Assembly (NCBI GenBank): GCA_964616825.1
Contig: CAZTSX010000002.1
Location: 79,811-143,810, forward strand
Reading direction: 5' to 3'
DNA: 64,000 bases
Source: an uncultured Prolixibacteraceae bacterium
Lineage (GTDB): Bacteria; Bacteroidota; Bacteroidia; Bacteroidales; FEN-979
Part shown: positions 1-64,000 of the stretch, in pieces
Layout: each line of letters opens with the position of its first letter
How positions within the stretch are numbered: position 1 is the first letter of the stretch
Notes under the pieces: generated by a model
Database searches by the model: none
What the model was told of the DNA's origin: nothing
What the model saw: the letters and a program-made list of their open reading frames with translations, nothing else
Position numbers and translations under genes: made by a program

Positions 1-1
1 G

Positions 2-1696
2 TCTTATGCTCACAAGATCCTGACGGGGCGCAAAGACCTTTTTCATACAATACGCATGTATAAGGGACTAAGTGGTTTCCCCAAGATGTCTGAGAGCGAA
101 TATGATGCTTTCGGCGTTGGACACTCTTCTACCTCTATCTCTGCCGCCCTGGGTATGGGTATAGCTGCTGCACTCAACGGTGATACAAGCCAGCATCATG
201 TAGCTGTGATCGGCGATGGAGCGATGACAGGCGGCATGGCAATGGAAGCGCTCAACAATGCTGGTGTCTCCAACGCCAACTTACTGGTGATATTGAACGA
301 CAACCAGATCGCAATAGATAGAAATGTAGGTGCCATAAAGGATTACCTGGCAGATATTGTAACCAGCCGTACATATAACAAACTGAAGGATAAGATCTGG
401 TTTCTGATGGGTGGCGGAACGAAGTACGGGAAGAACTCCAGGGCGATCGTGAAACAGCTTGGGAATGCAGTAAAATCTTCGCTCCTCACCAAAAGCAACC
501 TCTTTGAGGCATTTAATTTTCGGTATTTTGGTCCTGTCGACGGAAATGATGTGATCCGTTTGGTAAAACTCCTGTCTGACATGAAGAACATTCTGGGACC
601 CAAGCTGCTTCATGTCAGTACTGTGAAAGGCAAAGGTTTTGAGCAGGCTGAGAAGGACCAGATCGGATACCATGCACCCGGAGTTTTTGATCGTAAAACA
701 GGTGAGATAAAAGAAGACAATTGCCATGGCCAGCCTCCGAAATACCAGACTGTATTCGGTCAAACAATCGTCGAACTGGCTGAAAAGAATCCCAAAATTG
801 TTGGAATTACTCCCGCTATGTCGACGGGTTGCTCTCTCAATATCATGATGAAGAAAATGCCTGACCGGACATTCGATGTGGGAATCGCTGAGCAGCACGC
901 GGTAACCTTCTCAGCCGGACTTGCAACGGAAGGGTATATTCCCTTCTGTAATATATACAGCACCTTTATGCAACGAGCGTACGATCAGATGATTCACGAT
1001 GTAGCGCTACAAAAATTGCATGTTGTTTTCTGTCTTGACCGCGGAGGACTGGCCGGTGAAGACGGAGCAACCCACCATGGCGCCTTTGATCTCTCTTTCC
1101 TCCGATGTATTCCTAACATGACAGTGGTAGCGCCAATGAACGAAGAAGAACTTCGCAATATGATGTATACGGCCCAGTTTGAAGGAATAGGTCCGTTTGC
1201 TATCCGGTATCCGAGAGGGAGAGGAGTGATGCCCGATTGGAAAACGAAATTCCGGAAGCTGGAAATCGGAAAAGGAAGGGTGATCCGGGAAGGCCGTAAG
1301 GCCGCTATCCTTACCATTGGACATATAGGAAATTATGCGATTGCTGCCTGTCGGGAACTAGAAGAGGCCGGATATGATGTAGCTCATTATGATATGCGAT
1401 TCCTGAAACCACTGGATGAATCGTTGTTGAACGAGATCCTGAAGAAATTCGAAAAACTTGTTACTGTGGAAGACGGGACAATTGTAGGTGGCTTGGGTAG
1501 CGCTGTGCTGGAGTTCATCAGTGATAATAACGATTCCACTACGGTAACGCGCCTGGGAATTCCCGATCAGTTCATCGGTCAGGGTTCCCTGGAAGAGTTG
1601 CATAGAGAATGCGGTTATGACGTGCAAGGAATCATTGAAGCAGTAAAGGAACTGTTACTGGATGCTGTTGCTTCGTCGCTCTGCTCCTCGCAATGA
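2..1696 (+). CDS. dxs: 1-deoxy-D-xylulose-5-phosphate synthase (5' end cut by window edge)
   Basis: The frame is open from nt 2 (SYAHKILTGRKDLFHTIR precedes the listed ATG at 56). ThDP-binding GDGAMTGGMAMEALNNAG, DVGIAEQHAVTF and a transketolase-like C-terminal half are present. Stop TGA at 1694-1696. Confidence 0.95.
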   Translation, partial: SYAHKILTGRKDLFHTIRMYKGLSGFPKMSESEYDAFGVGHSSTSISAALGMGIAAALNGDTSQHHVAVIGDGAMTGGMAMEALNNAGVSNANLLVILNDNQIAIDRNVGAIKDYLADIVTSRTYNKLKDKIWFLMGGGTKYGKNSRAIVKQLGNAVKSSLLTKSNLFEAFNFRYFGPVDGNDVIRLVKLLSDMKNILGPKLLHVSTVKGKGFEQAEKDQIGYHAPGVFDRKTGEIKEDNCHGQPPKYQTVFGQTIVELAEKNPKIVGITPAMSTGCSLNIMMKKMPDRTFDVGIAEQHAVTFSAGLATEGYIPFCNIYSTFMQRAYDQMIHDVALQKLHVVFCLDRGGLAGEDGATHHGAFDLSFLRCIPNMTVVAPMNEEELRNMMYTAQFEGIGPFAIRYPRGRGVMPDWKTKFRKLEIGKGRVIREGRKAAILTIGHIGNYAIAACRELEEAGYDVAHYDMRFLKPLDESLLNEILKKFEKLVTVEDGTIVGGLGSAVLEFISDNNDSTTVTRLGIPDQFIGQGSLEELHRECGYDVQGIIEAVKELLLDAVASSLCSSQ

Positions 1697-1730
1697 CAAT
1701 GATAACTAGATAACTGGATAGCTGGATAAT

Positions 1731-2513
1731 ATGAAAAGAAAAGCAATCGTTACTGGTGCATACGGAGCAATCGGCAAAGCCATTGCGAAAGGTATCGCTG
1801 AATACGGCCTGGAAGTGATCCTGGTCGGTAGAGATAAAGGAAAACTCACTCAGGCTGTAGCAGATATCCAGAAGCTCGCTCCGGATACAGCGCTGGATTA
1901 TGCTGTGGTAGATCTGTCAAGTCAGAAGGAAATCAGGAAATTCAGCAAGGACTGGCAGGGCCCTCTTCAGGTACTTGTCAATAATGCCGGTACGACTCCC
2001 CGTTCGCGGACGGAAACCGAAGAAGGGATCGAGATGCAGTGGGCCACCAATGTCCTGGGATATTACTGGATGATCAAGTACTTTTCACCCCTTATGAAAG
2101 AGCAGAATGATGCCCGCATCGTCAATGTTGCCAGCTATTGGGCCGGAGACCTGAATTTTGACGACCTGGAATTCAAAAACCGTTACTATGATAATGACAA
2201 GGCATACCGGCAGTCCAAACAGGCTGACCGGATGCTGACCGAAGCGTTTGCTCACCACCTCAAAAGCGATGGAATCTGTGTAAATGTTTGTCATCCTGGA
2301 GATGTTAACTCGAAATTAAGCAATGATCTTGGGTATGGTGGAAGCGAAACTCCTGAGCAGGGTGCCGACACACCGGTCTGGCTGGCAACCTCAGGTGAAG
2401 CCGAAGATCAAACAGGACATTACTACGAGCACCGCGAGAAGCGTCATTGTTCATTCATGAGCGACAAGAAGGGAGTGGAACGCCTGTTCAAACTTTGCCA
2501 GGAATACCCGTGA
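1731..2513 (+). CDS. SDR family NAD(P)-dependent oxidoreductase
   Basis: Glycine-rich dinucleotide loop TGAYGAIGKAIA, NNAG motif and catalytic YRQSK (YxxxK). 260 aa. Confidence 0.85.
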   Translation: MKRKAIVTGAYGAIGKAIAKGIAEYGLEVILVGRDKGKLTQAVADIQKLAPDTALDYAVVDLSSQKEIRKFSKDWQGPLQVLVNNAGTTPRSRTETEEGIEMQWATNVLGYYWMIKYFSPLMKEQNDARIVNVASYWAGDLNFDDLEFKNRYYDNDKAYRQSKQADRMLTEAFAHHLKSDGICVNVCHPGDVNSKLSNDLGYGGSETPEQGADTPVWLATSGEAEDQTGHYYEHREKRHCSFMSDKKGVERLFKLCQEYP

Positions 2514-2532
2514 TTGATACCCCTTCGTAAAA

Positions 2533-5500
2533 TTATTCTGTCACGATCAATTTCCTGGAAGATGCTCCTTGCCCGGATATGGCTCTGATAATATACATCC
2601 CTTCTGAGATCCCTGAGATATCAAGTGAAATTCTTAGAGCCTTGGTATTACCCGTAATCGGGTAGTGCCTGATCAACATTCCTTGTAAATTGAACAGATC
2701 AATTGTTGTCTTGCTCCCTAAGGTCTCAGCAAACTCTATCCACACGATACCTTTTGCCGGATTGGGATAGATTCGGATCTGCTCTGCTGAAGAGGGTGCT
2801 TCATCAACACCCATACAAACAGTCACGTGGATATACTCTTTTTTATGCATCGTCTGGGAATGAATCCCGTCAGAGATGGTCAGGATAACATCATACACTC
2901 CGGAGTGGTGATACTTGACAACCGGGTTTTGTTCATCCGACCAGGCCGGGGTTCCGCCTGGAAACTCCCATTGCCAGGAGGTGACGTTTTCAAAAGAGTC
3001 ATCCATGAAACGGACCATATGCCATTTACAGATATGAGTCGTGTCGGCGTGGAAGAAGGGATATGGCCCTTCAATATTCACCTCCATAAACTCCATGTAT
3101 TTTGTGAACAGGATGGCTTTCTGTGATGGTGGCTGGCCATCAACCAGCAGACCGAACTCTTTGAACGTACCTATAGTCTTGTAATCATCTCCATCGTATC
3201 CGAACTCGATACACTTGGGTGGGGCATCCAGGTTGTTCATCAAGGGAAAACCATCTCCTTTCGGGGTAACTTCAAAGATCGCGTAGGCAGATGAACTGAG
3301 ATAGGGATATTCCATGCCATCAGTCAGTGTACCTGAGACCCCATCCAGTTCGTTGAAATTATATACACTTACGCGGTCTGTGGAAAAATGAAATACCTCC
3401 TCAAGCATAGCAGAATTTCCATAATACCAGGACGCATAGCTTTCCATATAGACTGTTCCACCATTGTTCAGGTAGCTGATGAGTTGCAATGTCTCCTCGG
3501 TTGATAGGGCGTATGATCCGGAATAGGATGTACCAAGGACCAGGAATGCACAGGGATACATATTCAGATTAGGTGGCATGGAGGTATGCAGGTCGTAACT
3601 TACCTGCAGGCTGTCGAGGTAATTGACCATCAGATTGATGGAGGTGGTGATATCTGTCAGCTTGATCAGAGCGATGGGATTGATCCCGATCGGGATTGAG
3701 AATGGGTATATGATATCGATCGACGATCCGTTGCTGATATGAAGTTGCAGGTTCATGGTGTGTCCGGCCGTTACAGAACGGGATGCCCGCAAACGGTAGT
3801 AAGCATCCCACGTTACTTTCTGTCCCAATGAAGCCAGGTAGAGAGTTGGAGAGGAGAGGATTTCCACCAGGCTGTCCTGTGTGTAGAGTGTCAGCGAAAG
3901 CTCTTCTGCTGGAAGCGTTCCCAGGTTGGAAACAGAAATCATCAGGTCAGCCGTCTCTCCAATATCCAGCAATCCATTCGTACCATCTTCAATCACAGGA
4001 GTCATGATCTTGATGTCAGGGGCTGAAGCCTCCAGAAAGAATCTGGTCTCCCAGTCACGGTCTTGTGTGGAAGCAATGATACGAAAGGCAATAGGGGTTT
4101 GGTCGGTAAGGTTTTCCTCAAGGATAAACGCAAAGGCATCGATTAATTGGATCGTCTCTCCCGCTGCCAGTGCCGGAACTATTTCCAGGCTGTCTGATAT
4201 CTGAATGGATGCTTCAGCACAGTGAAATGTAAGTTCCAGGTTTGATAAAGGTTCGGAGCCAGTATTGGTCAGAGTCAGGTCTAAAGTGACAGGTTCCTGA
4301 TATTGGAAAAATCCGGAGGTGCTGACGAATTGATGCCGGATCAGAAGTCCGTTGGAGAGCTGGAAATGCTTTTCCCTGCTAATGCTTTGCATATCGGTCA
4401 CTCTGACAATCAGATCGTAAATTTTTGAGCTGTCGGCGCCGTTTATTGTCAATAATCCTTCCGGGGTCATTGAGATTGAATCAGGCAGTATGGGAGGCAC
4501 ATACAAATAGGACTTTCCCGACTCCTGGTTCATGTTGAGGATCGGACGGATATGGGTATTGTATTTTTCTCCTTTGGCAACGCCTGTCCAGGCGATCAGG
4601 GCATTGGGGCCCGTTTCAACTGACCCGAAACAGGTAGATGCTTTCCCGTCAGGGTACAGGATCACACTGAATTCAATATTGCTCTGCTGTTCAATGCCCA
4701 AGAGGGAAAGCTTCCATCTGAACATCACAGAATCGGGACTCACATTCATCCACATCCCATCCCCGTCCTGTTGTCGAATCGTATAATCTTGGGAAAGAGA
4801 TGGAATGATTGCGGCTGAATATGCCAACATATCAGTTACACTGCAGAGGTAAGGATAGATGAGATGATCAGGAGTAAGCTGAACCATCCCGTAAGCATTG
4901 ACATAGACTGTATCATAATGAGATCCATAAAAGGGAAATGAAAATGGAAGAACAGCCATGGCAAATGGTTTATCATCCGACTGCGGAAAAAGCTGCACGT
5001 CTGTAAAAGGCTCGTATTGAGCATCATCGGCCATCCGGTAGTAGGGTTGACTGATAGACCATGAGTAGGGAGCTTCTCCGTGCTGAGCCTGGAACTGGAC
5101 CGAATAGTCCTCTGAAGGACTAATGGGAGGCAGTTCGTCATTCAGTATCTTCGGTGGTTCAAAAGTAACTGTTCCGGTTGCCGATACAATGGTGGTGCCG
5201 TTGTGCTGGAGTAGGATATCTGTTCCTTCACAGGAGAAGGAATTCATTGTGGTCCCATAATGGAGGAAAGAAGCTTCATGTAACCTTCCCTGCCCGATAT
5301 TATTCTCGTCCCGCTCCTCAATGATCAGAAAAAATTTCACCGGGACGTCCGGTTCCACGAAGCTGAGTAATGGCGTGACATCCAGACCGAATTCGAGGTT
5401 TTTCTGGCTGGGGATGCTATCAAATCCCTGCATGTAGTAGGCACCTCCCTGGTTAGAAAAGATAGGCGGATCAAGCACATAATCAGGAAATTCGGCATCC

Positions 5501-6618
5501 GGATCCTGACTAATACCAGTCATAATATTTAGCTGGTCTCGCTTGACGTGTTCAAGTGAGACCTTCACGGTGAGCACTGGCGAGTAATCAGGGTCGGGCT
5601 CCACAATATAAACACAGTTGTTCCATACACCACCCTCTTCAAATTCTGATGCCATAGCACTATATAACACGTAGAAGAAGCCCTGATCAGCCCACCATTT
5701 CCCATATGAATTAGCCAATCTGAATCCGCCGATCTCCCAGTCACGGGCATCCACGATGCTGTCCTGGTTGATATCGATGTCGTTGGTAAACTGGCCGTCA
5801 TTATTCAGGTCGTAACGGATCGAATCGTGATAACCTACGATGGTCATGCCATGAGTAGGATAAGGTTGCCAGTGGATCATCACATATTTCCCGGCTTCTG
5901 GCGTGCCTTCCGGCAATTCGCTGGATCCACCACTCATCGAAGGACTCGATGCGGTAAAACAGGCAACGCCTCCTGTTGAAGATCCATCCAGATGATCGAA
6001 CAGATATTGTTTGACGGTTTGAATGCCTTCGGCAGAGTTGACAGGGATGGCATAGACATTACTGATCCTGTTCTGCATCGCTCTGTAATACTTCTCGTAC
6101 CCATCAATCCATCCTGTCGAAAGCTGTGCCGAATCGGGCCCGAAATCGGCAATAGTCATGTGCCCCTGCTCCATCATGGCATGAAAACTATGAAGGAAAT
6201 TCACGCCAATTCGCTTCTCTCCATCGTTGAAGAAGTGCCAGGTATAATGAGCCGGATATCTGTTCTCGGGTAGGTGGCCGTCGACATCCCTTAACCGGTT
6301 CACCTCATAAGCAAAGGTGTAGGCCGCTCCACAAAATTGCTGGCAGGCAAAATAGGATAGCTGATCGAGAATGCCGGGAAACCACATATAAGGTGAGTTG
6401 TCAAGCGAATCGGGCATCGTTTTCGAGGGAGCATTTGCAGTAAAGGGGAAAATAGGAATGCGAGATGCAATCAGGGAGTCGTAAACACGTTGTGCCGGAT
6501 CTGGCGTATAGAACGGGATATTATCCCAAAAACGTTGTGCTGAAGAAGGGAACGTTAACAAACAAATCACGCATAAGGTTAGCAAATAGAGAATGTGGTA
6601 TTTGCGGAAGGATATCAT
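2533..6618 (-). CDS. secreted papain-like (C1-type) cysteine peptidase, multidomain T9SS cargo
   Basis: Signal peptide MISFRKYHILYLLTLCVICLLTFPSSA. Papain-type catalytic contexts QLSYFACQQF (Gln-x5-Cys), HGMTIVGYHD (His) and LANSYGKWWADQGFFYV (Asn). CARDB-like Ig domains (LTLTNTGSEPLSNLELTF, MISVSNLGTLPAEELSLTL). PKD domain (WQWEFPGGTP...VYDVILTISDG). T9SS C-terminal sorting domain (IRIYPNPAKGIVWIEF...MYIIRAIS). Confidence 0.85.
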   Translation of the reverse strand: MISFRKYHILYLLTLCVICLLTFPSSAQRFWDNIPFYTPDPAQRVYDSLIASRIPIFPFTANAPSKTMPDSLDNSPYMWFPGILDQLSYFACQQFCGAAYTFAYEVNRLRDVDGHLPENRYPAHYTWHFFNDGEKRIGVNFLHSFHAMMEQGHMTIADFGPDSAQLSTGWIDGYEKYYRAMQNRISNVYAIPVNSAEGIQTVKQYLFDHLDGSSTGGVACFTASSPSMSGGSSELPEGTPEAGKYVMIHWQPYPTHGMTIVGYHDSIRYDLNNDGQFTNDIDINQDSIVDARDWEIGGFRLANSYGKWWADQGFFYVLYSAMASEFEEGGVWNNCVYIVEPDPDYSPVLTVKVSLEHVKRDQLNIMTGISQDPDAEFPDYVLDPPIFSNQGGAYYMQGFDSIPSQKNLEFGLDVTPLLSFVEPDVPVKFFLIIEERDENNIGQGRLHEASFLHYGTTMNSFSCEGTDILLQHNGTTIVSATGTVTFEPPKILNDELPPISPSEDYSVQFQAQHGEAPYSWSISQPYYRMADDAQYEPFTDVQLFPQSDDKPFAMAVLPFSFPFYGSHYDTVYVNAYGMVQLTPDHLIYPYLCSVTDMLAYSAAIIPSLSQDYTIRQQDGDGMWMNVSPDSVMFRWKLSLLGIEQQSNIEFSVILYPDGKASTCFGSVETGPNALIAWTGVAKGEKYNTHIRPILNMNQESGKSYLYVPPILPDSISMTPEGLLTINGADSSKIYDLIVRVTDMQSISREKHFQLSNGLLIRHQFVSTSGFFQYQEPVTLDLTLTNTGSEPLSNLELTFHCAEASIQISDSLEIVPALAAGETIQLIDAFAFILEENLTDQTPIAFRIIASTQDRDWETRFFLEASAPDIKIMTPVIEDGTNGLLDIGETADLMISVSNLGTLPAEELSLTLYTQDSLVEILSSPTLYLASLGQKVTWDAYYRLRASRSVTAGHTMNLQLHISNGSSIDIIYPFSIPIGINPIALIKLTDITTSINLMVNYLDSLQVSYDLHTSMPPNLNMYPCAFLVLGTSYSGSYALSTEETLQLISYLNNGGTVYMESYASWYYGNSAMLEEVFHFSTDRVSVYNFNELDGVSGTLTDGMEYPYLSSSAYAIFEVTPKGDGFPLMNNLDAPPKCIEFGYDGDDYKTIGTFKEFGLLVDGQPPSQKAILFTKYMEFMEVNIEGPYPFFHADTTHICKWHMVRFMDDSFENVTSWQWEFPGGTPAWSDEQNPVVKYHHSGVYDVILTISDGIHSQTMHKKEYIHVTVCMGVDEAPSSAEQIRIYPNPAKGIVWIEFAETLGSKTTIDLFNLQGMLIRHYPITGNTKALRISLDISGISEGMYIIRAISGQGASSRKLIVTE

Positions 6619-6736
6619 TGTTTTTTAGCTAATCAGGCCCGATGGTTCTTTCTAAAGACAGTCTGTCCTGGTGAAAAGTTGCTTGAAATTGTTGATAAAA
6701 CTCTCTAATACTTGAAAATACGAAATTACGTTTTTT

Positions 6737-6744
6737 TATTTTTG
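6737..6744 (+). promoter_or_regulatory. candidate Bacteroidota -7 promoter element (TAnnTTTG)
   Basis: TATTTTTG, with ATG 6773 lying 29 nt after the final G. CTTG at 6711-6714 is in the position of the -33 TTTG element. Confidence 0.35.
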
Positions 6745-6772
6745 CCAGAATTGTATACATCTAGTTCTATTC

Positions 6773-7627
6773 ATGTTTCGTCGATTAATTTTTGTCACCG
6801 CAGTACTGGCTCTCTTCTTAGCCAACTATTCCTGCCATGAAACAAAAATACAGGATGCTGCAGTAAACTGGTGGGACTCCATTAAACAGGCGGAAAAGGA
6901 CTCTATTGCACTTACCCCTCTACTGGCAGAATTGGAGAAGTTTATCTCTGCCCGGTGTGTCGACTCCAGTACAACCAGCTTTCTGATCATCGACGACACA
7001 GAAGATCAGCCGGTCATCCTGGCTGAATTTCATCCTAGCCAGCTCCTCATCCCGGCATCCGTGCAGAAGATTCTGGTAACCGGAGCTGCTCTGGAGATTC
7101 TGGGAGATCAAGTGCGCCGCGAAGTGATGATTACCAACCAGCAAAGCAATAACAGGATAGCGAATAAACTTTTCCAGAATATCGGGAAAGAGATTTACGG
7201 CCGAAGATCCTACGCCACAGGGTGCGATGCGGTGATCAATTTCTGGAAGTCGAAAGGAATTGACATGGCCGGTGTCCATATGGCTGACGGATGCGGACGA
7301 AGGTATGATAATTTTGTCTCGGCACGACAGCTGGTAGACATCCTCTTTTATGAGACAACAGCTCCTACATTTGGTGCGTTCTATAGCTCACTCCCCCTTT
7401 CCGGCGTTTCCGGAACACTTCGAAAATCTTTGCGGGGAACCGTTGCAGAGGGGAAGATTCGGGCGAAAACAGGCACGTTAGCGGCAATCAAAACATTGGC
7501 AGGTTATGCCTCCACTGTCAATGGCCGTAAGCTTGTTTTCGCCTTCCTTATCAATAACTTCGTTTGCCGTGAGTATCTCCTGAAGAGAAAATTGGATGCC
7601 ATCCTCATTAAAATGACCGAGTTGTAA
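6773..7627 (+). CDS. PBP4/DacB-like D-alanyl-D-alanine carboxypeptidase/endopeptidase (peptidase S13), short form
   Basis: Lipoprotein-like signal (LFLANYSC). SxxK = ASVQK (aa 96-99), SxN = SNN (aa 125-127), KTG = AKTGTL (aa 232-234). The C-terminal half (ADGCGRRYDN...LPLSGVSGTLRKSL...KTGTLAAIKTLAGY) is typical of DacB. Only 284 aa. Confidence 0.7.
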   Translation: MFRRLIFVTAVLALFLANYSCHETKIQDAAVNWWDSIKQAEKDSIALTPLLAELEKFISARCVDSSTTSFLIIDDTEDQPVILAEFHPSQLLIPASVQKILVTGAALEILGDQVRREVMITNQQSNNRIANKLFQNIGKEIYGRRSYATGCDAVINFWKSKGIDMAGVHMADGCGRRYDNFVSARQLVDILFYETTAPTFGAFYSSLPLSGVSGTLRKSLRGTVAEGKIRAKTGTLAAIKTLAGYASTVNGRKLVFAFLINNFVCREYLLKRKLDAILIKMTEL

Positions 7628-7629
7628 GG

Positions 7630-9453
7630 TTAAACAAACACCTGCATGTCATACAGTTTCCGGTAAACACCGTTTTTCTCAAGTAACTCTTGATGAGCTC
7701 CCCGTTCCACAAGAATGCCATCTTGCAATACGATGATCTCATCCGCATGCTGGATGGTGGAGAGGCGGTGGGCGATCACGATAGAGGTTCGGTTTTTCAT
7801 CAGGTTCTCGAGAGCCTGCTGTACCAGTCGTTCCGATTCCGTATCAAGGGCTGATGTGGCTTCATCAAGAATCAGGATTGGGGGATTTTTAAGCACTGCC
7901 CTGGCGATACTCAAGCGCTGGCGCTGCCCTCCTGAAAGCTTGGTGCCACGATCACCTATATTGGTATAGTATCCATCAGGCATCCGTTCAATGAACTCGT
8001 GCGCATTGGCTACTTTGGCCGCAGAGATAACCTCTTCCTCACTCACGTCCTCCATGCCAAAAGCGATATTGTTGAAAACGGTATCGTTGAACAGGATCGT
8101 TTCCTGGGAGACAATGCCCATCAAACCCCGCAGGTTATCGATCACCATGTCGCGGATAGGGATATCATCGATACAAAGTTCTCCATCCTGAATGTCATAG
8201 AACCGGGGAAGCAGATCCACCAGGGTGGATTTCCCGGCACCTGATGGCCCGACAACAGCGATAGTCTTCCCTTTTTCGATGACCAGGTTGATGTATTGCA
8301 GCACAGGTTCTGCCTGGTATTTGAAGCAAACATCCTTATATTCGATACGGTTTGTGAATTCTTTCTTGGCAATGGCATCGGCTTTCTGTTCGATCACCTC
8401 AGGCTCGTCCAAAACATGTTTGATCCTGTCCATCGAAGCAGCTCCTTTCTGAACATTGTAGTAAGCTTGTGTGATAGATTTGGCAGGTGGGATCACCTGG
8501 GAAAAGATGGTGAGATAGACCAGAAAGAAAGCAGCATCGAGACTGTCTTCCGGAGCAAGTACCAACCGGCCACCATACCATAACAAAATCGTGAGCACGA
8601 TAGCACTGAGAAATTCACTCAACGGCGAGGCAAGGTCACGTTTCCGGTAGAGCCTAACCATGATCCTGAAGAATGACTGGTTCGTTTCCTGAAACCGCTT
8701 GTCAGCGAAGGTGATAGCACTGAAAGCTTTAATAATTCTCAAACCTGAAATAGTCTCTTCGATCACAGCCAGGATCTCGCCCATTTTTTTCTGGCCTTTG
8801 CCTGAGGTTCGCTTGAGGCTCTTGCCAATCCTGCCAATAAAAAATCCGCTGACAGGTAATAAGATCAACACAAAAATCGTCAGTTGGGGACTGATGACAA
8901 ACAGCGTCACGACAAAAGCGATGATCTGGATCGGGTCACGAAAGATCATCTCGAGTGAACTCATCGTGGAGTATTCAACCTCCTGTACATCTGCAGTCAT
9001 CCTGGCGATGAGATCCCCTTTCCGCCGTTGGGTATAAAAGCCCAGTGGGAGGATCAGGATCTTGGTGTATAGTTCATTTCGTAGATCTTTCACCACTCCA
9101 TTGCGTACAACAGCCAGAAAGAACATGGCGAGGTACCTGAAAAGATTTCGTAAGAAAAATAGAAGGATGATCGCAATCCCGATATAGAGTAGAACTTCAT
9201 CTTCCCCATAGTTCCGGATGAGCTGGCCGAAAAAATGGTAGAAATTCTCTTTCATAGAATCCATGTTGGTCCAGACAAGCGGTCCTGCTTTTTCAGGGAT
9301 TTCCGCAGTTTTAAATAACATTTGAAGGATCGGGATAAAGAGGGCAAATGAGACCAGTGAGAATAAAATAGAGAGGATGTTAAAGAGGGCATTCAGTGAG
9401 GCAAAAATCCAATAATTTCGTATGTAGAAGAAGATCTTGGCTAGGCTTTTCAT
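7630..9453 (-). CDS. ABC transporter permease/ATPase fusion, MsbA-like lipid exporter family
   Basis: Six-TM N-terminal half, Walker A GPSGAGKST, signature LSGGQRQRLSIARA, Walker B ILILDEATSALD. Start trimmed to ATG 9453 (MKSLAKIFFYIRNYW) because the longer ORF to 9552 runs over the rbfA start and promoter motifs. Confidence 0.9.
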   Translation of the reverse strand: MKSLAKIFFYIRNYWIFASLNALFNILSILFSLVSFALFIPILQMLFKTAEIPEKAGPLVWTNMDSMKENFYHFFGQLIRNYGEDEVLLYIGIAIILLFFLRNLFRYLAMFFLAVVRNGVVKDLRNELYTKILILPLGFYTQRRKGDLIARMTADVQEVEYSTMSSLEMIFRDPIQIIAFVVTLFVISPQLTIFVLILLPVSGFFIGRIGKSLKRTSGKGQKKMGEILAVIEETISGLRIIKAFSAITFADKRFQETNQSFFRIMVRLYRKRDLASPLSEFLSAIVLTILLWYGGRLVLAPEDSLDAAFFLVYLTIFSQVIPPAKSITQAYYNVQKGAASMDRIKHVLDEPEVIEQKADAIAKKEFTNRIEYKDVCFKYQAEPVLQYINLVIEKGKTIAVVGPSGAGKSTLVDLLPRFYDIQDGELCIDDIPIRDMVIDNLRGLMGIVSQETILFNDTVFNNIAFGMEDVSEEEVISAAKVANAHEFIERMPDGYYTNIGDRGTKLSGGQRQRLSIARAVLKNPPILILDEATSALDTESERLVQQALENLMKNRTSIVIAHRLSTIQHADEIIVLQDGILVERGAHQELLEKNGVYRKLYDMQVFV

Positions 9454-9458
9454 TATGG

Positions 9459-9466
9459 CAAAGTTA
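9459..9466 (-). promoter_or_regulatory. candidate -7 promoter element (TAACTTTG on minus strand)
   Basis: CAAAGTTA on the plus strand. The final G is 6 nt before the ATG of the ABC exporter (9453), which implies a near-leaderless transcript. Confidence 0.35.
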
Positions 9467-9498
9467 GAATAATTGCTGAATTTATCAGCAACAAACCG

Positions 9499-9506
9499 TA
9501 ACTTTG
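9499..9506 (+). promoter_or_regulatory. candidate -7 promoter element (TAACTTTG)
   Basis: Perfect TAnnTTTG, with ATG of rbfA (9511) 5 nt after the final G. It is the mirror image of the 9459-9466 motif. Confidence 0.35.
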
Positions 9507-9510
9507 CAGT

Positions 9511-9852
9511 ATGGAAAGCACACGTCAGCAGAAAATTGCAAGACTCATACAAAAAGACCTAGGAACCATTTTTCAACAGTTGAGCCGGGAAATGTTCTCG
9601 GGAGCCATGATTACCGTAACCAAAGTCTATGTGACCAAAGATCTTTCGGTAGCAAAAGCCTATATGAGCCTTTTCGCAACGAATGATAAAGCAGACCTTA
9701 TGGAATCGATAAAGGGACATAACCGGGAGATCCGGTATCGGCTGGGTCAGCGTATTAAAAACCAGTTACGGGCTGTTCCGGAATTGCATTTTTTCGAGGA
9801 CAACTCCCTCGATTATATTGATAATATTGATCAGCTTTTACACGATAAATGA
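9511..9852 (+). CDS. rbfA: ribosome-binding factor A
   Basis: 113 aa. MESTRQQKIARLIQKDLGTIFQQ...ITVTKVYVTKDLSVAKAY matches the RbfA KH-like fold pattern. Confidence 0.85.
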   Translation: MESTRQQKIARLIQKDLGTIFQQLSREMFSGAMITVTKVYVTKDLSVAKAYMSLFATNDKADLMESIKGHNREIRYRLGQRIKNQLRAVPELHFFEDNSLDYIDNIDQLLHDK

Positions 9853-9866
9853 TCATCACACAGTAC

Positions 9867-9886
9867 GGACGCGGCATGCCGCGTCC
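9867..9886. repeat. perfect 20-nt GC-rich palindrome GGACGCGGCATGCCGCGTCC
   Basis: 8-bp stem GGACGCGG/CCGCGTCC around CATG, between the rbfA stop and the methyltransferase ATG. No T-run follows. A related hairpin lies at 20026-20046. Confidence 0.7.
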
Positions 9887-9894
9887 CCACAGCC

Positions 9895-10734
9895 ATGCAA
9901 TACGACCCGATAAAACGTTCTCTGGGAGCCGCCTTCAACAAAACCCCGTTGATGCGGATTCTTTTCTACAAACTGCTGGACCTCCTCTTGCTTCGCACCT
10001 GGCATGTCAGAAAAGCTATCCGCCACTGGCATCGAGCATCGAGTATCGAGCATCCAGGATCCAGCATCCGGCATCCGGCATCGAAGTTTCTTGACGCCGG
10101 TTCAGGTTTTGGACAGTACACCTATTACCTGTCAGGATTAGGGAAGAACATCCATATAGATGCCATCGATGTGAAACAAGAGCAGATTGCGGATTGTAAA
10201 CGGTTTTTTTCACAGATAGGCAGAGAGAATGTAACGTTTGACGTGGCGGACCTGACTGCATACAGGAAACCGGAAGCCTACGATCTGATCCTATCAGTCG
10301 ATGTGATGGAACATATCATGGAAGATGAATTGGTCTTCCGGAACTTTCATGAATCGCTCAAACCGGGAGGAATGGTTCTGATCTCCACCCCATCTGACCA
10401 GGGGGGATCTGAAGTTCATAACCACGATCAGGATAGTTCATTTATCGATGAGCATGTGCGGGATGGATATGGAGTAACTGATATTCAGGAGAAACTTAAG
10501 CGAGCCGGTTTTCATGAGGTGGAAGTGCATTACACCTATGGAAAACCCGGACAGATCGGCTGGAAGCTCTCAATGAAGTATCCGATCCTGATGCTGAATG
10601 CCTCCAAAATTTTCTTCCTGCTGTTGCCGTTTTATTACATACTGACCTATCCGGCAGCCCTCATTTGTAACGCCCTGGATCTATGGCTGAAACACAAAAC
10701 CGGAACCGGTTTAATCGTAAAAGCATGGAAGTAG
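9895..10734 (+). CDS. class I SAM-dependent methyltransferase
   Basis: SAM-binding motif I LDAGSGFGQYTYYL, acidic DVADL, motif LILSVDVMEHI, LKPGGMVLIS. The N-terminal region contains the heptamer array at 10030-10085. Confidence 0.8.
   Translation: MQYDPIKRSLGAAFNKTPLMRILFYKLLDLLLLRTWHVRKAIRHWHRASSIEHPGSSIRHPASKFLDAGSGFGQYTYYLSGLGKNIHIDAIDVKQEQIADCKRFFSQIGRENVTFDVADLTAYRKPEAYDLILSVDVMEHIMEDELVFRNFHESLKPGGMVLISTPSDQGGSEVHNHDQDSSFIDEHVRDGYGVTDIQEKLKRAGFHEVEVHYTYGKPGQIGWKLSMKYPILMLNASKIFFLLLPFYYILTYPAALICNALDLWLKHKTGTGLIVKAWK
10030..10085 (+). repeat. heptamer array, CATCSRG family (8 units)
   Basis: CATCGAG CATCGAG TATCGAG CATCCAG GATCCAG CATCCGG CATCCGG CATCGAA, read in the CDS as HRASSIEHPGSSIRHPAS. 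Confidence 0.9.
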
Positions 10735-10738
10735 GGAT

Positions 10739-10770
10739 GGTGAGAGGGTGACAAGGTAACAAGGTGACAA
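10739..10770 (-). repeat. octamer array GGTGAGAG GGTGACAA GGTAACAA GGTGACAA (TCACC-type units on minus strand)
   Basis: Four 8-bp units read directly, just after the methyltransferase stop (10732-10734). Confidence 0.8.
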
Positions 10771-10801
10771 CGCAAAAAGAAATAACGAAATTTTGGAATC
10801 C

Positions 10802-10844
10802 ATGGCAATACAATGGCAATTTATGGCAATACAATGGCAATAAT
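10802..10844 (+). repeat. four ATGGCAAT boxes spaced 11, 10 and 11 bp
   Basis: ATGGCAAT at 10802, 10813, 10823 and 10834. The array ends 10 nt before the TTG start of the LolE-like gene. Confidence 0.85.
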
Positions 10845-10853
10845 ACTTAAACC

Positions 10854-12089
10854 TTGAACTTCTCCTTCTACATAGCCAAGCGGTACTTCAAATCGAAGAA
10901 ATCACACAACGTGATCAATATCATCTCGATGATCTCTGTGATAGGAGTAACCATTGGCACGATGGCGCTGATCATCGTTCTCTCTGTCTTTAACGGCTTC
11001 GAGAAGCTCGTCGTTTCTCTCTTCGACTCGTTTAATCCTGATATTCAAATCACGCTCCGGGAAGGGAAAATATTTCCGGATACAGATATACCACAGAGCC
11101 TGCTGAAGGAGATCCCGGGAGTGGTTTATCTGACGGAGGTGATGGAGGAGAATGCCTTGATGCGATACAAAGACAAACAAACCATCGTCACATTAAAGGG
11201 AGTAGGACCCGATTTTCAACGGATGACAGGTGTCGACACCATGATGGTAGAGGGGCACTTCCTGCTCCGGAGGGAAGATAAAAATTTCGCTGTGCTGGGC
11301 TATGGTGTAGCCTACTACCTCAACGCCAATCTGGACGACTACCTCAATCCCATCACCGTATTTGTCCCTTCCCGCACGGGCCGGATTGGGGGTTCCCTGG
11401 AGCAGGCCTTCAGCCAGGAACGTATCTTTCCTGCCGGTTTTTTCTCTATCCAGCAGGACTTCGATATGAAATACGCCATCATGCCACTCAGGTTTGTCAG
11501 AAATCTGCTTGATTACACTAACGAGATCACTGCTATCGAGATCAAGCTTCAGGATGGTACTGACCACAACAAGGTACAGCAGCAGATCGAGGCTGCAGTA
11601 GGCGATAAGTTTGTTGTGAAAAACAGGTTTCAACAACAGGAACTTCTATACAACATTATGAAGTCGGAGAAATGGGCTATATTCCTTATCCTCGCATTCA
11701 TTCTTCTGCTGGCTACGTTCAATGTGGTTGGCTCTCTCTCCATGTTGATCCTCGATAAGAAGAAAGATATTGCTGTTCTGCAAAGTATGGGAGCCAGCCG
11801 GAAACTGATCAAACGGATCTTCATGACTGAAGGCATGATGATCTCCTTGATCGGGGCCGTTACCGGCATGATCATTGGAGGAGTCATCTGCTGGCTTCAA
11901 CAAGTCTTTGGGTTGATCCGGATGGGTGGCCCCGACAGCACCTTTGTCGTCGATAGTTATCCCGTTCAAATGCAACCTCTCGATTTCATTCTTGTCTTTT
12001 TAACAGTGGTGCTGATTGGATATCTGGCTGCCTGGTACCCGGTATATAACATCCGGAAAATCAATACGTCACTTGTTAAACTTGATTAA
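10854..12089 (+). CDS. FtsX/LolE-family ABC transporter permease
   Basis: N-terminus FSFYIAKRYFKSKKSHNVINIISMISVIGV, one TM, a ~230-aa periplasmic loop, then three C-terminal TM helices (MacB/LolE topology). TTG start. Confidence 0.85.
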   Translation: MNFSFYIAKRYFKSKKSHNVINIISMISVIGVTIGTMALIIVLSVFNGFEKLVVSLFDSFNPDIQITLREGKIFPDTDIPQSLLKEIPGVVYLTEVMEENALMRYKDKQTIVTLKGVGPDFQRMTGVDTMMVEGHFLLRREDKNFAVLGYGVAYYLNANLDDYLNPITVFVPSRTGRIGGSLEQAFSQERIFPAGFFSIQQDFDMKYAIMPLRFVRNLLDYTNEITAIEIKLQDGTDHNKVQQQIEAAVGDKFVVKNRFQQQELLYNIMKSEKWAIFLILAFILLLATFNVVGSLSMLILDKKKDIAVLQSMGASRKLIKRIFMTEGMMISLIGAVTGMIIGGVICWLQQVFGLIRMGGPDSTFVVDSYPVQMQPLDFILVFLTVVLIGYLAAWYPVYNIRKINTSLVKLD

Positions 12090-12160
12090 TATATTCAATA
12101 ACCAACCATTCATGGTTAATAAATGTCTGATAAATAACAGATAACATCTAACTTTTTTAA

Positions 12161-12168
12161 TAACTTTG
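12161..12168 (+). promoter_or_regulatory. candidate -7 promoter element (TAACTTTG)
   Basis: Perfect TAnnTTTG 55 nt upstream of ATG 12223. No clear -33 TTTG. Confidence 0.3.
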
Positions 12169-12222
12169 ACGTTTTTACAGATATATACATATATAGAAGG
12201 AACTCTGATTAAATACGAGATT

Positions 12223-15200
12223 ATGATGAACTTTCTACTCACAAGGCGTGCTGTAGCATTAATGTTGTTTTGCATGCCGTTGTTGCTTTTTGCCGGAGAG
12301 ATCCGGATCAATTCCGGAAAAACAGAACTACACTTGACTACCAATACCTATCACCAGTTATCATTTACAAGCCATGTTTCCTCCATTCAGTTTCGGGATA
12401 TCCAGACAAAACTGGGCGATTTTACGGAGTTGTTTGTGCTTGGCTATGGATACAGCAGTGAAATAGGTGATCCGAAACTCCCTGTAAACAGGAAGTTGAT
12501 TGAGATTCCGATGGATGGAACCGTGGAGGTCCAGATCATCAACGCCGAGTTTACCGATTATTCCCTGGCAGGCTCCGGCATTAATTTCCGGATCATTCCA
12601 CAGCAACCCTCTTTGAGTAAAGCGATCACCGACCCCGAAGAGATTCCTTTTGTGATCAACGATGAGAGCTATCTTAAGAATGAGTTTCTGGGTGGTCCCC
12701 TGGTGTCCGTTACCCCGGTTGGAATCATGCGTGCAGTGAACCTGGCACGACTGGATATTTCCCCTGTGAAATATAACCCGGTTACAGGAACGTTACGAAT
12801 ATACAAGAATATTGAGGCAAAGATAAGCTTCACTAACGGGAATGAACAGGCTGCGATTGCCCGGAAGCAAGCGCTATTCTCACCCTATTTTGATAACATA
12901 TACAACCAGCTGGCCAATTACAAACACCTCACCGACGAATTGATCACTACTGCCCCGGTGACCTATATCATTGTAGCAGATCCTATGTTTGAGGATGCCC
13001 TGCAGCCTTTTATCGACTGGAAGAGTCGCAAAGGATTCAAAGTGGTTGAAGCCTATACGGATGATCCCACAGTAGGAACCTCAACCACATCCATCAGCAA
13101 TTACCTTGAAGATTTTTATACAAACCCTCCTGCAGGATATGAACCTCAGAGTTTTATCCTCTTTGTTGGTGATGTGCCCCAAATCCCCGCATTCAACGGA
13201 ACAGCCGGAAACCACCCGACGGATCTGTACTATTGTGAATATACCGGCGATAAAATCCCCGAATGTTATTATGGACGTTTTTCAGCAAACAACCTCGTCC
13301 AATTACAGCCTCAGATCGACAAAACACTTGAATACGAGCAGTACCTCTTCCCGGATGAAGTGTTCCTTGGTGAAGCAGTAATGGTTGCAGGATATGATGC
13401 CGGTGGCGCCGGGCTTACCTATGGAAACGGACAGATAAACTATGGAACCGAGAATTATTTCAATACCGCACACGGGATACTCTCTCACACCTATTTACAG
13501 CCGGAACCAGGAGGAGCGAACTATTCCGCCCAGATCAAACAAAATGTTTCTGATGGGGTTACCTATGCGAACTATACAGCCCATTGCGGCACTACAGGCT
13601 GGTCGAATCCCTCGTTTAAAATCAGCGATATTTCCAATCTGCAGAACGAAAATATGTATTGCCTGATGGTTGGGAATTGTTGCCTGAGTAATAAATTTAG
13701 TGGGATCTGTTTGGGCGAAGAACTATTGCGTGCTGAAAATAAAGGTGCACTGGGTTATATTGGAGGAACCAATAACACCATGTGGAATGAAGATTTCTGG
13801 TGGGCGGTCGGATTTGAAGCGATCTCAACCAATCCGCCTTATAACCCCAATCACCTGGGAGCCTATGATGTGACCTTTCACGACCATGGTGAGGCTATGG
13901 AAGACTGGTTTGTAACTCAGGGCCAGATGTTCGTCGGCGGGAATCTGGCTGTGGAGCAATCCAGCACCAGTACCAGTACTAAAACCTATTACTGGGAGAT
14001 CTATCACCTGATGGGAGATCCTTCACTGATGGTTTATATGGGAATACCCCCGGAATTGACAACTGTTTACCCGAATGAACTTCTAGTCGGATCCACCTCT
14101 GTAGATATCACAACCGAACCCTATGCTTATATCGGGCTCTCAAAAGATGGAGATACATATATCTCTTCAGCCTGCGCAGATTCCTCAGGCGATGCCACGC
14201 TTACCTTTGACGCGTTAACCGACCCCGGTTATATTGGGGTCGTTATCACCAAACAGAATTTCAAACCGCATATCGATTCCATTCAGATCATTCCCGCGGT
14301 AGGTCCCTACGTGACATTGACCTCTTTTATCGTGAATGATTCAATAGGCGGTAATAACAACGGCAATGCCGATTTCAGTGAAGATATTCTCCTTGGCCTG
14401 GAAGTCAGCAACATTGGCGTGGAACCTGCCTTGAACGTTACAGCTACGTTAACTTCCACCGATACCAATGTTGTCATTACAAACAACAACTGTGTCATCG
14501 ACTCTATCCCGGCAGGTGGGATCACGATCTGCCCGGATGCGTTTGCATTAACTGTGAATGATTTTGTAGAGGACCAGCATGTAGTGTTCTGTGAAGTCGT
14601 CTTTGAGGACGGGAATAATACCTGGACATCTCCGCTATTACTTACCCTGAATGCACCGGTACTTGTGGTGAATAATATTACGGTAATTGACCCGGCTCCT
14701 GGTGGGAATAATAATGGTGAGCTCGATCCGGGTGAAAATGCAATATTGCGGGTAACTACCAGAAATGAGGGCCATGCTGTTGTTGGAAATGGGCTTGGTC
14801 ACATGACCGTTCAACCGGAATCATCCCCATTTATTATTGTCAATGCACCAAATTGCCTGATAGGGGACTTCCCGCTAAATATCGATATTGAGGTTGATTT
14901 CCCTGTAGAAACCAACGGAATCACCCCGATCGGAACAATTGTCACCCTGGATTACAACGAAACTGCAGGAATGCAGAATCAATTTACTGCTCAGGAACAG
15001 TTTGCGATTGAGATTGGCGCCCTGGCTGTATTCACGATGCAAAATGGCTCTGAGAACACTTGCGGTGCACGTTTCTATGATTCTGGAGGTGAGTTTTTAC
15101 CTTACAGTAACAATGAGTATTTCACCATGACATTCTTTCCGTCTACTGCCGGGGCAATGCTGAAAGTTGACTTCACAGAATTTGTTTTGGAACCATCGGC

Positions 15201-16137
15201 CAACTGTAATTATGATTATCTGGCTATTTATGACGGGAACACCACACTGGCTCCACAGATCGGAAAATTTTGCGGAACTGACTCCCCGGGCTTGATTGAA
15301 TCCACAGCTGCGGATGGTTCACTAACATTTAAATTTGTTTCCGATTATTCTGAAATTTACCCTGGTTGGGAAGCTGTTATAAGTTGTGCAGGAGGTCCTC
15401 TTACACTCATGGCCAACGCATTCCCATCATCGGTTTGCCTTGGATCATCCTCCCGCCTGTCAGCAATCCCTTCAGGTGGAACAGGAACATATACCTACCT
15501 GTGGGAACCGGCTACCTATCTTGATGATCCAACCAGTCAGTTCCCATTATGTATACCTGACGCCAACATTACCTACACCGTAACCGTTAATGATGGCAAT
15601 GAAACCCTCGTCTCAGATCCTGTAGAAGTTACAGTTCTGCCTATACCGGATGCAGCCATAATTACTCTGAATGGAGACCTCCTTGTGTCGAGTGTCATTG
15701 ACGGAAACCAATGGTATTACTATGGAGCTGTGATCCCCGGAGCCAACCAGGCTACATACCAGCCTACGCTTACAGGGGAGTATTATGTTACAATTACCGA
15801 TGAAATCACAGGGTGTGAGTCAGATCCATCCAACACCATCTACTATCTCTTTGCCTCAATCGACCAGAAGGGTGCTGAGAGATTGATACATGTCTACCCC
15901 AACCCATTCACCGACCGGTTGAATATCACCTTTAACCTGACTGAACCCGCTGCCGTTAGAATCATTCTGACAGATTCATTTGGGAGGTTGATCAGGGTGA
16001 TGAAAGACCACTCTTCAGTTGCTGCCGGTCAGCATTCCATTACGTTGGAGAGCGGCAACATGCAGCCCGGAATGTATTACTGCCGGATCCAGACAAATGC
16101 CTATACCGTAATCCGAAAAGTTATTCTAACCAGATAA
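12223..16137 (+). CDS. gingipain-like peptidase C25 with CUB domain, T9SS cargo
   Basis: Start moved to ATG 12223 (MMNFLLTRRAVALMLFCMPLLLFAGE signal). C25 propeptide and catalytic domain (YIIVADPMFEDALQPFIDWKSRKGFKV, ILFVGDVPQIPAF, His context YTAHCGTTGW, Cys context MVGNCCLSNKF). CARDB-like domains. CUB domain at 15061-15387. T9SS CTD (HVYPNPFTDRLNITFNL...MYYCRIQT). Confidence 0.9.
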   Translation: MMNFLLTRRAVALMLFCMPLLLFAGEIRINSGKTELHLTTNTYHQLSFTSHVSSIQFRDIQTKLGDFTELFVLGYGYSSEIGDPKLPVNRKLIEIPMDGTVEVQIINAEFTDYSLAGSGINFRIIPQQPSLSKAITDPEEIPFVINDESYLKNEFLGGPLVSVTPVGIMRAVNLARLDISPVKYNPVTGTLRIYKNIEAKISFTNGNEQAAIARKQALFSPYFDNIYNQLANYKHLTDELITTAPVTYIIVADPMFEDALQPFIDWKSRKGFKVVEAYTDDPTVGTSTTSISNYLEDFYTNPPAGYEPQSFILFVGDVPQIPAFNGTAGNHPTDLYYCEYTGDKIPECYYGRFSANNLVQLQPQIDKTLEYEQYLFPDEVFLGEAVMVAGYDAGGAGLTYGNGQINYGTENYFNTAHGILSHTYLQPEPGGANYSAQIKQNVSDGVTYANYTAHCGTTGWSNPSFKISDISNLQNENMYCLMVGNCCLSNKFSGICLGEELLRAENKGALGYIGGTNNTMWNEDFWWAVGFEAISTNPPYNPNHLGAYDVTFHDHGEAMEDWFVTQGQMFVGGNLAVEQSSTSTSTKTYYWEIYHLMGDPSLMVYMGIPPELTTVYPNELLVGSTSVDITTEPYAYIGLSKDGDTYISSACADSSGDATLTFDALTDPGYIGVVITKQNFKPHIDSIQIIPAVGPYVTLTSFIVNDSIGGNNNGNADFSEDILLGLEVSNIGVEPALNVTATLTSTDTNVVITNNNCVIDSIPAGGITICPDAFALTVNDFVEDQHVVFCEVVFEDGNNTWTSPLLLTLNAPVLVVNNITVIDPAPGGNNNGELDPGENAILRVTTRNEGHAVVGNGLGHMTVQPESSPFIIVNAPNCLIGDFPLNIDIEVDFPVETNGITPIGTIVTLDYNETAGMQNQFTAQEQFAIEIGALAVFTMQNGSENTCGARFYDSGGEFLPYSNNEYFTMTFFPSTAGAMLKVDFTEFVLEPSANCNYDYLAIYDGNTTLAPQIGKFCGTDSPGLIESTAADGSLTFKFVSDYSEIYPGWEAVISCAGGPLTLMANAFPSSVCLGSSSRLSAIPSGGTGTYTYLWEPATYLDDPTSQFPLCIPDANITYTVTVNDGNETLVSDPVEVTVLPIPDAAIITLNGDLLVSSVIDGNQWYYYGAVIPGANQATYQPTLTGEYYVTITDEITGCESDPSNTIYYLFASIDQKGAERLIHVYPNPFTDRLNITFNLTEPAAVRIILTDSFGRLIRVMKDHSSVAAGQHSITLESGNMQPGMYYCRIQTNAYTVIRKVILTR

Positions 16138-16173
16138 AAACAGAAACCCAATAGAATCAGAACCATCATCAAA

Positions 16174-19100
16174 ATGAAAAAGATTTTAACAATTGTTTTC
16201 ATACTGGCAATCAGCTTTGCCGGTATCAGTGCCAACTGGGTTGAGATCAATTCCGCTGATCCTGTCCCGGCAAAAACCACACTGGTCGCATCGAACATTG
16301 ATCAGTCAACCCTTACATTTACGCTGGGTGGTTTTTACCTCAATGAGGTCACAACAACCCGGGGAGATGCATTTATCCCTTATGTTGAAGAAGGCTCTTT
16401 CATGCTGGAAGCAGGATCACCCGATCTTCCGAAACTGACATCCACCCTGATCATTCCTGATCTGGCTGGTATGAAGGTAAAGATCATCTCCTCCAGCTAT
16501 CAGGATTATCCCAATATGGAGATCGCTCCATCGAAAGGAAACCTATTGAGAACAGTCGATCCCGCTACGGTTCCATACACCTATGGAGAGGTGTACCAGA
16601 CCAGCGAGTTTTTTCCGGGGAATCTGGCCGGAACCCGTGATCCGTTCATCGCCAGAGACCTGAGAGGGCAAACGCTGATCGTAAACCCATTCCAGTACAA
16701 TCCGGTGACTAAAACACTGCGTGTTTATCATGAGATAACAGTTGAGTTGTATAAGACAAGTGAGCTGGGAGTTAATCCGCTTACTCGAAAGAGTGAAGAG
16801 ATCAGACTTAGTGAAGAGTGGATCCAAATCTACTCCAATGAGTTTGTGAATTTCGATGCGATTACCTACACACCGCTTGACGAGTATGGAAACTTACTGA
16901 TCATTTGTCACGGTCCATTTATGGATGCCATGCAACCATATGTTGACTGGAAGACCTCTATTGGTTATCCTACTGAGATTATAGATGTGGCTACAATTGG
17001 TAGCACAGCAGGTGTAATCAAGGATTATATTGCAGATTATTACAATACAAATGGATTGAGTTTTGTCCTGCTGGTGGGTGATGGTCCTCAGATTCCTACC
17101 AACACAGGTGGCGGACTGGGAGGCCCGTCTGATAATGCGTATGGCTATATCGATGGAAATGATCACTACCAGGAGTTGTTTGTAGGGCGGTTTTCTGCCG
17201 AATCGATTGCCCAGGTGGAAACCCAGGTTACCCGGACAATTAATTACGAGCAGGATCCCCAGTTATTAACAGATGACTGGTACACAAGTGTCATTGGAAT
17301 AGCCTCTAATCAGGGCCCGGGTGATGATGGAGAATATGATTATGTGCACGTTCGTAATATGCAGGACGATTGCCTCAATTTTACCTACACCTGGAATCCG
17401 GAATATTTTGATGGTTCGCAGGGTGGAAATGATGCTCCCGGAAACCCATCTGCGGCCTCTGTTGGCGCTGGTGTGGATGAAGGAGCCAGCCTGATAGTCT
17501 ATACCGGCCATGGAAGCAATACCACGTGGGTTACCTCCGGATTCAATAATAACAATGTTAACAACCTGACTAACCAGGATAAACTTCCCTTTATCTGGTC
17601 TGTTGCCTGTGTAAACGGGAATTTTCAGAATATCACCTGTTTCGCTGAAGCCTGGCTACGGGCTACCGATAATGGAGAACCTACCGGAGCTGTTGCTTTC
17701 CTCGGATCCACCATAAACCAGAGCTGGAATCCGCCAATGGAGGGACAGGATGAGATGGTAGACCTCCTGGTCGAAACCTATTCTGACAATATCAAACGCA
17801 CATTTGCCGGATTATCCATCAATGGATGCTTTCAAATGAACGACACCTACGGTGGTGGAGGAGATGACATGACAGATACCTGGACAGTTTTTGGGGATCC
17901 AACGCTTTTTGTCCGGACTGATAACCCCGGAACTATGACTGTAACTCACGATCCTACATTATTTGTCGGCTCCACAACACTTGATGTTGATTGTAATGTA
18001 GATGGTGCCAGAGCAACGGCCTCATTAAACGGATCCATTCTGGCTACTGACATTGTGACTGGTGGTGGAGTCACCCTGGTATTTCCGGCATTAACAAATC
18101 TTTCAGATACTGTTCGCCTGGTGGTAACAGCCTTTAACTACATTCCTTACATAGCCGATATCCCGGTCATCACAGCCAACGGGCCATACATCCAGTATAT
18201 CAGTAATACGGTGAACGACCAGGGCGGGAACAGCGACCAGTTGGTAGATTATGGGGAGGATATCTTCCTGACAGTTGCATTGAAGAACCTGGGTGTGGCA
18301 GCTACCGAAAACCTCGAAGTAGAAGTGATTACAGCCCTTCCATATATCAACCAAACGGATTACACAGAGAATTACGGAGTCGTCCAGCCTGATGAGATCA
18401 AGGAGATCCCTGACGCATACTTTTTCGAAGTTTCCGGCAACATTCCCGATGGTGAAAATATTGAATTTGAGATGACTGCTATGGATGGAGCCCAAACCTG
18501 GACCTCTACATTCAACATTATAGCTCATGCTCCAAACCTGCAGCTAATTGGTAATGAGGTGCTTGATCCATCCGGCAATAATAACGGGCGCCTTGATCCT
18601 GGTGAGACTGCAGACCTGGTACTGACAATGAAAAACAACGGATCAGCTGATGCATACAACGTCGTCGGCGACCTGATCTCAATCAGTCCGTATGTGACGG
18701 TTACGTCAGATTTGAAAAACTTTGGAAACCTGGCAAGTGGCGATTCTACCTCACAAACCTATGCAGTGAATGTAGATCCGGGTGCACCATTAGGCCAAAC
18801 GGCTCCATTCCTGCTGGCAATCTCTGCCGACCGGAATCTGACATCAGTAATTACCTTTAACCTGACCATCGGAAACACACCAGTACTTGTTATCGACTTT
18901 GACGGTAACCTGAACTCAGGTCAGCATATGACAGATGCAGTATCCTCATTGGGTTTGCTGAATGATTATGATATGGCGATGCCGAATGAGATAGAAGGCT
19001 ACTCTGCTGTCTTTGTCTGTCTGGGTATTTATCCCGATAAACATATACTGACTTCCGAAGAAGGAAACCGGATAAAGAGTTTCCTGGATGAAGGTGGACG

Positions 19101-20013
19101 AGCATACATGGAGGGTGGAGATACCTGGAAATACGACCCGCAGACACCTGTTCATACAATGTTTCATATTCTTGGAATTACCGATGGAGAGGATGACCTG
19201 GGCACGATCCTGGGTCAACCCGGTTCCTTTGCAGAAGGGATGTCATTTGATTATGAAGGTGACAACAAATTCATTGACCGTATTACCAATGAAGGAACGG
19301 CATTTCAGATCTTTCGAAATCAGAGCCCCTACTATATCAATGGCGTCGCATATGATGGAGGCACGTTTAAAACCATCGGCTCATCATTTGAATTTGGCGG
19401 TCTGGCTGACGGTGCAACTCCATCTACCAGAAAAGATTTGATGGAAGAGTATCTCACCTTCTTCGGTATCGACATCCCGGCATTGGCTGCAAACTTTGTC
19501 GGATATCCTACCAGTATTAACGTTGGACAAAATGTGGGCTTTTACGACTTCTCTACAGGCGGAGTAAACTCCTGGCAGTGGTCTTTCGAAGGAGGAACCC
19601 CGTCAACTTCAACTGAGCAAAATCCGGTGGTATTTTACGATACACCCGGCGCCTATGATGTGACCCTGATTGTCGGCGATGGAAATACCACTAATACCAT
19701 GACTAAAACTGACTATATCACTGTTGATTATATCACAGGTATTTCAGAGCCTGGTGGGGCATTGCAATGTGTCGTAATTCCCAACCCAAATAACGGGACC
19801 TTCAGAATCAAATTTGCTGCCTCGCAAGAGGATCAAGTCAATTTGAAGATCTTCAATACGATGGGAACCATGGTCTATTCAGAAACGGGTGTTGCCATTT
19901 CAAATAGCCTTGACAAATTGATCTCTCTGGCAAATGTGCCGAATGGAATGTATATCCTGACGGTACAGGGTCAGCACAATACATGGACCGGTAAGGTTGT
20001 CGTAAACAAGTAA
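16174..20013 (+). CDS. gingipain-like peptidase C25 with alpha/beta module, PKD domain and T9SS CTD
   Basis: Signal peptide. LLIICHGPFMDAMQPYVDWKTSIGYPT, VLLVGDGPQIPT, catalytic His YTGHGSNTTW and Cys SVACVNGNF. CARDB-like domains. Shared module at 19000-19465. PKD (WQWSFEGGTP...AYDVTLIVGDG). CTD (VVIPNPNNGTFRIKF...MYILTVQG). Confidence 0.92.
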   Translation: MKKILTIVFILAISFAGISANWVEINSADPVPAKTTLVASNIDQSTLTFTLGGFYLNEVTTTRGDAFIPYVEEGSFMLEAGSPDLPKLTSTLIIPDLAGMKVKIISSSYQDYPNMEIAPSKGNLLRTVDPATVPYTYGEVYQTSEFFPGNLAGTRDPFIARDLRGQTLIVNPFQYNPVTKTLRVYHEITVELYKTSELGVNPLTRKSEEIRLSEEWIQIYSNEFVNFDAITYTPLDEYGNLLIICHGPFMDAMQPYVDWKTSIGYPTEIIDVATIGSTAGVIKDYIADYYNTNGLSFVLLVGDGPQIPTNTGGGLGGPSDNAYGYIDGNDHYQELFVGRFSAESIAQVETQVTRTINYEQDPQLLTDDWYTSVIGIASNQGPGDDGEYDYVHVRNMQDDCLNFTYTWNPEYFDGSQGGNDAPGNPSAASVGAGVDEGASLIVYTGHGSNTTWVTSGFNNNNVNNLTNQDKLPFIWSVACVNGNFQNITCFAEAWLRATDNGEPTGAVAFLGSTINQSWNPPMEGQDEMVDLLVETYSDNIKRTFAGLSINGCFQMNDTYGGGGDDMTDTWTVFGDPTLFVRTDNPGTMTVTHDPTLFVGSTTLDVDCNVDGARATASLNGSILATDIVTGGGVTLVFPALTNLSDTVRLVVTAFNYIPYIADIPVITANGPYIQYISNTVNDQGGNSDQLVDYGEDIFLTVALKNLGVAATENLEVEVITALPYINQTDYTENYGVVQPDEIKEIPDAYFFEVSGNIPDGENIEFEMTAMDGAQTWTSTFNIIAHAPNLQLIGNEVLDPSGNNNGRLDPGETADLVLTMKNNGSADAYNVVGDLISISPYVTVTSDLKNFGNLASGDSTSQTYAVNVDPGAPLGQTAPFLLAISADRNLTSVITFNLTIGNTPVLVIDFDGNLNSGQHMTDAVSSLGLLNDYDMAMPNEIEGYSAVFVCLGIYPDKHILTSEEGNRIKSFLDEGGRAYMEGGDTWKYDPQTPVHTMFHILGITDGEDDLGTILGQPGSFAEGMSFDYEGDNKFIDRITNEGTAFQIFRNQSPYYINGVAYDGGTFKTIGSSFEFGGLADGATPSTRKDLMEEYLTFFGIDIPALAANFVGYPTSINVGQNVGFYDFSTGGVNSWQWSFEGGTPSTSTEQNPVVFYDTPGAYDVTLIVGDGNTTNTMTKTDYITVDYITGISEPGGALQCVVIPNPNNGTFRIKFAASQEDQVNLKIFNTMGTMVYSETGVAISNSLDKLISLANVPNGMYILTVQGQHNTWTGKVVVNK

Positions 20014-20025
20014 TACACATTGCAA

Positions 20026-20046
20026 GGACGACTCCATGGGGCGTCC
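20026..20046. repeat. GC-rich hairpin GGACGACTCCATGGGGCGTCC between convergent genes
   Basis: GGACG/CGTCC outer stem with a CCATGG core, located 13 nt after the C25 stop. It is the same GGACG..CATG..CGTCC design as 9867-9886. Possible terminator, but no T-run on the plus strand. Confidence 0.5.
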
Positions 20047-20085
20047 CGTAAAAAACATGTAAGGGCGACCCGACAGGTAGCCCGG

Positions 20086-20925
20086 TTATTCGATCAGATG
20101 TTTCTTCTCCACGCCGATGATCTCCTTCGTCTCCTGGTGGAAAACAAATGCAACGATGGAGAGGTTTTTAGGAACCCATATCGGATTTGCAGGATGTTGG
20201 TAATTGAGTGAATAAACCTGGCTGGTATCAACAGAGGAAGTTAGCTCATCGCCATAGGTGTCGTTGATGACAGCTCTTAGCATATCCATGAACACATAAT
20301 CTTCGATATCGGGAACGGGTCCGACCAGCGTATCGTTGTTTTTTTGCCAGCCAATAATGCTGTCTTCAAGAATGCATACACTCAGGCTGTAAGCTCCCTG
20401 CAGTAGATCAAGAAATTTGGTGTCGACGGTGGTAGTGATCTCACCACGGCCTTTTACAGAATATTCAGCTGTTATACTGATATCGGTAAGTTTTGGTTGA
20501 TCGGCGTGTTCAATAATCACATCAGCCCAGGAGGCTAGTTTGATGGCTTTCGTCCCCTCAACATCCATACGGTTAATCATACCCATCGGATTGAATTGCA
20601 GGTTGAAATCGTTAAACCAGGCAACTCCTTCAGGAACACGATAATCCACTGAATAGGGCCCTGATGGATCAGGTTCGGAGTAAAAGCCGGCATGGACAGA
20701 CATGACAATCACTTGTCCTTTGTAAAGTTCCTGGAGAGTTGTGGCTACCTCCGATGCCTCCGGACAGTTCACGCACTTGGCGCCGGTATAATCCTCCAGC
20801 AGGATCTTCCGCTTGGTTGAATCAACAGTAATATCTGTTATACTAACATAGGGCTGTTCCAGCTTATCACAGGAAATTCCCAGTAATACCAGTAGAACAA
20901 TTATCAATAAAACACTTTTTTTCAT
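20086..20925 (-). CDS. Omp28-related outer-membrane lipoprotein (thioredoxin-like CxxC)
   Basis: Lipobox LLGISC. LLEDYTGAKCVNCPEASEV followed by VIVMSVHAGFY, the pattern I associate with the Omp28 family. Confidence 0.75.
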   Translation of the reverse strand: MKKSVLLIIVLLVLLGISCDKLEQPYVSITDITVDSTKRKILLEDYTGAKCVNCPEASEVATTLQELYKGQVIVMSVHAGFYSEPDPSGPYSVDYRVPEGVAWFNDFNLQFNPMGMINRMDVEGTKAIKLASWADVIIEHADQPKLTDISITAEYSVKGRGEITTTVDTKFLDLLQGAYSLSVCILEDSIIGWQKNNDTLVGPVPDIEDYVFMDMLRAVINDTYGDELTSSVDTSQVYSLNYQHPANPIWVPKNLSIVAFVFHQETKEIIGVEKKHLIE

Positions 20926-20957
20926 ATTCTTTGTTATTCGCTATTCTTAATTTTTAA

Positions 20958-21005
20958 CTCACCAGTTCACCAACTCACCAATTCACCACCTCACCAGTTC
21001 ACTAG
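20958..21005 (+). repeat. octamer array, YTCACCAN family (6 units)
   Basis: CTCACCAG TTCACCAA CTCACCAA TTCACCAC CTCACCAG TTCACTAG, between the barrel-gene stop (21013) and the Omp28-like start (20925). Confidence 0.9.
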
Positions 21006-21012
21006 TTTCTCC

Positions 21013-22731
21013 TCAGAAGCTACTTGTTATCGATAAGGTTATGCCATTCGATTCCGGCACATACCTGCACACACCTCCAACGCAGATGATCCCTTCACGC
21101 TGACGACCATAAGTGAGAGCGATACGGGTTGTTTGATGAATAAATCCGGCTGAGATATTGTAGTAGTGGATTCGCAGGTTTTTCTTCGGGTTTCCAAAAT
21201 TCCATTGATCACTGATAGAGAAAAACCATTTTGGTGAGATGGTAAACTCGAGTAACCCGGCCAGCCAGTTTCCCTTATCCTGTTTGGTCAACAAACCCTG
21301 GATTTCCCCCCTCAATGCGTATTTGCGTGTGATCTTACAGGTTAAATCTACAATCGCGATATTGGAGTAAATGGTTCCATATTGATCGAAATAGCCTTCT
21401 ATCACATCTTTATTGTAAGTTTGATATAGGTAGTTGAAAATTCCTTTCCACCGTTTATTGAACTTCTTGGTAACTTCAATACTTAATTCCTGGTAATAGA
21501 CATCGTTCCAGTCGACTGCAAAGAGTTTGGAGTTGTATCCGAGGGTGCCTGGCTCACCGATAAAAGTAGTATCGTTGATCGCTGTCTTATTGATGGCGTT
21601 GACTTGGGAGAAATTGATTGCAACAGACATCCCGTATTTACCCCCGAGTTTCGATTTTTTGGGCAATGTAAAGGTCAGCCCAACTGCAGCCCCTACTTCG
21701 CCGTTTGGTTGTGTGGCATACGGATACATCGCTGCCAGGAAATAGGTGTGTTCTTTTGTGACCGCAGGCAGGTAGTTGATATCAACCCCGTTAAGGGTGA
21801 CCATGCGATCAGATTTGAAGCTCATGTTGTCGATCCACTTCGTTTTGGCAATGATCCCAAAGTTTTTCCTTGAATAGGAGGTTGTGATCAACCAGGCATT
21901 GCCATTTTTATAGATGAAGTCATTCATAGCGGATGGATCATTGATCTTATGAGCATATTCCGTGTAGAAGTTGAACCCGGAGTAGTTGAGGTTAACACGT
22001 CCTCCGTAAGAAGCGACATTTTCAGGCAGCTTCAGCTCATAAATCTTGGGCGGAAGGATTAGTTCCAGCGATTTCCCTTTCTGGTAATTACTTACAAAGC
22101 TTCCCCCAAAACTTAACTTAAACTTGGAGTTATTCAGACTTGTGAACATGTCATTCAGGTAAAAATCTACATCTGCTCCTTTCACGATCCCCCGGTTGTT
22201 GTCTTTGAACGGAACCCAGTAATACCGCTGCACACCAACAACACCTGTGATAGCCACACCACTAAACGGTGTGAGTTTCACACGCAATCCCCGCAAGGAG
22301 TTATCGTACCCGAGAGTCCAATCCTGGTATGTCCTGAAAATCATCCCGTCACCAAACTGTTCGTAAAAATTACCAGCCGTAACTTCCAGCAGCTTATTTT
22401 TATACTTCACAAACCAATAAGGAACACCCAATCCCTGATATGCTGCATCATATCCCAGGAGAGGAGGAAGGTAGGCTTCGAAGCGCATCCCGGCAGAGAA
22501 ATTCTTGTAGGTGTAATTCACTTCGGTATATCCCTGGATCCGGAACATTTTCCCATCAAGTGTTGAATCGGTGATGCCCATCCGGGTATCGGTCAGGTAA
22601 TAAGCAGCATCCGCCTGAAAACTACCACTGATCTGACTGTTTTGTAAAAAATTTTGTCCGGATGTGGTCAACGGCAGGAATAAAATGATGAAAAGAAGCC
22701 CGGGCAACAGAGCTCGTAAATGTTCTTTCAT
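21013..22731 (-). CDS. outer-membrane beta-barrel protein of unknown function (DUF6029-like)
   Basis: Signal peptide. Amphipathic beta-strand-rich sequence high in Y/G/N. C-terminal ...ITLSITSSF with a terminal aromatic residue. Sits between two thioredoxin-fold genes. Confidence 0.7.
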   Translation of the reverse strand: MKEHLRALLPGLLFIILFLPLTTSGQNFLQNSQISGSFQADAAYYLTDTRMGITDSTLDGKMFRIQGYTEVNYTYKNFSAGMRFEAYLPPLLGYDAAYQGLGVPYWFVKYKNKLLEVTAGNFYEQFGDGMIFRTYQDWTLGYDNSLRGLRVKLTPFSGVAITGVVGVQRYYWVPFKDNNRGIVKGADVDFYLNDMFTSLNNSKFKLSFGGSFVSNYQKGKSLELILPPKIYELKLPENVASYGGRVNLNYSGFNFYTEYAHKINDPSAMNDFIYKNGNAWLITTSYSRKNFGIIAKTKWIDNMSFKSDRMVTLNGVDINYLPAVTKEHTYFLAAMYPYATQPNGEVGAAVGLTFTLPKKSKLGGKYGMSVAINFSQVNAINKTAINDTTFIGEPGTLGYNSKLFAVDWNDVYYQELSIEVTKKFNKRWKGIFNYLYQTYNKDVIEGYFDQYGTIYSNIAIVDLTCKITRKYALRGEIQGLLTKQDKGNWLAGLLEFTISPKWFFSISDQWNFGNPKKNLRIHYYNISAGFIHQTTRIALTYGRQREGIICVGGVCRYVPESNGITLSITSSF

Positions 22732-22764
22732 AAATCCTTTTTCTTTGAGTCTTTGATTGAAGAA

Positions 22765-23289
22765 TTAATGGATCTCTTCTCCCTCGCTGAACTTCTTGAT
22801 AATATCGAAGTACTCATACTCATTTCCGTCGACATATGAAGTATGCTCATAAACAATCTCTCCATCTCCTTTGAGAATAAGTGTAAACGGAGGTACACCC
22901 ACATTCATCGCACGTTTAAAATCCCAGTTAGGATCCAGCAGAAATTCAAAATCCCATCCTTTTCCGTTTACTGTTGGCTCAACAAGTTTGCTGGATCGGG
23001 AATTGTCGATAGAGACTGCATAAAGCTTCACGCCGGTCTCTTCAACCCAGTCGTCATATTCATCAGAGATCGCACTCAGCTCTTTGATACAGGGTTTGCA
23101 CCATGTGGCCCAAAAACAGATAATAATGGGTTTTCCGTCGTTGGTGATGTCTTTTGTATTAAATGGATTACCACTAATATCTTGGATATCAATGTGAGGA
23201 AGCTTCCGGGTGCCTTTGGATACAGGCTCCTGAGCAATGGTAAAAATGCCAATCAACAGAAGAGCCGCTAGTATATATAATCGTTTCAT
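22765..23289 (-). CDS. TlpA-family thiol:disulfide oxidoreductase
   Basis: Signal peptide and thioredoxin active site FWATWCKPCIKEL. 174 aa. Confidence 0.85.
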   Translation of the reverse strand: MKRLYILAALLLIGIFTIAQEPVSKGTRKLPHIDIQDISGNPFNTKDITNDGKPIIICFWATWCKPCIKELSAISDEYDDWVEETGVKLYAVSIDNSRSSKLVEPTVNGKGWDFEFLLDPNWDFKRAMNVGVPPFTLILKGDGEIVYEHTSYVDGNEYEYFDIIKKFSEGEEIH

Positions 23290-23315
23290 TTCAAAAGGGT
23301 TTACTTTTAAAACGG

Positions 23316-23323
23316 CAAAGGTA
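23316..23323 (-). promoter_or_regulatory. candidate -7 promoter element (TACCTTTG on minus strand)
   Basis: CAAAGGTA on the plus strand, 27 nt upstream of the TlpA-like ATG (23289). Confidence 0.3.
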
Positions 23324-23334
23324 TACTTTTATGA

Positions 23335-24315
23335 TTATGGATAATAAATTTCAAGCAATTTACATGTAGAAACGGGATCAAGCTGAAGCTTTTCCTGAAT
23401 GGCAGGAATCAAAATGACCTCTCCTTTGGTCAACAGTTCATGGTGCTCATCACTTTGTATTTTGCATGATCCCTCCACACACAAATAAATGATAAAAGAA
23501 TCCAGATAGGTAAGCTCTTTTTCAAGAGGCTTGGTGAAATTCAGAATGCTTGTTGTGAATGCATTGCAATTAACCAGACCAGTTGTTTCGTTTTCAACCT
23601 TTGGATACAGGGTCCGGTAACTGTCTTGCACCTTGAAATCGATTGCTTCCAGCGCCTCCTCGGTATGAAGTTCACGCGATTTCCCTTCGCTGTCCACCCG
23701 GTCCCAGTCATATATACGATACGTTGTATCGGAGGTTTGCTGGATCTCTGCAAGTAAGATGCCAGGACCAAGAGCATGCACACGTCCGGCCGGGATAAAG
23801 AATACATCTCCACAGTGAACCTGCTCCACATTCAGGATCTTCTTGAGTCGTTTCTGATTCAGATGATCAAGGTATCTCTTCTGGTTTACCTCTTGATCAA
23901 AACCACTGATCAGCTCAGCACCCTTTTCGGCGTCCATAATATACCACATTTCTGTCTTCCCGTTGCCGATCTTCCGTTTTGCTGCCAGCGCATCATCAGG
24001 ATGGACCTGGATGGAGAGCCAGTCGTTTGAATCGATGAACTTAATTAGAATGGGAAACTGTTCTTTGTATCTATCGAACGATTTTTCCCCGACCAGGTCA
24101 TCCATGTAAATTTCAACCAGTTCGTTTAGTTCATTTCCCTTGAGAAAGCCATTCGAAACAACGGTTTGTGATCCCGGCACACCGGATAATACCCAGGCTT
24201 CCCCGCAATTAGGCAACGGGGAGAAATCCAAACCCAGATCGGTCCGGATCTTTTGCCCTCCCCATACCTTCTCTTTGAAGAGCGGAGCAAACTTGAGGGG
24301 GTATAACATTCTCAT
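23335..24315 (-). CDS. manA: class I mannose-6-phosphate isomerase (cupin)
   Basis: MLYPLKFAPLFKEKVWGG N-terminus, zinc-ligand context LSIQVHPDD, cupin GRVHALGPGILLAEIQQTSD. The start could be ATG 24309 instead of 24315. Confidence 0.8.
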   Translation of the reverse strand: MRMLYPLKFAPLFKEKVWGGQKIRTDLGLDFSPLPNCGEAWVLSGVPGSQTVVSNGFLKGNELNELVEIYMDDLVGEKSFDRYKEQFPILIKFIDSNDWLSIQVHPDDALAAKRKIGNGKTEMWYIMDAEKGAELISGFDQEVNQKRYLDHLNQKRLKKILNVEQVHCGDVFFIPAGRVHALGPGILLAEIQQTSDTTYRIYDWDRVDSEGKSRELHTEEALEAIDFKVQDSYRTLYPKVENETTGLVNCNAFTTSILNFTKPLEKELTYLDSFIIYLCVEGSCKIQSDEHHELLTKGEVILIPAIQEKLQLDPVSTCKLLEIYYP

Positions 24316-24345
24316 TCGAAATATCTAATTATCAAGATTAAAAAG

Positions 24346-24353
24346 TAATTTTG
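24346..24353 (+). promoter_or_regulatory. candidate -7 promoter element (TAATTTTG)
   Basis: Perfect TAnnTTTG 42 nt upstream of ATG 24395. It overlaps the GTG start at 24353 of the longer ORF, which argues for the shorter CDS. Confidence 0.35.
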
Positions 24354-24394
24354 TGTGTAAACAGATATACAAAGTTACGACATTTCGTCACAGC

Positions 24395-25543
24395 ATGAAG
24401 GCATCTATTCCATACCTTGATAAACTGCAGGATTTTAGAAAAGAACTCCATCGATATCCCGAATATTCAGGCCAGGAAAAGGAAACTGCTGCCCGGGTAT
24501 TGAAATTCTGCAACCAGTTTGAACCGGATAACGTAATTGAGAAGCTGGGGGGAAATGGCTTTGCACTCGTTTTTGAGGGATCACCTGACGGCAAAACAGT
24601 GATGTTGAGAGCTGAATTGGATGCTCTCCCAGTCCATGAATCTCAAGAAATTAATCACCACTCTCTGGTTAAAGACATTTCACACAAATGTGGTCATGAT
24701 GGTCATCTGGTCATTCTCTGTGGGGTGGCCGGAATATTGCACAAGCAGAGACCTGAAACAGGCCGGGTTGTATTGCTTTTTGAACCGGCGGAGGAATCGG
24801 GAAAAGGGGCGAAGGCGGTGATAAAGGATCCGAAGTTCCAGGAAATCAAACCCGACTATGTTTTTGCCCTCCATAATGTTCCGGGGTTTCCTCAGGGAGC
24901 AGTGGTGGTAAAAAGCGATATCATGGCGGTTGCTTCGCAGGGTCTCTTTAGTCGTTTGAAAGGACGTGCATCTCATGCTGCATATCCTGACCAGGGGATC
25001 TCACCCCTGCCTGCTTTACTTGAATTGCAGCGTGTTCTGCCACAACTTCCCAATACGATCGGGGAGCTTGGTGATCAAACCCGGGTAACGATCACATATA
25101 GCCGGCTGGGACATTTCACCTTCGGCACCTCTCCCGGTAATGCAGAACTGGCGGCCACAATACGGGCAAAGCAGGATACGGATATCGAACTTATGAAAGC
25201 GAAGATCGTCCCAATGATTCGCGATATCGGAAACAACTATTCTCTCGATACGATCATTCAGTGGCATGAACGGTTTGACTCCACCATCAACGATCAGGAG
25301 GCTGTCGGTATCATCCAGGCAGCTGCGAGAACATGTACATTCCCTCTGGTAGAAATGAACGAACCGTTCTGGTGGTCAGAAGATTTTGGCCAGTTTACAG
25401 AACGTTTTCCCGGTGCTATATTCGGACTTGGAGCAGGAGAGAACCATTCCGATCTCCACACAGCTAACTATGATTTTCCTGATGAGATCATCGAACCCGG
25501 TATCCGCATTTTCCATGAAATCATCAATCAACTGAATCCTTGA
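24395..25543 (+). CDS. M20 family amidohydrolase (aminoacylase/hippurate-hydrolase-like)
   Basis: LHRYPEYSGQE, metal-ligand block HKCGHDGH, LLFEPAEESGKGA. Start set at ATG 24395 (MKASIPYLD). Confidence 0.85.
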   Translation: MKASIPYLDKLQDFRKELHRYPEYSGQEKETAARVLKFCNQFEPDNVIEKLGGNGFALVFEGSPDGKTVMLRAELDALPVHESQEINHHSLVKDISHKCGHDGHLVILCGVAGILHKQRPETGRVVLLFEPAEESGKGAKAVIKDPKFQEIKPDYVFALHNVPGFPQGAVVVKSDIMAVASQGLFSRLKGRASHAAYPDQGISPLPALLELQRVLPQLPNTIGELGDQTRVTITYSRLGHFTFGTSPGNAELAATIRAKQDTDIELMKAKIVPMIRDIGNNYSLDTIIQWHERFDSTINDQEAVGIIQAAARTCTFPLVEMNEPFWWSEDFGQFTERFPGAIFGLGAGENHSDLHTANYDFPDEIIEPGIRIFHEIINQLNP

Positions 25544-25579
25544 TATAACCTTTTTCCCCCTTCCCGTATTAATGTATAT

Positions 25580-26062
25580 AATAGCACGCGGATTTTGCGG
25601 ATTAAAAGCTGGTTCGCGCGGATAAAATTTTATATAATGGAATTAATATGCAAGGAATTGACGAAAAAGATCATTGGTGTTTTCTACAAAGTTTATAATG
25701 AACTTGGTTTTGGTTTTCTTGAAAAAGTCTATGAGAATGCAATGATGATTGAATTAAAGAGACAGGGGTTTGAGTGTAGCAGGCAACAGAGAATTGAAGT
25801 TTATTATCTGGGTGAACGTGTTGGAGAGTATTTTGCAGACATTATAATAAATAATTCTGTAATTTTAGAGCTCAAAGCTACCGACTATCTGGTTGCTGAA
25901 CATGAAGCACAATTAATCAATTATCTGAAGGGAACGAACATTGAAGTTGGACTCTTGCTAAATTATGGGCAAAAACCGGAATTCAGGAGAAAAGTATTTG
26001 CAAACGACAGAAAAGAAAATCAGCGGAAATCAGCGTTTAATCCGCAAAATCCGCGTGCTATT
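25580..26062. mobile_element. inverted-repeat-bounded GxxExxY gene cassette (IVS-like element)
   Basis: AATAGCACGCGGATTTTGCGGATTAAA at 25580-25606 is the exact reverse complement of 26036-26062 (27/27). The interior is AT-rich: two 60-nt lines counted at 28% and 38% GC, against 55% in a line of the flanking M20 gene. Confidence 0.55.
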
Positions 26063-26068
26063 TTGTAA
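25637..26068 (+). CDS. GxxExxY protein (PD-(D/E)XK nuclease superfamily)
   Basis: GFLEKVY motif (GxxExxY). D...ExK core in ADIIINNSVILELKA. Start set at ATG 25637 (MELICKELTKKIIGVFYKVYNELG). The C-terminal tail KSAFNPQNPRAIL is encoded by the right IR arm. Confidence 0.85.
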   Translation: MELICKELTKKIIGVFYKVYNELGFGFLEKVYENAMMIELKRQGFECSRQQRIEVYYLGERVGEYFADIIINNSVILELKATDYLVAEHEAQLINYLKGTNIEVGLLLNYGQKPEFRRKVFANDRKENQRKSAFNPQNPRAIL

Positions 26069-26071
26069 TTT

Positions 26072-26638
26072 ATGATCATTATCGGGATAACTGGAACTCT
26101 TGGAGCCGGAAAAGGTACCATCGTCGATTATTTGGTCGAGAAAAAAGGTTTCGCCCACTTTTCTGTCCGGAATTTCCTGCTTGAGAAGATCAGGGAACTC
26201 GGCATGCCTGAGAACCGCGACAGCATGTACAACCTCGCTAATGAGCTTCGGGCTAAACATGGCCCATCCTATGTTGTTGACCAGCTTTTTGAGCAAGCCA
26301 TACAAACAGCAAAAAACAGCATCATTGAAAGTATCCGTACTACAGGTGAGATTGCTTCACTCCGGCAGAAAGGAACCTTCTATCTCTTCGCCGTGGACGC
26401 AGATCCACTTATCAGGTATGATCGGATCCAGTTACGGAACTCCGAAACCGATTCGGTCTCGTTTGAAATATTCAGGCAAAACGAACAACGGGAATCCACG
26501 TCTTCTGACCCTGGTGTCCAGAATCTCAAAGCCTGTATCCGGGAAGCCGATTACATAATCATGAACAATGGAACGATTGACGAATTGCATATCCAACTAG
26601 ATACCATTCTCAAACAGATAAATATATTAAATGCATGA
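26072..26638 (+). CDS. P-loop nucleotide kinase (dephospho-CoA-kinase/dNMP-kinase-like)
   Basis: Walker A GITGTLGAGKGT at the extreme N-terminus. 188 aa. The stop overlaps the next ATG (ATGA at 26635-26638). Confidence 0.7.
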   Translation: MIIIGITGTLGAGKGTIVDYLVEKKGFAHFSVRNFLLEKIRELGMPENRDSMYNLANELRAKHGPSYVVDQLFEQAIQTAKNSIIESIRTTGEIASLRQKGTFYLFAVDADPLIRYDRIQLRNSETDSVSFEIFRQNEQRESTSSDPGVQNLKACIREADYIIMNNGTIDELHIQLDTILKQINILNA

Positions 26639-27120
26639 CTGAGGAAAAATATATCAGACCATCATGGGATGAGTACTTTATGGAAGTTGCCAATGCTGTG
26701 GCCAAAAGGGCTACCTGCGATCGGGGCAGGAGCGGAGCCGTCATCGCACGCGATAAGCAGATCCTCGTAACTGGATATGTTGGAAGTCCGAGAGGGTTAC
26801 CGCATTGTGATGATGTAGAGCATCTCCTGAAACTTGTCACTCATGAGGATGGACGTGTCTCCCAACATTGCATGCGTACTGTCCATGCGGAACAAAACGC
26901 GATCTGCCAGGCTGCACGTCTTGGCATTTCGCTCGAAGGAGCCACCCTCTATTGTCGCATGACTCCGTGCCGTACCTGTGCCATGCTGATCATCAACTGC
27001 GGCATCGTCAGGGTTGTGTGTGAACGAAAATACCACGACGGAAAAGACTCAGAGGAGATGTTTGATCAGGCCGGCGTGAAATTGGAGTTTGTGAACGAAG
27101 AGGTGCAGCAGTACGAGTAG
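26635..27120 (+). CDS. deoxycytidylate (dCMP) deaminase, ComEB-type
   Basis: Zinc-binding HAEQNAI and PCRTCAMLI motifs. WDEYFMEVANAVAKRATC N-terminus. Confidence 0.9.
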   Translation: MTEEKYIRPSWDEYFMEVANAVAKRATCDRGRSGAVIARDKQILVTGYVGSPRGLPHCDDVEHLLKLVTHEDGRVSQHCMRTVHAEQNAICQAARLGISLEGATLYCRMTPCRTCAMLIINCGIVRVVCERKYHDGKDSEEMFDQAGVKLEFVNEEVQQYE

Positions 27121-27167
27121 CAGTAAATTGCTATCTTTATAGCCCAATCAGGATTGCTGCCTGGATC

Positions 27168-27863
27168 ATGAGGACACTCGAAAAAGAAAATTTCGAACGA
27201 TTATTTAAAGAGGAGTTTACCGGACTCGTTATTTTTGCCATCCAGTATGTCAAAGATTATGAAGCTGCCCGTGAGATCGTGCAGGAAGCATTTATCAATA
27301 TGTGGAGCAGAAGAGAGCAGATTGATCAGTCGAAAGCTGTGAAATCATACCTTATCACGTCGGTCAAAAACCGTTCTCTGAACCACCTTCGTGATAATAA
27401 TAAGTTTGACTCCAACTTGCTGGTTTCCGAAGATCTGTATCCATTACCTGCCTATCAGCAGTCTGATCACCTGGTAGAGAAGGAACTAAAGGAACAGATC
27501 ACGCTTGCGATTAAGGAACTTCCTGAGAAATGCCGCGAAGTTTTTCTGCTGAATCGGGATGAGCACATGAAGTATCAGGAGATTGCCGATCAACTTCAGA
27601 TCTCTGTAAAAACTGTCGAAACACAGATGTCGAAAGCGCTCCAGCACATGCGAAAAAAACTCAGGGATTATTTGATTGTATTATGCCTGATAAGCCTGAT
27701 AAGCCTGATGCCATTGCTTCATCACTATGTTCCTCACTATGATACACGAACCAACATTGTCATTGCGAGCGAAGCGACGCAACACCAGCTCACCAGCTCA
27801 CAATCTCACCAACATTTCATCAGGGTAAACCTCCTTTCATGTGTACTATTATCGGATAAATGA
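27168..27863 (+). CDS. ECF-type RNA polymerase sigma-70 factor with repeat-encoded C-terminal tail
   Basis: Region 2 (VQEAFINMWSRRE) and region 4 HTH (YQEIADQLQISVKTVETQMSKALQHMRKKL). After ...LRDYL about 60 extra codons run through the repeats at 27685-27820 to a TGA that overlaps the FecR ATG. Confidence 0.85.
   Translation: MRTLEKENFERLFKEEFTGLVIFAIQYVKDYEAAREIVQEAFINMWSRREQIDQSKAVKSYLITSVKNRSLNHLRDNNKFDSNLLVSEDLYPLPAYQQSDHLVEKELKEQITLAIKELPEKCREVFLLNRDEHMKYQEIADQLQISVKTVETQMSKALQHMRKKLRDYLIVLCLISLISLMPLLHHYVPHYDTRTNIVIASEATQHQLTSSQSHQHFIRVNLLSCVLLSDK
27685..27820 (+). repeat. composite short-repeat block (9-mers, hairpin, octamers)
   Basis: GCCTGATAA x2.5 (27685-27711), TCACTATG x2, hairpin TTGCGAGCGAAGCGACGCAA, then AACACCAG CTCACCAG CTCACAAT CTCACCAA CATTTCAT (27781-27820). 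Confidence 0.8.
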
Positions 27864-29047
27864 GCACGAACGAAACATATGATCCCAAACTGATGACCCG
27901 CTACTTCTCCGGAGAAGCTACTCCTGAAGAGATGCGCGAGCTATCCAAATGGATAAAAAGTGATCCGGCTAATGCCAGTGTTTTTGATGAATACAGGAAG
28001 AGCTGGCTGGCCATTACTGCTCTCCAGGTTGAAGAGCAAATGGATGTTGATCAGGAATGGGATGAACTGAAAAAGAAGATAACTCCAATTGAACCGGCAC
28101 TGAGATCACCCTTGAAATTGGTGAAGATTCCGTCTCGCAAGAAAAAACCCGAATATAGTGTTCCTTCAATAGAAGAAACCACAGAAAAAGGAACTCCGGC
28201 ACAACCGGCACCGGTATTTGAAGAACCTCCCGCTATTGAAGAGACCAGTGAAGTAATTCGAATGGAACCTGAAGTAATTGAACCTGAAGGAATCGATTGG
28301 CGGATTGGCCTGATTCGGGCAGCTACTATCGCTGCAATAGTACTGGTTTTGCTTATCCCGACCTGGGTTGTGTATCGTTACTTTACTACGCCAGATATTA
28401 CGAAAATCATGGCTTCGAATGAGATGTTAGAGACAACCCTGTCCGATGGAACTATCGTAACCCTTAATGCACATGCCTCTATCTCCTATACCGAGGATTT
28501 TGGAAAAGGTATCCGGGAGGTGGAAATCAAAGGGGAAGGTTATTTTGATGTAGTCCACGATTCGGCCCAGCCGTTTATCCTCTCCAGCGGGAATGCCAGA
28601 ATCGAGGTGCTTGGAACAGCATTCTACGTCAACACGACGAAAAATGGAGAAGACGTGGAGGTTGTGCTCGTGGTAGGGAGCCTGTCTGTCTATTTTGAAG
28701 ATATTTACGGTGAGAGAAAGACCATCATCCCCGGCGAAAAAGCGGAGCTCATCCAAGCGAATCAGCGGATTGTGGTGATCCCGAACGAGGATCCAAATTT
28801 TCTTGCCTGGAAAACACGCCGCATGATCTTCCTGGATGACCGACTCGATGTGATCATTAAAACCTTGAACAAAGTATACCAAACCGATATCCGACTGGGA
28901 TCACAGGGACTTGCTGCCTGCCGCCTGACAGCCTCTTTTAACCGCCAATCTCTGGAATCGGTATTGAGTGTCATTCAGGCTACACTTGATCTCAATTCGG
29001 AATCCACCTCATCCGAAATTATCCTCTACGGGGCCGGATGCAACTAG
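27860..29047 (+). CDS. FecR-family anti-sigma factor / sensor
   Basis: Cytoplasmic N-domain (YFSGEATPEEMRELSKWI), Pro/Glu-rich linker, single TM (AATIAAIVLVLLIPTWVVY), periplasmic FecR/DUF4974-like domain. ATGA overlap with the sigma gene. Confidence 0.85.
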   Translation: MSTNETYDPKLMTRYFSGEATPEEMRELSKWIKSDPANASVFDEYRKSWLAITALQVEEQMDVDQEWDELKKKITPIEPALRSPLKLVKIPSRKKKPEYSVPSIEETTEKGTPAQPAPVFEEPPAIEETSEVIRMEPEVIEPEGIDWRIGLIRAATIAAIVLVLLIPTWVVYRYFTTPDITKIMASNEMLETTLSDGTIVTLNAHASISYTEDFGKGIREVEIKGEGYFDVVHDSAQPFILSSGNARIEVLGTAFYVNTTKNGEDVEVVLVVGSLSVYFEDIYGERKTIIPGEKAELIQANQRIVVIPNEDPNFLAWKTRRMIFLDDRLDVIIKTLNKVYQTDIRLGSQGLAACRLTASFNRQSLESVLSVIQATLDLNSESTSSEIILYGAGCN

Positions 29048-31737
29048 CAGGGAAAGACATATCAATCCGACTCCTTCCCGGAGGAACTTTCCGTACGATC
29101 ACTTTTCTATTCTTTTTTTTATCACAGTTTATCCTGACCGGACAAGATCTTGACCGGCAGATCAGCCTGGAAGTAAACAATAACCGATTGAAAGATGTCC
29201 TGGATCTGATTGCCAAGGAAGGAGATGTCAGCTTCTCCTACAGTTCCTTATCCATCCCGGTTGATCAGAAAATCACCTATCGATGTGACAGCAGGTCCAT
29301 CCGGCAGGTGCTGAATACGATCCTGCCACCACTTGGCATTGAATGGCTGGTTGTAGAATACCAGATCGTCCTGAAGCGGAAAAAATCAGGTGCTTCATCC
29401 GGAGCAGAAATGCCTGCTCGCTCATTACCCAGCTACGTTGTGAGTGGGTATATCAGGGATAAAACAACCGGTGAAGCATTGATCGGGGCCAATGTGGTAG
29501 TCAGAAAATCCATGATGGGAACGACTACCAACACATATGGTTTTTACTCCCTCTCCTTGCCACAGGGCATCCATGAAGTGGAATACTCATATTTGGGATT
29601 TCAGGAGCAGACCCGGAGCATGGACCTGCAACAGAACAAAGAGGTCTCGCTGGAAATGGAAGAGACCAGCCTGGGCATGCGGGAGGTGGTGATCCGTGCC
29701 AGGGATAACGAGCAATTACCGGCAGTCAATCAGCCAGGTGATTTCAACTTTTCCGGAGCTACACTGGAGAAGCTACCTGGTTTTGCAGGTGATGTCGACG
29801 TCCTGAAAGCGCTCCAGTTCCTGCCGGGAATCAGATCGTTCGGAGATGGATCGTCCCTCTTTTATGTCAGAGGAGGGAACAACGACCAGAACCTTCTGAT
29901 GATTGATGAAGCACCGATCTACAACCCATCCCACCTGTTCGGTTTCTTCTCTGTGTTAACGCCTGATGCTGTAAACGACATGGAGATCTATAAAGGAGAC
30001 TTTCCGGCAAGATTTGGAGGGAGGACATCCTCAGTGATTGATATCACCGCCCGGGAAGGGAATATGAAGCGGTTTGGATTTGGCGGGAACCTGGGGCCCT
30101 ATGCCTCCTCTCTCACAATTGAAGGTCCTATCGTAAAAGAGAAAGGTTCATTCCTGCTCTCAGGTCGTCTCTCCACCCTCAACTGGTTGAACTACGTGAT
30201 GGATAACTCCGGATCATTCGACCTCTATTTTTATGATATCAACGCTAAATTCAACGTCAAACCTTCTCAGAAAGATCGCCTCTTCTTAACATTCTATACC
30301 GGAAGAGACGAGTTTCGCCGGGAGACGAATTCTGTCTACCGCACTTACGGAATCAGGTGGGATAATCTTGCAGGCACATTGCGCTGGAATCATCTCTTTA
30401 ATCCGAAGTTGTTCTCCAATACCACGATCAACTTCAGCCACTATAACTACTTCCTCTATCTCTCATCAGATAGGAAGAACTACTGGAATTCCTCCATCGG
30501 AAACCTGACCCTGAAAAGTGATTTCACCTGGTTCCTCAACCCGAAAAATACCCTGCGGACCGGATTTGCCGTGACCCGCTACCACTCAAATCCAGGAAAT
30601 GTGACTCAGCAGGGAGATGATGAGCAACTGGAGCTACGTGAAGTCCCGGCTTATACATCCATGGAGTATATGCTCTACCTGAGCAATGAGCAGAAAATCG
30701 GCAGTCGCCTCTCTCTCAATTATGGAATACGCCTTCCGGTTTGGCAGAATTTTGGTCCCACTACCATTTACTATTTTGATGCCAATCACTCGGTGATCGA
30801 TACGTTGGCAGTAGGCAGGAACCGGTACTATTCCCTTTTTTTTAGTCCCGAACCACGCCTCTCTGTCGGATTTGCTTTGAATAGCCAATCTTCCCTGAAA
30901 ACCAGCTACAGCCGAACGACCCAGTTTATGCAGTTGCTGTCTGATCGAACCGGTCCATTCACATCACTCGAGGTGTGGGCTCCTGCCGGACCCAATATCC
31001 AACCCCTGAAAGCCGACCAGGTGACACTGGGTTACTTCCTGAAATTTGCTTCCTCCCGGCTCCACTTTTCTGCGGAAGCCTTTTATAAACACTATAGGAA
31101 TCATATCGACTATGCTGATCATGCCAACCTGCTCTACAATCCATTGGTTGAGGGTGAACTCCGGTTTGGGAAAGCGTGGTCGTATGGCCTGGAATTGATG
31201 CTTCAAAAACCGGTTGGTAAGCTCTCCGGATGGATAGCCTACACCTGGTCCCGGTCATTGGTCAAAACTCCGGAGGTGAATGATGGAAACACCTATCCAG
31301 CCAGTTTCGACAGTCCGAATAACCTCTGCCTGTTTGTCTCGTACGATACCAGGAAGCGGTGGTCATTTTCAGCCAGCTGGATTTACATGACGGGGAATCC
31401 GGTAACCTCCCCCATCGGGTTTTATGAGTACAATGGCTCTACTGTTCCTCTATACGGAGATAAAAATAACGAACGGTTGCCCGATTATCACCGGTTGGAT
31501 CTCTCTGTAGTGTATCGGCTAAACAAACCAGGGAATCGCTTCCGCCACAGTCTGGCTGTAACAGTTTACAACGCATATGGACGGGCCAATCCTTTTTCAG
31601 TCAGTTTCAACAAGTATTCGAACAGCCAGGGACAATATGTCGTACCATCAAACCTTAATGGAGACTATGAGTTGGTCCCTACCATGATCTCCGTAGCCGG
31701 GATCATCCCATCGATCAACTATCAATTCAAGTTCTGA
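29038..31737 (+). CDS. TonB-dependent receptor with STN and carboxypeptidase-regulatory-like domains
   Basis: STN domain (LEVNNNRLKDVLDLIAKEGDVSFSY), CarbopepD_reg (VSGYIRDKTTGEALIGANVVV), plug (FYVRGGNNDQNLLMIDEAPIYN), 22-strand-type barrel ending INYQFKF. Confidence 0.9.
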   Translation: MQLAGKDISIRLLPGGTFRTITFLFFFLSQFILTGQDLDRQISLEVNNNRLKDVLDLIAKEGDVSFSYSSLSIPVDQKITYRCDSRSIRQVLNTILPPLGIEWLVVEYQIVLKRKKSGASSGAEMPARSLPSYVVSGYIRDKTTGEALIGANVVVRKSMMGTTTNTYGFYSLSLPQGIHEVEYSYLGFQEQTRSMDLQQNKEVSLEMEETSLGMREVVIRARDNEQLPAVNQPGDFNFSGATLEKLPGFAGDVDVLKALQFLPGIRSFGDGSSLFYVRGGNNDQNLLMIDEAPIYNPSHLFGFFSVLTPDAVNDMEIYKGDFPARFGGRTSSVIDITAREGNMKRFGFGGNLGPYASSLTIEGPIVKEKGSFLLSGRLSTLNWLNYVMDNSGSFDLYFYDINAKFNVKPSQKDRLFLTFYTGRDEFRRETNSVYRTYGIRWDNLAGTLRWNHLFNPKLFSNTTINFSHYNYFLYLSSDRKNYWNSSIGNLTLKSDFTWFLNPKNTLRTGFAVTRYHSNPGNVTQQGDDEQLELREVPAYTSMEYMLYLSNEQKIGSRLSLNYGIRLPVWQNFGPTTIYYFDANHSVIDTLAVGRNRYYSLFFSPEPRLSVGFALNSQSSLKTSYSRTTQFMQLLSDRTGPFTSLEVWAPAGPNIQPLKADQVTLGYFLKFASSRLHFSAEAFYKHYRNHIDYADHANLLYNPLVEGELRFGKAWSYGLELMLQKPVGKLSGWIAYTWSRSLVKTPEVNDGNTYPASFDSPNNLCLFVSYDTRKRWSFSASWIYMTGNPVTSPIGFYEYNGSTVPLYGDKNNERLPDYHRLDLSVVYRLNKPGNRFRHSLAVTVYNAYGRANPFSVSFNKYSNSQGQYVVPSNLNGDYELVPTMISVAGIIPSINYQFKF

Positions 31738-32555
31738 TGAAGCAGTGGGCACCATATATCATTCTCGTGATCATCCTGACAGGATGTGTCAAAAAGGCTG
31801 ATTTCTCTATCCCAGACCACACCAGCCAGCTGATTGTCGTGGATGCCAGGCTGACCGATGAGCAGAAGGCTCAATCGGTCAGAATCACATACCCAATGAG
31901 TGATTTGAACGGAACTCCCAAGCCTGTTACAGGAGCCAGTGTACTGATCAGCAACGCCGACTCGTTGTGGATCCTGAAAGAAGACACCATCCACCCGGGA
32001 TATTACTTCACCGACTCCCTCTTCGTTGCCCTGTTGAATACCAGCTATACGCTGCAGATTAGCTGGCAGAACCGGAACTATTCCGCGAAAGCCTCTATGG
32101 TTCCCGGTAAAGTGTTCAATGAGCTGATATACAAGAAGAATGAAAACGATGAATGGTATCATATCGATTGGGTTGCGTCGGCCTTTACGGTTGACAATCC
32201 GGCCATGTGGGAAGTAACAATTGACTGGTCGTTTGTTCCGGGATTCGAAAACCAGGATCCGGCAAGTTGCCGGGCACGGCTTCTCTTTTTCACCCTTTCT
32301 ACACTCGATGTCAGTCAGATTTTTGCCCCGGTAATGGAGCAGACAACCTTTCCTGCTGGCAGCATCATCGAGGAAAAACGCTACTCACTTTCATCACGTC
32401 ATGCTGAATTTTTGCGGGACCTGCTTCTGGAGACCAACTGGCAGGGGAGCATGTTCCCTACAGCCAACGCTAACGTTTCCACCAACCTCAGCGAAGGCGC
32501 CATCGGATACTTTGGAGTCTGTGCAGTGACGGAGCTCTCGTTGGTAGTGGAATAG
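31737..32555 (+). CDS. DUF4249-like lipoprotein partner of the TonB-dependent receptor
   Basis: Lipobox ILTGC. LIVVDARLTDEQKAQSVRITY pattern. Its ATG shares one nt with the receptor stop codon. Confidence 0.65.
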   Translation: MKQWAPYIILVIILTGCVKKADFSIPDHTSQLIVVDARLTDEQKAQSVRITYPMSDLNGTPKPVTGASVLISNADSLWILKEDTIHPGYYFTDSLFVALLNTSYTLQISWQNRNYSAKASMVPGKVFNELIYKKNENDEWYHIDWVASAFTVDNPAMWEVTIDWSFVPGFENQDPASCRARLLFFTLSTLDVSQIFAPVMEQTTFPAGSIIEEKRYSLSSRHAEFLRDLLLETNWQGSMFPTANANVSTNLSEGAIGYFGVCAVTELSLVVE

Positions 32556-32576
32556 CATTAGTTTGCCGCATTCACT

Positions 32577-32625
32577 TATCCGGCATCCGGTATCCGGTAT
32601 CCGACATCTGGTATCCGGCATCAGA
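32577..32625 (+). repeat. heptamer array, CATCSRG family (7 units)
   Basis: TATCCGG CATCCGG TATCCGG TATCCGA CATCTGG TATCCGG CATCAGA. Intergenic. Confidence 0.9.
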
Positions 32626-32695
32626 AAAAATCCTTTCCTGCATCAGGGTAACCCGTCTTCTTGGTGTATTATAACCAGAAACCCAAAATCAACAC

Positions 32696-33634
32696 ATGAT
32701 GAAAACAACACCTCTATTCAAACTCAGCCTCGTCCTGATCGCTGCCATCGCACTGGCCGTCACAGGATGTAAAAAAGAAAATCCAAATGTTGATCCGGCA
32801 CCAAACGGATCCACCTCTATCCAGCAGATTTCGCAGGATGACAATCAAATCCAGCAAATCGATGATGATATCAACCTCGACATTGAGATCATGCTCACCA
32901 GTGGTGGAATGAAATCCATCACCTGGCTACCCTGCAACGCCACCATTGACTCTACGAATATAGTAAATGATACCATTACCTATTACATTACATATCATGG
33001 GCTCAATTGTCCGGAAACGCTTTACCGGACCGGCCAGGTGGAAGTAAAAAAACATGTTGGAACACACTGGTACATGCCCGGTGCTACCGTGATGGTAAAA
33101 ATCATCAATCTGCAGGTAACGAAAGTGGCTACGCAAAAAACCATTATCATCAACGGAGTCAAAACGCATAAAAATATCACAGGCGGTCTCCTTGTTCAGC
33201 TGGGATATGGTATCAACCATATTGTTCACAGGACATGGGGTTTTATGACCGTGAACTTTGAGGATGCTACAAATCGTACCTGGAACATCGCCCGCCGGTG
33301 TTTTTATACCGGATCTCTGGGGCAGTTTGTTATCGGTGTGGATGGTTTCGGAAAGGTTGGTGAATATACCAATCTCGTAACCTGGGGTGTAGCCCGTAAT
33401 GGGAATCAGTTTTTTATCACTACTACTCAACCGGTTCACTACTGGCAGACATGCGGCTTCAAACCAGTGAATGGAATCCAGTCAATTGATATCCCCAGCG
33501 CCGACAAAGGAGCTACATTGACATTCGGGTATGATCACCACAACCAACCTGTAACACCTCCACCATGCCCGACAAAATATAAAGTGGACTGGTACCACGG
33601 AGCCAATAGCGGAACGATCTTTCTCTGGTTATAA
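32696..33634 (+). CDS. hypothetical lipoprotein
   Basis: Signal plus lipobox LAVTGCKKENP. 312 aa with no motif I recognise. Followed by a strong terminator. Confidence 0.6.
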   Translation: MMKTTPLFKLSLVLIAAIALAVTGCKKENPNVDPAPNGSTSIQQISQDDNQIQQIDDDINLDIEIMLTSGGMKSITWLPCNATIDSTNIVNDTITYYITYHGLNCPETLYRTGQVEVKKHVGTHWYMPGATVMVKIINLQVTKVATQKTIIINGVKTHKNITGGLLVQLGYGINHIVHRTWGFMTVNFEDATNRTWNIARRCFYTGSLGQFVIGVDGFGKVGEYTNLVTWGVARNGNQFFITTTQPVHYWQTCGFKPVNGIQSIDIPSADKGATLTFGYDHHNQPVTPPPCPTKYKVDWYHGANSGTIFLWL

Positions 33635-33660
33635 ACGGTAAGGGGATACCCCTCCCCATG

Positions 33661-33693
33661 CCCCTCCCCAAACAAGGGAGGGGTTTTTTATTT
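33661..33693 (+). terminator. rho-independent terminator
   Basis: CCCCTCCC (33661-33668) / GGGAGGGG (33676-33683), 7-nt loop, then TTTTTTATTT. Preceded by a second small GGGG-ATA-CCCC hairpin. Confidence 0.7.
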
Positions 33694-33725
33694 ACAGCTG
33701 CTATTCATAGCGGCTCAGTGTTTTT

Positions 33726-36002
33726 TTAATAGATAACCAATTTCCCTGAAGCAATAAAAACTCCTTTCGACAGTATCGTACAGATATACATACCCGCTGG
33801 AAGAGAATTCCGGTTGATCCGGACCGGGAAACCAGGGAGGATTTCAGAGAAATAGTAAGAACCGACCAATTTCCCCTGGATGGAGTAGATCTCCACGTCA
33901 ACACGGTCCAATTTTTTATCTGACGGAATATATAACCGGGTAGATGTGGTAAAAGGATTAGGAATGACTTTGAGGGGAGCGATAGATTCTCTTTTGGTCT
34001 CGAAAACCGGGATAAGTGTGGTATCATAAGGTTCGATGATGATTACGCCGGCAAGGAAGTCGCTGAGATAGATCATGCCGTCGGGGCCAACCGTAACATT
34101 TGTGCTCCCAAACATATTTTTCCAGCCTTCTGTACCACGGGATTCGGCAATACGAATAGCTTCAGGTGGTTCGATAAGCTGGTAGATGGACATGCCGAAG
34201 AACTTGTCAGCTAAGTAAACAAGGTTATTTTTCAGATAGATGCCTTGTGGATTTATATACCAGTCGAAATGGGTACCTATTGGAATCAGGGTATTTCCAT
34301 CCACATAATACCAGGCAAACCAGAACCTTCCGCAGGCGATAGCAACAGTAGATCCGTCCCTGGAGATGCCGCTGATCTCTCCTGGTGCTGCTATGGTGTC
34401 AAGGAGAATCAGAGAGTCGTTGACTACCCTAAACATAGCCAGGTAATAGGTGTTCTCTACCTTTTTGCCGCAGAAGATAGTATCGCCTGAAATCAGTAAT
34501 CCATTGACGTCGCTGTTGGTGCTGTCAATATCCAGCAATGGGTAATCCTGAATCGAGTCATAAGGGTCGTAGATGGCAATTTGCCTGAGTGGGACCAGCA
34601 GGTTTGACAACCCGGCAACGACTCGTGTACCCGTATTAGTCTGGATGGTCCGGATGGTCTCAGTTCCGACTCCAATATGCCCGGCCTGTTCAGGAATTCC
34701 CCCGTAGAACCATGGTATCAGGTTGTAAAACTCCCCATTGGAAAGAATAATAAGTGAATCGTTGACGAAAGCCATGTCCCCGACAAATTGGGTGAAAATA
34801 TGCAAGATCTGTGGATTGTTCATATAACCGGCTTTGTAAAAGAGGCTGTCAAGTTCGTAAGCGACCAATCCGTATCCTCTCATACATGCCCATAACGTAT
34901 CTCCCCGGATATAGGCTCGCTGACACCACCCCCCTGTTTCCAGCAATCCAAGGGTATCTTCCGGCTGAAGCTGAGAAACATCACTGATCAACACACCAAG
35001 CCACTCCGAAGACATAGCCAGGTAAGGTGTGCCATGCATGCGAGCTACATCGAAATGCCACAGTCCAGGTCGGATATTCGCCAGGTAGACCATATTGGTA
35101 TCGGGTAACCCGGTGGCATCGTATACCGGTACGATGGTCTGAAATAAATTATTCAGTCCGGCGCCAGTAGAGATGAAGAGGGTATCGTTTTGGGAATCCA
35201 TGTTATTGATGTTGGCCTGCGCAAATCCGAAAATGCCTGGCACACTAAAACTATCCACAGCACTGAGAAAAACACTGTCGTGGTGCAGTGCATAAAAATA
35301 GCTCGCTGTGAAGAGGAGGTTCTGAGCGCCTCCGCAAACATAGATGATGTCATCCCGCAGGTCACCAAACTGAATGTCCTGCAGGTTCCATACATTGTTG
35401 TTCTGCCACATAGCCAAAGGAATCTCCAGGTTGTCATAATGGTATACCATCACAGTCCCATGCGGGATCCCTTGTGCCCCTACCGCGACATATGTTCCTT
35501 TACGGGCCACGGAGAAAGAGTTGTCGGGACCAAATGTGGCCAGCCTGGTGAAGGAGTCGGTTGAGTCAAACTTCAGCATCCTGACCTGCTTGCCGTCAGC
35601 AATATACAATGTGTCGTTTGTTCGCCAGAGATCGTATGCAGCTGAGTCGCCCGTCATCTCATAATGGGCAATGGGGGTGAGCGTATCGGATGAAGCATCC
35701 AATGCCCATACCCCGTCGTGTGTGGCAGCCACGAAAAGAATGTCACCATAGAGATCTGTTTCATTCACCATCCCCATCAGCGGACGTCGCGCAATGACAT
35801 GGTAATTGGCTGTATCCTGCGTGTCATAGATCCAGATGCTGGTTCCGCAACCAACGAACAAGCGTTGTGAAGCACTGTCGTAATTGACATGATAACCTGC
35901 TCCTCCTGGAGTTTGTCCAAGCCTTTCAAGGATATCTACCTGGGAGTACCCCAAAGAAGAAAATCCGAAAAGAAACAGGGATAAATAAATAAAACTCTTC
36001 AT
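33726..36002 (-). CDS. secreted beta-propeller-type repeat protein (LVIVD-like repeats, tentative) with T9SS CTD
   Basis: Signal peptide MKSFIYLSLFLFGFSSLGYS. Recurrent motifs of the form ...LY(I/L)AD...G(L/V)..(Y/L).(L/F)D. C-terminal sorting domain LKVIPNPFTTSTRLYIPS...MYICTILS. Confidence 0.8.
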   Translation of the reverse strand: MKSFIYLSLFLFGFSSLGYSQVDILERLGQTPGGAGYHVNYDSASQRLFVGCGTSIWIYDTQDTANYHVIARRPLMGMVNETDLYGDILFVAATHDGVWALDASSDTLTPIAHYEMTGDSAAYDLWRTNDTLYIADGKQVRMLKFDSTDSFTRLATFGPDNSFSVARKGTYVAVGAQGIPHGTVMVYHYDNLEIPLAMWQNNNVWNLQDIQFGDLRDDIIYVCGGAQNLLFTASYFYALHHDSVFLSAVDSFSVPGIFGFAQANINNMDSQNDTLFISTGAGLNNLFQTIVPVYDATGLPDTNMVYLANIRPGLWHFDVARMHGTPYLAMSSEWLGVLISDVSQLQPEDTLGLLETGGWCQRAYIRGDTLWACMRGYGLVAYELDSLFYKAGYMNNPQILHIFTQFVGDMAFVNDSLIILSNGEFYNLIPWFYGGIPEQAGHIGVGTETIRTIQTNTGTRVVAGLSNLLVPLRQIAIYDPYDSIQDYPLLDIDSTNSDVNGLLISGDTIFCGKKVENTYYLAMFRVVNDSLILLDTIAAPGEISGISRDGSTVAIACGRFWFAWYYVDGNTLIPIGTHFDWYINPQGIYLKNNLVYLADKFFGMSIYQLIEPPEAIRIAESRGTEGWKNMFGSTNVTVGPDGMIYLSDFLAGVIIIEPYDTTLIPVFETKRESIAPLKVIPNPFTTSTRLYIPSDKKLDRVDVEIYSIQGKLVGSYYFSEILPGFPVRINRNSLPAGMYICTILSKGVFIASGKLVIY

Positions 36003-36170
36003 CTATATTACTGACACCAAAACGCTACTAAAGGTTGTTTCCCTATATGCTTAAAGTCGCGTAAAATGCATTTTCATCTTTCTAAACCATAAATACAAGG
36101 TTTGATAATTATTTGCAATCCAGCCTTAGAATCCTTATTTTTGATTTCGTCTAACATAAAATAATGAACT

Positions 36171-37256
36171 ATGAAAAAGCAACTGGTTGCATTATCAGTC
36201 CTTTTTGGAATATCTCTGATTTCAGTTACCTAATACTCCTGCAGCAACAAGGAACCAGGAGGCGATCCCGAGAATATGACCTGGATCACCTGCACGGGCA
36301 CCAACCTGGATACCACGACTTATTATGTTTCTCTCAGCGGGAATGACGGGAATAGTGGCCTGAGTCCGGCCACTGCATTCAAAACTCTCGCAAGGGCTTT
36401 TACCGTCATCAGACCAGGCGGAACGATACGCATTCTTCCCGGAACATATAATACCGGGATTGCTTTACAATTATGTGGCGATCTGGCCGCTCCTATTACC
36501 GTAGAAGGATACCAGGGGGTACCGGTACTCGATGGACAGAACGTTAGCGCAATCGGGATTTTCTGTGAAGGATGTAAGAATATGATTTTCAGGAACATGA
36601 AAATCCAGTATTATACTGACATCGGGATTGGTGTCGAGAATGGAAATACCTTCATCTTCAGTAACCTGGAAGTTCTGGAAAACGGGCATGCTGTTCAGCT
36701 GACAGACTGGGAGCTGGAAGGCTATGGTATTCATGTCGATTACTCGGAGAATATTGAGATCAGGAACAATACCGTCTACCGGAATGGACCGGAACCACAG
36801 ATTTTTCCCGGTTACTTGATGGGTACAGGGATCAACACGTTCGGAAATACAAATGTGGTGATTGCCGATAATGAATCTTACCGGAATATCGGTGGGGGAA
36901 TCCTCGTTGAAGATAGCTGGAACGTGGTAGTTGAACGAAATAATATTTATGAAAACGATCTGGATGCTACGGTCGATGAGTGGTGGGATGGAGGGATCTG
37001 GCTCGACGGTGGTGGAAATGTAATCCTCAGAGATAACAACATTCATGACAACATGGGGCCCGGAATGGAGGTCAGTAACGAAGATAACCAGTGGATCAGA
37101 GGGTATATCCTGGAAGATAATAAATGCAATAACAACTACTACGGAATCTATATCTGGGGATTTGGAACGACAACCTGGCCCGACACCGCTATTATCCAAA
37201 ACATCAACAACGACTTCACCGGGAACTCAGTACAGGATGTTTGGATCGGGCTGTAA
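36171..37256 (+). pseudogene. right-handed parallel beta-helix (PbH1 repeat) lipoprotein; signal peptide cut off by in-frame TAA
   Basis: ATG 36171 encodes MKKQLVALSVLFGISLISVT, then TAA (36231-36233). The same frame continues YSCSNKEPGGDPENM into the 326-aa beta-helix ORF (36276..37256), which carries repeats IEIRNNTVYRNG, VVIADNESYRN, VVVERNNIYEND, VILRDNNIHDN. Confidence 0.55.
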
Positions 37257-37277
37257 TTTGACATGACCCCTTCCTGA

Positions 37278-37339
37278 CCTCCCCCTGGAGGGGAGGAAAT
37301 TTCGCGAAGCGAGCAAGCCCCCTTCAGGGGATTTAGGGG
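37278..37339. repeat. GC-rich multi-hairpin REP-like element
   Basis: Hairpin CCTCCCC-CTGGA-GGGGAGG (37278-37296), CGCGAAGCG, and the 22-nt core CCCCCTTCAGGGGATTTAGGGG (37318-37339), which is the reverse complement of 59083-59104. Lies between convergent genes. Confidence 0.8.
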
Positions 37340-37341
37340 TA

Positions 37342-37713
37342 TCATCCAGTATTCTGATACGACACCCGGAAGTTGAAATATTTTAACAACACCTGGTCGG
37401 AAAAGAATGTAAAGAGAACCAGCAAACCTATTCCTGTTACCAGTTGCCAGTTGTCGAGCAGAAGTGTGAGAAATGGATTGGATGTATCGCGGGAAGGAAG
37501 AATCAGGATGATCAGGAGGATAACCAGGGTTCCCACAACAATAGCAGTCTTCATGGCAAAAGCCTGAATCACCTCCCTCCACCATAGCCGTTTTTCAACT
37601 TTTTCAAGCAGTGTATCTGTAAAGGTTCGGGAGAGTTCCCACTCAGGCTTCTCTTTCAACGCTTCCTGGATCAATCTGTCCAGCTCGTTCATCTGTTCTT
37701 TTTCGGGTCCCAT
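37342..37713 (-). CDS. small membrane protein, putative anti-sigma partner
   Basis: Lies directly downstream of the ECF sigma gene. Soluble N-terminal helix region followed by two predicted TM helices (TAIVVGTLVILLIILIL, LVTGIGLLVLFTFF). Confidence 0.55.
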   Translation of the reverse strand: MGPEKEQMNELDRLIQEALKEKPEWELSRTFTDTLLEKVEKRLWWREVIQAFAMKTAIVVGTLVILLIILILPSRDTSNPFLTLLLDNWQLVTGIGLLVLFTFFSDQVLLKYFNFRVSYQNTG

Positions 37714-37730
37714 ACTGTAAATTTACTAAG

Positions 37731-38309
37731 TTATTTGGTTACCGGCAACTCAGGTTGCATATCAGGAACCAATTTAATGATGCGTTCCCGAATGGTCTGA
37801 CGGCCTCTGTTCAGGTAACTTTTAATCGTTCCATCCGGCATTCCTGTGATCTCCTCAATCTCTTTGTATGAGAGTTCCTCCAGGTAGAAGAGTGTAATTA
37901 CCGTCCGGTACTGAACAGGTAACGACTCAATGATCTGGTGAACAATCTTCTTCATGTTATTTTTATCAAAAGCCGTATCAGCAGAATCCTCTGATAGCAT
38001 GCCTGCTGTCACCGGCGTATAATCCTCTACCGGTACCACTAAATTCTTCCCCTTTTTACGGAGATAAGTGATGCTAATGTTGTAGGCGATGGCTCCGATC
38101 CATGTGGAGAGTTTCGACTCCCCGCGAAACTTTCCGATATCCTTGAACACACGCAAAAACACCTCCTGGCATAAATCTTCTACATCTTCCTGCTGACTGA
38201 CCATCCTGAGTACCATATGCCAAACCAGGTTCTTATATTTTTCGATTAAAAACCGGTTTGCATGTTTGCTCCCTGCTTGTACCTGCGCAATCAGTGTTGC
38301 ATCATCCAT
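37731..38309 (-). CDS. ECF-type RNA polymerase sigma-70 factor
   Basis: Region 2 (DVEDLCQEVFLRVFKDIGKFRGESKLSTWI) and region 4 (LSYKEIEEITGMPDGTIKSYLNRGRQTIRERI). Confidence 0.88.
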   Translation of the reverse strand: MDDATLIAQVQAGSKHANRFLIEKYKNLVWHMVLRMVSQQEDVEDLCQEVFLRVFKDIGKFRGESKLSTWIGAIAYNISITYLRKKGKNLVVPVEDYTPVTAGMLSEDSADTAFDKNNMKKIVHQIIESLPVQYRTVITLFYLEELSYKEIEEITGMPDGTIKSYLNRGRQTIRERIIKLVPDMQPELPVTK

Positions 38310-38430
38310 TTTTGTATAAGTCGATCAACACCGGAAAATGTTGCAGCAATAAAAAAATGGACTTTTCTGCAACTTTTTCATCTCCGGGTCGACATATTCA
38401 ACAAATTTAACCAAATAAATATAACAAATT

Positions 38431-38805
38431 ATGGAAATTATTGGAACAATTGTTATCGTCGGCACAGTGTTTTTCGGTGTATTCAGTTTAATCAAGGTCT
38501 TTACCGATTATCTGTTGAAAAGAAAGATTGTGAAAGCCGGTCATATAGAAAAGGCTGGCATTCTGGATGCTCCTGCAGCCTCAACGTCAGAGAGCAAAAG
38601 TTATCCCAACCTGAAATGGGGACTGGTCGCACTAATGGCAGGACTTGGATTAATCCTGATCGAGATTTTGGACCGGACCGGTGCTATTACATGGCAAGAT
38701 GGCTCAGACTCTTTCCTCCCTTTCGGGATAGAACTGGTAGCGATCTCACTTGGTTTTCTTATTTACTTCTTCATCGTTAATGCGAAAAACATGAAGAGCA
38801 GGTAA
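38431..38805 (+). CDS. small membrane protein, unknown function
   Basis: 124 aa with three hydrophobic helices (IGTIVIVGTVFFGVFSLI, LVALMAGLGLILIEIL, LVAISLGFLIYFFIV). Preferred over the overlapping 172-aa ORF. Confidence 0.5.
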   Translation: MEIIGTIVIVGTVFFGVFSLIKVFTDYLLKRKIVKAGHIEKAGILDAPAASTSESKSYPNLKWGLVALMAGLGLILIEILDRTGAITWQDGSDSFLPFGIELVAISLGFLIYFFIVNAKNMKSR

Positions 38806-38823
38806 AGAGAAACCAACCTGCTA

Positions 38824-40242
38824 TTATTCAATAATCTTGTTTGCGAGGATTTCTGCTGATGAAGCAAATCCTTCACTAACCGAATACAGATAGTCCCCGA
38901 GTTGATTGGAGACTGTTTTTATGACTTCTTCTGCTTTTTTCAGGATAGCTGGTTGATTTTCAATCTCCTCCACCTCAAACTTCTCTCGTTGGATTATCCA
39001 ATCTTTTATCCACTTGTTCTCTCCCGATCTGATCCGATCACTCAGCGTTTTGTATTTCCAGAAAGATGAATGTTTATGAAATGTCGACGGAGCATTATCA
39101 TACCCTTCCGGGATAGACGAGACTCCAAAATAAACCGGTACATAGGTAGCTGAAAAAGGAGTACTCAATCCTGTCCAGATCACAGCACCATAGGATACCG
39201 GTTTTCCGGGTGCCAGAGTAATCACATCTGTATGAACACAATTCCAGCTGGCAATAGCACGTTCCGGCTTATCTTTATTTTGAGGAAGCAGCGGATCGAA
39301 AGGAGTACCCTGATAATGATCGCGCAGGATGGCAAAGCAGGTTTGCAGATCAATCGGGTTGGCAGGCTTTAAAAATAAGGGAAAGAATTCTGCATTTACT
39401 AGCACTTTCAACTCCGGATTCAGGAGATCAATACCCCGCCAGACTCTCCGGGTATTATAAAGGTTGTTCCCATGTTTCTCCCTCCTCCCGTTTCCAAAGA
39501 TCTTCCCGAAATGAAAATCCCCATCATCCTCTTTCCATAATTTCATCTTCTGACAGAATTTCTTTAAACCTGGTGATGTCATATAGTTCAAGGTATCGTT
39601 AAAATCAATCTTTCCGATCCGGTAGCTGTTAGCCGCAATAAAATAACAGCTATCCGGTACTCTGACTGCAGCCCAGCAACTTCCTCCTCCGGCTTCCAGA
39701 TACCAGATCTCGTTGGTATCGGCTACTCCGACACCACTTGGGTATTGTATTCCATATTGATTGTAGAGTTCTCCGATAAGTTGTATACACTGCCTGGCTG
39801 TGCTGGCATGTTGAAGCGCCATGTAGCGGACGCCACCACCCAATCCTGTGTCAACCATCGGATCAGCAACCCGGGCTTTTTGGTTTCTGTCCTGGCCAAG
39901 GGCAAGTCCACCGGCAATTGCTACGCCATGCTCATTGATCGCTACAGCATCGCCCTCAGCAAAACCTTTATATATCTGTAGGATCAACATCTCATAACCC
40001 CGCTCTTCAGGCCAATTGAATTCGGGAAGCTTTTCCGGTGCCTCATTGCCCGGAACTCTGACCAACATAGATGCTTCTGATCCGGACAAATCATTATTGT
40101 GAGCCAGGTAAACCTGTCCATCAACAGTTGCCCCTCTCCCGGCCATCAGTAAATAGCACTCCTGTAGTTGGGCAGGAGTTGGGATAGGAAAAAGAACCTC
40201 AAGCAGAAAGGTGAGACGAATAAACCAGAAAATCTTGTGCAT
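38824..40242 (-). CDS. Ntn-hydrolase-type cysteine peptidase, C69 dipeptidase-like
   Basis: Signal peptide, then a candidate N-terminal nucleophile in the context QEC-YLLMAGRGATVDGQVYLAHNNDL, resembling the C69 start C-T-x-x-x-x-G-K-x-A-S-x-D-G-S...D. Length 472 aa fits. The family call is tentative. Confidence 0.6.
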   Translation of the reverse strand: MHKIFWFIRLTFLLEVLFPIPTPAQLQECYLLMAGRGATVDGQVYLAHNNDLSGSEASMLVRVPGNEAPEKLPEFNWPEERGYEMLILQIYKGFAEGDAVAINEHGVAIAGGLALGQDRNQKARVADPMVDTGLGGGVRYMALQHASTARQCIQLIGELYNQYGIQYPSGVGVADTNEIWYLEAGGGSCWAAVRVPDSCYFIAANSYRIGKIDFNDTLNYMTSPGLKKFCQKMKLWKEDDGDFHFGKIFGNGRREKHGNNLYNTRRVWRGIDLLNPELKVLVNAEFFPLFLKPANPIDLQTCFAILRDHYQGTPFDPLLPQNKDKPERAIASWNCVHTDVITLAPGKPVSYGAVIWTGLSTPFSATYVPVYFGVSSIPEGYDNAPSTFHKHSSFWKYKTLSDRIRSGENKWIKDWIIQREKFEVEEIENQPAILKKAEEVIKTVSNQLGDYLYSVSEGFASSAEILANKIIE

Positions 40243-40358
40243 GAATTGGATAAAAGGTTTGATAATATGTGTTCCTGACAGATAAAGTTAAAAATATTTT
40301 TAGCTTTATCCCCCCAATCGAAAAAACCAATCTGAATATTCATTAAACAAGCCAAACT

Positions 40359-43160
40359 ATGAAGAAAACTTTTTTCCCTATCCTGGCAATAGCATTGCTG
40401 GTATTACTGGGATGCAAATCACAGAAAGACGACCTGAATATCGTCTATGAAAAATACACCTTGCCCAATGGCCTGGATGTAATCCTGCATGTCGACCGTT
40501 CCGACCCGATTGTAGCCTTAGCGATACGATTCCATGTAGGTTCAAACCGGGAAGTAGAAGGCCGTACGGGTTTCGCCCACCTCTTTGAGCATATGATGTT
40601 TCAGAAGTCTGAGAATGTACCTGAAGACCAGTTTTTCAAGATCATCCAGGATGCCGGAGGAACCCTCAACGGAGGAACCGGAAACGATGCTACCACCTAT
40701 TTTGAGGTGGTACCCAAAAATGCTCTTGAAAAGATCCTCTGGCTCGAATCCGACAGGATGGGATACATGATCAATACAGTGACCGAAAACGCATTCAATA
40801 TTCAGCAGAATGTAGTCCAGAATGAGAAGAGGCAGTATGTTGATAATAGGGCCTACGGTTTCACAAGCTGGGTAATAGCAACCAACCTGTATCCCAAAGG
40901 CCATCCTTACAGCTGGACGGTCATTGGCGAGATGGAAGATCTGACTAACGCCACCGTCGATGATGTCAAGGCATTCCATGGCCAGTGGTATGTGCCAAAC
41001 AATGCCACGTTGGTGCTGGCCGGAGATTTTGATGTGGAAGAGGCCAAAAAGCTGATCGAAAAATATTTTGGAGAGATCCCCAGAGGTGGAGAGATCACCG
41101 ATCCCGAGCCGATACCTGTCACCCTGGAAGAGACTATCAAAGTCTATCACGAAGACAACTTCGCCAAAGCGCCCCAGTTCAGGATGATCTGGCCAACTGT
41201 GGAAGGCTATAAGGATGATGCATACGCATTGGATTACCTGGCCGAGCTGCTCTCCCAGGGCAAGAAAGCTCCATTGTATGTGGTACTCGAAAAAGAGAAG
41301 AAGCTCTCCTCAAGACAATATGCCTATAACAGTGCTCAGGAGATCGCCGGAGCATTCAATATTGTGGTCACAGCCAACGATGGCGTAGATTTGAAAGAGG
41401 TGGAACAGGCCATTAATGAAGCGTTTGTCATGTTTGAGGAGGAGAGCTTTACAGATGAGGATGTGGAGAGGATCAAAGCCGGTTTGGAGACTAGCTTCTA
41501 CAACAGCATCAGTAGCATCTTATATAAATCGTTTCAATTGGCCTACTATAATGAAGCGGTAAACGATCCATCCTATTACAAAGTGGACCTGGAACGCACC
41601 AAAGCAGTCACAAAAGAGGATATCCTCCGGGTATACAACAAGTACATCAAAGACAAACCCTTCCTGGCAACAAGTTTTGTTCCTAAAGGGCAGCTTGATC
41701 TGATCGCAGAGGAGTCCGTGAAATCGGGTGTGGTTGAAGAGAGTATTACGGAGGCCTCCCAGGTGGAAATAGCTGATGTTGAAGAGGAAGAGATAGTGAA
41801 AACAGAGACCTCCTTCGATCGTTCGGTGATGCCTGCCGATGGGCCTGATCCACTTCTTAATCTTCCTGTTATATGGCAGGCTGGCCTTGGCAACAAACTG
41901 AAGGTATATGGCATTGAGCATAACGAATTGCCCCTGGTACAGCTTAGCATTGTTCTGAATGGGGGCCATTACCTCGATCAACCGGAGAAGTCAGGTGTTG
42001 CTTACCTGGTGGCAGAGTTGATGATGGAAGGTACACAAAAGAGAACGCCACAAGAGTTGGAGGAGGATATTGAGAAACTGGGCGCAAGCATTTATATGAG
42101 CGCTTCCAATACCGCCATCACCATAAGTGCCAATACATTGGTCAGAAATTATGACAGCGTTCTTTTCCTGATACAGGAGATCCTGCTTGAGCCCCGATGG
42201 GATGAAGAGGAGTTTGCGCTTGCCAGGACACGCTTACTCAACTCCCTCAAACGTCAGAAAGCCAATCCGAATACCGTGGTGAGAAATGCATTTAATAAGC
42301 TGACATACGGAGAGGATCATATCTTTTCGATTAACCGAATGGGTACGCTGGAGACCGTTGAGTCGATTACGATCGATGACCTGAAAGATTACTACGAGAG
42401 GAATTTCTCTCCCTCGGAAGCCGGTTTTCTGATCGCAGGAGATATCACGCAAGACCAGGTCATTGAGTCACTTCAATCACTCAATGAGAACTGGAAGTCA
42501 AAAGAGGTAAGATTCCCGGCATATGCACTTCCGGAGGCAATAGATGCATCTAAGGTCTATTTTGTAGATGTGCCCGGAGCGAGGCAATCAGTTATCAACA
42601 TTGGCTACCTGGCACTGGCCCGAACCAATCCCGATTACTACCCTGCCGTAGTGATGAACTATAAGTTGGGTGGTTCTTTTGCCGGTAATGTGAATATGGT
42701 GTTGAGAGAAGAAAAAGGATTTACTTATGGGGCCCGTACACGCTTCAGCGGAACGGAAATTCCAGGCCCGTTTGTTGCTTCAGCAAGTGTTCGCTCATCC
42801 GCAACAGAGGAGTCCGTTTACATATTTAAAGAGCTGATGGAGCAATACCGGAATGGCATAACGGAAGAGGAGTTGTTGTTTACAAAAAATGCCCTGATCA
42901 AAAGCAATGCCAGAGCGTTTGAAACCCTCAGAGCCCTGATTGGTATGCTTCGCAACATCGCTCAGTACAACCTGCCGGTTGATTATGTGAAGGATCAGGA
43001 AAACATCGTTAAAGAGATGACACGGGAACGTATTAAAGAGCTGGCCGATAAGTATATTGTGCCTGAAAGGATGTTCTATGTGGTGGCCGGTGATGCTAAA
43101 ACACAATTGCAGTCTCTGACAAAAATTGGTTTCGGGAAGCCGAAACTGATTGAGCAATAA
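40359..43160 (+). CDS. M16 family zinc peptidase (insulinase/pitrilysin-like, double-unit)
   Basis: Lipoprotein-like signal LLLGC. Inverted zinc motif HLFEHMMFQKS (HxxEH). 933 aa with two M16 active/inactive domain pairs. Confidence 0.9.
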   Translation: MKKTFFPILAIALLVLLGCKSQKDDLNIVYEKYTLPNGLDVILHVDRSDPIVALAIRFHVGSNREVEGRTGFAHLFEHMMFQKSENVPEDQFFKIIQDAGGTLNGGTGNDATTYFEVVPKNALEKILWLESDRMGYMINTVTENAFNIQQNVVQNEKRQYVDNRAYGFTSWVIATNLYPKGHPYSWTVIGEMEDLTNATVDDVKAFHGQWYVPNNATLVLAGDFDVEEAKKLIEKYFGEIPRGGEITDPEPIPVTLEETIKVYHEDNFAKAPQFRMIWPTVEGYKDDAYALDYLAELLSQGKKAPLYVVLEKEKKLSSRQYAYNSAQEIAGAFNIVVTANDGVDLKEVEQAINEAFVMFEEESFTDEDVERIKAGLETSFYNSISSILYKSFQLAYYNEAVNDPSYYKVDLERTKAVTKEDILRVYNKYIKDKPFLATSFVPKGQLDLIAEESVKSGVVEESITEASQVEIADVEEEEIVKTETSFDRSVMPADGPDPLLNLPVIWQAGLGNKLKVYGIEHNELPLVQLSIVLNGGHYLDQPEKSGVAYLVAELMMEGTQKRTPQELEEDIEKLGASIYMSASNTAITISANTLVRNYDSVLFLIQEILLEPRWDEEEFALARTRLLNSLKRQKANPNTVVRNAFNKLTYGEDHIFSINRMGTLETVESITIDDLKDYYERNFSPSEAGFLIAGDITQDQVIESLQSLNENWKSKEVRFPAYALPEAIDASKVYFVDVPGARQSVINIGYLALARTNPDYYPAVVMNYKLGGSFAGNVNMVLREEKGFTYGARTRFSGTEIPGPFVASASVRSSATEESVYIFKELMEQYRNGITEEELLFTKNALIKSNARAFETLRALIGMLRNIAQYNLPVDYVKDQENIVKEMTRERIKELADKYIVPERMFYVVAGDAKTQLQSLTKIGFGKPKLIEQ

Positions 43161-43168
43161 TCATCGTA

Positions 43169-43670
43169 ACAGTCATGATGTAACAATCGAAACAATCGAG
43201 ACAATCGTAACACCAAAATATCCGATTGGGCTATTTTTTTTCTTTTGATCTCTTTATCAGACCGAAAATCATCTGTCGGATCCTTATCATTTTGTCATTG
43301 GTTTCTTTGATTGTAGATATGTACGATAACCTAATTGCTATTTCAAGCTGAGTTTCAATTTCAGACAAGGACCCCAAAGAGATATAGAGAAATTGAACAA
43401 ACTCTTTATTATACTGTCTTGATGCGCCTTCGGCGATGTTTGAAGGGATCGAAACAGCTGCTCTACGCAATTGTTGGGATAATCCATACCGTTCTGAGAT
43501 GGGAAATTTTACTGTAATTTTGTAAATATCTTCAACCAGATCCATTGAGGTTTTCCAAACATCTAACCCTTTATGCATTCTCCTGTTTTCCATAGTTATT
43601 TCTTCATTAATCCGGAAAACCTCCAAAAGGTTATATCTTAGTTAACTTTTTTTTCGATTGTCATGACTGT
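43169..43670. mobile_element. imperfect-IR-bounded four-helix-bundle gene cassette
   Basis: Left ACAGTCATGA-tgtaa-CAATCG (43169-43189) against the reverse complement of the right CGATTGTCATGACTGT (43655-43670), giving 10+6 matching nt. Left flank also has 9-mers AACAATCGA x2 and GACAATCGT. Interior line counted at 38% GC against 47% in a flanking line. Confidence 0.4.
43231..43593 (-). CDS. four-helix-bundle protein (23S rRNA intervening-sequence protein / Avd-like family)
   Basis: LDVWKTSMDLVEDIYKITVKFPISERYGLSQQLRRAAVSIPSNIAEGASRQYNKEFVQFLYISLGSLSEIETQL is the hallmark pattern of this family. Start set at ATG 43593. Confidence 0.85.
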   Translation of the reverse strand: MENRRMHKGLDVWKTSMDLVEDIYKITVKFPISERYGLSQQLRRAAVSIPSNIAEGASRQYNKEFVQFLYISLGSLSEIETQLEIAIRLSYISTIKETNDKMIRIRQMIFGLIKRSKEKK

Positions 43671-43678
43671 CTCGACCA

Positions 43679-45574
43679 TCACGATAGCTCTCCCCGGATC
43701 TGCTCGAGTGCAGTTTCAGTTCCGAGTGCAATTACCAGGTCCCCCAGTCGAAGATGTGTGTCGCTATGGGGGACATGGAGCTCATCTTTGCGTTTGACCA
43801 GCATCAGGGCGCCATCTTTATGTAACGGGATATCTTTCACCTGGAGTCCGTCAACCGCTTCATTCAGGATGACAACCTCTTCCACGCTGAAACTTTCAAA
43901 GGTCTCCACCAGAGTATGATAGGTGGTTGGGCGCAGGATCAGGTTTTCGATCGTAGTCACAATGGTCCGATGCAAGTCGATGGTCTCAATGCCAATGCGG
44001 TTGTAAGTCTGCTCAAGTGTTTGGGAAGGTGCAACAGCAATGACCTGGTCGTGGTGAAACTGTTGGCGAAGAAGTTCGCAGATCCGGACATTTTCATCAG
44101 GAGATTCAGTCAGCACGACTACATAGTTGCCCGGCTTAAGGTTCAGATTGTTATATGTTTCCGGTTCTTTTCCGTCGGCGTGAATTGCATACATCCCTTT
44201 CTCTTCAATCTCCCTGAAACGTGAGAGGTTTTTCTCCACAATCACGGTGTGACGACCATGCAGTTTAAATCGTCGTGCCAGCAGGACAGCAGTGCTGCTT
44301 CCTCCTATGATAATCAACTTTTCCTCTGGCAGTAATGCTTTCGGACTGGTTTGGTTGTAAAGGATAGGAGAGAGGATACATGTGATGATAGCCATCAGGA
44401 TAACGGCTGCATTGATCTCCGGAGAAATAAGCTCCATCTGAAGGCCGATGGCAGAAGCTGCAATGATCAGGCTCAGTCGGGAAGAGATCAGGAAACCACC
44501 AGCAATAGCTCTCCTGAAGCCGAACAGTCGACTCCAGATCAACGAGGGAAGTACTTTAACCGCATATAATGTTACCAGAAAGAGGCCCAGAAATAGAAAC
44601 AGGGAACTCTCCAGGTTTGCCAGCACTGTGGGATCAAACCTGACCCCTACCATGATAAAAAATACAGGGATAAAGAAACCATATCCCATCCCATCCAGTT
44701 TCAACAGCAATAAGGAACGAGCTTTATGAGTATATGATGAGAGAAGCAATCCTCCCAGAAACGCGCCCAGCAACATCACTTCCCGACCAAAAAATTGAGA
44801 TAGTACAATGAAAATCAGCAGAATAAGAAGTGTTCCTCTCACCTTGATCTGTGAGACGGCTTCCGAAAGCTGAAAGGTCAGGCGCTTGATCAGAGGGATC
44901 TTTTTGATCAGGATGCCTGTGGAGTAAAAAATGAAAAAGAGCAGGAAGATCCCCAGGATCAACAAGATCTCAGGCTGGAATCCGTTTTTCAGTACAAATG
45001 CTGAAAAGGAAAAGAGGATGATACTTAGGATATCGGCAACCACAGCGGCCAGAATGATCATCTGCCCGTACCGGCTGGTGATCTCTCCCCGCTCTTTGAG
45101 TACCGGAACGATGATCCCGACCGATGTGGTGATCATGATCAGGGCAAAATAAAATGTGTTCTCCATGGGGATGAAGTCACTCAGGATGATAGCACTTCCA
45201 TAGGAGAGTCCAACTGTAATCAGGAAGATGGAAAATCCGACCAGCAGTGGGTTGCTTAAGTAACGGGAAACCGTCAGTCTTCGTCGTGGGAGGGAAGCGA
45301 TGACCTGGTCGACATCGATCTCCAGACCGCTCAGAAACATCAGGAACATAAATCCGGTAAAAGCCAGAAAGTCGAGGATCATCATGCTCTCCGGAGAAGA
45401 ATAACCGATTAGAAGCTTACCAAAAGCAAACCCGATAATGATCTCCATGATCACTGTCGGGACTTTTCGCATCCGCAGAACCGACATCAACAACGGCGTC
45501 ATCCAGGCAATAGCAACTATCACCAATAATGGGAGGTAGTCAAAGTAGCTGAATATCGCTAAAAAAAAGGTCAT
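43679..45574 (-). CDS. CPA2-family cation:proton antiporter with C-terminal RCK (TrkA-N/TrkA-C) domains
   Basis: About 12 TM helices, then a Rossmann-like LIIIGGSSTAVLLARRF and a TrkA-C-like tail. Start set at ATG 45574 (MTFFLAIFSY), although the ORF extends to TTG 45583. Confidence 0.85.
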   Translation of the reverse strand: MTFFLAIFSYFDYLPLLVIVAIAWMTPLLMSVLRMRKVPTVIMEIIIGFAFGKLLIGYSSPESMMILDFLAFTGFMFLMFLSGLEIDVDQVIASLPRRRLTVSRYLSNPLLVGFSIFLITVGLSYGSAIILSDFIPMENTFYFALIMITTSVGIIVPVLKERGEITSRYGQMIILAAVVADILSIILFSFSAFVLKNGFQPEILLILGIFLLFFIFYSTGILIKKIPLIKRLTFQLSEAVSQIKVRGTLLILLIFIVLSQFFGREVMLLGAFLGGLLLSSYTHKARSLLLLKLDGMGYGFFIPVFFIMVGVRFDPTVLANLESSLFLFLGLFLVTLYAVKVLPSLIWSRLFGFRRAIAGGFLISSRLSLIIAASAIGLQMELISPEINAAVILMAIITCILSPILYNQTSPKALLPEEKLIIIGGSSTAVLLARRFKLHGRHTVIVEKNLSRFREIEEKGMYAIHADGKEPETYNNLNLKPGNYVVVLTESPDENVRICELLRQQFHHDQVIAVAPSQTLEQTYNRIGIETIDLHRTIVTTIENLILRPTTYHTLVETFESFSVEEVVILNEAVDGLQVKDIPLHKDGALMLVKRKDELHVPHSDTHLRLGDLVIALGTETALEQIRGELS

Positions 45575-45577
45575 AAG

Positions 45578-45662
45578 GTTCAAAGTTCAAGTCTCAAGAC
45601 AACTTATCCAATATCTAACATCCAACATCTAATTATCAAGTCATCGAGCAACGAGCATCTAA
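45578..45662 (+). repeat. heptamer array with unit drift (about 12 units)
   Basis: GTTCAAA GTTCAAG TCTCAAG ... ATCCAAT ATCTAAC ATCCAAC ATCTAAT TATCAAG TCATCGAG CAACGAG CATCTAA. Fills the whole gap between two minus-strand genes. Confidence 0.85.
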
Positions 45663-46708
45663 AATATCATAACACCACTCTCCCCGGTCTCCCTGGCGAA
45701 GCCTCTGAACATCGCATTGGTATTAAATGGCATAGCGATGTTTCCATCCTGATCCACTGCGATCAATCCCCCATTTCCGCCCTGTGGCTTCAATTTCTCG
45801 AAAATGATGTAGTGGGCTGCATCTTTCACGCACATCCCCGAATATTCCATTAATGCCGACATATCATAAGCTACGGCATTCCGGATAAAATATTCGCCAT
45901 GTCCCGTCCCGGAAACAGCGCAGGTGGCATTGTTGGCATATGTTCCTGCTCCGATAATAGGAGTATCTCCGATTCTTCCTTTCATCTTCATCATCATCCC
46001 TCCCGTGGAGGTGCCAGCGGCCAGGTTCCCTTCCCGGTCAAGGGCAACAGCGCCTACTGTACCCTTGGTAGCTTCTTTCTTTAGCAACTTCTTTTTTGCC
46101 CGTTCAAATTGCCCGGTACGTCTTTGCGTTAGGAAGTAGGAAGGATCGACGATCTCCAGTCCGCTTTTTTCAGCTAAGAGTTCAGCCCCTTCCCCCATCA
46201 ACAGCACATGTTTGGTGTTAATCATCACCTCCCTGGCCGCACTGATTGGATTCCTGATGGTTTTAACTCCGGTTACCGCACCGGCCATCAGGCTCTTTCC
46301 ATCCATAATGGAAGCATCCAGTTCAGCAAACCCTTCGTCGTTATAAACGGCTCCTTTACCGGCGTTAAACAGAGGGCAATCTTCCATAAATACAATCACC
46401 GACTCCACTGCATCCAGACTGCTTCCACCTTGGTCAAGGATATCTGCTCCTACTTGCAATGCTTCGGCAAGTTTATCCTTATACTGCTTCTCCCTCTCTT
46501 CCGACATCGACCCTCTGGATACTCCGCCAGCCCCACCATGAATGACTAGTACCCAATTTCCGATCCTGGATTCTGGATCCTGGATTGTGGATGTTGAGTC
46601 ATTTTGACCAAAACCAGACAGGTTAATTAAAAACATTATCATCAGCAATAATCCACATCCAGCATCAAGCATCCAGCATCTAGCATCAAACATCTTGACT
46701 CTTTTCAT
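45659..46708 (-). CDS. isoaspartyl peptidase / L-asparaginase (Ntn hydrolase)
   Basis: VIHGGAGG, autoprocessing site GTVGAVALD (Thr nucleophile), GAGTYANN, GTGHGEYFIR. The start codon is uncertain because codons 6-20 are encoded by the array at 46651-46699. Confidence 0.85.
   Translation of the reverse strand: MKRVKMFDARCWMLDAGCGLLLMIMFLINLSGFGQNDSTSTIQDPESRIGNWVLVIHGGAGGVSRGSMSEEREKQYKDKLAEALQVGADILDQGGSSLDAVESVIVFMEDCPLFNAGKGAVYNDEGFAELDASIMDGKSLMAGAVTGVKTIRNPISAAREVMINTKHVLLMGEGAELLAEKSGLEIVDPSYFLTQRRTGQFERAKKKLLKKEATKGTVGAVALDREGNLAAGTSTGGMMMKMKGRIGDTPIIGAGTYANNATCAVSGTGHGEYFIRNAVAYDMSALMEYSGMCVKDAAHYIIFEKLKPQGGNGGLIAVDQDGNIAMPFNTNAMFRGFARETGESGVMIF
46651..46699 (+). repeat. heptamer array, CATCSRG family (7 units)
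   Basis: ATCCACA TCCAGCA TCAAGCA TCCAGCA TCTAGCA TCAAACA TCTTGAC. On the minus strand it reads as MFDARCWMLDAGCG at the N-terminus of the asparaginase ORF. Confidence 0.85.
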
Positions 46709-46712
46709 TGTC

Positions 46713-47495
46713 TTAATTTAATATGTTTTGAAAAATCTCTTTAAAATCAATAATGCCTGTGATCTTCAATATTACAAGGATCACGGAAGCAACGATCACC
46801 CAACGAATGAATTTCCCGCCCTTTTTAACAGCCATCATGCTGGCGATATAGGCGCCGAAGATACTCCCGATCGACAGGAGAATACCATACAGGTAATGAA
46901 CCTGGTCGCTCACAATGAATATCACCAGGGAAACCGCTGCCGAAAAGAGGACGATCAGGTTTTTCACGGCATTTGCTTTTACCAATTCAAACCCGACACC
47001 AAGCACAAGGGCCAAAAGCAGAAAATAACCAACTCCCACCTGCAGGAAACCGGCATACAAGCCAACAGCAAAAAAGAGTAAAATCTGCCACCACTGGATC
47101 TTCTTATCCAGCAATGTCGTATTCTCTTTCATCCATTGTGAAGGCTTTGCAAAGAGGAAAATAAGCATGCATGCCATGATGATCACCATCGCAATCTCAA
47201 GCACTTCTGCTTTGATCCCGGTAGCTACCCATGCACCCAAAATGGAGCCTGCAGTAGCAGGGATGATCAACCACCAGATCTTCCGGGTGGTATACAGCTG
47301 CTTTCTCCAGAATGTGACTACTGAAGAAGAAGTTTGAAAAAATATGCTCACCCGGTTTGTGCCGTTGGCAATGGTTGCCGGAAGTCCGAGGATCAGAAGC
47401 AGCGATAAGGAGATCACAGATCCTCCGCCCGCCAGCGTATTGATAAATCCGACCAGAATTCCCGCACCAATGATTATAATGTATTCAACCCACAT
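46713..47495 (-). CDS. TauE/SafE family sulfite/anion exporter
   Basis: 260 aa, 7-8 TM. Two-fold repeat with GGGSVISLSLLL and the family-typical layout. Confidence 0.8.
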   Translation of the reverse strand: MWVEYIIIIGAGILVGFINTLAGGGSVISLSLLLILGLPATIANGTNRVSIFFQTSSSVVTFWRKQLYTTRKIWWLIIPATAGSILGAWVATGIKAEVLEIAMVIIMACMLIFLFAKPSQWMKENTTLLDKKIQWWQILLFFAVGLYAGFLQVGVGYFLLLALVLGVGFELVKANAVKNLIVLFSAAVSLVIFIVSDQVHYLYGILLSIGSIFGAYIASMMAVKKGGKFIRWVIVASVILVILKITGIIDFKEIFQNILN

Positions 47496-47502
47496 TCAAA
47501 TT

Positions 47503-47510
47503 CAAAATTA
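47503..47510 (-). promoter_or_regulatory. candidate -7 promoter element (TAATTTTG on minus strand)
   Basis: CAAAATTA on the plus strand, 8 nt upstream of ATG 47495. Confidence 0.35.
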
Positions 47511-47515
47511 CAAAT

Positions 47516-47523
47516 TATCTTTG
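47516..47523 (+). promoter_or_regulatory. candidate -7 promoter element (TATCTTTG)
   Basis: Perfect TAnnTTTG, with ATG 47538 lying 15 nt after the final G. Sits back to back with the 47503-47510 motif. Confidence 0.35.
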
Positions 47524-47537
47524 CAAAAAAACCTACT

Positions 47538-48155
47538 ATGAAGATAGCCATATTCGGAGCCAGTGGACGAACCGGGATAATGACTGTTTATCAGGCTCTT
47601 GATAAAGGATATGAAGTCAATGCATTTGCCAGGAAAGCTTTCAATGTAACGATCCGGCATCCGAATATCAGGATTGTTGAAGGAGATATACTCGATTATC
47701 AAAAAGTGAAGGAGGCAGTTGAAGGTGTCGATGCTGTAATTATCACACTGGGGATGGATAAAAACAAGCCCCTCCGCACCTTCTCGGATGGTACCGCCAA
47801 CATCATTAAAGCGATGAAAGAATATGGCGTAAAGCGACTTATCTGTATGTCTTCAGCTGGTCTATTGGGCAAGGACACCCATCCGGTTTTCGGGAAAATC
47901 ATCATCCCGCTTTTTCTGAATCATATCTATGCAGATAAGAAAGAGCAGATGAAGATTATTATCGGGAGCGGATTGGAGTGGATCATCATCCGGCCTCCCC
48001 GGTTGACCCAGGCGCCCAAAACAGGGAAATACCAACTCACGGAAGGTCGCCCCGGAACCCGGTCTGTCCCACGTGCCGATGTAGCCGATTTCATGCTGAA
48101 GCTGGTAAAAGACAAATCTTACGACGGGAAGATACCTGCTATCGCCAGTTATTAA
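47538..48155 (+). CDS. NAD(P)H-binding protein, atypical SDR (NmrA/flavin-reductase-like)
   Basis: MKIAIFGASGRTG Rossmann start. 205 aa. Confidence 0.8.
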   Translation: MKIAIFGASGRTGIMTVYQALDKGYEVNAFARKAFNVTIRHPNIRIVEGDILDYQKVKEAVEGVDAVIITLGMDKNKPLRTFSDGTANIIKAMKEYGVKRLICMSSAGLLGKDTHPVFGKIIIPLFLNHIYADKKEQMKIIIGSGLEWIIIRPPRLTQAPKTGKYQLTEGRPGTRSVPRADVADFMLKLVKDKSYDGKIPAIASY

Positions 48156-48188
48156 GCTTATGTTCTTCCGAAACTGCATAAGTGTAGT

Positions 48189-48196
48189 TATCTTTG
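48189..48196 (+). promoter_or_regulatory. candidate -7 promoter element (TATCTTTG)
   Basis: Perfect TAnnTTTG 31 nt upstream of ATG 48227. It overlaps the TTG start at 48194 of the longer ORF. Confidence 0.35.
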
Positions 48197-48226
48197 TGTC
48201 ACTTATACTTAAATTTCTTACGACCT

Positions 48227-49423
48227 ATGCCTGAACTAAGTAACCATGTACATGATCTCGTCTCTCGTGATCTGGAAGAGATCCGAACCATTAGACGCCA
48301 TCTGCATCAGCACCCTGAGCTATCCAAAGAGGAGCACAAGACAGCCGATTATATTTGCCAACGACTGGACCAACTCAACATTCCATATCAAAGAGGTGTA
48401 GCAGGCAATGGAATTGTGGGGCTGATCGAAGGAAAGAATCCGGGCAAAAGATGCATCGCGCTGAGAGCAGATATGGATGCGTTGCCGGTGAAAGAGGAGA
48501 ATAAAACAGATTACGTTTCACAGGAACCAGGCAAAATGCATGCTTGCGGACACGATGTTCACATGACCTGCCTGCTTGGCGCAGCCCGGATTCTATCGGA
48601 GTTGAAAGAGCAATTTACAGGAACAGTGAAGCTGCTGTTCCAGCCCTCGGAGGAGACATATCCGGGAGGAGCTATCGGGATGATCGACGAAGGGGTTCTT
48701 GAGAACCCGGATGTACAGGTAGTAATCGGACAACATGTGACGCCAAACCTGGATGCAGGGAAAGCCGGCTTCAACCCGGGGCCCGATATGGCATCAACCG
48801 ATGAAATTTTTCTTACTGTAAAAGGGAAAGGCGGACATGCAGCAATACCCAACTTCGTCGTGGACCCGGTTGTGATCGCCGCACACATCATTCTGGCACT
48901 TCAGCAGATTGTTAGTCGCCACGCAGAACCTACGCTTCCTACCGTGATCTCGTTTGGACGAATTGTTGGCGAAGGGCGTACAAACATCATCCCGGATGAA
49001 GTGAAGATTGACGGGACTGTCAGAACATACGACGAAACCTGGAGAAAAGAGATCCACAGGAAAATTGAGACCATTGCTTCTTCGATTGCCGTAAGCATGG
49101 GTGGAAGTTGTGAGGTGAAAATCTCCAGCGGCTATCCTTACCTTCATAATGAAGAGCAACTGACCACCCAACTGCAACATCTTGCCGGAGAATATTTGGG
49201 AGAAGGGAACGTTGTTAACCTTGAAAGGCGTATGACTGCAGAAGACTTTGCCTATTTCGCCCAGCGGGTTCAATCCTGCCTTTACAGGCTGGGCATTCGC
49301 AATGAGGCCAAAGGCATCAATTCCGGTTTGCATTCATCTACGTTTGATATCGATGAAACTGCACTTGAGACTGGCACCGGGCTCATGGCCTGGTTCGCCA
49401 TCAACCTGCTAAACGAGAAGTAG
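48227..49423 (+). CDS. M20 family amidohydrolase (N-acyl-L-amino-acid amidohydrolase-like)
   Basis: IRRHLHQHPELSKEE, MHACGHDVH, LLFQPSEE. Paralogue of 24395..25543. Confidence 0.88.
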   Translation: MPELSNHVHDLVSRDLEEIRTIRRHLHQHPELSKEEHKTADYICQRLDQLNIPYQRGVAGNGIVGLIEGKNPGKRCIALRADMDALPVKEENKTDYVSQEPGKMHACGHDVHMTCLLGAARILSELKEQFTGTVKLLFQPSEETYPGGAIGMIDEGVLENPDVQVVIGQHVTPNLDAGKAGFNPGPDMASTDEIFLTVKGKGGHAAIPNFVVDPVVIAAHIILALQQIVSRHAEPTLPTVISFGRIVGEGRTNIIPDEVKIDGTVRTYDETWRKEIHRKIETIASSIAVSMGGSCEVKISSGYPYLHNEEQLTTQLQHLAGEYLGEGNVVNLERRMTAEDFAYFAQRVQSCLYRLGIRNEAKGINSGLHSSTFDIDETALETGTGLMAWFAINLLNEK

Positions 49424-49432
49424 CCTGTAAGC

Positions 49433-51331
49433 ATGAGACTCTATATTGCTTTTATTCTAATTCTTTTCACGTTTCACGTCTCACGTTTCACGTCTTACGG
49501 GCAAACTGAATCCACTACCCTCCCCAAACAACTTCCCTTTCAACAACAGGCACAAATCAAGCCTCCGGTAGATGAAGCCAGGCTTGCAATGAAATTCTAC
49601 CAGGCAAAAGATTTCGAGAAATCGGTAGAGCTCTATGAGAAACTATACAACAAGAAACCCTCCTCCTTTTACTATATGTATTACTTGCACAGTCTGATCG
49701 AGCTGAAGGAATATAAAAAAGCAGAGAAGCTGATCAAAGCCCGTAGAAAAAGTGATTCCCGAGCGGTGAAATACCTGGTTGACCTCGGCTATCTTCACTA
49801 CCGGGAGGGAAATGCAGAGAAAGCCAGAAAATTATATGATGAATCAGTGGATAATCTGGAAGCTGATCAACAGCAGATCTCCGGCCTGGCTAATGCTTTC
49901 ATCCTGAAAGGGGAGAACAGTTATGCCCTCAGGACATATCTGAAAGGCAGGGAGTTGTTACAAGGCGCCTATCCGTTCGGTTTTGAACTGGCCAATGTAT
50001 ACCAACGGATGGGCGATTTTCCCAATTTGTTCGAGGAGTACCTAAATTTGCTTGAAGTCAACGAGAGTTACCTGCGTACCGTTCAGGACCGACTTCAGAA
50101 TATCCTGATAAAAGATCCTGATAACTCCCGGAATGAACTTTTTCGTCAGGCATTGCTTACACGGGTACAGGGCTCGCCGGATCAACCCACCTATGCCGAC
50201 TTGCTCTGGTGGTACTCAATTCAACAAAAGGATTTCGAGTTGGCCCTGATCCAGTCGAAAGCCCTCGATCGTCGAAGACAGGAACAGGGCAGCCGGATCA
50301 TCCAGCTTGCGCAGCTGGCAGTATCCAACAGGCAATATGACATCGCACTCGATGCATATAAGTATCTGCAAGGGAAAGGGGAGGCGTATCCCTATTACGA
50401 CATCAGCAGGATTGAATGGGCAAATACCCGTTTCCTTCACATGACAACTAGTACCAATTCCGTTGAAAAGGATCTGACTGAATTGGAAAATGAGTTTTGG
50501 GAAGTACTTGAGTTCACCGGTGAGAACCGTCAATCTGTATCCCTGATGCAAAACCTGGCTCACCTGGAAGCTTTCTACCTTGGCCATCCGGATATCGCTA
50601 TCGATCTGCTCAACAGGGCTATAGCGTTGAAAGATATAGATCCGAAACAGCGGGCATACTGCAAGCTCGAGTTAGCAGATATTCTGCTTTTTTTTGGTGA
50701 TGTGTGGGAAGCTACATTGTTGTATCAGCAAGTGTATCAGAAGTACAAATACGATGTGTTGGGACAGACCGCAAAATTCAAAAACACCATGCTCTCATTC
50801 TATATTGGGGAGTTCAGCTGGGCAAAAGCTCAGGCTGATATACTCAAAGCAGCTACCGATAAATTGATTGCCAACGATGCCCTGGCCTTATCAATCCTGA
50901 TTGGTGAGAATTTCGATCCCGACTCCAATACGGTCGCTCTAACGATGTATGCAGAAGCTGATCTGTTGAGTTTCAAGCATGAAGACGAAGAGGCATTACA
51001 GTTGTTGGATTCAATACCCACGCTTTTTGGCTACCACCCTATCCTGGATGATATCTTGCTGAAAAAAGCAGAGATTTATGAAAAAAGTGGACGGTTTGAG
51101 GTGGCCGACAGCTTGCTGCAAAAAATTACGACAACATATCCGGAAGAGGTTCTGGCCGACAAAGCTCTTTTTTTTCGTTCGGTGTTGCAGGAAAACCGGC
51201 TGAATGATCCTGACAAAGCGATGGAACTCTACGGAAAATTGCTGGAAGATTATCCAGGCAGCATCTATGTAGTGGATGCCAGAAAAAGGTTTAGATATTT
51301 ACGGGGAGATACCATTCGCATTGAACCTTGA
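49433..51331 (+). CDS. tetratricopeptide-repeat protein (secreted)
   Basis: Multiple TPR-like helix pairs (AMKFYQAKDFEKSVELYEKLY, LGYLHYREGNAEKARKLYDESV, ...). The N-terminal hydrophobic segment partly coincides with the heptamer array at 49465-49499. Confidence 0.75.
   Translation: MRLYIAFILILFTFHVSRFTSYGQTESTTLPKQLPFQQQAQIKPPVDEARLAMKFYQAKDFEKSVELYEKLYNKKPSSFYYMYYLHSLIELKEYKKAEKLIKARRKSDSRAVKYLVDLGYLHYREGNAEKARKLYDESVDNLEADQQQISGLANAFILKGENSYALRTYLKGRELLQGAYPFGFELANVYQRMGDFPNLFEEYLNLLEVNESYLRTVQDRLQNILIKDPDNSRNELFRQALLTRVQGSPDQPTYADLLWWYSIQQKDFELALIQSKALDRRRQEQGSRIIQLAQLAVSNRQYDIALDAYKYLQGKGEAYPYYDISRIEWANTRFLHMTTSTNSVEKDLTELENEFWEVLEFTGENRQSVSLMQNLAHLEAFYLGHPDIAIDLLNRAIALKDIDPKQRAYCKLELADILLFFGDVWEATLLYQQVYQKYKYDVLGQTAKFKNTMLSFYIGEFSWAKAQADILKAATDKLIANDALALSILIGENFDPDSNTVALTMYAEADLLSFKHEDEEALQLLDSIPTLFGYHPILDDILLKKAEIYEKSGRFEVADSLLQKITTTYPEEVLADKALFFRSVLQENRLNDPDKAMELYGKLLEDYPGSIYVVDARKRFRYLRGDTIRIEP
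49465..49499 (+). repeat. heptamer array TTTCACG family (5 units)
   Basis: TTTCACG TTTCACG TCTCACG TTTCACG TCTTACG, translated as FHVSRFTSYG inside the putative signal peptide. Confidence 0.85.
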
Positions 51332-51342
51332 ACCCGCACCTT

Positions 51343-52226
51343 ATGACCTTATTCGCTAAGAAATCCCTTGGCCAACATTTCATGACAGATGAGAACATCG
51401 CCAGGAAAATCATCGGATACCTGAATCCGGAGATTCCATGTGTGTTGGAGATTGGTCCAGGCAAAGGAATATTGACAAAATACCTGCTTGAAAACCCTGC
51501 ATTCAATCCCCTCTTCATCGAGATCGACAAGAACGTAGCAGCTTATTTAAAACAAACTTATCCGACGATCAAGGACAAGCTAGTGGAGAAGGATTTTCTG
51601 CAACTTGACCTTTACAAATTGACAAAAACACAAAACCACAAGCCACAAGTTCAAAAAGACATCCAATCATCCAACATCCAACATCGAGCATCGAGCATCG
51701 AGCATCGAGCATCGAGCATCGAGCATCGAGCATCGAGCATCGAGTACCGAGAATCCAGCTCCTCGGAAACTTCCCTTACAACATCTCCTCACAGATCCTC
51801 TTCCGGGTGATTGAATACAAAGACAAGGTTGAAGAACTGGTCGGGATGTTTCAGCGCGAAGTAGCACAACGGATCGCCTCTCCACCCGGATCAAGAAAGT
51901 ATGGCATTCTGAGTGTCCTACTGCAGGCATATTACGATATTGAGTACCTGATGTCTGTTAGCGAAAAGGTATTTCAACCTCCCCCTAAGGTGAAATCAGC
52001 CGTGATCAGATTGAAGAGAAACGATGTTAAGGCGCTTGATTGCGACGAAGCTTTTTTCATCAAGGTGGTAAAAACCGCTTTCAACCAACGCCGGAAGATG
52101 CTTCGAAACTCCTTGCGCTCGGTGGCTGGGTCCGGATTCTCCGATTGGGATGATCCGGTCATGAGGAAGCGACCGGAGCAGCTTTCAGTGGATGAGTTTA
52201 CCCGGCTTACCCGCCTGATACAGTAG
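51343..52226 (+). pseudogene. rsmA: 16S rRNA (adenine1518/1519-N6)-dimethyltransferase RsmA/KsgA, reading frame broken inside a heptamer array
   Basis: N-terminal half in frame 1 (FAKKSLGQHFMTD, VLEIGPGKGILT, EIDKN, EKDFLQLDL) ends at TGA 51808-51810. C-terminal half in frame 3 (IQLLGNFPYNISSQILF, MFQREVAQRIASPPGSRKYGILSV, FQPPPKVKSAVIRLKRN, FNQRRKMLRNSL) is open from 51609 to 52226. Confidence 0.85.
51621..51758 (+). repeat. heptamer array inside rsmA (about 20 units, 9 perfect CATCGAG)
   Basis: ACAAAAA CACAAAA CCACAAG CCACAAG TTCAAAA ... CATCCAA x3, then CATCGAG x9 (51682-51744), TACCGAG, AATCCAG. Confidence 0.92.
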
Positions 52227-52270
52227 GGAACAGCAGAAAATTTCTAATTTTACACCTTAAACTTCCCGGA

Positions 52271-54301
52271 ATGATGGAAAAAGGCCCCCGGAAGAATAAA
52301 CTGGTCAGGAGTGGTAAAGAGATAGCCAGAGAGTTATTAACCCCTCCCAGCTCAAGAAAAGCAAATGGATATTTCATCCTCTTCTTTTTCGTTTGGGCAT
52401 TTATACTATATGGAAATACGATTTTGAATAAATACGGGGTAGACGACGAATTCGTGACCAACAACGAGACTGTCAGAAAGGGATTAGCTGCCATCCCCGA
52501 GATCTTTACCACCCATTATATCAATCAAACGGGAAACGTAGGTGATAACACGGCTGATTATCGCCCTGTCGTGAAATTGACCTATGCTCTTGAATACCAG
52601 ATATTCCAGGGAGAAAATCCAGGCAGAAGCCATGCGATAAATGTTCTGATCTACATCTTTATCTCCATTCTTCTCTTCTTTATCCTGAAGCGGATATTGA
52701 AGAATTACAACATCCTCTTCCTGTTTTTGATCACAGTCGTTTTTATGGCCCACCCGGTCCATACGGAAGTTGTTGCCAGCCTGAAAAACCGTGATGAAAT
52801 GCTGGCTTTTTTATGTGGGCTCGGAGCATTATCTCTCATACTCAGATATGCGGAGCGAAGAAAGTTGTGGTATGTTCTACTCGCCCTGCTTGTGTTTTTT
52901 ACCGGTTACCTCTCTAAAGCTTCGATCCTCCCGTTTGTGCTGATCTATCCTTTGGTCCTCTATTTTTTTACCGATCTCTCCCCGAAAAGATATATTCCCA
53001 TTTCCATTGCAATGGTCGCGGTAGCTATCATTGCACAAATCGGACCAGACCTCTTTCTTCCGGCAGGAGAGAGGCTGGCCAGCGCAATCGAAAACCCCCT
53101 CTATGCAGAAGATGGATTTCTTTACCGGGTTGGCACCGGACTACTTTCGCTTCTCTTTTACGTGAGGATTCTGATTTATCCCCACCCACTTCTTTTTTAC
53201 TATGGGAATGAGATGATTCCCCTGACTACACCCGGGAACATTTGGGCAATCATCTCCTTCGTGTTGTATACCGGATTGCTCCTGTATGCTATCTCCACAT
53301 TTAATAAGAAACATATACTCTCATTTGCCATCTTCTGGTATCTGATTTTCATAGCGATGTACTCTAACTTACTGATTCCTGTGATGGGAATTGTAGCAGA
53401 ACGTTTCGTTTTTGCTGCGTCACTCGGATTCTGCATCGCTCTGGTTTGGATTGTATTCAAGATATTCAGGACCGAGCCGAACAGCCTCACGATCGAATTT
53501 GATGCCCGGGCCAAGATTCTTGTTGTCGTGATTCTGATCCTGATCCCTTACGCTGCAGTTACAATCACCCGCAACCGGGAGTGGCGCAATCTGTTAGATC
53601 TCTACCGGAAAGATATCCCTTACCTTGAGAATTCTGCCAAAGCCAATACGCAATATGCCGGATACCTGATGCAAACAACTTTTCGGGATCCGAACTTCCT
53701 GAAGCATGGCAATGTAAACGAGTTCAAGTTGGATGTAATCAAGAAACATTTCCATAGGTCGCTGGAGATCTTTCCGGATAACTATCAAACAATGAATGAC
53801 CTGGGAACCGTCTACCTCTTTCTGGGGAAAGATCCGGATTCGGCTATCATTTACCTGAAGCGGGCAATTGCCCTGAATGATCATTTGGAACCAGCCTGGG
53901 TCAATCTCGGTATGGCCTTCCGTGAAATGAAGAGATACGATAGTGCGGCCTGGTGTTATTCGACCATTTTAAGAAGAAATCCTTCACACATCCGGGCATA
54001 TTTTGCGCTTGCCAATGTCTATAACGATATGGGGCATATCAACCGGGCTATCGATATGAATAATGAGGTGCTGAAAAGCAATCCCAACCTGGATATGCCA
54101 TTCATCAATATCGGCAACTACCTTTTGTTGACAGGAGATACAGCGATGGCGATCCTGAACTATGAAGAAGCGATCAAGCGTCGCCTGACATTCGAAGGAT
54201 GTATACACCTGAGTAATCTATACAAGGGCCTGGGAGATATGCAGAAGTCGGACTACTACCTGCAGCGCTCTTCTGAGGCGCTGAAGCGGAACCAGAGGTA
54301 A
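52271..54301 (+). CDS. polytopic GT-C-type glycosyltransferase-like membrane protein with C-terminal TPR domain (PMT/TMTC/ArnT-like)
   Basis: TM1 followed by the acidic loop motif YGVDDEFV, about 10 further TM helices, then C-terminal TPRs (NDLGTVYLFLGKDPDSAIIYLKRAIALND, AWVNLGMAFREMKRYDSAAWCYSTILRRNP, YFALANVYNDMGHINRAIDMNNEVLKSNP). Confidence 0.7.
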   Translation: MMEKGPRKNKLVRSGKEIARELLTPPSSRKANGYFILFFFVWAFILYGNTILNKYGVDDEFVTNNETVRKGLAAIPEIFTTHYINQTGNVGDNTADYRPVVKLTYALEYQIFQGENPGRSHAINVLIYIFISILLFFILKRILKNYNILFLFLITVVFMAHPVHTEVVASLKNRDEMLAFLCGLGALSLILRYAERRKLWYVLLALLVFFTGYLSKASILPFVLIYPLVLYFFTDLSPKRYIPISIAMVAVAIIAQIGPDLFLPAGERLASAIENPLYAEDGFLYRVGTGLLSLLFYVRILIYPHPLLFYYGNEMIPLTTPGNIWAIISFVLYTGLLLYAISTFNKKHILSFAIFWYLIFIAMYSNLLIPVMGIVAERFVFAASLGFCIALVWIVFKIFRTEPNSLTIEFDARAKILVVVILILIPYAAVTITRNREWRNLLDLYRKDIPYLENSAKANTQYAGYLMQTTFRDPNFLKHGNVNEFKLDVIKKHFHRSLEIFPDNYQTMNDLGTVYLFLGKDPDSAIIYLKRAIALNDHLEPAWVNLGMAFREMKRYDSAAWCYSTILRRNPSHIRAYFALANVYNDMGHINRAIDMNNEVLKSNPNLDMPFINIGNYLLLTGDTAMAILNYEEAIKRRLTFEGCIHLSNLYKGLGDMQKSDYYLQRSSEALKRNQR

Positions 54302-54324
54302 AAATCCGGGTGTCAGAAATTCGT

Positions 54325-54332
54325 TACTTTTG
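54325..54332 (+). promoter_or_regulatory. candidate -7 promoter element (TACTTTTG)
   Basis: Perfect TAnnTTTG 19 nt upstream of the ACP ATG 54351. Confidence 0.4.
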
Positions 54333-54350
54333 TGTAATAAAACTGCGAAA

Positions 54351-54587
54351 ATGAATGTGGACACGTTAATCAAACAGATTGAATACGAGTTTGATGACCT
54401 GAAATCCGGAATTCTCAAGCCAGACAGTCAGTTCAGGGAGATAGTTGAGTGGAGTTCAATCAATGCGTTGATCCTGATTGCCATGGTGAAGACAGAATAT
54501 GATGTAACGATGACAGCAGATGATTTGATCAATTCAAAAACCGTGCAGGATATCTACTCCTTAATTGAGAGTTATGAAGGCAAATAG
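54351..54587 (+). CDS. acyl carrier protein-like
   Basis: 78 aa, acidic, helix-bundle size. Candidate phosphopantetheine serine in EIVEWSSINALILIAMV (position of the DSL motif). Its stop abuts the KAS III ATG. Confidence 0.6.
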   Translation: MNVDTLIKQIEYEFDDLKSGILKPDSQFREIVEWSSINALILIAMVKTEYDVTMTADDLINSKTVQDIYSLIESYEGK

Positions 54588-55649
54588 ATGGCTTTTCTGA
54601 CTATACCCAACATCCGGCTTGCCGGATTGGCAGCCATCGTTCCCAAACGCAGGGAACACAATTCCGATTATTCCTGGATCTCAAAGAAAGAGCGTGAATC
54701 TATCATTAAAAAGATCGGTGTGGAGACACGCCGGATAGCTGATAAAGGGATTACGACAGCCGATCTTTGTGTTGGGGCGACGGAAAAGCTATTGCATGAC
54801 CTGAAATGGAAGAGGAGTGAAATCGAACTGCTGGTGTTTGTCTCTCAGTCCCACGATTACCTTGTACCTACCACTGCATGTATCATCCAGGACCGGCTTG
54901 ATTTGCCGACATCCTGTGTTGCATTCGATATAGGAATGGGTTGTTCCGGATTTTTGTACGGACTCTCCTCTGTGGGGAGCATGATGCAGTCGGGATCGAT
55001 CAAAAAAGCGCTGTTGATGGCCGGAGATATCTCTACCCTCACAACCACTTACCGCGACAAAAGTACCTACCCGCTCTTTGGCGATGGGGGGTCCGTCACC
55101 GCACTCGAATACGATACAATGGCTTCTGCTATGGAGTTCAACTTACAGACAGATGGGGCCGGATATAAAGCATTGATCATTCAGGATGGAGGAGCGAGAA
55201 ATGTCATGTCCAGAAAATCGTTCGATATCAAAAAAATCTCCAAAGGCATCCATCGATCAAGACTGCATCTGGAACTGGATGGCATTGAAGTCTTTAACTT
55301 CAGCTTGCGGGAGGTTGTTCCAAATGTAAAAAGGTTGTTGAAACATACTGGCACGACAATGGATGACATCGATTATCTTGTTTTCCACCAGGCAAACCGG
55401 TTGATCAACGAAACCCTGCGAAAGATGCTGAAGGTGGATCCAGCAAAGGTGCCTTATTCTCTCAGGGAGTATGGAAATACCAGTAGTGCTTCGATCCCTC
55501 TGACCATGGTCACTCAACTGAGAGATCAACTGACAACAAAGAAAGTGAAGTTGTTGCTGTCAGCTTTTGGTGTCGGTCTTTCCTGGGGCTCCGTTCTGCT
55601 TGAAACCGGCTCCATCGTTTGCCCGAAAGTTTTGAACTTTGAATCTTGA
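54588..55649 (+). CDS. 3-oxoacyl-ACP synthase III (FabH-like KAS III) family
   Basis: Catalytic Cys MGCSGFLYGL, His VFHQANRLINE, Asn YGNTSSASIPL. Confidence 0.88.
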   Translation: MAFLTIPNIRLAGLAAIVPKRREHNSDYSWISKKERESIIKKIGVETRRIADKGITTADLCVGATEKLLHDLKWKRSEIELLVFVSQSHDYLVPTTACIIQDRLDLPTSCVAFDIGMGCSGFLYGLSSVGSMMQSGSIKKALLMAGDISTLTTTYRDKSTYPLFGDGGSVTALEYDTMASAMEFNLQTDGAGYKALIIQDGGARNVMSRKSFDIKKISKGIHRSRLHLELDGIEVFNFSLREVVPNVKRLLKHTGTTMDDIDYLVFHQANRLINETLRKMLKVDPAKVPYSLREYGNTSSASIPLTMVTQLRDQLTTKKVKLLLSAFGVGLSWGSVLLETGSIVCPKVLNFES

Positions 55650-56392
55650 ATCCTATGAATACTTCATTCACATTGACCAATAAAACCATCCTCATCACCG
55701 GCGCTTCAAGTGGTATAGGCAAACAAGCTGCCATCCTGATCAGCCGGGAAGGCGGATCGGTATGGATCACCGGCCGGAATGAAAAGCGGCTGAATGAGGC
55801 ATTTTCGTTACTGGCTGCGGGAGATCACCACATGAAGGTGGCCGATCTCACAGTGGAAAAGGAGATGGATGGACTGATATTCGACCTTCCGAAACTGAAT
55901 GGAATTGTTCATTGTGCCGGTATCGTAGATCCGCTTCCTGCAAAGTTCATTATGCAGGAACATATCGACCGGATATATTCCATCAACTACCAGGTACCTG
56001 TTAATCTGACCAGCAAACTCCTTCGCAAGAAAAAAGTGCTGGACACTGCTTCAATATTGTTTATGTCAACCATTGCGACAAAAAATCCCTATTTTGGCGG
56101 CGCTCTCTACAGCGGATCGAAAGCCGCTCTGGAAGCTTATTCCAAAACACTTTCACTGGAACTCGCAGGAAAGAAGATTCGCTCCAACTGCCTGATGGCA
56201 GGCCTCGTAGACACGCCGATGATCATCAGCCCCGATGAAGATAATATGAAAGAGGAAGCACTGGAGAGGTATTTACAACGTTATCCTTTGGGTATAGGAG
56301 AACCGGAAGATGTCGCAGGCGCCATCCTCTATTTCCTCTCCGACGCTTCGAAATGGATTTCCGGAACCACATTAATATTGGGAGGAGAATAA
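55646..56392 (+). CDS. SDR family oxidoreductase (FabG-like ketoreductase)
   Basis: ITGASSGIGKQAA, YSGSKAALEAY (YxxxK). 4-nt overlap with the KAS III gene. Confidence 0.85.
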   Translation: MNPMNTSFTLTNKTILITGASSGIGKQAAILISREGGSVWITGRNEKRLNEAFSLLAAGDHHMKVADLTVEKEMDGLIFDLPKLNGIVHCAGIVDPLPAKFIMQEHIDRIYSINYQVPVNLTSKLLRKKKVLDTASILFMSTIATKNPYFGGALYSGSKAALEAYSKTLSLELAGKKIRSNCLMAGLVDTPMIISPDEDNMKEEALERYLQRYPLGIGEPEDVAGAILYFLSDASKWISGTTLILGGE

Positions 56393-56404
56393 TAAGAAAA
56401 CCCA

Positions 56405-57124
56405 ATGACCAAATCCCCCATATACTCCATCGTCGTTCCGGTTTTTAACAGTGAGAAATCCCTGCAAGAATTATTTTCCGGCATCCGGGATCTCTTTGCC
56501 ACCATAAACCAGAAATTCGAGGTCATTTTTGTTGACGATGGATCGGAAGACCAAAGCTGGCAGGTTTTAGAGGAATTGAAGGCTGCCTTTCCCCATTGGA
56601 TTACCGCCATCAGGCTTACAAAGAATTTTGGTCAGCATAATGCAACATTCTGTGGTTTCAAGTTCGCGAAAGGAGAAAAGATCATTACCATCGATGATGA
56701 TCTGCAGATCCCTCCTGCAGAGATCATCAAACTAATTGAAACCGGGATAAAAACAAACCATGACCTTGTTTACGGCTATTTTAGAAAAAAAGAACATTCA
56801 ACACTCAGAAATACAGGAAGCAAGGCTGTGAAAAAAGCATCCCGGATGTTCCGTGGAACAGCCGGAGAAGGCTCCTCCTTCCGTTTAGTAAGTCGTGACC
56901 TTGTTGACAAGATACTATCGCATAACACCTATTTCGTATTTATCGACGAGATTCTGCAATCCCATACAGGGAAGATCACTTTTGTGGAAGTCAGGCACCT
57001 TCCCAGGAAATATAAAACATCGAATTATTCCTTCGGAGAACTATTCAGGATGGTCGGCAAGAGCCTGATCTTTCATTCAATCCAGCATAACAAACCGCTT
57101 TTTTCCATCAAAAAGATGATCTGA
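56405..57124 (+). CDS. GT2 polyprenyl-phosphate glycosyltransferase, ArnC/GtrB-like (no C-terminal TM)
   Basis: YSIVVPVFNSEKSL, VDDGSEDQS, RLTKNFGQHNATFCGF, DDDLQIPPAEIIKL. Confidence 0.85.
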   Translation: MTKSPIYSIVVPVFNSEKSLQELFSGIRDLFATINQKFEVIFVDDGSEDQSWQVLEELKAAFPHWITAIRLTKNFGQHNATFCGFKFAKGEKIITIDDDLQIPPAEIIKLIETGIKTNHDLVYGYFRKKEHSTLRNTGSKAVKKASRMFRGTAGEGSSFRLVSRDLVDKILSHNTYFVFIDEILQSHTGKITFVEVRHLPRKYKTSNYSFGELFRMVGKSLIFHSIQHNKPLFSIKKMI

Positions 57125-57133
57125 GAAAACGTT

Positions 57134-57814
57134 ATGAAACTTTCAAAATACGGGATCGACCTCATTCTCCTCAAAGAAGAAGATATCGAACTGGTTCGGC
57201 AATGGAGAAATTCTCCACAGATTGTGAAACGATATGAATACCGGGAATACATTACCCCTGAGATGCAGAAAGAGTGGTTCAAATCGATCTCCAATCTCAA
57301 CAATTTTTACTTTGTCATCATTTACCAGGATGAGAAAATCGGTGTGATAAATGTGAAGAATATCGACTGGAAAAACAAAACACTCGAATCAGGTATCTTC
57401 ATCGCCGACGAAAAGTGGTGGAATACATTTGTCCCCTCCATTGTTTCCATCATACTTACGGAAATGTTCTTTACCATCTTTGGCTGGGATTATTACTCTG
57501 CTCATATCCTGAAAACCAATCTGCAAGCCATCCAATATAACAAGAACCTGGGGTATGAGCTTTGTGAAGGACAGGAAGATGTGGAGAACCAGCTTTACAT
57601 CATCCGTAGAGAGGTGTTTGAGGAGAAGTCAAAAAAGTTGATCAGGGCGTTAAAGGTGATTGCTGATGGAGATACCTCTGCAGTTTTACAGCTTGAACCG
57701 GAAGACCTTGGAACTGAGCTGGAACTGTTCGTGGAAGATAACCGTCCAAACATCCCCTGGATCACAAAGATTGAGGAGAACGCCCAGGGCCGGTTTTATT
57801 ACCTGAGCGAGTAA
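57134..57814 (+). CDS. GNAT family N-acyltransferase (PseH-like N-terminal domain plus extension)
   Basis: LILLKEEDIELVRQWRNSPQIVKRYEYREYITPEMQKEWFKSI...KIGVINVKNIDWKNKTLESGIFI. Confidence 0.7.
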   Translation: MKLSKYGIDLILLKEEDIELVRQWRNSPQIVKRYEYREYITPEMQKEWFKSISNLNNFYFVIIYQDEKIGVINVKNIDWKNKTLESGIFIADEKWWNTFVPSIVSIILTEMFFTIFGWDYYSAHILKTNLQAIQYNKNLGYELCEGQEDVENQLYIIRREVFEEKSKKLIRALKVIADGDTSAVLQLEPEDLGTELELFVEDNRPNIPWITKIEENAQGRFYYLSE

Positions 57815-57888
57815 TTTTTCCCAAATACACTTAGGATATCCTGAAAAATGATTCTAATTTCGCACAGAAATAGTTAATAACTCTTTAA

Positions 57889-57928
57889 CTCACCAGTTCA
57901 CCAATTCACCAGTTCACCATCTCCCCAA
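57889..57928 (+). repeat. octamer array, YTCACCAN family (5 units)
   Basis: CTCACCAG TTCACCAA TTCACCAG TTCACCAT CTCCCCAA. Ends 5 nt before ATG 57934. Confidence 0.9.
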
Positions 57929-57933
57929 TTCGA

Positions 57934-59073
57934 ATGAACATCCCTTTTAACAAACCCTATATCCCCATCTCCTCACTGAAGTACCAGATACTGGCGGCAT
58001 TATCGGGTACGATTGCAGGGAATGGAAAATATACCCGGTTGTGCCATCGATTTTTTGAAGAGCAGTTCGGTTTCCCGAAAGTGTTGCTGACAACATCCTG
58101 CACAGATGCTCTTGAGATGGCTGCTATCCTGTGTGATATTCAAACCGGGGATGAGGTGATTCTCCCCTCCTTTACATTTATGTCAGCGGCAAATGCTTTT
58201 CTGCTTCGTGGAGCAAACATGGTATTTGCCGATACCCTGGAGGATGTTCCTAATATCGATCCCACTCAGATCGAACAACTCATTACTCCCAAAACCAGAG
58301 TTATCGTTGTGGCCCATTACAGCGGTTTGGCTTGTGGAATGGACCGGATCATGGCGCTGGCAAAGCAGCATAACCTGCTGGTTGTTGAAGACGCTGCACA
58401 TGCGGTTCAATCCTATTACAAAGATGAACCGCTTGGGTCGATCGGACATCTGGGTGCCTTTTCCTTTCACGAAACGAAAAACATCATCTCAGGAGAAGGA
58501 GGGATGTTGGCTGTTAACCATGAGCCTTTCCTGGATCGGGCTGAGATCATTTGGGAGAAGGGAACCAACCGTGCGGCATTTCACCGCAGTGAGGCAGACA
58601 AATACGAATGGGTCGATATCGGCTCCTCATTTCTCCCTTCCGATACGATAGCCGCTTTGCTCTATACTCAGATCAAACGATTCCGGAAGATCCAGCGCCG
58701 GCGAAAATGGATCTGGTGGGAGTATCACGAACAACTTGCTCCGCTTGAAGAGAGAGGTTCTCTAAAACGACCGGTGATCCCTGAGCATGCCACGGTAAAC
58801 GGGAATATGTTTTTCATCACACTTCCCGATCGCTCACAACGTGATGCCATGCTCGATCACCTTAAGAAAGCAGGAATTCACGCTCTCTTTCACTATTTCC
58901 CACTGCATACAAGTCCCTATTTCAAAGACAAATATGATGGCCCGGAGTTACCGAACACACAACGCTTCTCAGATACCATCCTCAGGCTTCCATTTTATCA
59001 CAGCCTGAAGAAGAGGGAGATCGAATATATCGTAAAAAAAGTCAGCGGTTTCTTCAACCCCCAAACCCCCTGA
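57934..59073 (+). CDS. DegT/DnrJ/EryC1-family sugar aminotransferase, WecE-like (dTDP-4-keto-6-deoxyhexose 4-aminotransferase type)
   Basis: MNIPFNKPYI, LLTTSCTDALEMAA, PSFTFMSAANAF, PLP-lysine context SFHETKNIISGEGG. Confidence 0.88.
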   Translation: MNIPFNKPYIPISSLKYQILAALSGTIAGNGKYTRLCHRFFEEQFGFPKVLLTTSCTDALEMAAILCDIQTGDEVILPSFTFMSAANAFLLRGANMVFADTLEDVPNIDPTQIEQLITPKTRVIVVAHYSGLACGMDRIMALAKQHNLLVVEDAAHAVQSYYKDEPLGSIGHLGAFSFHETKNIISGEGGMLAVNHEPFLDRAEIIWEKGTNRAAFHRSEADKYEWVDIGSSFLPSDTIAALLYTQIKRFRKIQRRRKWIWWEYHEQLAPLEERGSLKRPVIPEHATVNGNMFFITLPDRSQRDAMLDHLKKAGIHALFHYFPLHTSPYFKDKYDGPELPNTQRFSDTILRLPFYHSLKKREIEYIVKKVSGFFNPQTP

Positions 59074-59171
59074 AGGAGTGTACCCCTAAATCCCCTGAAG
59101 GGGGACTTAATCCACTCCGTGGGATAATCCTCCTGAAAGGAGGAGTAAGCCCCCTTTAGGGGGTTTGGGGG
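59058..59171. repeat. GC-rich multi-hairpin REP-like element
   Basis: Outer 13-bp stem CCCCCAAACCCCC (59058-59070) / GGGGGTTTGGGGG (59159-59171). Inner hairpins CCCC-TGAA-GGGG, TCCTCC-TGAAA-GGAGGA and CCCCC-TTTA-GGGGG. The 22-nt core at 59083-59104 is shared with 37318-37339. Confidence 0.85.
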
Positions 59172-59180
59172 TGAGGTGGG

Positions 59181-62100
59181 TCATTTCCGCCACACCGGTA
59201 ACCTGCCCGGCGTCACCGGAGCCCCGATAGCTTCAGCCGCGGCCTCCAGCTTTGGCAGCTCTACTTCACCGATCTCTTTGATCCGGTCATATACCGGAGG
59301 GAATTCGACTTCCAGAATTGAGTAAGCATCCTTTTGTGTCTGCGTTGGATCTCCTGTGGTTCCCCACGAAGCCCAGGTTATTTTACCCAATCGGTTGTTC
59401 AACGGAACCGGTGCAGGCGGATTCTCTTCTCTACTGGGTTTGTTTGTACGACGGTTGAACTTCACATTGAGGATCTCATCCAGCTCGTGTTGTATTTTAT
59501 GGGCATCACCAATTAGTTTCGGTGAAGCGCCAGGTGTATTGTGAAGCGCATGAAGGATAGCCGTAACTCGCTTTTTCAATACTTCAGCATAGGATTCTGT
59601 TCCTCTCATCACTCGCGAGATTTCTCCAACCTGCTTGTGAAAAGCCACCATCGCGGCGCGATCAGCAGAAGGTAGTGTTGTGTTTTCCAATGGCACGACA
59701 TTGAACTCAACCGGTCCTGCGAGATGTGTTGTCTCTCCGCCCGATGTGATCGACAGAGAGACCGCATAGGTCCCGGGCATGGCCAGCACACCACTCCCAT
59801 TGTCTTTCGTGGGATTATATTTGCTGTTATCCCGTACCGGCCTTGTAGATTGATACCTCAGATTCCAGCTGGTGCGGCTGATCCCTTTTTTTGCTGATTT
59901 CCGGATCGTCCTGACTGGATTTCCGTCTGCATCTGTGATAGTGAAGGTTAGATAAGGTTTAACCTCGTTTTTCTCCTCGCGCATCTCTGCTTCAGAGAGC
60001 TGTGGGATCGGTTCACCTTTTTTAAATAGCTTCTTCTCACTCTCTTTCCGAACCTGTTTTTTGGTTTTTGGGACTTCCTTTACATAATACGTGAAGATGG
60101 CTCCGAAATCAGGATTTTTGGCAACATAAACAGTAGATCCCTGTCCGTATTTTCCACGTGTTGCATGATACATCAAAGCATCTTTTACAGGAAAGATATA
60201 TCCTGCCGAGTCAAGCATCTCTTTATTCAGGTCTCGTAAGGGTGAGTAGTCATCCAGGATGTAAAATCCACGTCCGAAAGTAGCCAGCACCAGGTCGCTT
60301 TCCCGTTGCTGGATAGCGACATCTTTTACCGAAATCGTTGGGATCCCCGACTTCAGCCGGATCCAGTTGTTGCCACCGTCAACAGTAAAGAAAACGCCAA
60401 ACTCGGTTCCTGCAAAAAGCAGATCGGGATTGATAAAATCTTCCTGAATGGAGTGGATGGTGTGATTTTCCGGGAGGTTTCCGGCGATAGAGGTCCAGGT
60501 TTTTCCGTTGTCTGTGCTTTTTAAGATGTAGGGTTTGAAGTCATCACGAAGGATGTTATCAAAAGAGGCATAGACCACATTCTTATCAAATTTGGAGGCA
60601 AGGATATCACTCACATATGTGTATTCAGGGATCCCGGGGAGCTCTTCGATTTTGGTCCAGTTTTTCCCTGCATCTTCCGTTACCTGGATCAGCCCGTCAT
60701 CTGTTCCTACATATAGGAGATTCTCTTTCACCTGGGATTCGTCGAGGCAGACAATCTCCCCATACAAAGAGGTTGAAACATCTTTTCTTACGGCATCCGA
60801 ACTCCAGAATTTATCCATCACCGGCCAGGTGTTCCGGTCGATCTGAGCAGTCAGGTCATCGCTGATCACCTCCCAGTTGTTTCCGCGATCGTCACTGCGA
60901 AAGACTTTGTTGGCAGCGCAGTAGAGGCGGGTGTGGGAATGGGGGCTGATTATCAAAGGCGTATTCCAGTTCCATTTGTAACTATCCTCTCCCTGCCGGG
61001 GCTCCGGACGGATATCAATCGCCTCCTTACTCTTCCGGTCATACCGGGCCATGTGTCCATATTGGGATTCGGAATAAACAATATTTGGATCTACAGGATC
61101 GATCTGCGACCAGAAACCATCACCGCCTTTGGTGACAAACCAGTCGGAGCTCAATACCCCTACACGGCTGGTATTCCGGGAAGGTCCTCCCATGCTGGCA
61201 TTGTCCTGGGTGCCGCCATAAACATAATAGAAAGGTTCGGAATTATCAACCTGTACCCGATAAAACTGGGTGACGGGAAGATTGGATTTAAACATATAGT
61301 TGGCTCCTCCATCAAAGGTCTCATAAATTCCTCCGTCTCCACCGATAAGAAAGTGATCGGTATCGTCTGGATCGACCCAGAATGCATGGTCATCAACATG
61401 ACGACTTTTGTTACTTATCCGCTTCCATGTTTTTCCGCCATCTTCTGTAAAATGAGAGATCGTTTCAACAGAATAAACCTTATCCACATCCTTCGGATCG
61501 CAGAAGATCTCACTGTAATATTGTGCTGATGAGTGGTGATCGCTCATCTTTTCCCAGGAAGCGCCCCTGTCGGTACTACGGAAGAAACCACCGGCATCTT
61601 CAGCCGCTTCAATGATCACATAAAGCACATCGGGATCAACAGGTGAAATCGCAAGTCCCATGCCTCCCTTATGTGCGGAAGGAATCCCCTTCTTAAGTTT
61701 TTTCCAGTTCTCTCCGGCATCGTTCGACTTATAAATGGCCGATTCCGGTCCGCCACCGATCTTGGTATGTACATGCCGGCGGCGTTGCTCTGCCGTGGCA
61801 TAGAGAACATCCGGATTACGTGGATCCATAACGATGCTGTTGATCCCGGTGTGTTCACTCACCTCCAATACCTTATTCCAGGTTTTCCCTCCATCGGTGG
61901 TTTTGTATAATCCACGATCGCCACCCGGTCCCCACACCGAACCCTCTGCAGCCACATAGACAATATCTGAATTCCGTGGATCGATGGCAATCATCCCGAT
62001 TTGCCTCGACTCTTTCAATCCCATATTCTTCCAGCTCTTACCTCCGTCAATCGATTTGTACACTCCATCGCCATAGCCCAGCGCCCGCTGGTGGTTGTTC

Positions 62101-62486
62101 TCTCCGGTCCCGGCCCAAACAATATTGGTATTGCCTGGATCGATCGTTACACAGCCGATTGCGTAAGCACCGTAGTTGTCGAATATGGGTTTGAAGGTGG
62201 TCCCGTTATTGACGGTCTTCCATATATTTCCGGAAGCCACGGCTACATACCATTCACTGTGATTTTCAGGATTCACGGCAAAGTCGGAAATCCGGCCCGA
62301 AGCATAGGCAGGCCCGATACTTCTCCATTTTAATCCGCTTACCAAGCCGGAGTTCATCACCGAATCTTTCCTGATCTCTTTGTTGTCTTCTTTTCCTTTT
62401 TTCTTCTCTTTCCCCTGGGAGAAAGCCGGCATATTTAATCCCATGAAGATTAAACAGGTCAAGATTAGTAACATCGTTTTTTTCAT
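59181..62486 (-). CDS. BNR/Asp-box repeat double beta-propeller protein (sortilin/VPS10- or GH74-like)
   Basis: Signal peptide. At least 7 Asp-box motifs (SIDGGKSW, TTDGGKTW, STDRGASW, TEDGGKTW, TEDAGKNW, STDNGKTW, TVDGGNNW). 1101 aa. Confidence 0.85.
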   Translation of the reverse strand: MKKTMLLILTCLIFMGLNMPAFSQGKEKKKGKEDNKEIRKDSVMNSGLVSGLKWRSIGPAYASGRISDFAVNPENHSEWYVAVASGNIWKTVNNGTTFKPIFDNYGAYAIGCVTIDPGNTNIVWAGTGENNHQRALGYGDGVYKSIDGGKSWKNMGLKESRQIGMIAIDPRNSDIVYVAAEGSVWGPGGDRGLYKTTDGGKTWNKVLEVSEHTGINSIVMDPRNPDVLYATAEQRRRHVHTKIGGGPESAIYKSNDAGENWKKLKKGIPSAHKGGMGLAISPVDPDVLYVIIEAAEDAGGFFRSTDRGASWEKMSDHHSSAQYYSEIFCDPKDVDKVYSVETISHFTEDGGKTWKRISNKSRHVDDHAFWVDPDDTDHFLIGGDGGIYETFDGGANYMFKSNLPVTQFYRVQVDNSEPFYYVYGGTQDNASMGGPSRNTSRVGVLSSDWFVTKGGDGFWSQIDPVDPNIVYSESQYGHMARYDRKSKEAIDIRPEPRQGEDSYKWNWNTPLIISPHSHTRLYCAANKVFRSDDRGNNWEVISDDLTAQIDRNTWPVMDKFWSSDAVRKDVSTSLYGEIVCLDESQVKENLLYVGTDDGLIQVTEDAGKNWTKIEELPGIPEYTYVSDILASKFDKNVVYASFDNILRDDFKPYILKSTDNGKTWTSIAGNLPENHTIHSIQEDFINPDLLFAGTEFGVFFTVDGGNNWIRLKSGIPTISVKDVAIQQRESDLVLATFGRGFYILDDYSPLRDLNKEMLDSAGYIFPVKDALMYHATRGKYGQGSTVYVAKNPDFGAIFTYYVKEVPKTKKQVRKESEKKLFKKGEPIPQLSEAEMREEKNEVKPYLTFTITDADGNPVRTIRKSAKKGISRTSWNLRYQSTRPVRDNSKYNPTKDNGSGVLAMPGTYAVSLSITSGGETTHLAGPVEFNVVPLENTTLPSADRAAMVAFHKQVGEISRVMRGTESYAEVLKKRVTAILHALHNTPGASPKLIGDAHKIQHELDEILNVKFNRRTNKPSREENPPAPVPLNNRLGKITWASWGTTGDPTQTQKDAYSILEVEFPPVYDRIKEIGEVELPKLEAAAEAIGAPVTPGRLPVWRK

Positions 62487-62510
62487 CTTGTATAATATTA
62501 ATAATCCATT

Positions 62511-62688
62511 GGATTCTAACTTCTAATCACGAAGCTCTAAATTCTAAACAATGTCAAAATGTAAATATCAAATGTTCAAAACTTAGTTCTTTTTTGGATT
62601 TTGTGCTTTGATTATTTGGATTTGTTTCGGATTTAGATATTAGAATTTAGGATTTAGAACTTAGATTTTAGAGCTTCGTGCTTAGAAT
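62511..62688. repeat. long imperfect palindrome built from opposed heptamer arrays
   Basis: Left array ATTCTAA CTTCTAA TCACGAA GCTCTAA ATTCTAA (62513-62547). Right array of NNTTAGA units (62629-62688). The 14-nt core CACGAAGCTCTAAA (62528-62541) is the exact reverse complement of 62666-62679. Confidence 0.8.
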
Positions 62689-63725
62689 TTTAATATCCCG
62701 GATTCTAGATCCTCTGTCTTAACAATCCCTTTCTCAGTAATAATCCCTGTAATCAACCTGGCCGGAGTGACATCAAAAGCCGGATTGAGGGCAAGGGAAC
62801 CGGGTGAACAGACACGGATACGCTGGATGGTTCCATCATCTGCTAATCCCTCCTGGTACAGCACCTCCTCTTCACTTCTCTCTTCAATGATGATATCGTT
62901 CCCTGCCGGGCAATCACGATCAATCGTAGAAGTTGGCGCGGCAATATAAAAGGGAACGCTATATTCATTAGCCACGATCGCTTTCTCCAGCGTACCTATC
63001 TTGTTCGCCACATCTCCGTTCGCGGCGATCCTGTCAGCACCGGTGATCACAAGGTCAACCTTTCCCTGTGACATGAGAAATGCCCCGGCGTTATCGGGGA
63101 TGATGAGATGTGGGACCTGTTCGTTATTCAGCTCCCAGGCCGTTAACCGGGCGCCCTGATTCCGGGGCCTTGTTTCATCAGCATAGACGAAGATATTTTT
63201 CCCTGAATGATGAGCCATATAGATAGGGGAGAGAGCGGTTCCATAATCCACGAACGCCAGCCACCCGGCGTTGCAATGGGTTAGGATCCGGGCTTCATCC
63301 TGGATAAGAGCGTTCCCATACTCTCCGATCATCCTGGAATCTGATACATCCCTGTCGGCGATCTCCTGCGCTTTTTCTACAGCTGCTTCCGGGGATTCCA
63401 ATCCGGCTTCAAAGACAAGCTCAGTCGCATAAAACAGGTTTCGTGCAGTAGGACGTGTGGCTTCGACATCCTCTCTTGCTTGCCGGATAAAGGCTCCGTA
63501 TGTTTCGGGTGGCGCATTCAGACATGCAAGGGCCATTGCAAAAGCCGCCATCGCGCCTATAGCACCGGCGCCCCGGATCTCCATCTCACGGATAGCAATA
63601 CAACACGTTTGATAATCCTCCGATCGCCGGATTGTGAACTCAAACGGCAACCGGTTTTGTTCAATATAAAACACCGTTGCATTCTCCATCCAGACAGTCC
63701 GATAGTCTGTTCCGTTAACGTTCAC
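62682..63725 (-). CDS. mtnA: S-methyl-5-thioribose-1-phosphate isomerase
   Basis: TVWMENATVFYIEQNRLP, IREMEIRGAGAIGAMAAFA, HCNAGWLA, VGADRIAANGDVANKIGT-type motif (TGADRIAANGDVANKIGT). GTG start. Confidence 0.9.
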   Translation of the reverse strand: MNVNGTDYRTVWMENATVFYIEQNRLPFEFTIRRSEDYQTCCIAIREMEIRGAGAIGAMAAFAMALACLNAPPETYGAFIRQAREDVEATRPTARNLFYATELVFEAGLESPEAAVEKAQEIADRDVSDSRMIGEYGNALIQDEARILTHCNAGWLAFVDYGTALSPIYMAHHSGKNIFVYADETRPRNQGARLTAWELNNEQVPHLIIPDNAGAFLMSQGKVDLVITGADRIAANGDVANKIGTLEKAIVANEYSVPFYIAAPTSTIDRDCPAGNDIIIEERSEEEVLYQEGLADDGTIQRIRVCSPGSLALNPAFDVTPARLITGIITEKGIVKTEDLESGILKF

Positions 63726-63817
63726 GCAAAAACAGATAAAAAAAAGAGGTGTAAATCTAGTAAATTTTATAACATTGATCCCATCTCTTTAAGCAAAAGA
63801 GGAGATCCCAGCGGGAA

Positions 63818-64000
63818 TTAAAGGATTTTAAAGCCCAGACTCACAACCCAAACACTGTTCTTGGAATTGATCTCAGCGTTGTTCTCAATGGTTTTGATCA
63901 GGTTGTTCAGGCCGATCTGATACCTGACATCCAGGGTAAAAAACAGCACATCCAAACCAGCTCCCGCCTGGATGGCCCAGTTCACGCTATTGATGTCCGC
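63818..64000 (-). CDS. outer-membrane beta-barrel (porin-family) protein, C-terminal 60 codons only
   Basis: Hand translation of the minus strand gives ADINSVNWAIQAGAGLDVLFFTLDVRYQIGLNNLIKTIENNAEINSKNSVWVVSLGFKIL, then TAA (63818-63820). Alternating beta-strand pattern. Continues beyond the window. Confidence 0.5.
   Translation of the reverse strand, partial: ADINSVNWAIQAGAGLDVLFFTLDVRYQIGLNNLIKTIENNAEINSKNSVWVVSLGFKIL

Follow-up and report, generated by a model that had tools for sequence, protein, structure and literature searches.

Heptamers are over-represented among bacterial SSRs, which has been attributed to polymerase slippage (PMC4692102). Several families have been described. GGGAATC in Xanthomonas and GGGGA(T/C)T in Nostoc are G-rich, quadruplex-forming and intergenic (Rehm 2015, PMC4692102). 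TAACTGA and other heptamer direct repeats are found in Beggiatoaceae, cyanobacteria and five Bacteroidetes (MacGregor 2015, PMC4679880). In Beggiatoaceae, TAACTGA repeats lie upstream of start codons, and a cis-regulatory or RNA/protein-binding role has been proposed for them; the heptamer repeats of Bacteroidetes show between-strain indels in 7-nt steps (PMC4679880). Within a coding sequence, the NeuO poly-psi VNTR (AAGACTC)n of the E. coli K1 prophage CUS-3 comprises 14-39 units; experiments have demonstrated that it switches (PMC8653822).

In this study, we analysed the heptamer arrays of a 64-kb stretch of Bacteroidales DNA (the window) and of related contigs. The arrays are a further example of the repeat kind known in cyanobacteria, Beggiatoaceae, some Bacteroidetes and Xanthomonas. 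Very probably they are heptanucleotide SSRs of the STRR kind which slip in place and decay by point mutation, and whose orientation is not bound to the replication strand. The point of interest is an on/off polymorphism of ksgA.

Heptanucleotide arrays of the window

A lag scan of the window revealed eight period-7 arrays and 5-6 period-8 arrays, as compared to 0.0-0.2 in shuffled sequences; lags 3-6 and 10-13 gave no arrays. The five arrays listed by an earlier note on this DNA (arrays 1 to 5) are present with the units it described, far above chance, and arrays 3 and 5 do show the drift of units reported there. Apart from array 5, the arrays and their host genes are as follows.

9895..10734, + strand: CDS of a class I SAM-dependent methyltransferase, 279 aa (Pfam Methyltransf_31/25/12/11), host of array 1
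10030..10085, + strand: array 1, 8 imperfect units (CATCGAG twice, TATCGAG, CATCCAG, GATCCAG, CATCCGG twice, CATCGAA)
32577..32625, + strand: array 2, imperfect YATCCGG units, intergenic
45578..45662, + strand: array 3, drifting units GTTCAAR, ATCCAAY/ATCTAAY and CATCGAG/CAACGAG, intergenic
45659..46708, - strand: CDS of an Asparaginase_2/beta-aspartyl-peptidase, 349 aa, whose N-terminal region contains both array 4 and the reversed array
46561..46596, - strand: reversed array, overlooked by the earlier note, ATCCAGR units (CTGGATY on +), asparaginase codons about 39-49
46651..46699, + strand: array 4, CATCCAG/CATCAAG/CATCTAG units, antisense to the first about 19 asparaginase codons
49461..49501, + strand: unrelated heptamer array, TTTCACG/TCTCACG units, at the start of a TPR gene
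62632..62673, - strand: heptamer array, overlooked by the earlier note, ATCTAAN/TTCTAAA units (ATTTAGA on +), intergenic between two minus-strand genes

The unit consensus is YATCSRG, which is stop-free in both orientations. As the earlier note observed, CATCGAG, CATCCAG, CATCCGG and TATCCGG are free of stop codons in all six frames. Its view that this fits their tolerance within CDSs was borne out: arrays 1, 4 and 5 lie inside coding sequences. Array 1 encodes HRASSIEHPGSSIRHPAS, immediately upstream of SAM motif I (LDAGSG). The exact 279-aa methyltransferase is found on 25 contigs, and related lineages show length variants of 272, 279 and 286 aa, all in frame and differing by multiples of 21 nt. 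Array 2 is located between a DUF4249 gene and a gene for a 312-aa protein of unknown function, whose start lies 71 nt further downstream, and the sequence of array 2 is invariant in 7 further contigs. Array 3 is flanked by the stop of the asparaginase gene and the start of a Na+/H+ exchanger gene, which are two minus-strand genes. The reversed array makes up an imperfect inverted repeat together with array 4, with a hairpin of -24.3 kcal/mol (z -4.4). CGTGAAA, the reverse complement of the unit at 49461..49501, forms a further array that precedes the window by 1.4 kb; one extra array ends 17 nt before a start codon; and arrays 3 and 5 possess a similar decayed leader.

Period 7 also prevails elsewhere. 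At 120 loci of other genomes (855 kb) we found 284 period-7 arrays, 157 of them with other units, versus at most 31 arrays for any lag that is not a multiple. A degenerate pattern scan showed that YATCSAG units recur in many, also distant, phyla; it likewise recovered the GGGAATC and GGGGA(T/C)T repeats themselves (L036, L129, L070).

Array 5 and the reading frame of ksgA

Array 5 was correctly located by the earlier note, which overlooked, however, that a ksgA gene is interrupted at this site and that the array controls its reading frame. Three features are concerned.

51343..51810, + strand: N-terminal fragment of ksgA/rsmA, 155 aa, Pfam RrnaAD profile positions 4-96
51621..51758, + strand: array 5, decayed ACAAAAA, CCACAAG and CATCCAA units, 9 perfect CATCGAG units, then TACCGAG and AATCCAG
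51807..52226, + strand: C-terminal fragment of ksgA/rsmA in a different frame, 139 aa, Pfam RrnaAD profile positions 123-235

Array 5 thus places a perfect tandem tract within a CDS, and its units are of a length not divisible by three. It is an insertion that separates the FLxLDL strand from the GNFPY catalytic motif, corresponding to a KsgA/RsmA insert of ~40 residues. The insert falls between residues 91 and 98 of 3tqs and is predicted to be a disordered loop (low-confidence coil with pLDDT 48-73 in an otherwise confident model with a mean of 88.7). In the window, ksgA leaves the frame after the 9-unit array, and GNFPY, invariant across the KsgA alignment, is out of frame. The 10-unit gene encodes a single protein of 296 aa which scores 235.6 bits against the TIGR00755 ksgA equivalog (cut-off 171).

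Among 32 contigs, 10 CATCGAG units are present on 13, 7 on 7, 9 on 7, 8 on 4 and 6 on 1. Counts read on the DNA are 9 for the window and for L002/L144, 10 for L001/L143 and 7 for L150/L151. KsgA is intact with 7 units (289 aa) and 10 units (296 aa), while 6, 8 or 9 units lead to truncated fragments; the exact N-terminal (P0002) and C-terminal (P0006) fragment proteins each occur on 7 contigs. The 9-unit ksgA of the window is therefore broken (OFF), since the frame is kept only when units are gained or lost in threes, and the 7- and 10-unit alleles of the same population complex are intact (ON). Three added units would amount to one extra heptapeptide (HRASSIE and similar). These alleles coexist in genomes, represented by metagenome contigs, that are 99.8-99.99% identical.

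In many Bacteroidales relatives this loop likewise has 7-residue repeats. Among 121 homologues, peptide repeats in the loop were found at lag 7 in 16 and at lag 8 in 1, and at no other lag, and a repeat tract is kept there across relatives of only 50-80% identity.

Slippage and alternative readings

Growth by local slippage plus mutation, as proposed in the earlier note, agrees well with the variation observed. Besides the 6-10-unit ksgA alleles, the window and L001, two contigs of 99.95% identity over 20.8 kb, differ by a single indel of exactly one CATCGAG unit. The imperfect arrays 2, 3 and 4 do not vary among contigs that are polymorphic at ksgA; array 4, for instance, is unchanged in L001 and L002. 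A sister lineage (L140, 88-92% identity) carries orthologous arrays at the same sites, with changed unit counts at three arrays and mutated units. Its array 3 has one additional CAACGAG unit, its array 4 units have diverged to TATCGCG and an orthologous (CTGGATC)4 occupies the site of the reversed array.

Slipped-strand mispairing is the probable mechanism of length change. The arrays would arise and change length in situ by this process, with perfect tracts as the unstable portion and point mutation leading to decay. CATCGAG (GC + A + TCGA) is quasi-palindromic and folds back on itself, which should favour slippage, and the tract has a hairpin of -14.9 kcal/mol (z -3.1); hairpins may contribute. 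Arrays can persist at permissive sites in genes because YATCSRG is stop-free in six frames. The ksgA tract is such a case, a predicted disordered surface loop in which any unit change other than a multiple of three causes a frameshift. Slippage gives no account of the seven-base unit, of the recurrence of YATCSAG in distant phyla or of the preferred order of inverted array pairs (17:6).

Switching of ksgA could be selected or merely tolerated. As an adaptive contingency locus, the ksgA array, perhaps also the methyltransferase array, would be selected as a reversible ON/OFF switch, generating subpopulations with unmethylated 16S rRNA A1518/A1519 and hence altered translation and kasugamycin-type resistance. 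We regard this as unlikely, even though it has several points in its favour: ON (7, 10) and OFF (6, 8, 9) alleles coexist in near-identical genomes, the tract persists in the loop across distant relatives, a heptanucleotide tract within a coding sequence is already known from NeuO (PMC8653822) and in-frame alleles are enriched (20/32 contigs versus 1/3 expected, p=0.001, with contigs that are not independent). Purifying selection against broken alleles, however, predicts this enrichment equally well. Moreover, switching is deduced from alleles that differ between contigs, ksgA is a housekeeping gene whereas typical phasomes comprise surface or restriction-modification genes, and the loop also takes a non-slippery EGSKSPSGDLGV insert, which suggests simple permissiveness. 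That ksgA is a true heptanucleotide-VNTR contingency gene, reversibly switching 16S rRNA A1518/A1519 dimethylation in this marine Bacteroidales clade by slippage in a tract long kept in one surface loop, is a doubtful proposition. If true, it would make the ribosomes of a population heterogeneous and probably render part of it tolerant to aminoglycosides of the kasugamycin type, and would mean phase variation of a core translation factor, not of a surface structure.

All length variants stem from metagenome consensus assemblies, not from reads. In the sister lineage a scaffold gap of 100 N takes the place of the methyltransferase array, and some unit counts may therefore reflect faulty assembly; in-frame ksgA alleles come from JGI assemblies only, out-of-frame alleles mostly from ENA/NCBI assemblies; this split may be a pipeline or a population effect. 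It is nevertheless improbable that assembly or consensus errors at real but stable arrays account for the copy-number differences and, with them, for the ksgA frameshift. Alleles recur in several independent assemblies each (13, 7, 7 and 4 contigs), the periodic tract of ~96 nt is below the read length or largest k-mer, JGI data alone contain two in-frame lengths and the sister lineage shows a like unit-count change at three arrays. The OFF alleles of ksgA probably represent real cells and not consensus errors.

The earlier note had further claimed that its five arrays share the + strand polarity, and had suggested that this uniformity over tens of kilobases is linked to replication direction or a strand-specific binding factor. 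Uniform polarity does not stand, the census behind it being incomplete: two minus-strand arrays of the ATC type had been overlooked, one at 46561-46596, inside the span then considered and only 56 nt from array 4, the other at 62632-62673. The original count of 5:0 corresponds to p=0.06; in the extended region (-8270..72486, 80.7 kb) 7 ATC-type arrays are on + and 2 on - (binomial p=0.18), and the split relative to local transcription is identical (7:2). Regional GC skew is about 0 (-0.008), so no replication direction can be assigned. In the 120 loci of other genomes, neighbouring YATCSAG arrays are oriented alike in 6 cases and oppositely in 5, and tightly adjacent inverted pairs are common. 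The CATC strand of 68 YATCSAG arrays from other genomes tends to be the G-rich one (42:26, Fisher p=0.088), which leaves room for some strand bias, but with two opposite-strand arrays, a skew near zero and mixed neighbours the proposed link is very improbable.

Finally, that the arrays are cis-regulatory or RNA/protein-binding sites or a horizontally spread mobile repeat is scarcely credible, despite the occurrence of YATCSAG units in many phyla, the array ending 17 nt before a start codon and the leader shared by arrays 3 and 5, since array positions are heterogeneous (inside CDSs on either strand, behind stops, 71 nt ahead of a start), orientation to flanking genes shows no preference across genomes (15:18), conserved flanks and target duplications are lacking and units drift freely between sister lineages.

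Among longer bacterial SSRs, heptamers are the only class that is over-represented. A natural allelic series at defined loci in dozens of metagenomes makes slippage rates and selection measurable from reads. The ksgA case demonstrates that heptamer arrays are not limited to intergenic DNA; they can colonise a loop of a conserved housekeeping enzyme, remain in it throughout a broad clade, and disrupt and repair the gene time and again. Annotation is affected as well: the arrays account for ksgA and methyltransferase genes called as split or 'partial' in these MAGs, and for some scaffold gaps.

Comparison with known heptamer systems

The STRR likeness suggested by the earlier note holds for dispersed tandem heptamers of several unit types, with eight period-7 arrays at multiple loci in 64 kb. 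As cited in PMC4692102, the cyanobacterial STRR of Calothrix and Nostoc are likewise families of 7-nt tandem units dispersed at many loci, mostly in short arrays, with diverse heptamers sharing regions. The present arrays differ in their uncultured marine Bacteroidales host, their YATCSRG units and the location of three arrays inside coding sequences. Tandem CCCCAGT (STRR1), TTGGTCA (STRR2) and CAACAGT (STRR3) were absent from both strands. The host is not a cyanobacterium: HIP1 was absent from the window, the genes include T9SS Por_Secre_tail, TonB-dependent receptor/DUF4249 and 23S_rRNA_IVP, and the nearest named proteins belong to 'Bacteroidales bacterium' MAGs.

Similar to the repeats of Rehm 2015 (PMC4692102), the arrays are over-represented heptameric SSRs that form inverted pairs and differ in length between close relatives. 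Unlike those, they consist of units that are not rich in G and are found within CDSs; CATCGAG, CATCCAG and CATCCGG contain no G-tract, and the window holds no tandem GGGAATC or GGGGATT.

With the repeats of MacGregor 2015 (PMC4679880) they share Bacteroidetes hosts, strain indels in 7-nt steps, mixed heptamers within the same intergenic regions and the occurrence of some arrays inside ORFs. Occasional intra-ORF arrays of those repeats are in the stop-free orientation, whereas YATCSRG is stop-free both ways. TAACTGA repeats mostly stand in forward orientation just a few nucleotides before a start codon. The window contains no tandem TAACTGA, and its arrays do not favour such sites.

NeuO is the counterpart of array 5. 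In both, a heptanucleotide tract lies in a CDS, certain unit numbers keep the frame and add heptapeptide repeats, and the unit number varies between close relatives (PMC8653822). NeuO is a phage-borne capsule-modifying gene with the tract at its 5' end, whereas the ksgA tract lies in an internal loop of a housekeeping gene, has 6-10 perfect units and is presumed to switch from its metagenome alleles only. The NeuO type of variation, a frame-toggling unit-number polymorphism among near-identical genomes, is nonetheless present at ksgA.

Heptamer arrays and their change in length

Tandem Repeats Finder and direct reading confirmed the five heptamer arrays that the earlier note had described (units CATCGAG, CATCCAG, CATCCGG and TATCCGG). 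Two arrays on the minus strand have to be added.

ATC-type arrays of the window
10030-10085, +, array 1, in a SAM methyltransferase gene
32577-32625, +, array 2, intergenic
45578-45662, +, array 3, intergenic
46561-46596, -, ATCCAGR array (reversed array), in the asparaginase gene, 56 nt from array 4
46651-46699, +, array 4, in the asparaginase gene
51621-51758, +, array 5, in ksgA
62632-62673, -, ATCTAAN array

A lag-autocorrelation scan (threshold at least 16 of 21 matches) detected eight period-7 and five to six period-8 arrays in the window and none at lags 3-6 and 10-13, and block shuffles of the window yielded approximately zero arrays. Chance thus does not account for the arrays, and the periodicity is specific to 7 (with 8). 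Neither Rfam nor tRNA scans returned a match in the window. Arrays 3 (45578-45662) and 5 (51621-51700) resemble each other over a run of decayed units, CAAGT-TCAA...ATCCAAT-ATC-AACATCCAACATC (score of the local alignment 41), a resemblance that may reflect shared origin or parallel drift.

Growth by local slippage had been postulated and is borne out by contig L001, which is 99.95% identical to the window over 20.8 kb. Three substitutions and one indel separate the two, and what this sole indel changes is the number of CATCGAG units in array 5, by exactly one. No contig sampled shows any change in the octamer arrays or in arrays 2, 3 and 4, which are imperfect. The syntenic sister lineage L140, at 88-92% DNA identity, shares the positions and orientation of the arrays, but their content is altered: array 3 has one CAACGAG more than in the window, the ksgA array reads (CATCCAA)5(CATCGAG)3, array 4 has units mutated to TATCGCG, and the reversed array consists of (CTGGATC)4. 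The perfect CATCGAG tract is predicted to fold back through the palindromes GC and TCGA with a bulged A between them (-14.9 kcal/mol, z -3.1), and such folding could plausibly help slippage. Slippage-driven heptamer repeats, similar to the cyanobacterial STRRs and without fixed strand polarity, are the best-supported reading and a likely one.

Coding arrays and the KsgA loop

Tolerance of the arrays inside genes, likewise proposed before, holds for arrays 1, 4 and 5. CATCGAG, CATCCAG, CATCCGG, TATCCGG and CATCCAA are free of stop codons in all six frames, and arrays are probably tolerated in coding loops since their units are stop-free. Array 1 is located just before motif I of a class I SAM methyltransferase, of which versions of 272, 279 and 286 aa occur in related lineages, the steps being multiples of 21 nt. 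An asparaginase-family peptidase carries array 4 and the reversed array, both of them in its N-terminal part. The 187-aa methyltransferase P0013 was ruled out as a second frameshift case: positions 1330-1429 of the sister-lineage contig L149 (orthologous to window ~10060) are a 100-N scaffold gap in place of the methyltransferase array, which falsely shortened the gene call. This gap indicates that arrays of this kind trouble assemblers.

In the window, ksgA is split into two fragments standing in different frames.

Fragments of ksgA in the window
51343-51810, N-terminal fragment, 155 aa, Pfam RrnaAD profile positions 4-96
51807-52226, C-terminal fragment, 139 aa, Pfam RrnaAD profile positions 123-235

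The 10-unit allele of L001 encodes a single 296-aa protein above the ksgA equivalog cut-off. Compared with Coxiella KsgA (3tqs), the array 5 insert takes the place of a 6-residue link between residues 91 and 98, just before the GNLPY motif. AlphaFold modelled the 10-unit allele with good overall confidence (mean pLDDT 88.7), the insert being a low-confidence coil (pLDDT 48-73). Among the best 120 homologues (Bacteroidales, 50-98% identity) the loop at this site measures 10-79 residues. Clear 7-residue repeats are present in 16 of 121 sequences (HPTSNIQ, HPASSIQ, TDNRQLT, QQATSNQ and others) and 8-residue repeats in one, while repeats at other lags were found in none of the 121. Several relatives (proteins P0026, P0029, P0030, P0031, P0033, P0036, P0038 and P0039) carry in the loop, at the equivalent of 51600-51760, a different recurrent insert, ...P(S/T)P..EGSKSPSGDLGV..., which seems to be a further dispersed repeat element, translated in frame with the gene. 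The range of loop lengths, the 7-residue repeats and these inserts show that the KsgA loop is a long-standing permissive site, repeatedly occupied by short tandem arrays.

Among the cluster members, 10 units were found on 13 contigs, 7 units on seven, 9 on seven, 8 on four and 6 on one, every allele being assembly-derived, in-frame alleles from JGI and out-of-frame alleles mainly from ENA/NCBI. The 7-, 9- and 10-unit counts were confirmed on DNA. Contigs L001, L002, L144 and L150 derive from JGI 3300007770 and 3300009320 and from SAMN10231921 and SAMN10231914. Seven and ten units are in frame; six, eight and nine are out of frame. Since neither fragment of the 9-unit allele has the GNFPY motif in frame, this allele should, judged from its sequence, be inactive. 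As a side effect of array slippage, ksgA would alternate between intact and broken. Selection for such switching, with ksgA as a contingency locus, is unlikely compared with mere tolerance. In-frame alleles are over-represented, on 20 of 32 contigs, but the contigs are not independent and purifying selection would produce the same excess.

Orientation of the arrays

Slippage-driven repeats without fixed strand polarity differ from the earlier picture, in which all arrays were on the plus strand. This uniform polarity fails because the census was incomplete: the arrays at 46561-46596, which forms an imperfect inverted repeat with array 4, and at 62632-62673 are on the minus strand. Lengthening the region by 16.7 kb of flanking contig sequence (to -8270..72486, negative coordinates being upstream) added two further ATC-type arrays, both plus, resulting in 7 plus to 2 minus (p=0.18) and likewise 7:2 when orientation is scored against local genes. 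GC skew over the whole region is -0.008, so that replication direction is not readable there.

A scan of other genomes (one per species, four consecutive ATCSRG units) gave at least 120 foreign loci in Bacteroidales, Calditrichia, Melioribacter, Acidobacteriota, Planctomycetota, Desulfobacterales, Chloroflexota, Verrucomicrobiota, cyanobacteria and Xanthomonas. Among the loci listed, neighbouring YATCSAG arrays are alike in six cases and opposite in five, and orientation shows no preference relative to flanking gene direction (15:18) and a weak, non-significant trend with local GC skew (42 concordant, 26 discordant, p=0.088). With the 7:2 ratio, a skew near zero and the 6:5 foreign neighbours, the suggested link to replication direction or a strand-specific factor is unsupported, though some weak strand bias may exist.

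Where opposite ATC-type arrays adjoin among the loci listed, (CTGGATG)n precedes (CATCCAG)n in 17 cases vs 6, and in 8 vs 1 for pairs at most 60 nt apart (p ~0.04). Inverted pairs occur in the window (46561-46596 with 46652-46696), at 13070-13200 of L148 and in loci L044, L059, L080, L108, L120, L125 and L126. For the window pair, a long hairpin with imperfect pairing is predicted (-24.3 kcal/mol, z -4.4).

Further repeats, host lineage and known heptamer repeats

A second tandem-array family has 8-nt units (TCACCAGT, TCACCAAT, CACCAGCT and complement GGTGACAA). Its arrays are all intergenic or at gene ends, occur in both orientations and are invariant across the contigs compared; L140 has additional ones at 4370-4412 and 9959-10006.

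Other tandem repeats
1698-1731, 10734-10775, 20956-21007, 27783-27811 and 57886-57928, octamer arrays
-318 and -4927 in coordinates of contig L145, further octamer arrays
49461-49501, TTTCACG heptamer array, start of a TPR gene
10802-10842, ATGGCAATACA repeat, period 11/21
27685-27709, GCCTGATAA x2.8
43182-43212, AACAATCGA x3.4

The reverse-complement counterpart of the TTTCACG array (CGTGAAA units) lies ~51 kb away (L145 6822-6855 = window -1448..-1415) and directly adjoins an AATCCAG/CATCGAG array.

A cyanobacterial origin of the window was ruled out, as it lacks the HIP1 octamer and has a Bacteroidota gene complement (T9SS-tailed proteins, a TonB-dependent receptor with DUF4249, 23S_rRNA_IVP, ECF sigma/FecR pairs). 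Among named relatives, the nearest are MAGs labelled 'Bacteroidales bacterium' and 'Bacteroidota bacterium'. Proteins exact or near-exact to those of the window are encoded on dozens of contigs from marine metagenomes; one of these, JGI 3300007770 contig Ga0105015_1000008 (295 kb), matches the window between its positions ~2 kb and 66 kb. Three independent contigs (L136, L137, L138) all stop at window ~43634, just beyond a 23S_rRNA_IVP-family gene.

43231-43626, 23S_rRNA_IVP-family gene, missing from L140

The region of this gene (~43231-43640) is probably an insertion that varies between strains and disrupts assembly.

The 855 kb of foreign loci listed contain 284 period-7 arrays, with ≤31 at any other non-multiple lag. 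Unrelated units make up 157 of the 284, so that array-bearing genomes hold heptamer arrays in general. Counts of ORF-embedded arrays in these loci were discarded as uninformative because stop-free arrays lengthen ORFs artificially. Heptamers are the over-represented class among longer bacterial SSRs, with polymerase slippage proposed as the cause, and are known from Calothrix/Nostoc and Xanthomonas (PMC4692102). Beggiatoaceae, cyanobacteria and five Bacteroidetes have them as well, and strains differ there by 7-nt steps (PMC4679880). Heptamer arrays as such, Bacteroidetes included, are thus already known. In the literature searched, no report of phase-variable ksgA was found, and the YATCSRG family, its broad distribution across phyla, its presence in the KsgA loop and the frame polymorphism of ksgA appear to be undescribed. 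Tandem copies of the canonical units STRR1-3, TAACTGA and GGGAATC are absent here. The general occurrence of heptamer arrays in array-bearing genomes agrees with the published heptamer SSRs (PMC4692102, PMC4679880), and the closest characterised analogue of the coding-array case is the (AAGACTC)n tract of NeuO (PMC8653822).

Follow-up and report, generated by a model that had tools for sequence, protein, structure and literature searches.

The rsmA gene in the 64-kb window, by which we mean the whole stretch of DNA analysed here, comes from an uncultured marine member of the Bacteroidota and is split by an array of CATCGAG heptamers. We propose with moderate confidence that this array is a translated heptanucleotide microsatellite, hypermutable and placed in a loop predicted to be disordered, of an otherwise normal rsmA under selection, and that the nine units of the window's copy are a miscount or a minority variant. 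Judged from the sequence, the locus is a clear case of a heptanucleotide long simple sequence repeat (LSSR) and a non-triplet microsatellite translated in a housekeeping ribosome-biogenesis gene, at a hot spot conserved in the clade.

An rsmA gene divided over two reading frames

Positions 51343-52226 hold the coding sequence of an RsmA/KsgA-type 16S rRNA dimethyltransferase, divided over two frames. The N-terminal ORF (51343-51810, plus strand, frame mod3=1) contains GQHF, SAM motif I and the DFLQLDL strand, followed by the loop and the array, and matches positions 4-96 of the Pfam profile RrnaAD (PF00398) with 53.1 bits and an E-value of 3e-14. It terminates out of frame at the TGA at 51808-51810, and its product is identical to the database protein P0002. 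The C-terminal part (51759-52226, plus strand, frame mod3=0) contains LLGNFPYNIS with motif IV (LLGNFPYNISSQILF), PPPKVKSAVIRL and the C-terminal domain, ends with the stop at 52224-52226 and matches RrnaAD positions 104-234 with 109.5 bits (E 2e-31). Both scores exceed the curated cut-off of 24. These ORFs and profile matches confirm what the initial annotation had reported, namely that both conserved halves of RsmA are present in different frames and that the upstream frame ends at this TGA.

The catalytic motifs are all intact. SAM motif I (E-x-G-x-G-x-G-x-L-T) reads VLEIGPGKGILT, catalytic motif IV (N-[LF]-P-Y) lies in LLGNFPYNIS, and alignment A1 shows no variation at these columns. Solved RsmA structures are matched at an E-value of 3e-39 (phmmer), and from its sequence the split gene clearly belongs to the RsmA/KsgA family. 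Domain order and motifs are those of canonical RsmA/KsgA (E. coli 1QYR, Coxiella 3TQS), to which both halves align over their full length. Unlike the canonical proteins, the gene carries a repeat insert of 40-47 aa, predicted to be disordered, in place of a loop of about six residues before beta-4, and the window's halves lie in different frames. Relative to a sister species (80% identity), the N half has a dN/dS of 0.13 and the C half one of 0.18, and by this measure both halves are under purifying selection. No second rsmA copy was found within the 64-kb window, and a promoter and terminator scan of 51200-52400 gave matches not above those of shuffled sequence.

A single uninterrupted frame for both domains is absent in the window, with its nine units, and present in the 10- and 7-unit alleles described below. 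In frame 0 there is no ATG, GTG or TTG between the upstream stop (~51606) and motif IV, which rules out that an internal restart yields a C-terminal product including this motif. The one callable C-terminal ORF starts at GTG 51807 and does not include the motif. With no frame-0 start codon upstream of motif IV, the nine-unit allele would therefore be null.

The nine perfect CATCGAG units (51682-51744, plus strand) are the only part of the array that differs between assemblies, where 6, 7, 8, 9 or 10 are found. They are preceded on the same strand by degenerate units of the ACATCCA/CATCCAA type, with CATCCAA twice (51659-51681), and followed by two more degenerate units, TACCGAG and AATCCAG (51745-51758), which connect the array to the codons of ...IQLLGNFPY. 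TRF reports period 7 and 11.1 copies at 51682-51759 with a score of 128, the top score of the window. The nine perfect copies of the initial annotation are thus borne out by sequence and TRF alike, while its figure of ~138 bp for the heptamer array was an overestimate: the recognisable period-7 stretch covers ~100 bp (51659-51759), and the A/C-rich sequence at 51612-51658 is without clear heptamer pattern. The array is open in all three frames, and each of them encodes a permutation of HRASSIE, again as annotated. As a single strand, the array has imperfect hairpin potential (-14.9 kcal/mol, z -2.8), a predicted property that would favour slippage.

The array had also been described as a frame counter, in which adding one unit or deleting two would fuse the halves. 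This holds among the sequenced alleles, as the RsmA encoded on contigs measures 296 aa with 10 units and 289 aa with 7, whereas n = 9 would be null. Because seven is 1 mod 3, full-length RsmA would be expected only at n = ...4, 7, 10, 13, and would carry n/3 copies of the HRASSIE peptide.

A probably permissive loop in RsmA and its relatives

Compared with ordinary RsmA, the whole loop insert spans 51613-51758 (plus strand), or ~47 codons in the 10-unit allele. In a phmmer alignment to Coxiella RsmA (3tqs), query residues 6-92 and 140-295 are aligned and a 47-aa insert replaces about six residues. It lies between the helix after DFLQLDL (post-beta-3) and strand beta-4, ahead of the NFPY catalytic motif. 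The site of the ~45-aa loop insertion given by the initial annotation was therefore correct, and its size is refined to 47 aa replacing about six. AlphaFold2, run with a 26-sequence alignment, gave pLDDT below 50 at residues 98-136, with means of 28, 27 and 29 for the 10-residue blocks of 101-130, and ~90 or more across most of the core. The insert is accordingly predicted to be disordered inside a confident core. From the Rossmann topology, the loop probably faces away from the SAM site and the 30S interface.

The same loop is enlarged in relatives. The eight closest homologues, from MAGs labelled Bacteroidales or Bacteroidota and 58-80% identical, measure 263-328 aa against ~255 aa for ordinary RsmA, and alignment A1 confines their extra length to that one loop. 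In-frame inserts at this place were found in relatives at 53-80% identity, the lowest being P0042 (305 aa, 53%). We read the insert DNA of three relatives, at 59-80% identity, and each has a heptamer array in the same loop. The insert of the sister species (80% identity) consists of (CATCCAA)5-6 and (CATCGAG)3, with the CATCCAA block as the expanded one. The second is made of (GACAACC)8, (GCATCCA)5 and a GC-rich palindromic element translated as PSPEGEGSKPPLGGLGV, and the third of (AACCAGC)18. These arrays are heptameric, imperfect and in frame, and their units differ between relatives. Sequence comparison thus points to the RsmA loop as a long-standing permissive hot spot that accumulates and turns over heptamer arrays in this clade, with the frame kept by selection. 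In-frame, heptamer-derived inserts in relatives down to ~53% identity favour such a repeat-collecting loop over an evolved switch.

With the 139-aa C-terminal fragment as query, many C-terminal RsmA fragments of other Bacteroidota came up, none of which begins in a repeat; they sit mostly on short contigs, as contig-end truncations, and are no evidence on split genes. A scan of genome and metagenome contigs with the 296-aa protein found no close relatives, the best match being 48% identical (Echinicola).

Unit counts in near-identical assemblies

Near-identical contigs were collected by exact-protein look-up of the neighbouring TPR gene and then through the protein cluster, which has five forms. 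Ten units, with an intact protein of 296 aa, were found on 13 JGI contigs, and seven units, with an intact protein of 289 aa, on 7 JGI contigs. Nine units, with the gene in pieces of 155 and 139 aa, occur on 7 contigs from NCBI and ENA; eight units leave a 154-aa fragment, read in the third frame, on 4 ENA contigs; and six units leave a 135-aa fragment on 1 JGI contig. A 295-kb JGI contig has ten units and one 296-aa RsmA, and an ENA scaffold has nine, the same as the window. In-frame alleles make up 20 of the 21 JGI contigs, and ENA/NCBI assemblies alone show the out-of-frame counts 8 and 9. At the level of contigs, the out-of-frame count 6 was seen once, in JGI. Counted by allele type, three of the five are out of frame.

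Where the DNA was read (one example per form), the number of perfect units is the sole difference within the array. The coding sequences of the alleles are otherwise identical and have no further lesions, and the flanks of the contigs differ by 0-4 SNPs per 5-14 kb. Unit number therefore varies, at assembly level, among otherwise near-identical genomes, as it does in contingency loci. The 10-unit allele comes from at least four different JGI samples and two SNP haplotypes. The 7-unit allele occurs on contigs up to 68 kb, and the same JGI sample series also gives 10 units. The 6-unit allele has its own SNP haplotype, with 4 SNPs in 4.7 kb, and judging from this sequence background it looks like a real strain variant. 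Two other haplotypes are each found with two counts: 53627A/54228G with 10 units in JGI and 8 in ENA, and 53627G with 7 units in JGI and 9 in ENA and in the window.

Among the 15 tandem arrays compared, the one in rsmA is alone in varying from assembly to assembly, and no other is both long and perfect. The other 14, which are shorter or imperfect, are unchanged in every covering assembly (2 to 15 loci each). Taken as sequence evidence, these comparisons make a real copy-number polymorphism at the rsmA array very likely. Variable unit number among near-identical genomes is, by the same comparisons, the raw material for slipped-strand switching.

Assembly graphs as a possible source of unit counts

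The confinement of the counts 8 and 9 to one assembly source was examined by building de Bruijn graphs from synthetic alleles and counting units on the shortest path through the array for each k. In the k=55 graph, the shortest traversal gives exactly 8 units for any allele of at least 8, and one extra 7-bp loop gives 9. These are exactly the counts found in the ENA scaffolds. The shortest path holds 6 units at k=41, 7 at k=43, 8 at k=55 and 9 at k=63, and 10 units are recovered only if k exceeds the array length. The pair of 10 units in JGI and 8 in ENA on haplotype 53627A/54228G is the pattern expected from collapse. Collapse could likewise explain the counts 7 and 6, with a k of 43 or 41.

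SPAdes uses k values of 21, 33 and 55 by default. One MAG study of the Cariaco Basin assembled its data with SPAdes 3.11.1 in --meta mode at default settings (PMC9902471). Our guess, made from the author-style prefixes together with PMC9902471 and PMC7785012, is that the samples 'SUTE22-1' and 'SCRA20-1' are tied to the Cariaco Basin and to the SPAdes default k-mers. Assembler miscounting is the probable source of the counts 8 and 9, and the nine-unit frameshift of the window is more likely to be such a miscount than a real OFF state.

Other observations speak for real variation. A 7-unit array measures 49 bp and is not inflatable at k=55, so haplotype 53627G should have at least two true counts. 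Given real count differences within one haplotype, genuine out-of-frame intermediates are plausible. The initial annotation had allowed that its proposal might fall to an assembly error; the counts 8 and 9 fit such an error, and the 6-unit JGI allele and the 7 against 9 units on 53627G point the other way.

A family of heptamer arrays across the window

Counting arrays with 3.5 or more copies, the window has nine of period 7 and five of period 8, while 30 dinucleotide shuffles contained none of either kind. Six of the period-7 loci have CATCNNG-type units (10029, 32578, 45605, 46562 as the reverse complement, 46656 and 51659-51759), with the variants CATCGAG, CATCCAG, CATCCGG, CATCAAG and CATCCAA among them. 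The sister array at 10029-10082 (plus strand) consists of CATCGAG twice, TATCGAG, CATCCAG, GATCCAG and CATCCGG twice, and is invariant in 5 assemblies. It is read in frame as HRASSIEHPGSSIRHPAS, directly ahead of the SAM motif in another methyltransferase (ORF 9895-10734). Other family arrays sit in signal-peptide regions or intergenic gaps: one of CATCNAG type, with CATCCAG and CATCAAG units (46656-46694, no strand assigned), falls in the signal-peptide region of an asparaginase gene on the minus strand, and the others are at 32578-32622, 45605-45633 and 46562-46592. From its units, the rsmA array is one member of a dispersed CATCNNG heptamer family and not as something special to rsmA.

Heptanucleotide STRR arrays of cyanobacteria are comparable repeats. 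In many prokaryotes, long simple sequence repeats are most often heptamers, which also occur in some Bacteroidetes, according to the summary of Mrazek et al. 2007 in PMC4679880. The arrays described here share with those repeats of 5-11-nt units, as far as they are covered in PMC4679880, the heptameric unit, the many arrays per genome, the related units at different loci and the rapid turnover between relatives. They are unlike them in that several are coding and translated (the RsmA loop, the other methyltransferase, signal peptides), whereas non-triplet units are, in the same summary of Mrazek et al. 2007, usually depleted from coding regions. TAACTGA heptamers form intergenic direct repeats in Beggiatoaceae, Cyanobacteria and a few Bacteroidetes (PMC4679880). 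These too are short tandem heptamers, abundant genome-wide and present in some Bacteroidetes, and the window's 8-bp arrays (GATAACTG, TCACCAGT) also lie directly upstream of start codons. The unit here is CATCGAG, however, the rsmA array is intragenic, and no link to translational regulation is suggested.

Discussion

Presumed large-k assemblies have in-frame consensus alleles of 10 and 7 units, suggesting that the working state of rsmA is ON, its loop differing in length between alleles. Replication slippage on the perfect tract of 9-10 units would create the length alleles, of which only those with n = 1 mod 3 would be functional and reach consensus. The nine units of the window would most likely come from the mis-sizing of a longer in-frame allele in a short-k de Bruijn graph and, less likely, from a real slippage variant.

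The genes that serve as contingency loci normally have surface or restriction-modification functions; examples are the lic and mod tetranucleotide tracts of Haemophilus influenzae and the CTCTT pentamer of Neisseria opa. Loci of this kind, built on simple sequence repeats, are reviewed in PMC11868660. In anatomy, and going by sequence features, the rsmA locus resembles one: a perfect tract lies within an ORF, its unit length is not a multiple of 3, and the number of units sets the frame. Close genomes differ solely in unit number, and both ON and OFF counts are seen in assemblies. The differences are that rsmA encodes a housekeeping methyltransferase of ribosome biogenesis and not a surface or restriction-modification function, that its tract is in a loop in mid-gene and translated when ON while theirs are near the 5' end, that many arrays like it exist elsewhere in the genome, and that its OFF counts may be assembly artefacts. 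Among the ten top-ranked of 341 papers from a literature search on ksgA and phase variation, none mentions ksgA and none is a prior report of its phase variation.

Under a genuinely phase-variable rsmA, slipped-strand mispairing would toggle the gene at high frequency between ON (7, 10) and OFF (6, 8, 9), and OFF cells would dominate some samples, without m6,2A1518/A1519 and with altered 30S maturation or tolerance of kasugamycin-type aminoglycosides. We find this unlikely, though several observations speak for it. The tract is perfect, intra-ORF and 9-10 units long, its unit length is no multiple of 3, and its strand has hairpin potential; five counts occur on near-identical backgrounds where all other arrays are constant; at least two counts share one SNP haplotype; the OFF count 6 comes from a JGI assembly with its own haplotype; and single-unit steps from 10 to 7 must traverse OFF states. 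On the other hand, the OFF counts 8 and 9 are limited to one assembly source and equal the artefacts of a k=55 graph, 20 of the 21 JGI contigs are in frame, and the array is part of a genome-wide repeat family and not gene-specific. The insert site is common to relatives whose arrays are imperfect and hence not switch-competent. Selection on rsmA is strongly purifying. Loss of KsgA is costly in E. coli, so that OFF cells should stay rare unless positively selected. The ON/OFF switch of the initial annotation therefore stands as far as unit number varies and counts both in and out of frame are seen, and finds no support beyond that. The same holds for its proposed subpopulation with unmethylated 16S rRNA, given that nearly all JGI contigs are in frame and that 8 and 9 match k=55 paths. 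A further step, in which rsmA is a real contingency gene, single-unit slippage reversibly abolishes A1518/A1519 dimethylation, the resulting ribosome heterogeneity serves as bet-hedging and arrays are kept in this one loop across the clade for their switchability, is a reading that we likewise consider unlikely.

It is possible in principle that every difference in count, 7 against 10 included, is an assembly artefact of one true allele, with no biological polymorphism; indeed each count but 10 is the shortest path at a commonly used k (41, 43, 55 or 63). This is quite improbable with 7 units on seven JGI contigs, some as long as 68 kb, in a sample series that also gives 10, with 6 units on a distinct SNP haplotype, and with a sister species whose array has a different composition at the same place, which marks the locus as fast-evolving. 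A fixed or decaying pseudogene, its function lost or taken over by a second copy elsewhere, would agree with the frame-shifted copy of the window, and only 64 kb of the genome are in view. We consider it very improbable: near-identical genomes have intact alleles, the coding sequences are identical bar the unit count and show no other lesions, dN/dS is low in both halves, and the window contains no second rsmA. The same intact alleles and ratios speak against the possibility, raised in the initial annotation, of a pseudogene fixed in all relatives, and the nine-unit copy is not a fixed pseudogene. Were the frameshift corrected in expression, through programmed ribosomal frameshifting or slippage in transcription, the nine-unit allele would still yield full-length RsmA, and with three open frames a shift would be tolerated anywhere in the array. 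Such a correction we reject as hardly credible, since the array and the sequence that follows it contain neither a slippery X XXY YYZ heptamer nor a homopolymer run. No recoding mechanism of this kind is known for heptamer repeats, and none is needed where in-frame alleles exist. A hypermutable microsatellite in the loop of a working rsmA remains the reading that we prefer.

Tandem arrays whose length equals or exceeds the assembler's k yield frame-shifted "pseudogenes" in MAGs, of which this locus would be a clean example, and such miscounting of repeats bears on how many pseudogenes are counted and how complete a genome is estimated to be. Should the out-of-frame alleles be real, a universally conserved enzyme of ribosome biogenesis would be phase variable, an unusual target, and this would offer a route to heritable yet reversible ribosome heterogeneity in the environment. 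Were rsmA a contingency gene, OFF cells would have slow-maturing 30S subunits and tolerance to kasugamycin-type aminoglycosides. Under the likelier reading, a marine Bacteroidota clade tolerates and translates non-triplet microsatellites in its housekeeping proteins, and the hot spot in the RsmA loop, its content turning over between species, would serve as a natural experiment in how permissive a loop can be and how its repeats change.

Divergence and insertions at the rsmA repeat loop

The two halves of rsmA, the 16S rRNA dimethyltransferase gene, have diverged unevenly from the sister species. Comparing the intact gene of the near-identical contig L001 (7911-8801) with that of the sister species (L012, 3001-3843), we obtained a dS of about 1.0 for the N-terminal half and about 0.18 for the C-terminal half, and this roughly fivefold excess in the N-terminal half is suggestive of recombination, the breakpoint lying in the repeat loop or close to it. 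In L016, a locus from another relative, the RsmA loop carries an inserted GC-rich palindromic element, CCCCTCCCCTGAAGGGGAGGGG...AGCCCCCTTTAGGGGG, at about 3290-3360. The alignment of RsmA homologues (A1) places the element at the same loop in P0013, P0018, P0020, P0023, P0025, and P0026 as well. Its in-frame translation reads ...TPDPSPxGEGSKxPSGDLGV..., and the element has the look of a REP/MITE-like repeat that a housekeeping protein tolerates.

Tandem arrays elsewhere in the window

Upstream of rsmA, a gene for a 632-aa TPR protein contains another heptamer array, TTTCACG x5 (49465-49499), within the signal-peptide region. An array occupies the same position in two related species, as four perfect TTTCACG units in L016 (1083-1110) and as TTACGTC x4.7 in L012 (967-999), and thus a non-triplet coding repeat has been retained across species.

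Five 8-bp arrays, at 1701-1729, 10739-10770, 20956-21007, 27783-27811, and 57890-57919, all lie in gene ends or short intergenic gaps, with units that include GATAACTG, GGTGACAA, TCACCAGT/AACTCACC, and CACCAGCT. The next start codon (in the same order 1731, 10854, 20925 on the minus strand, 27860, and 57934) follows each array by about 1-85 nt, mostly by no more than about 30 nt, and the orientation of the arrays relative to the downstream gene varies. None appeared in 30 dinucleotide shuffles of the window. In their placement 5' of start codons they resemble the TAACTGA direct repeats reported from Beggiatoaceae, Cyanobacteria, and certain Bacteroidetes (PMC4679880). Neighbouring the array at 10739, and directly 5' of the ORF starting at 10854, is an 11-bp array of unit ATGGCAATACA (x3.8, 10802-10842), which can also be read with a 21-bp period (x1.9, 100% match).

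Assembly irregularity and gene content

In L031, an ENA scaffold (SAMN10231921) from the assembly set that also yields the 9-unit, out-of-frame rsmA, the gene for an 899-aa TonB-dependent receptor (about 2786-5269, corresponding to about 29038-31737 of the window) is called as a 442-aa fragment. Compared with other assemblies, this scaffold has the locus offset by 207 bp; a gap in the scaffold or a local misassembly is the probable cause of the anomaly.

The regions 12166-20013 and 2533-6618 of the window encode a tandem pair of large gingipain-like Peptidase_C25 proteins bearing Por_Secre_tail (T9SS) domains, together with a PKD/T9SS protein. A 23S_rRNA_IVP gene lies at about 43.2-43.6 kb. 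Taken together, this gene content is consistent with a particle-associated Bacteroidota organism.
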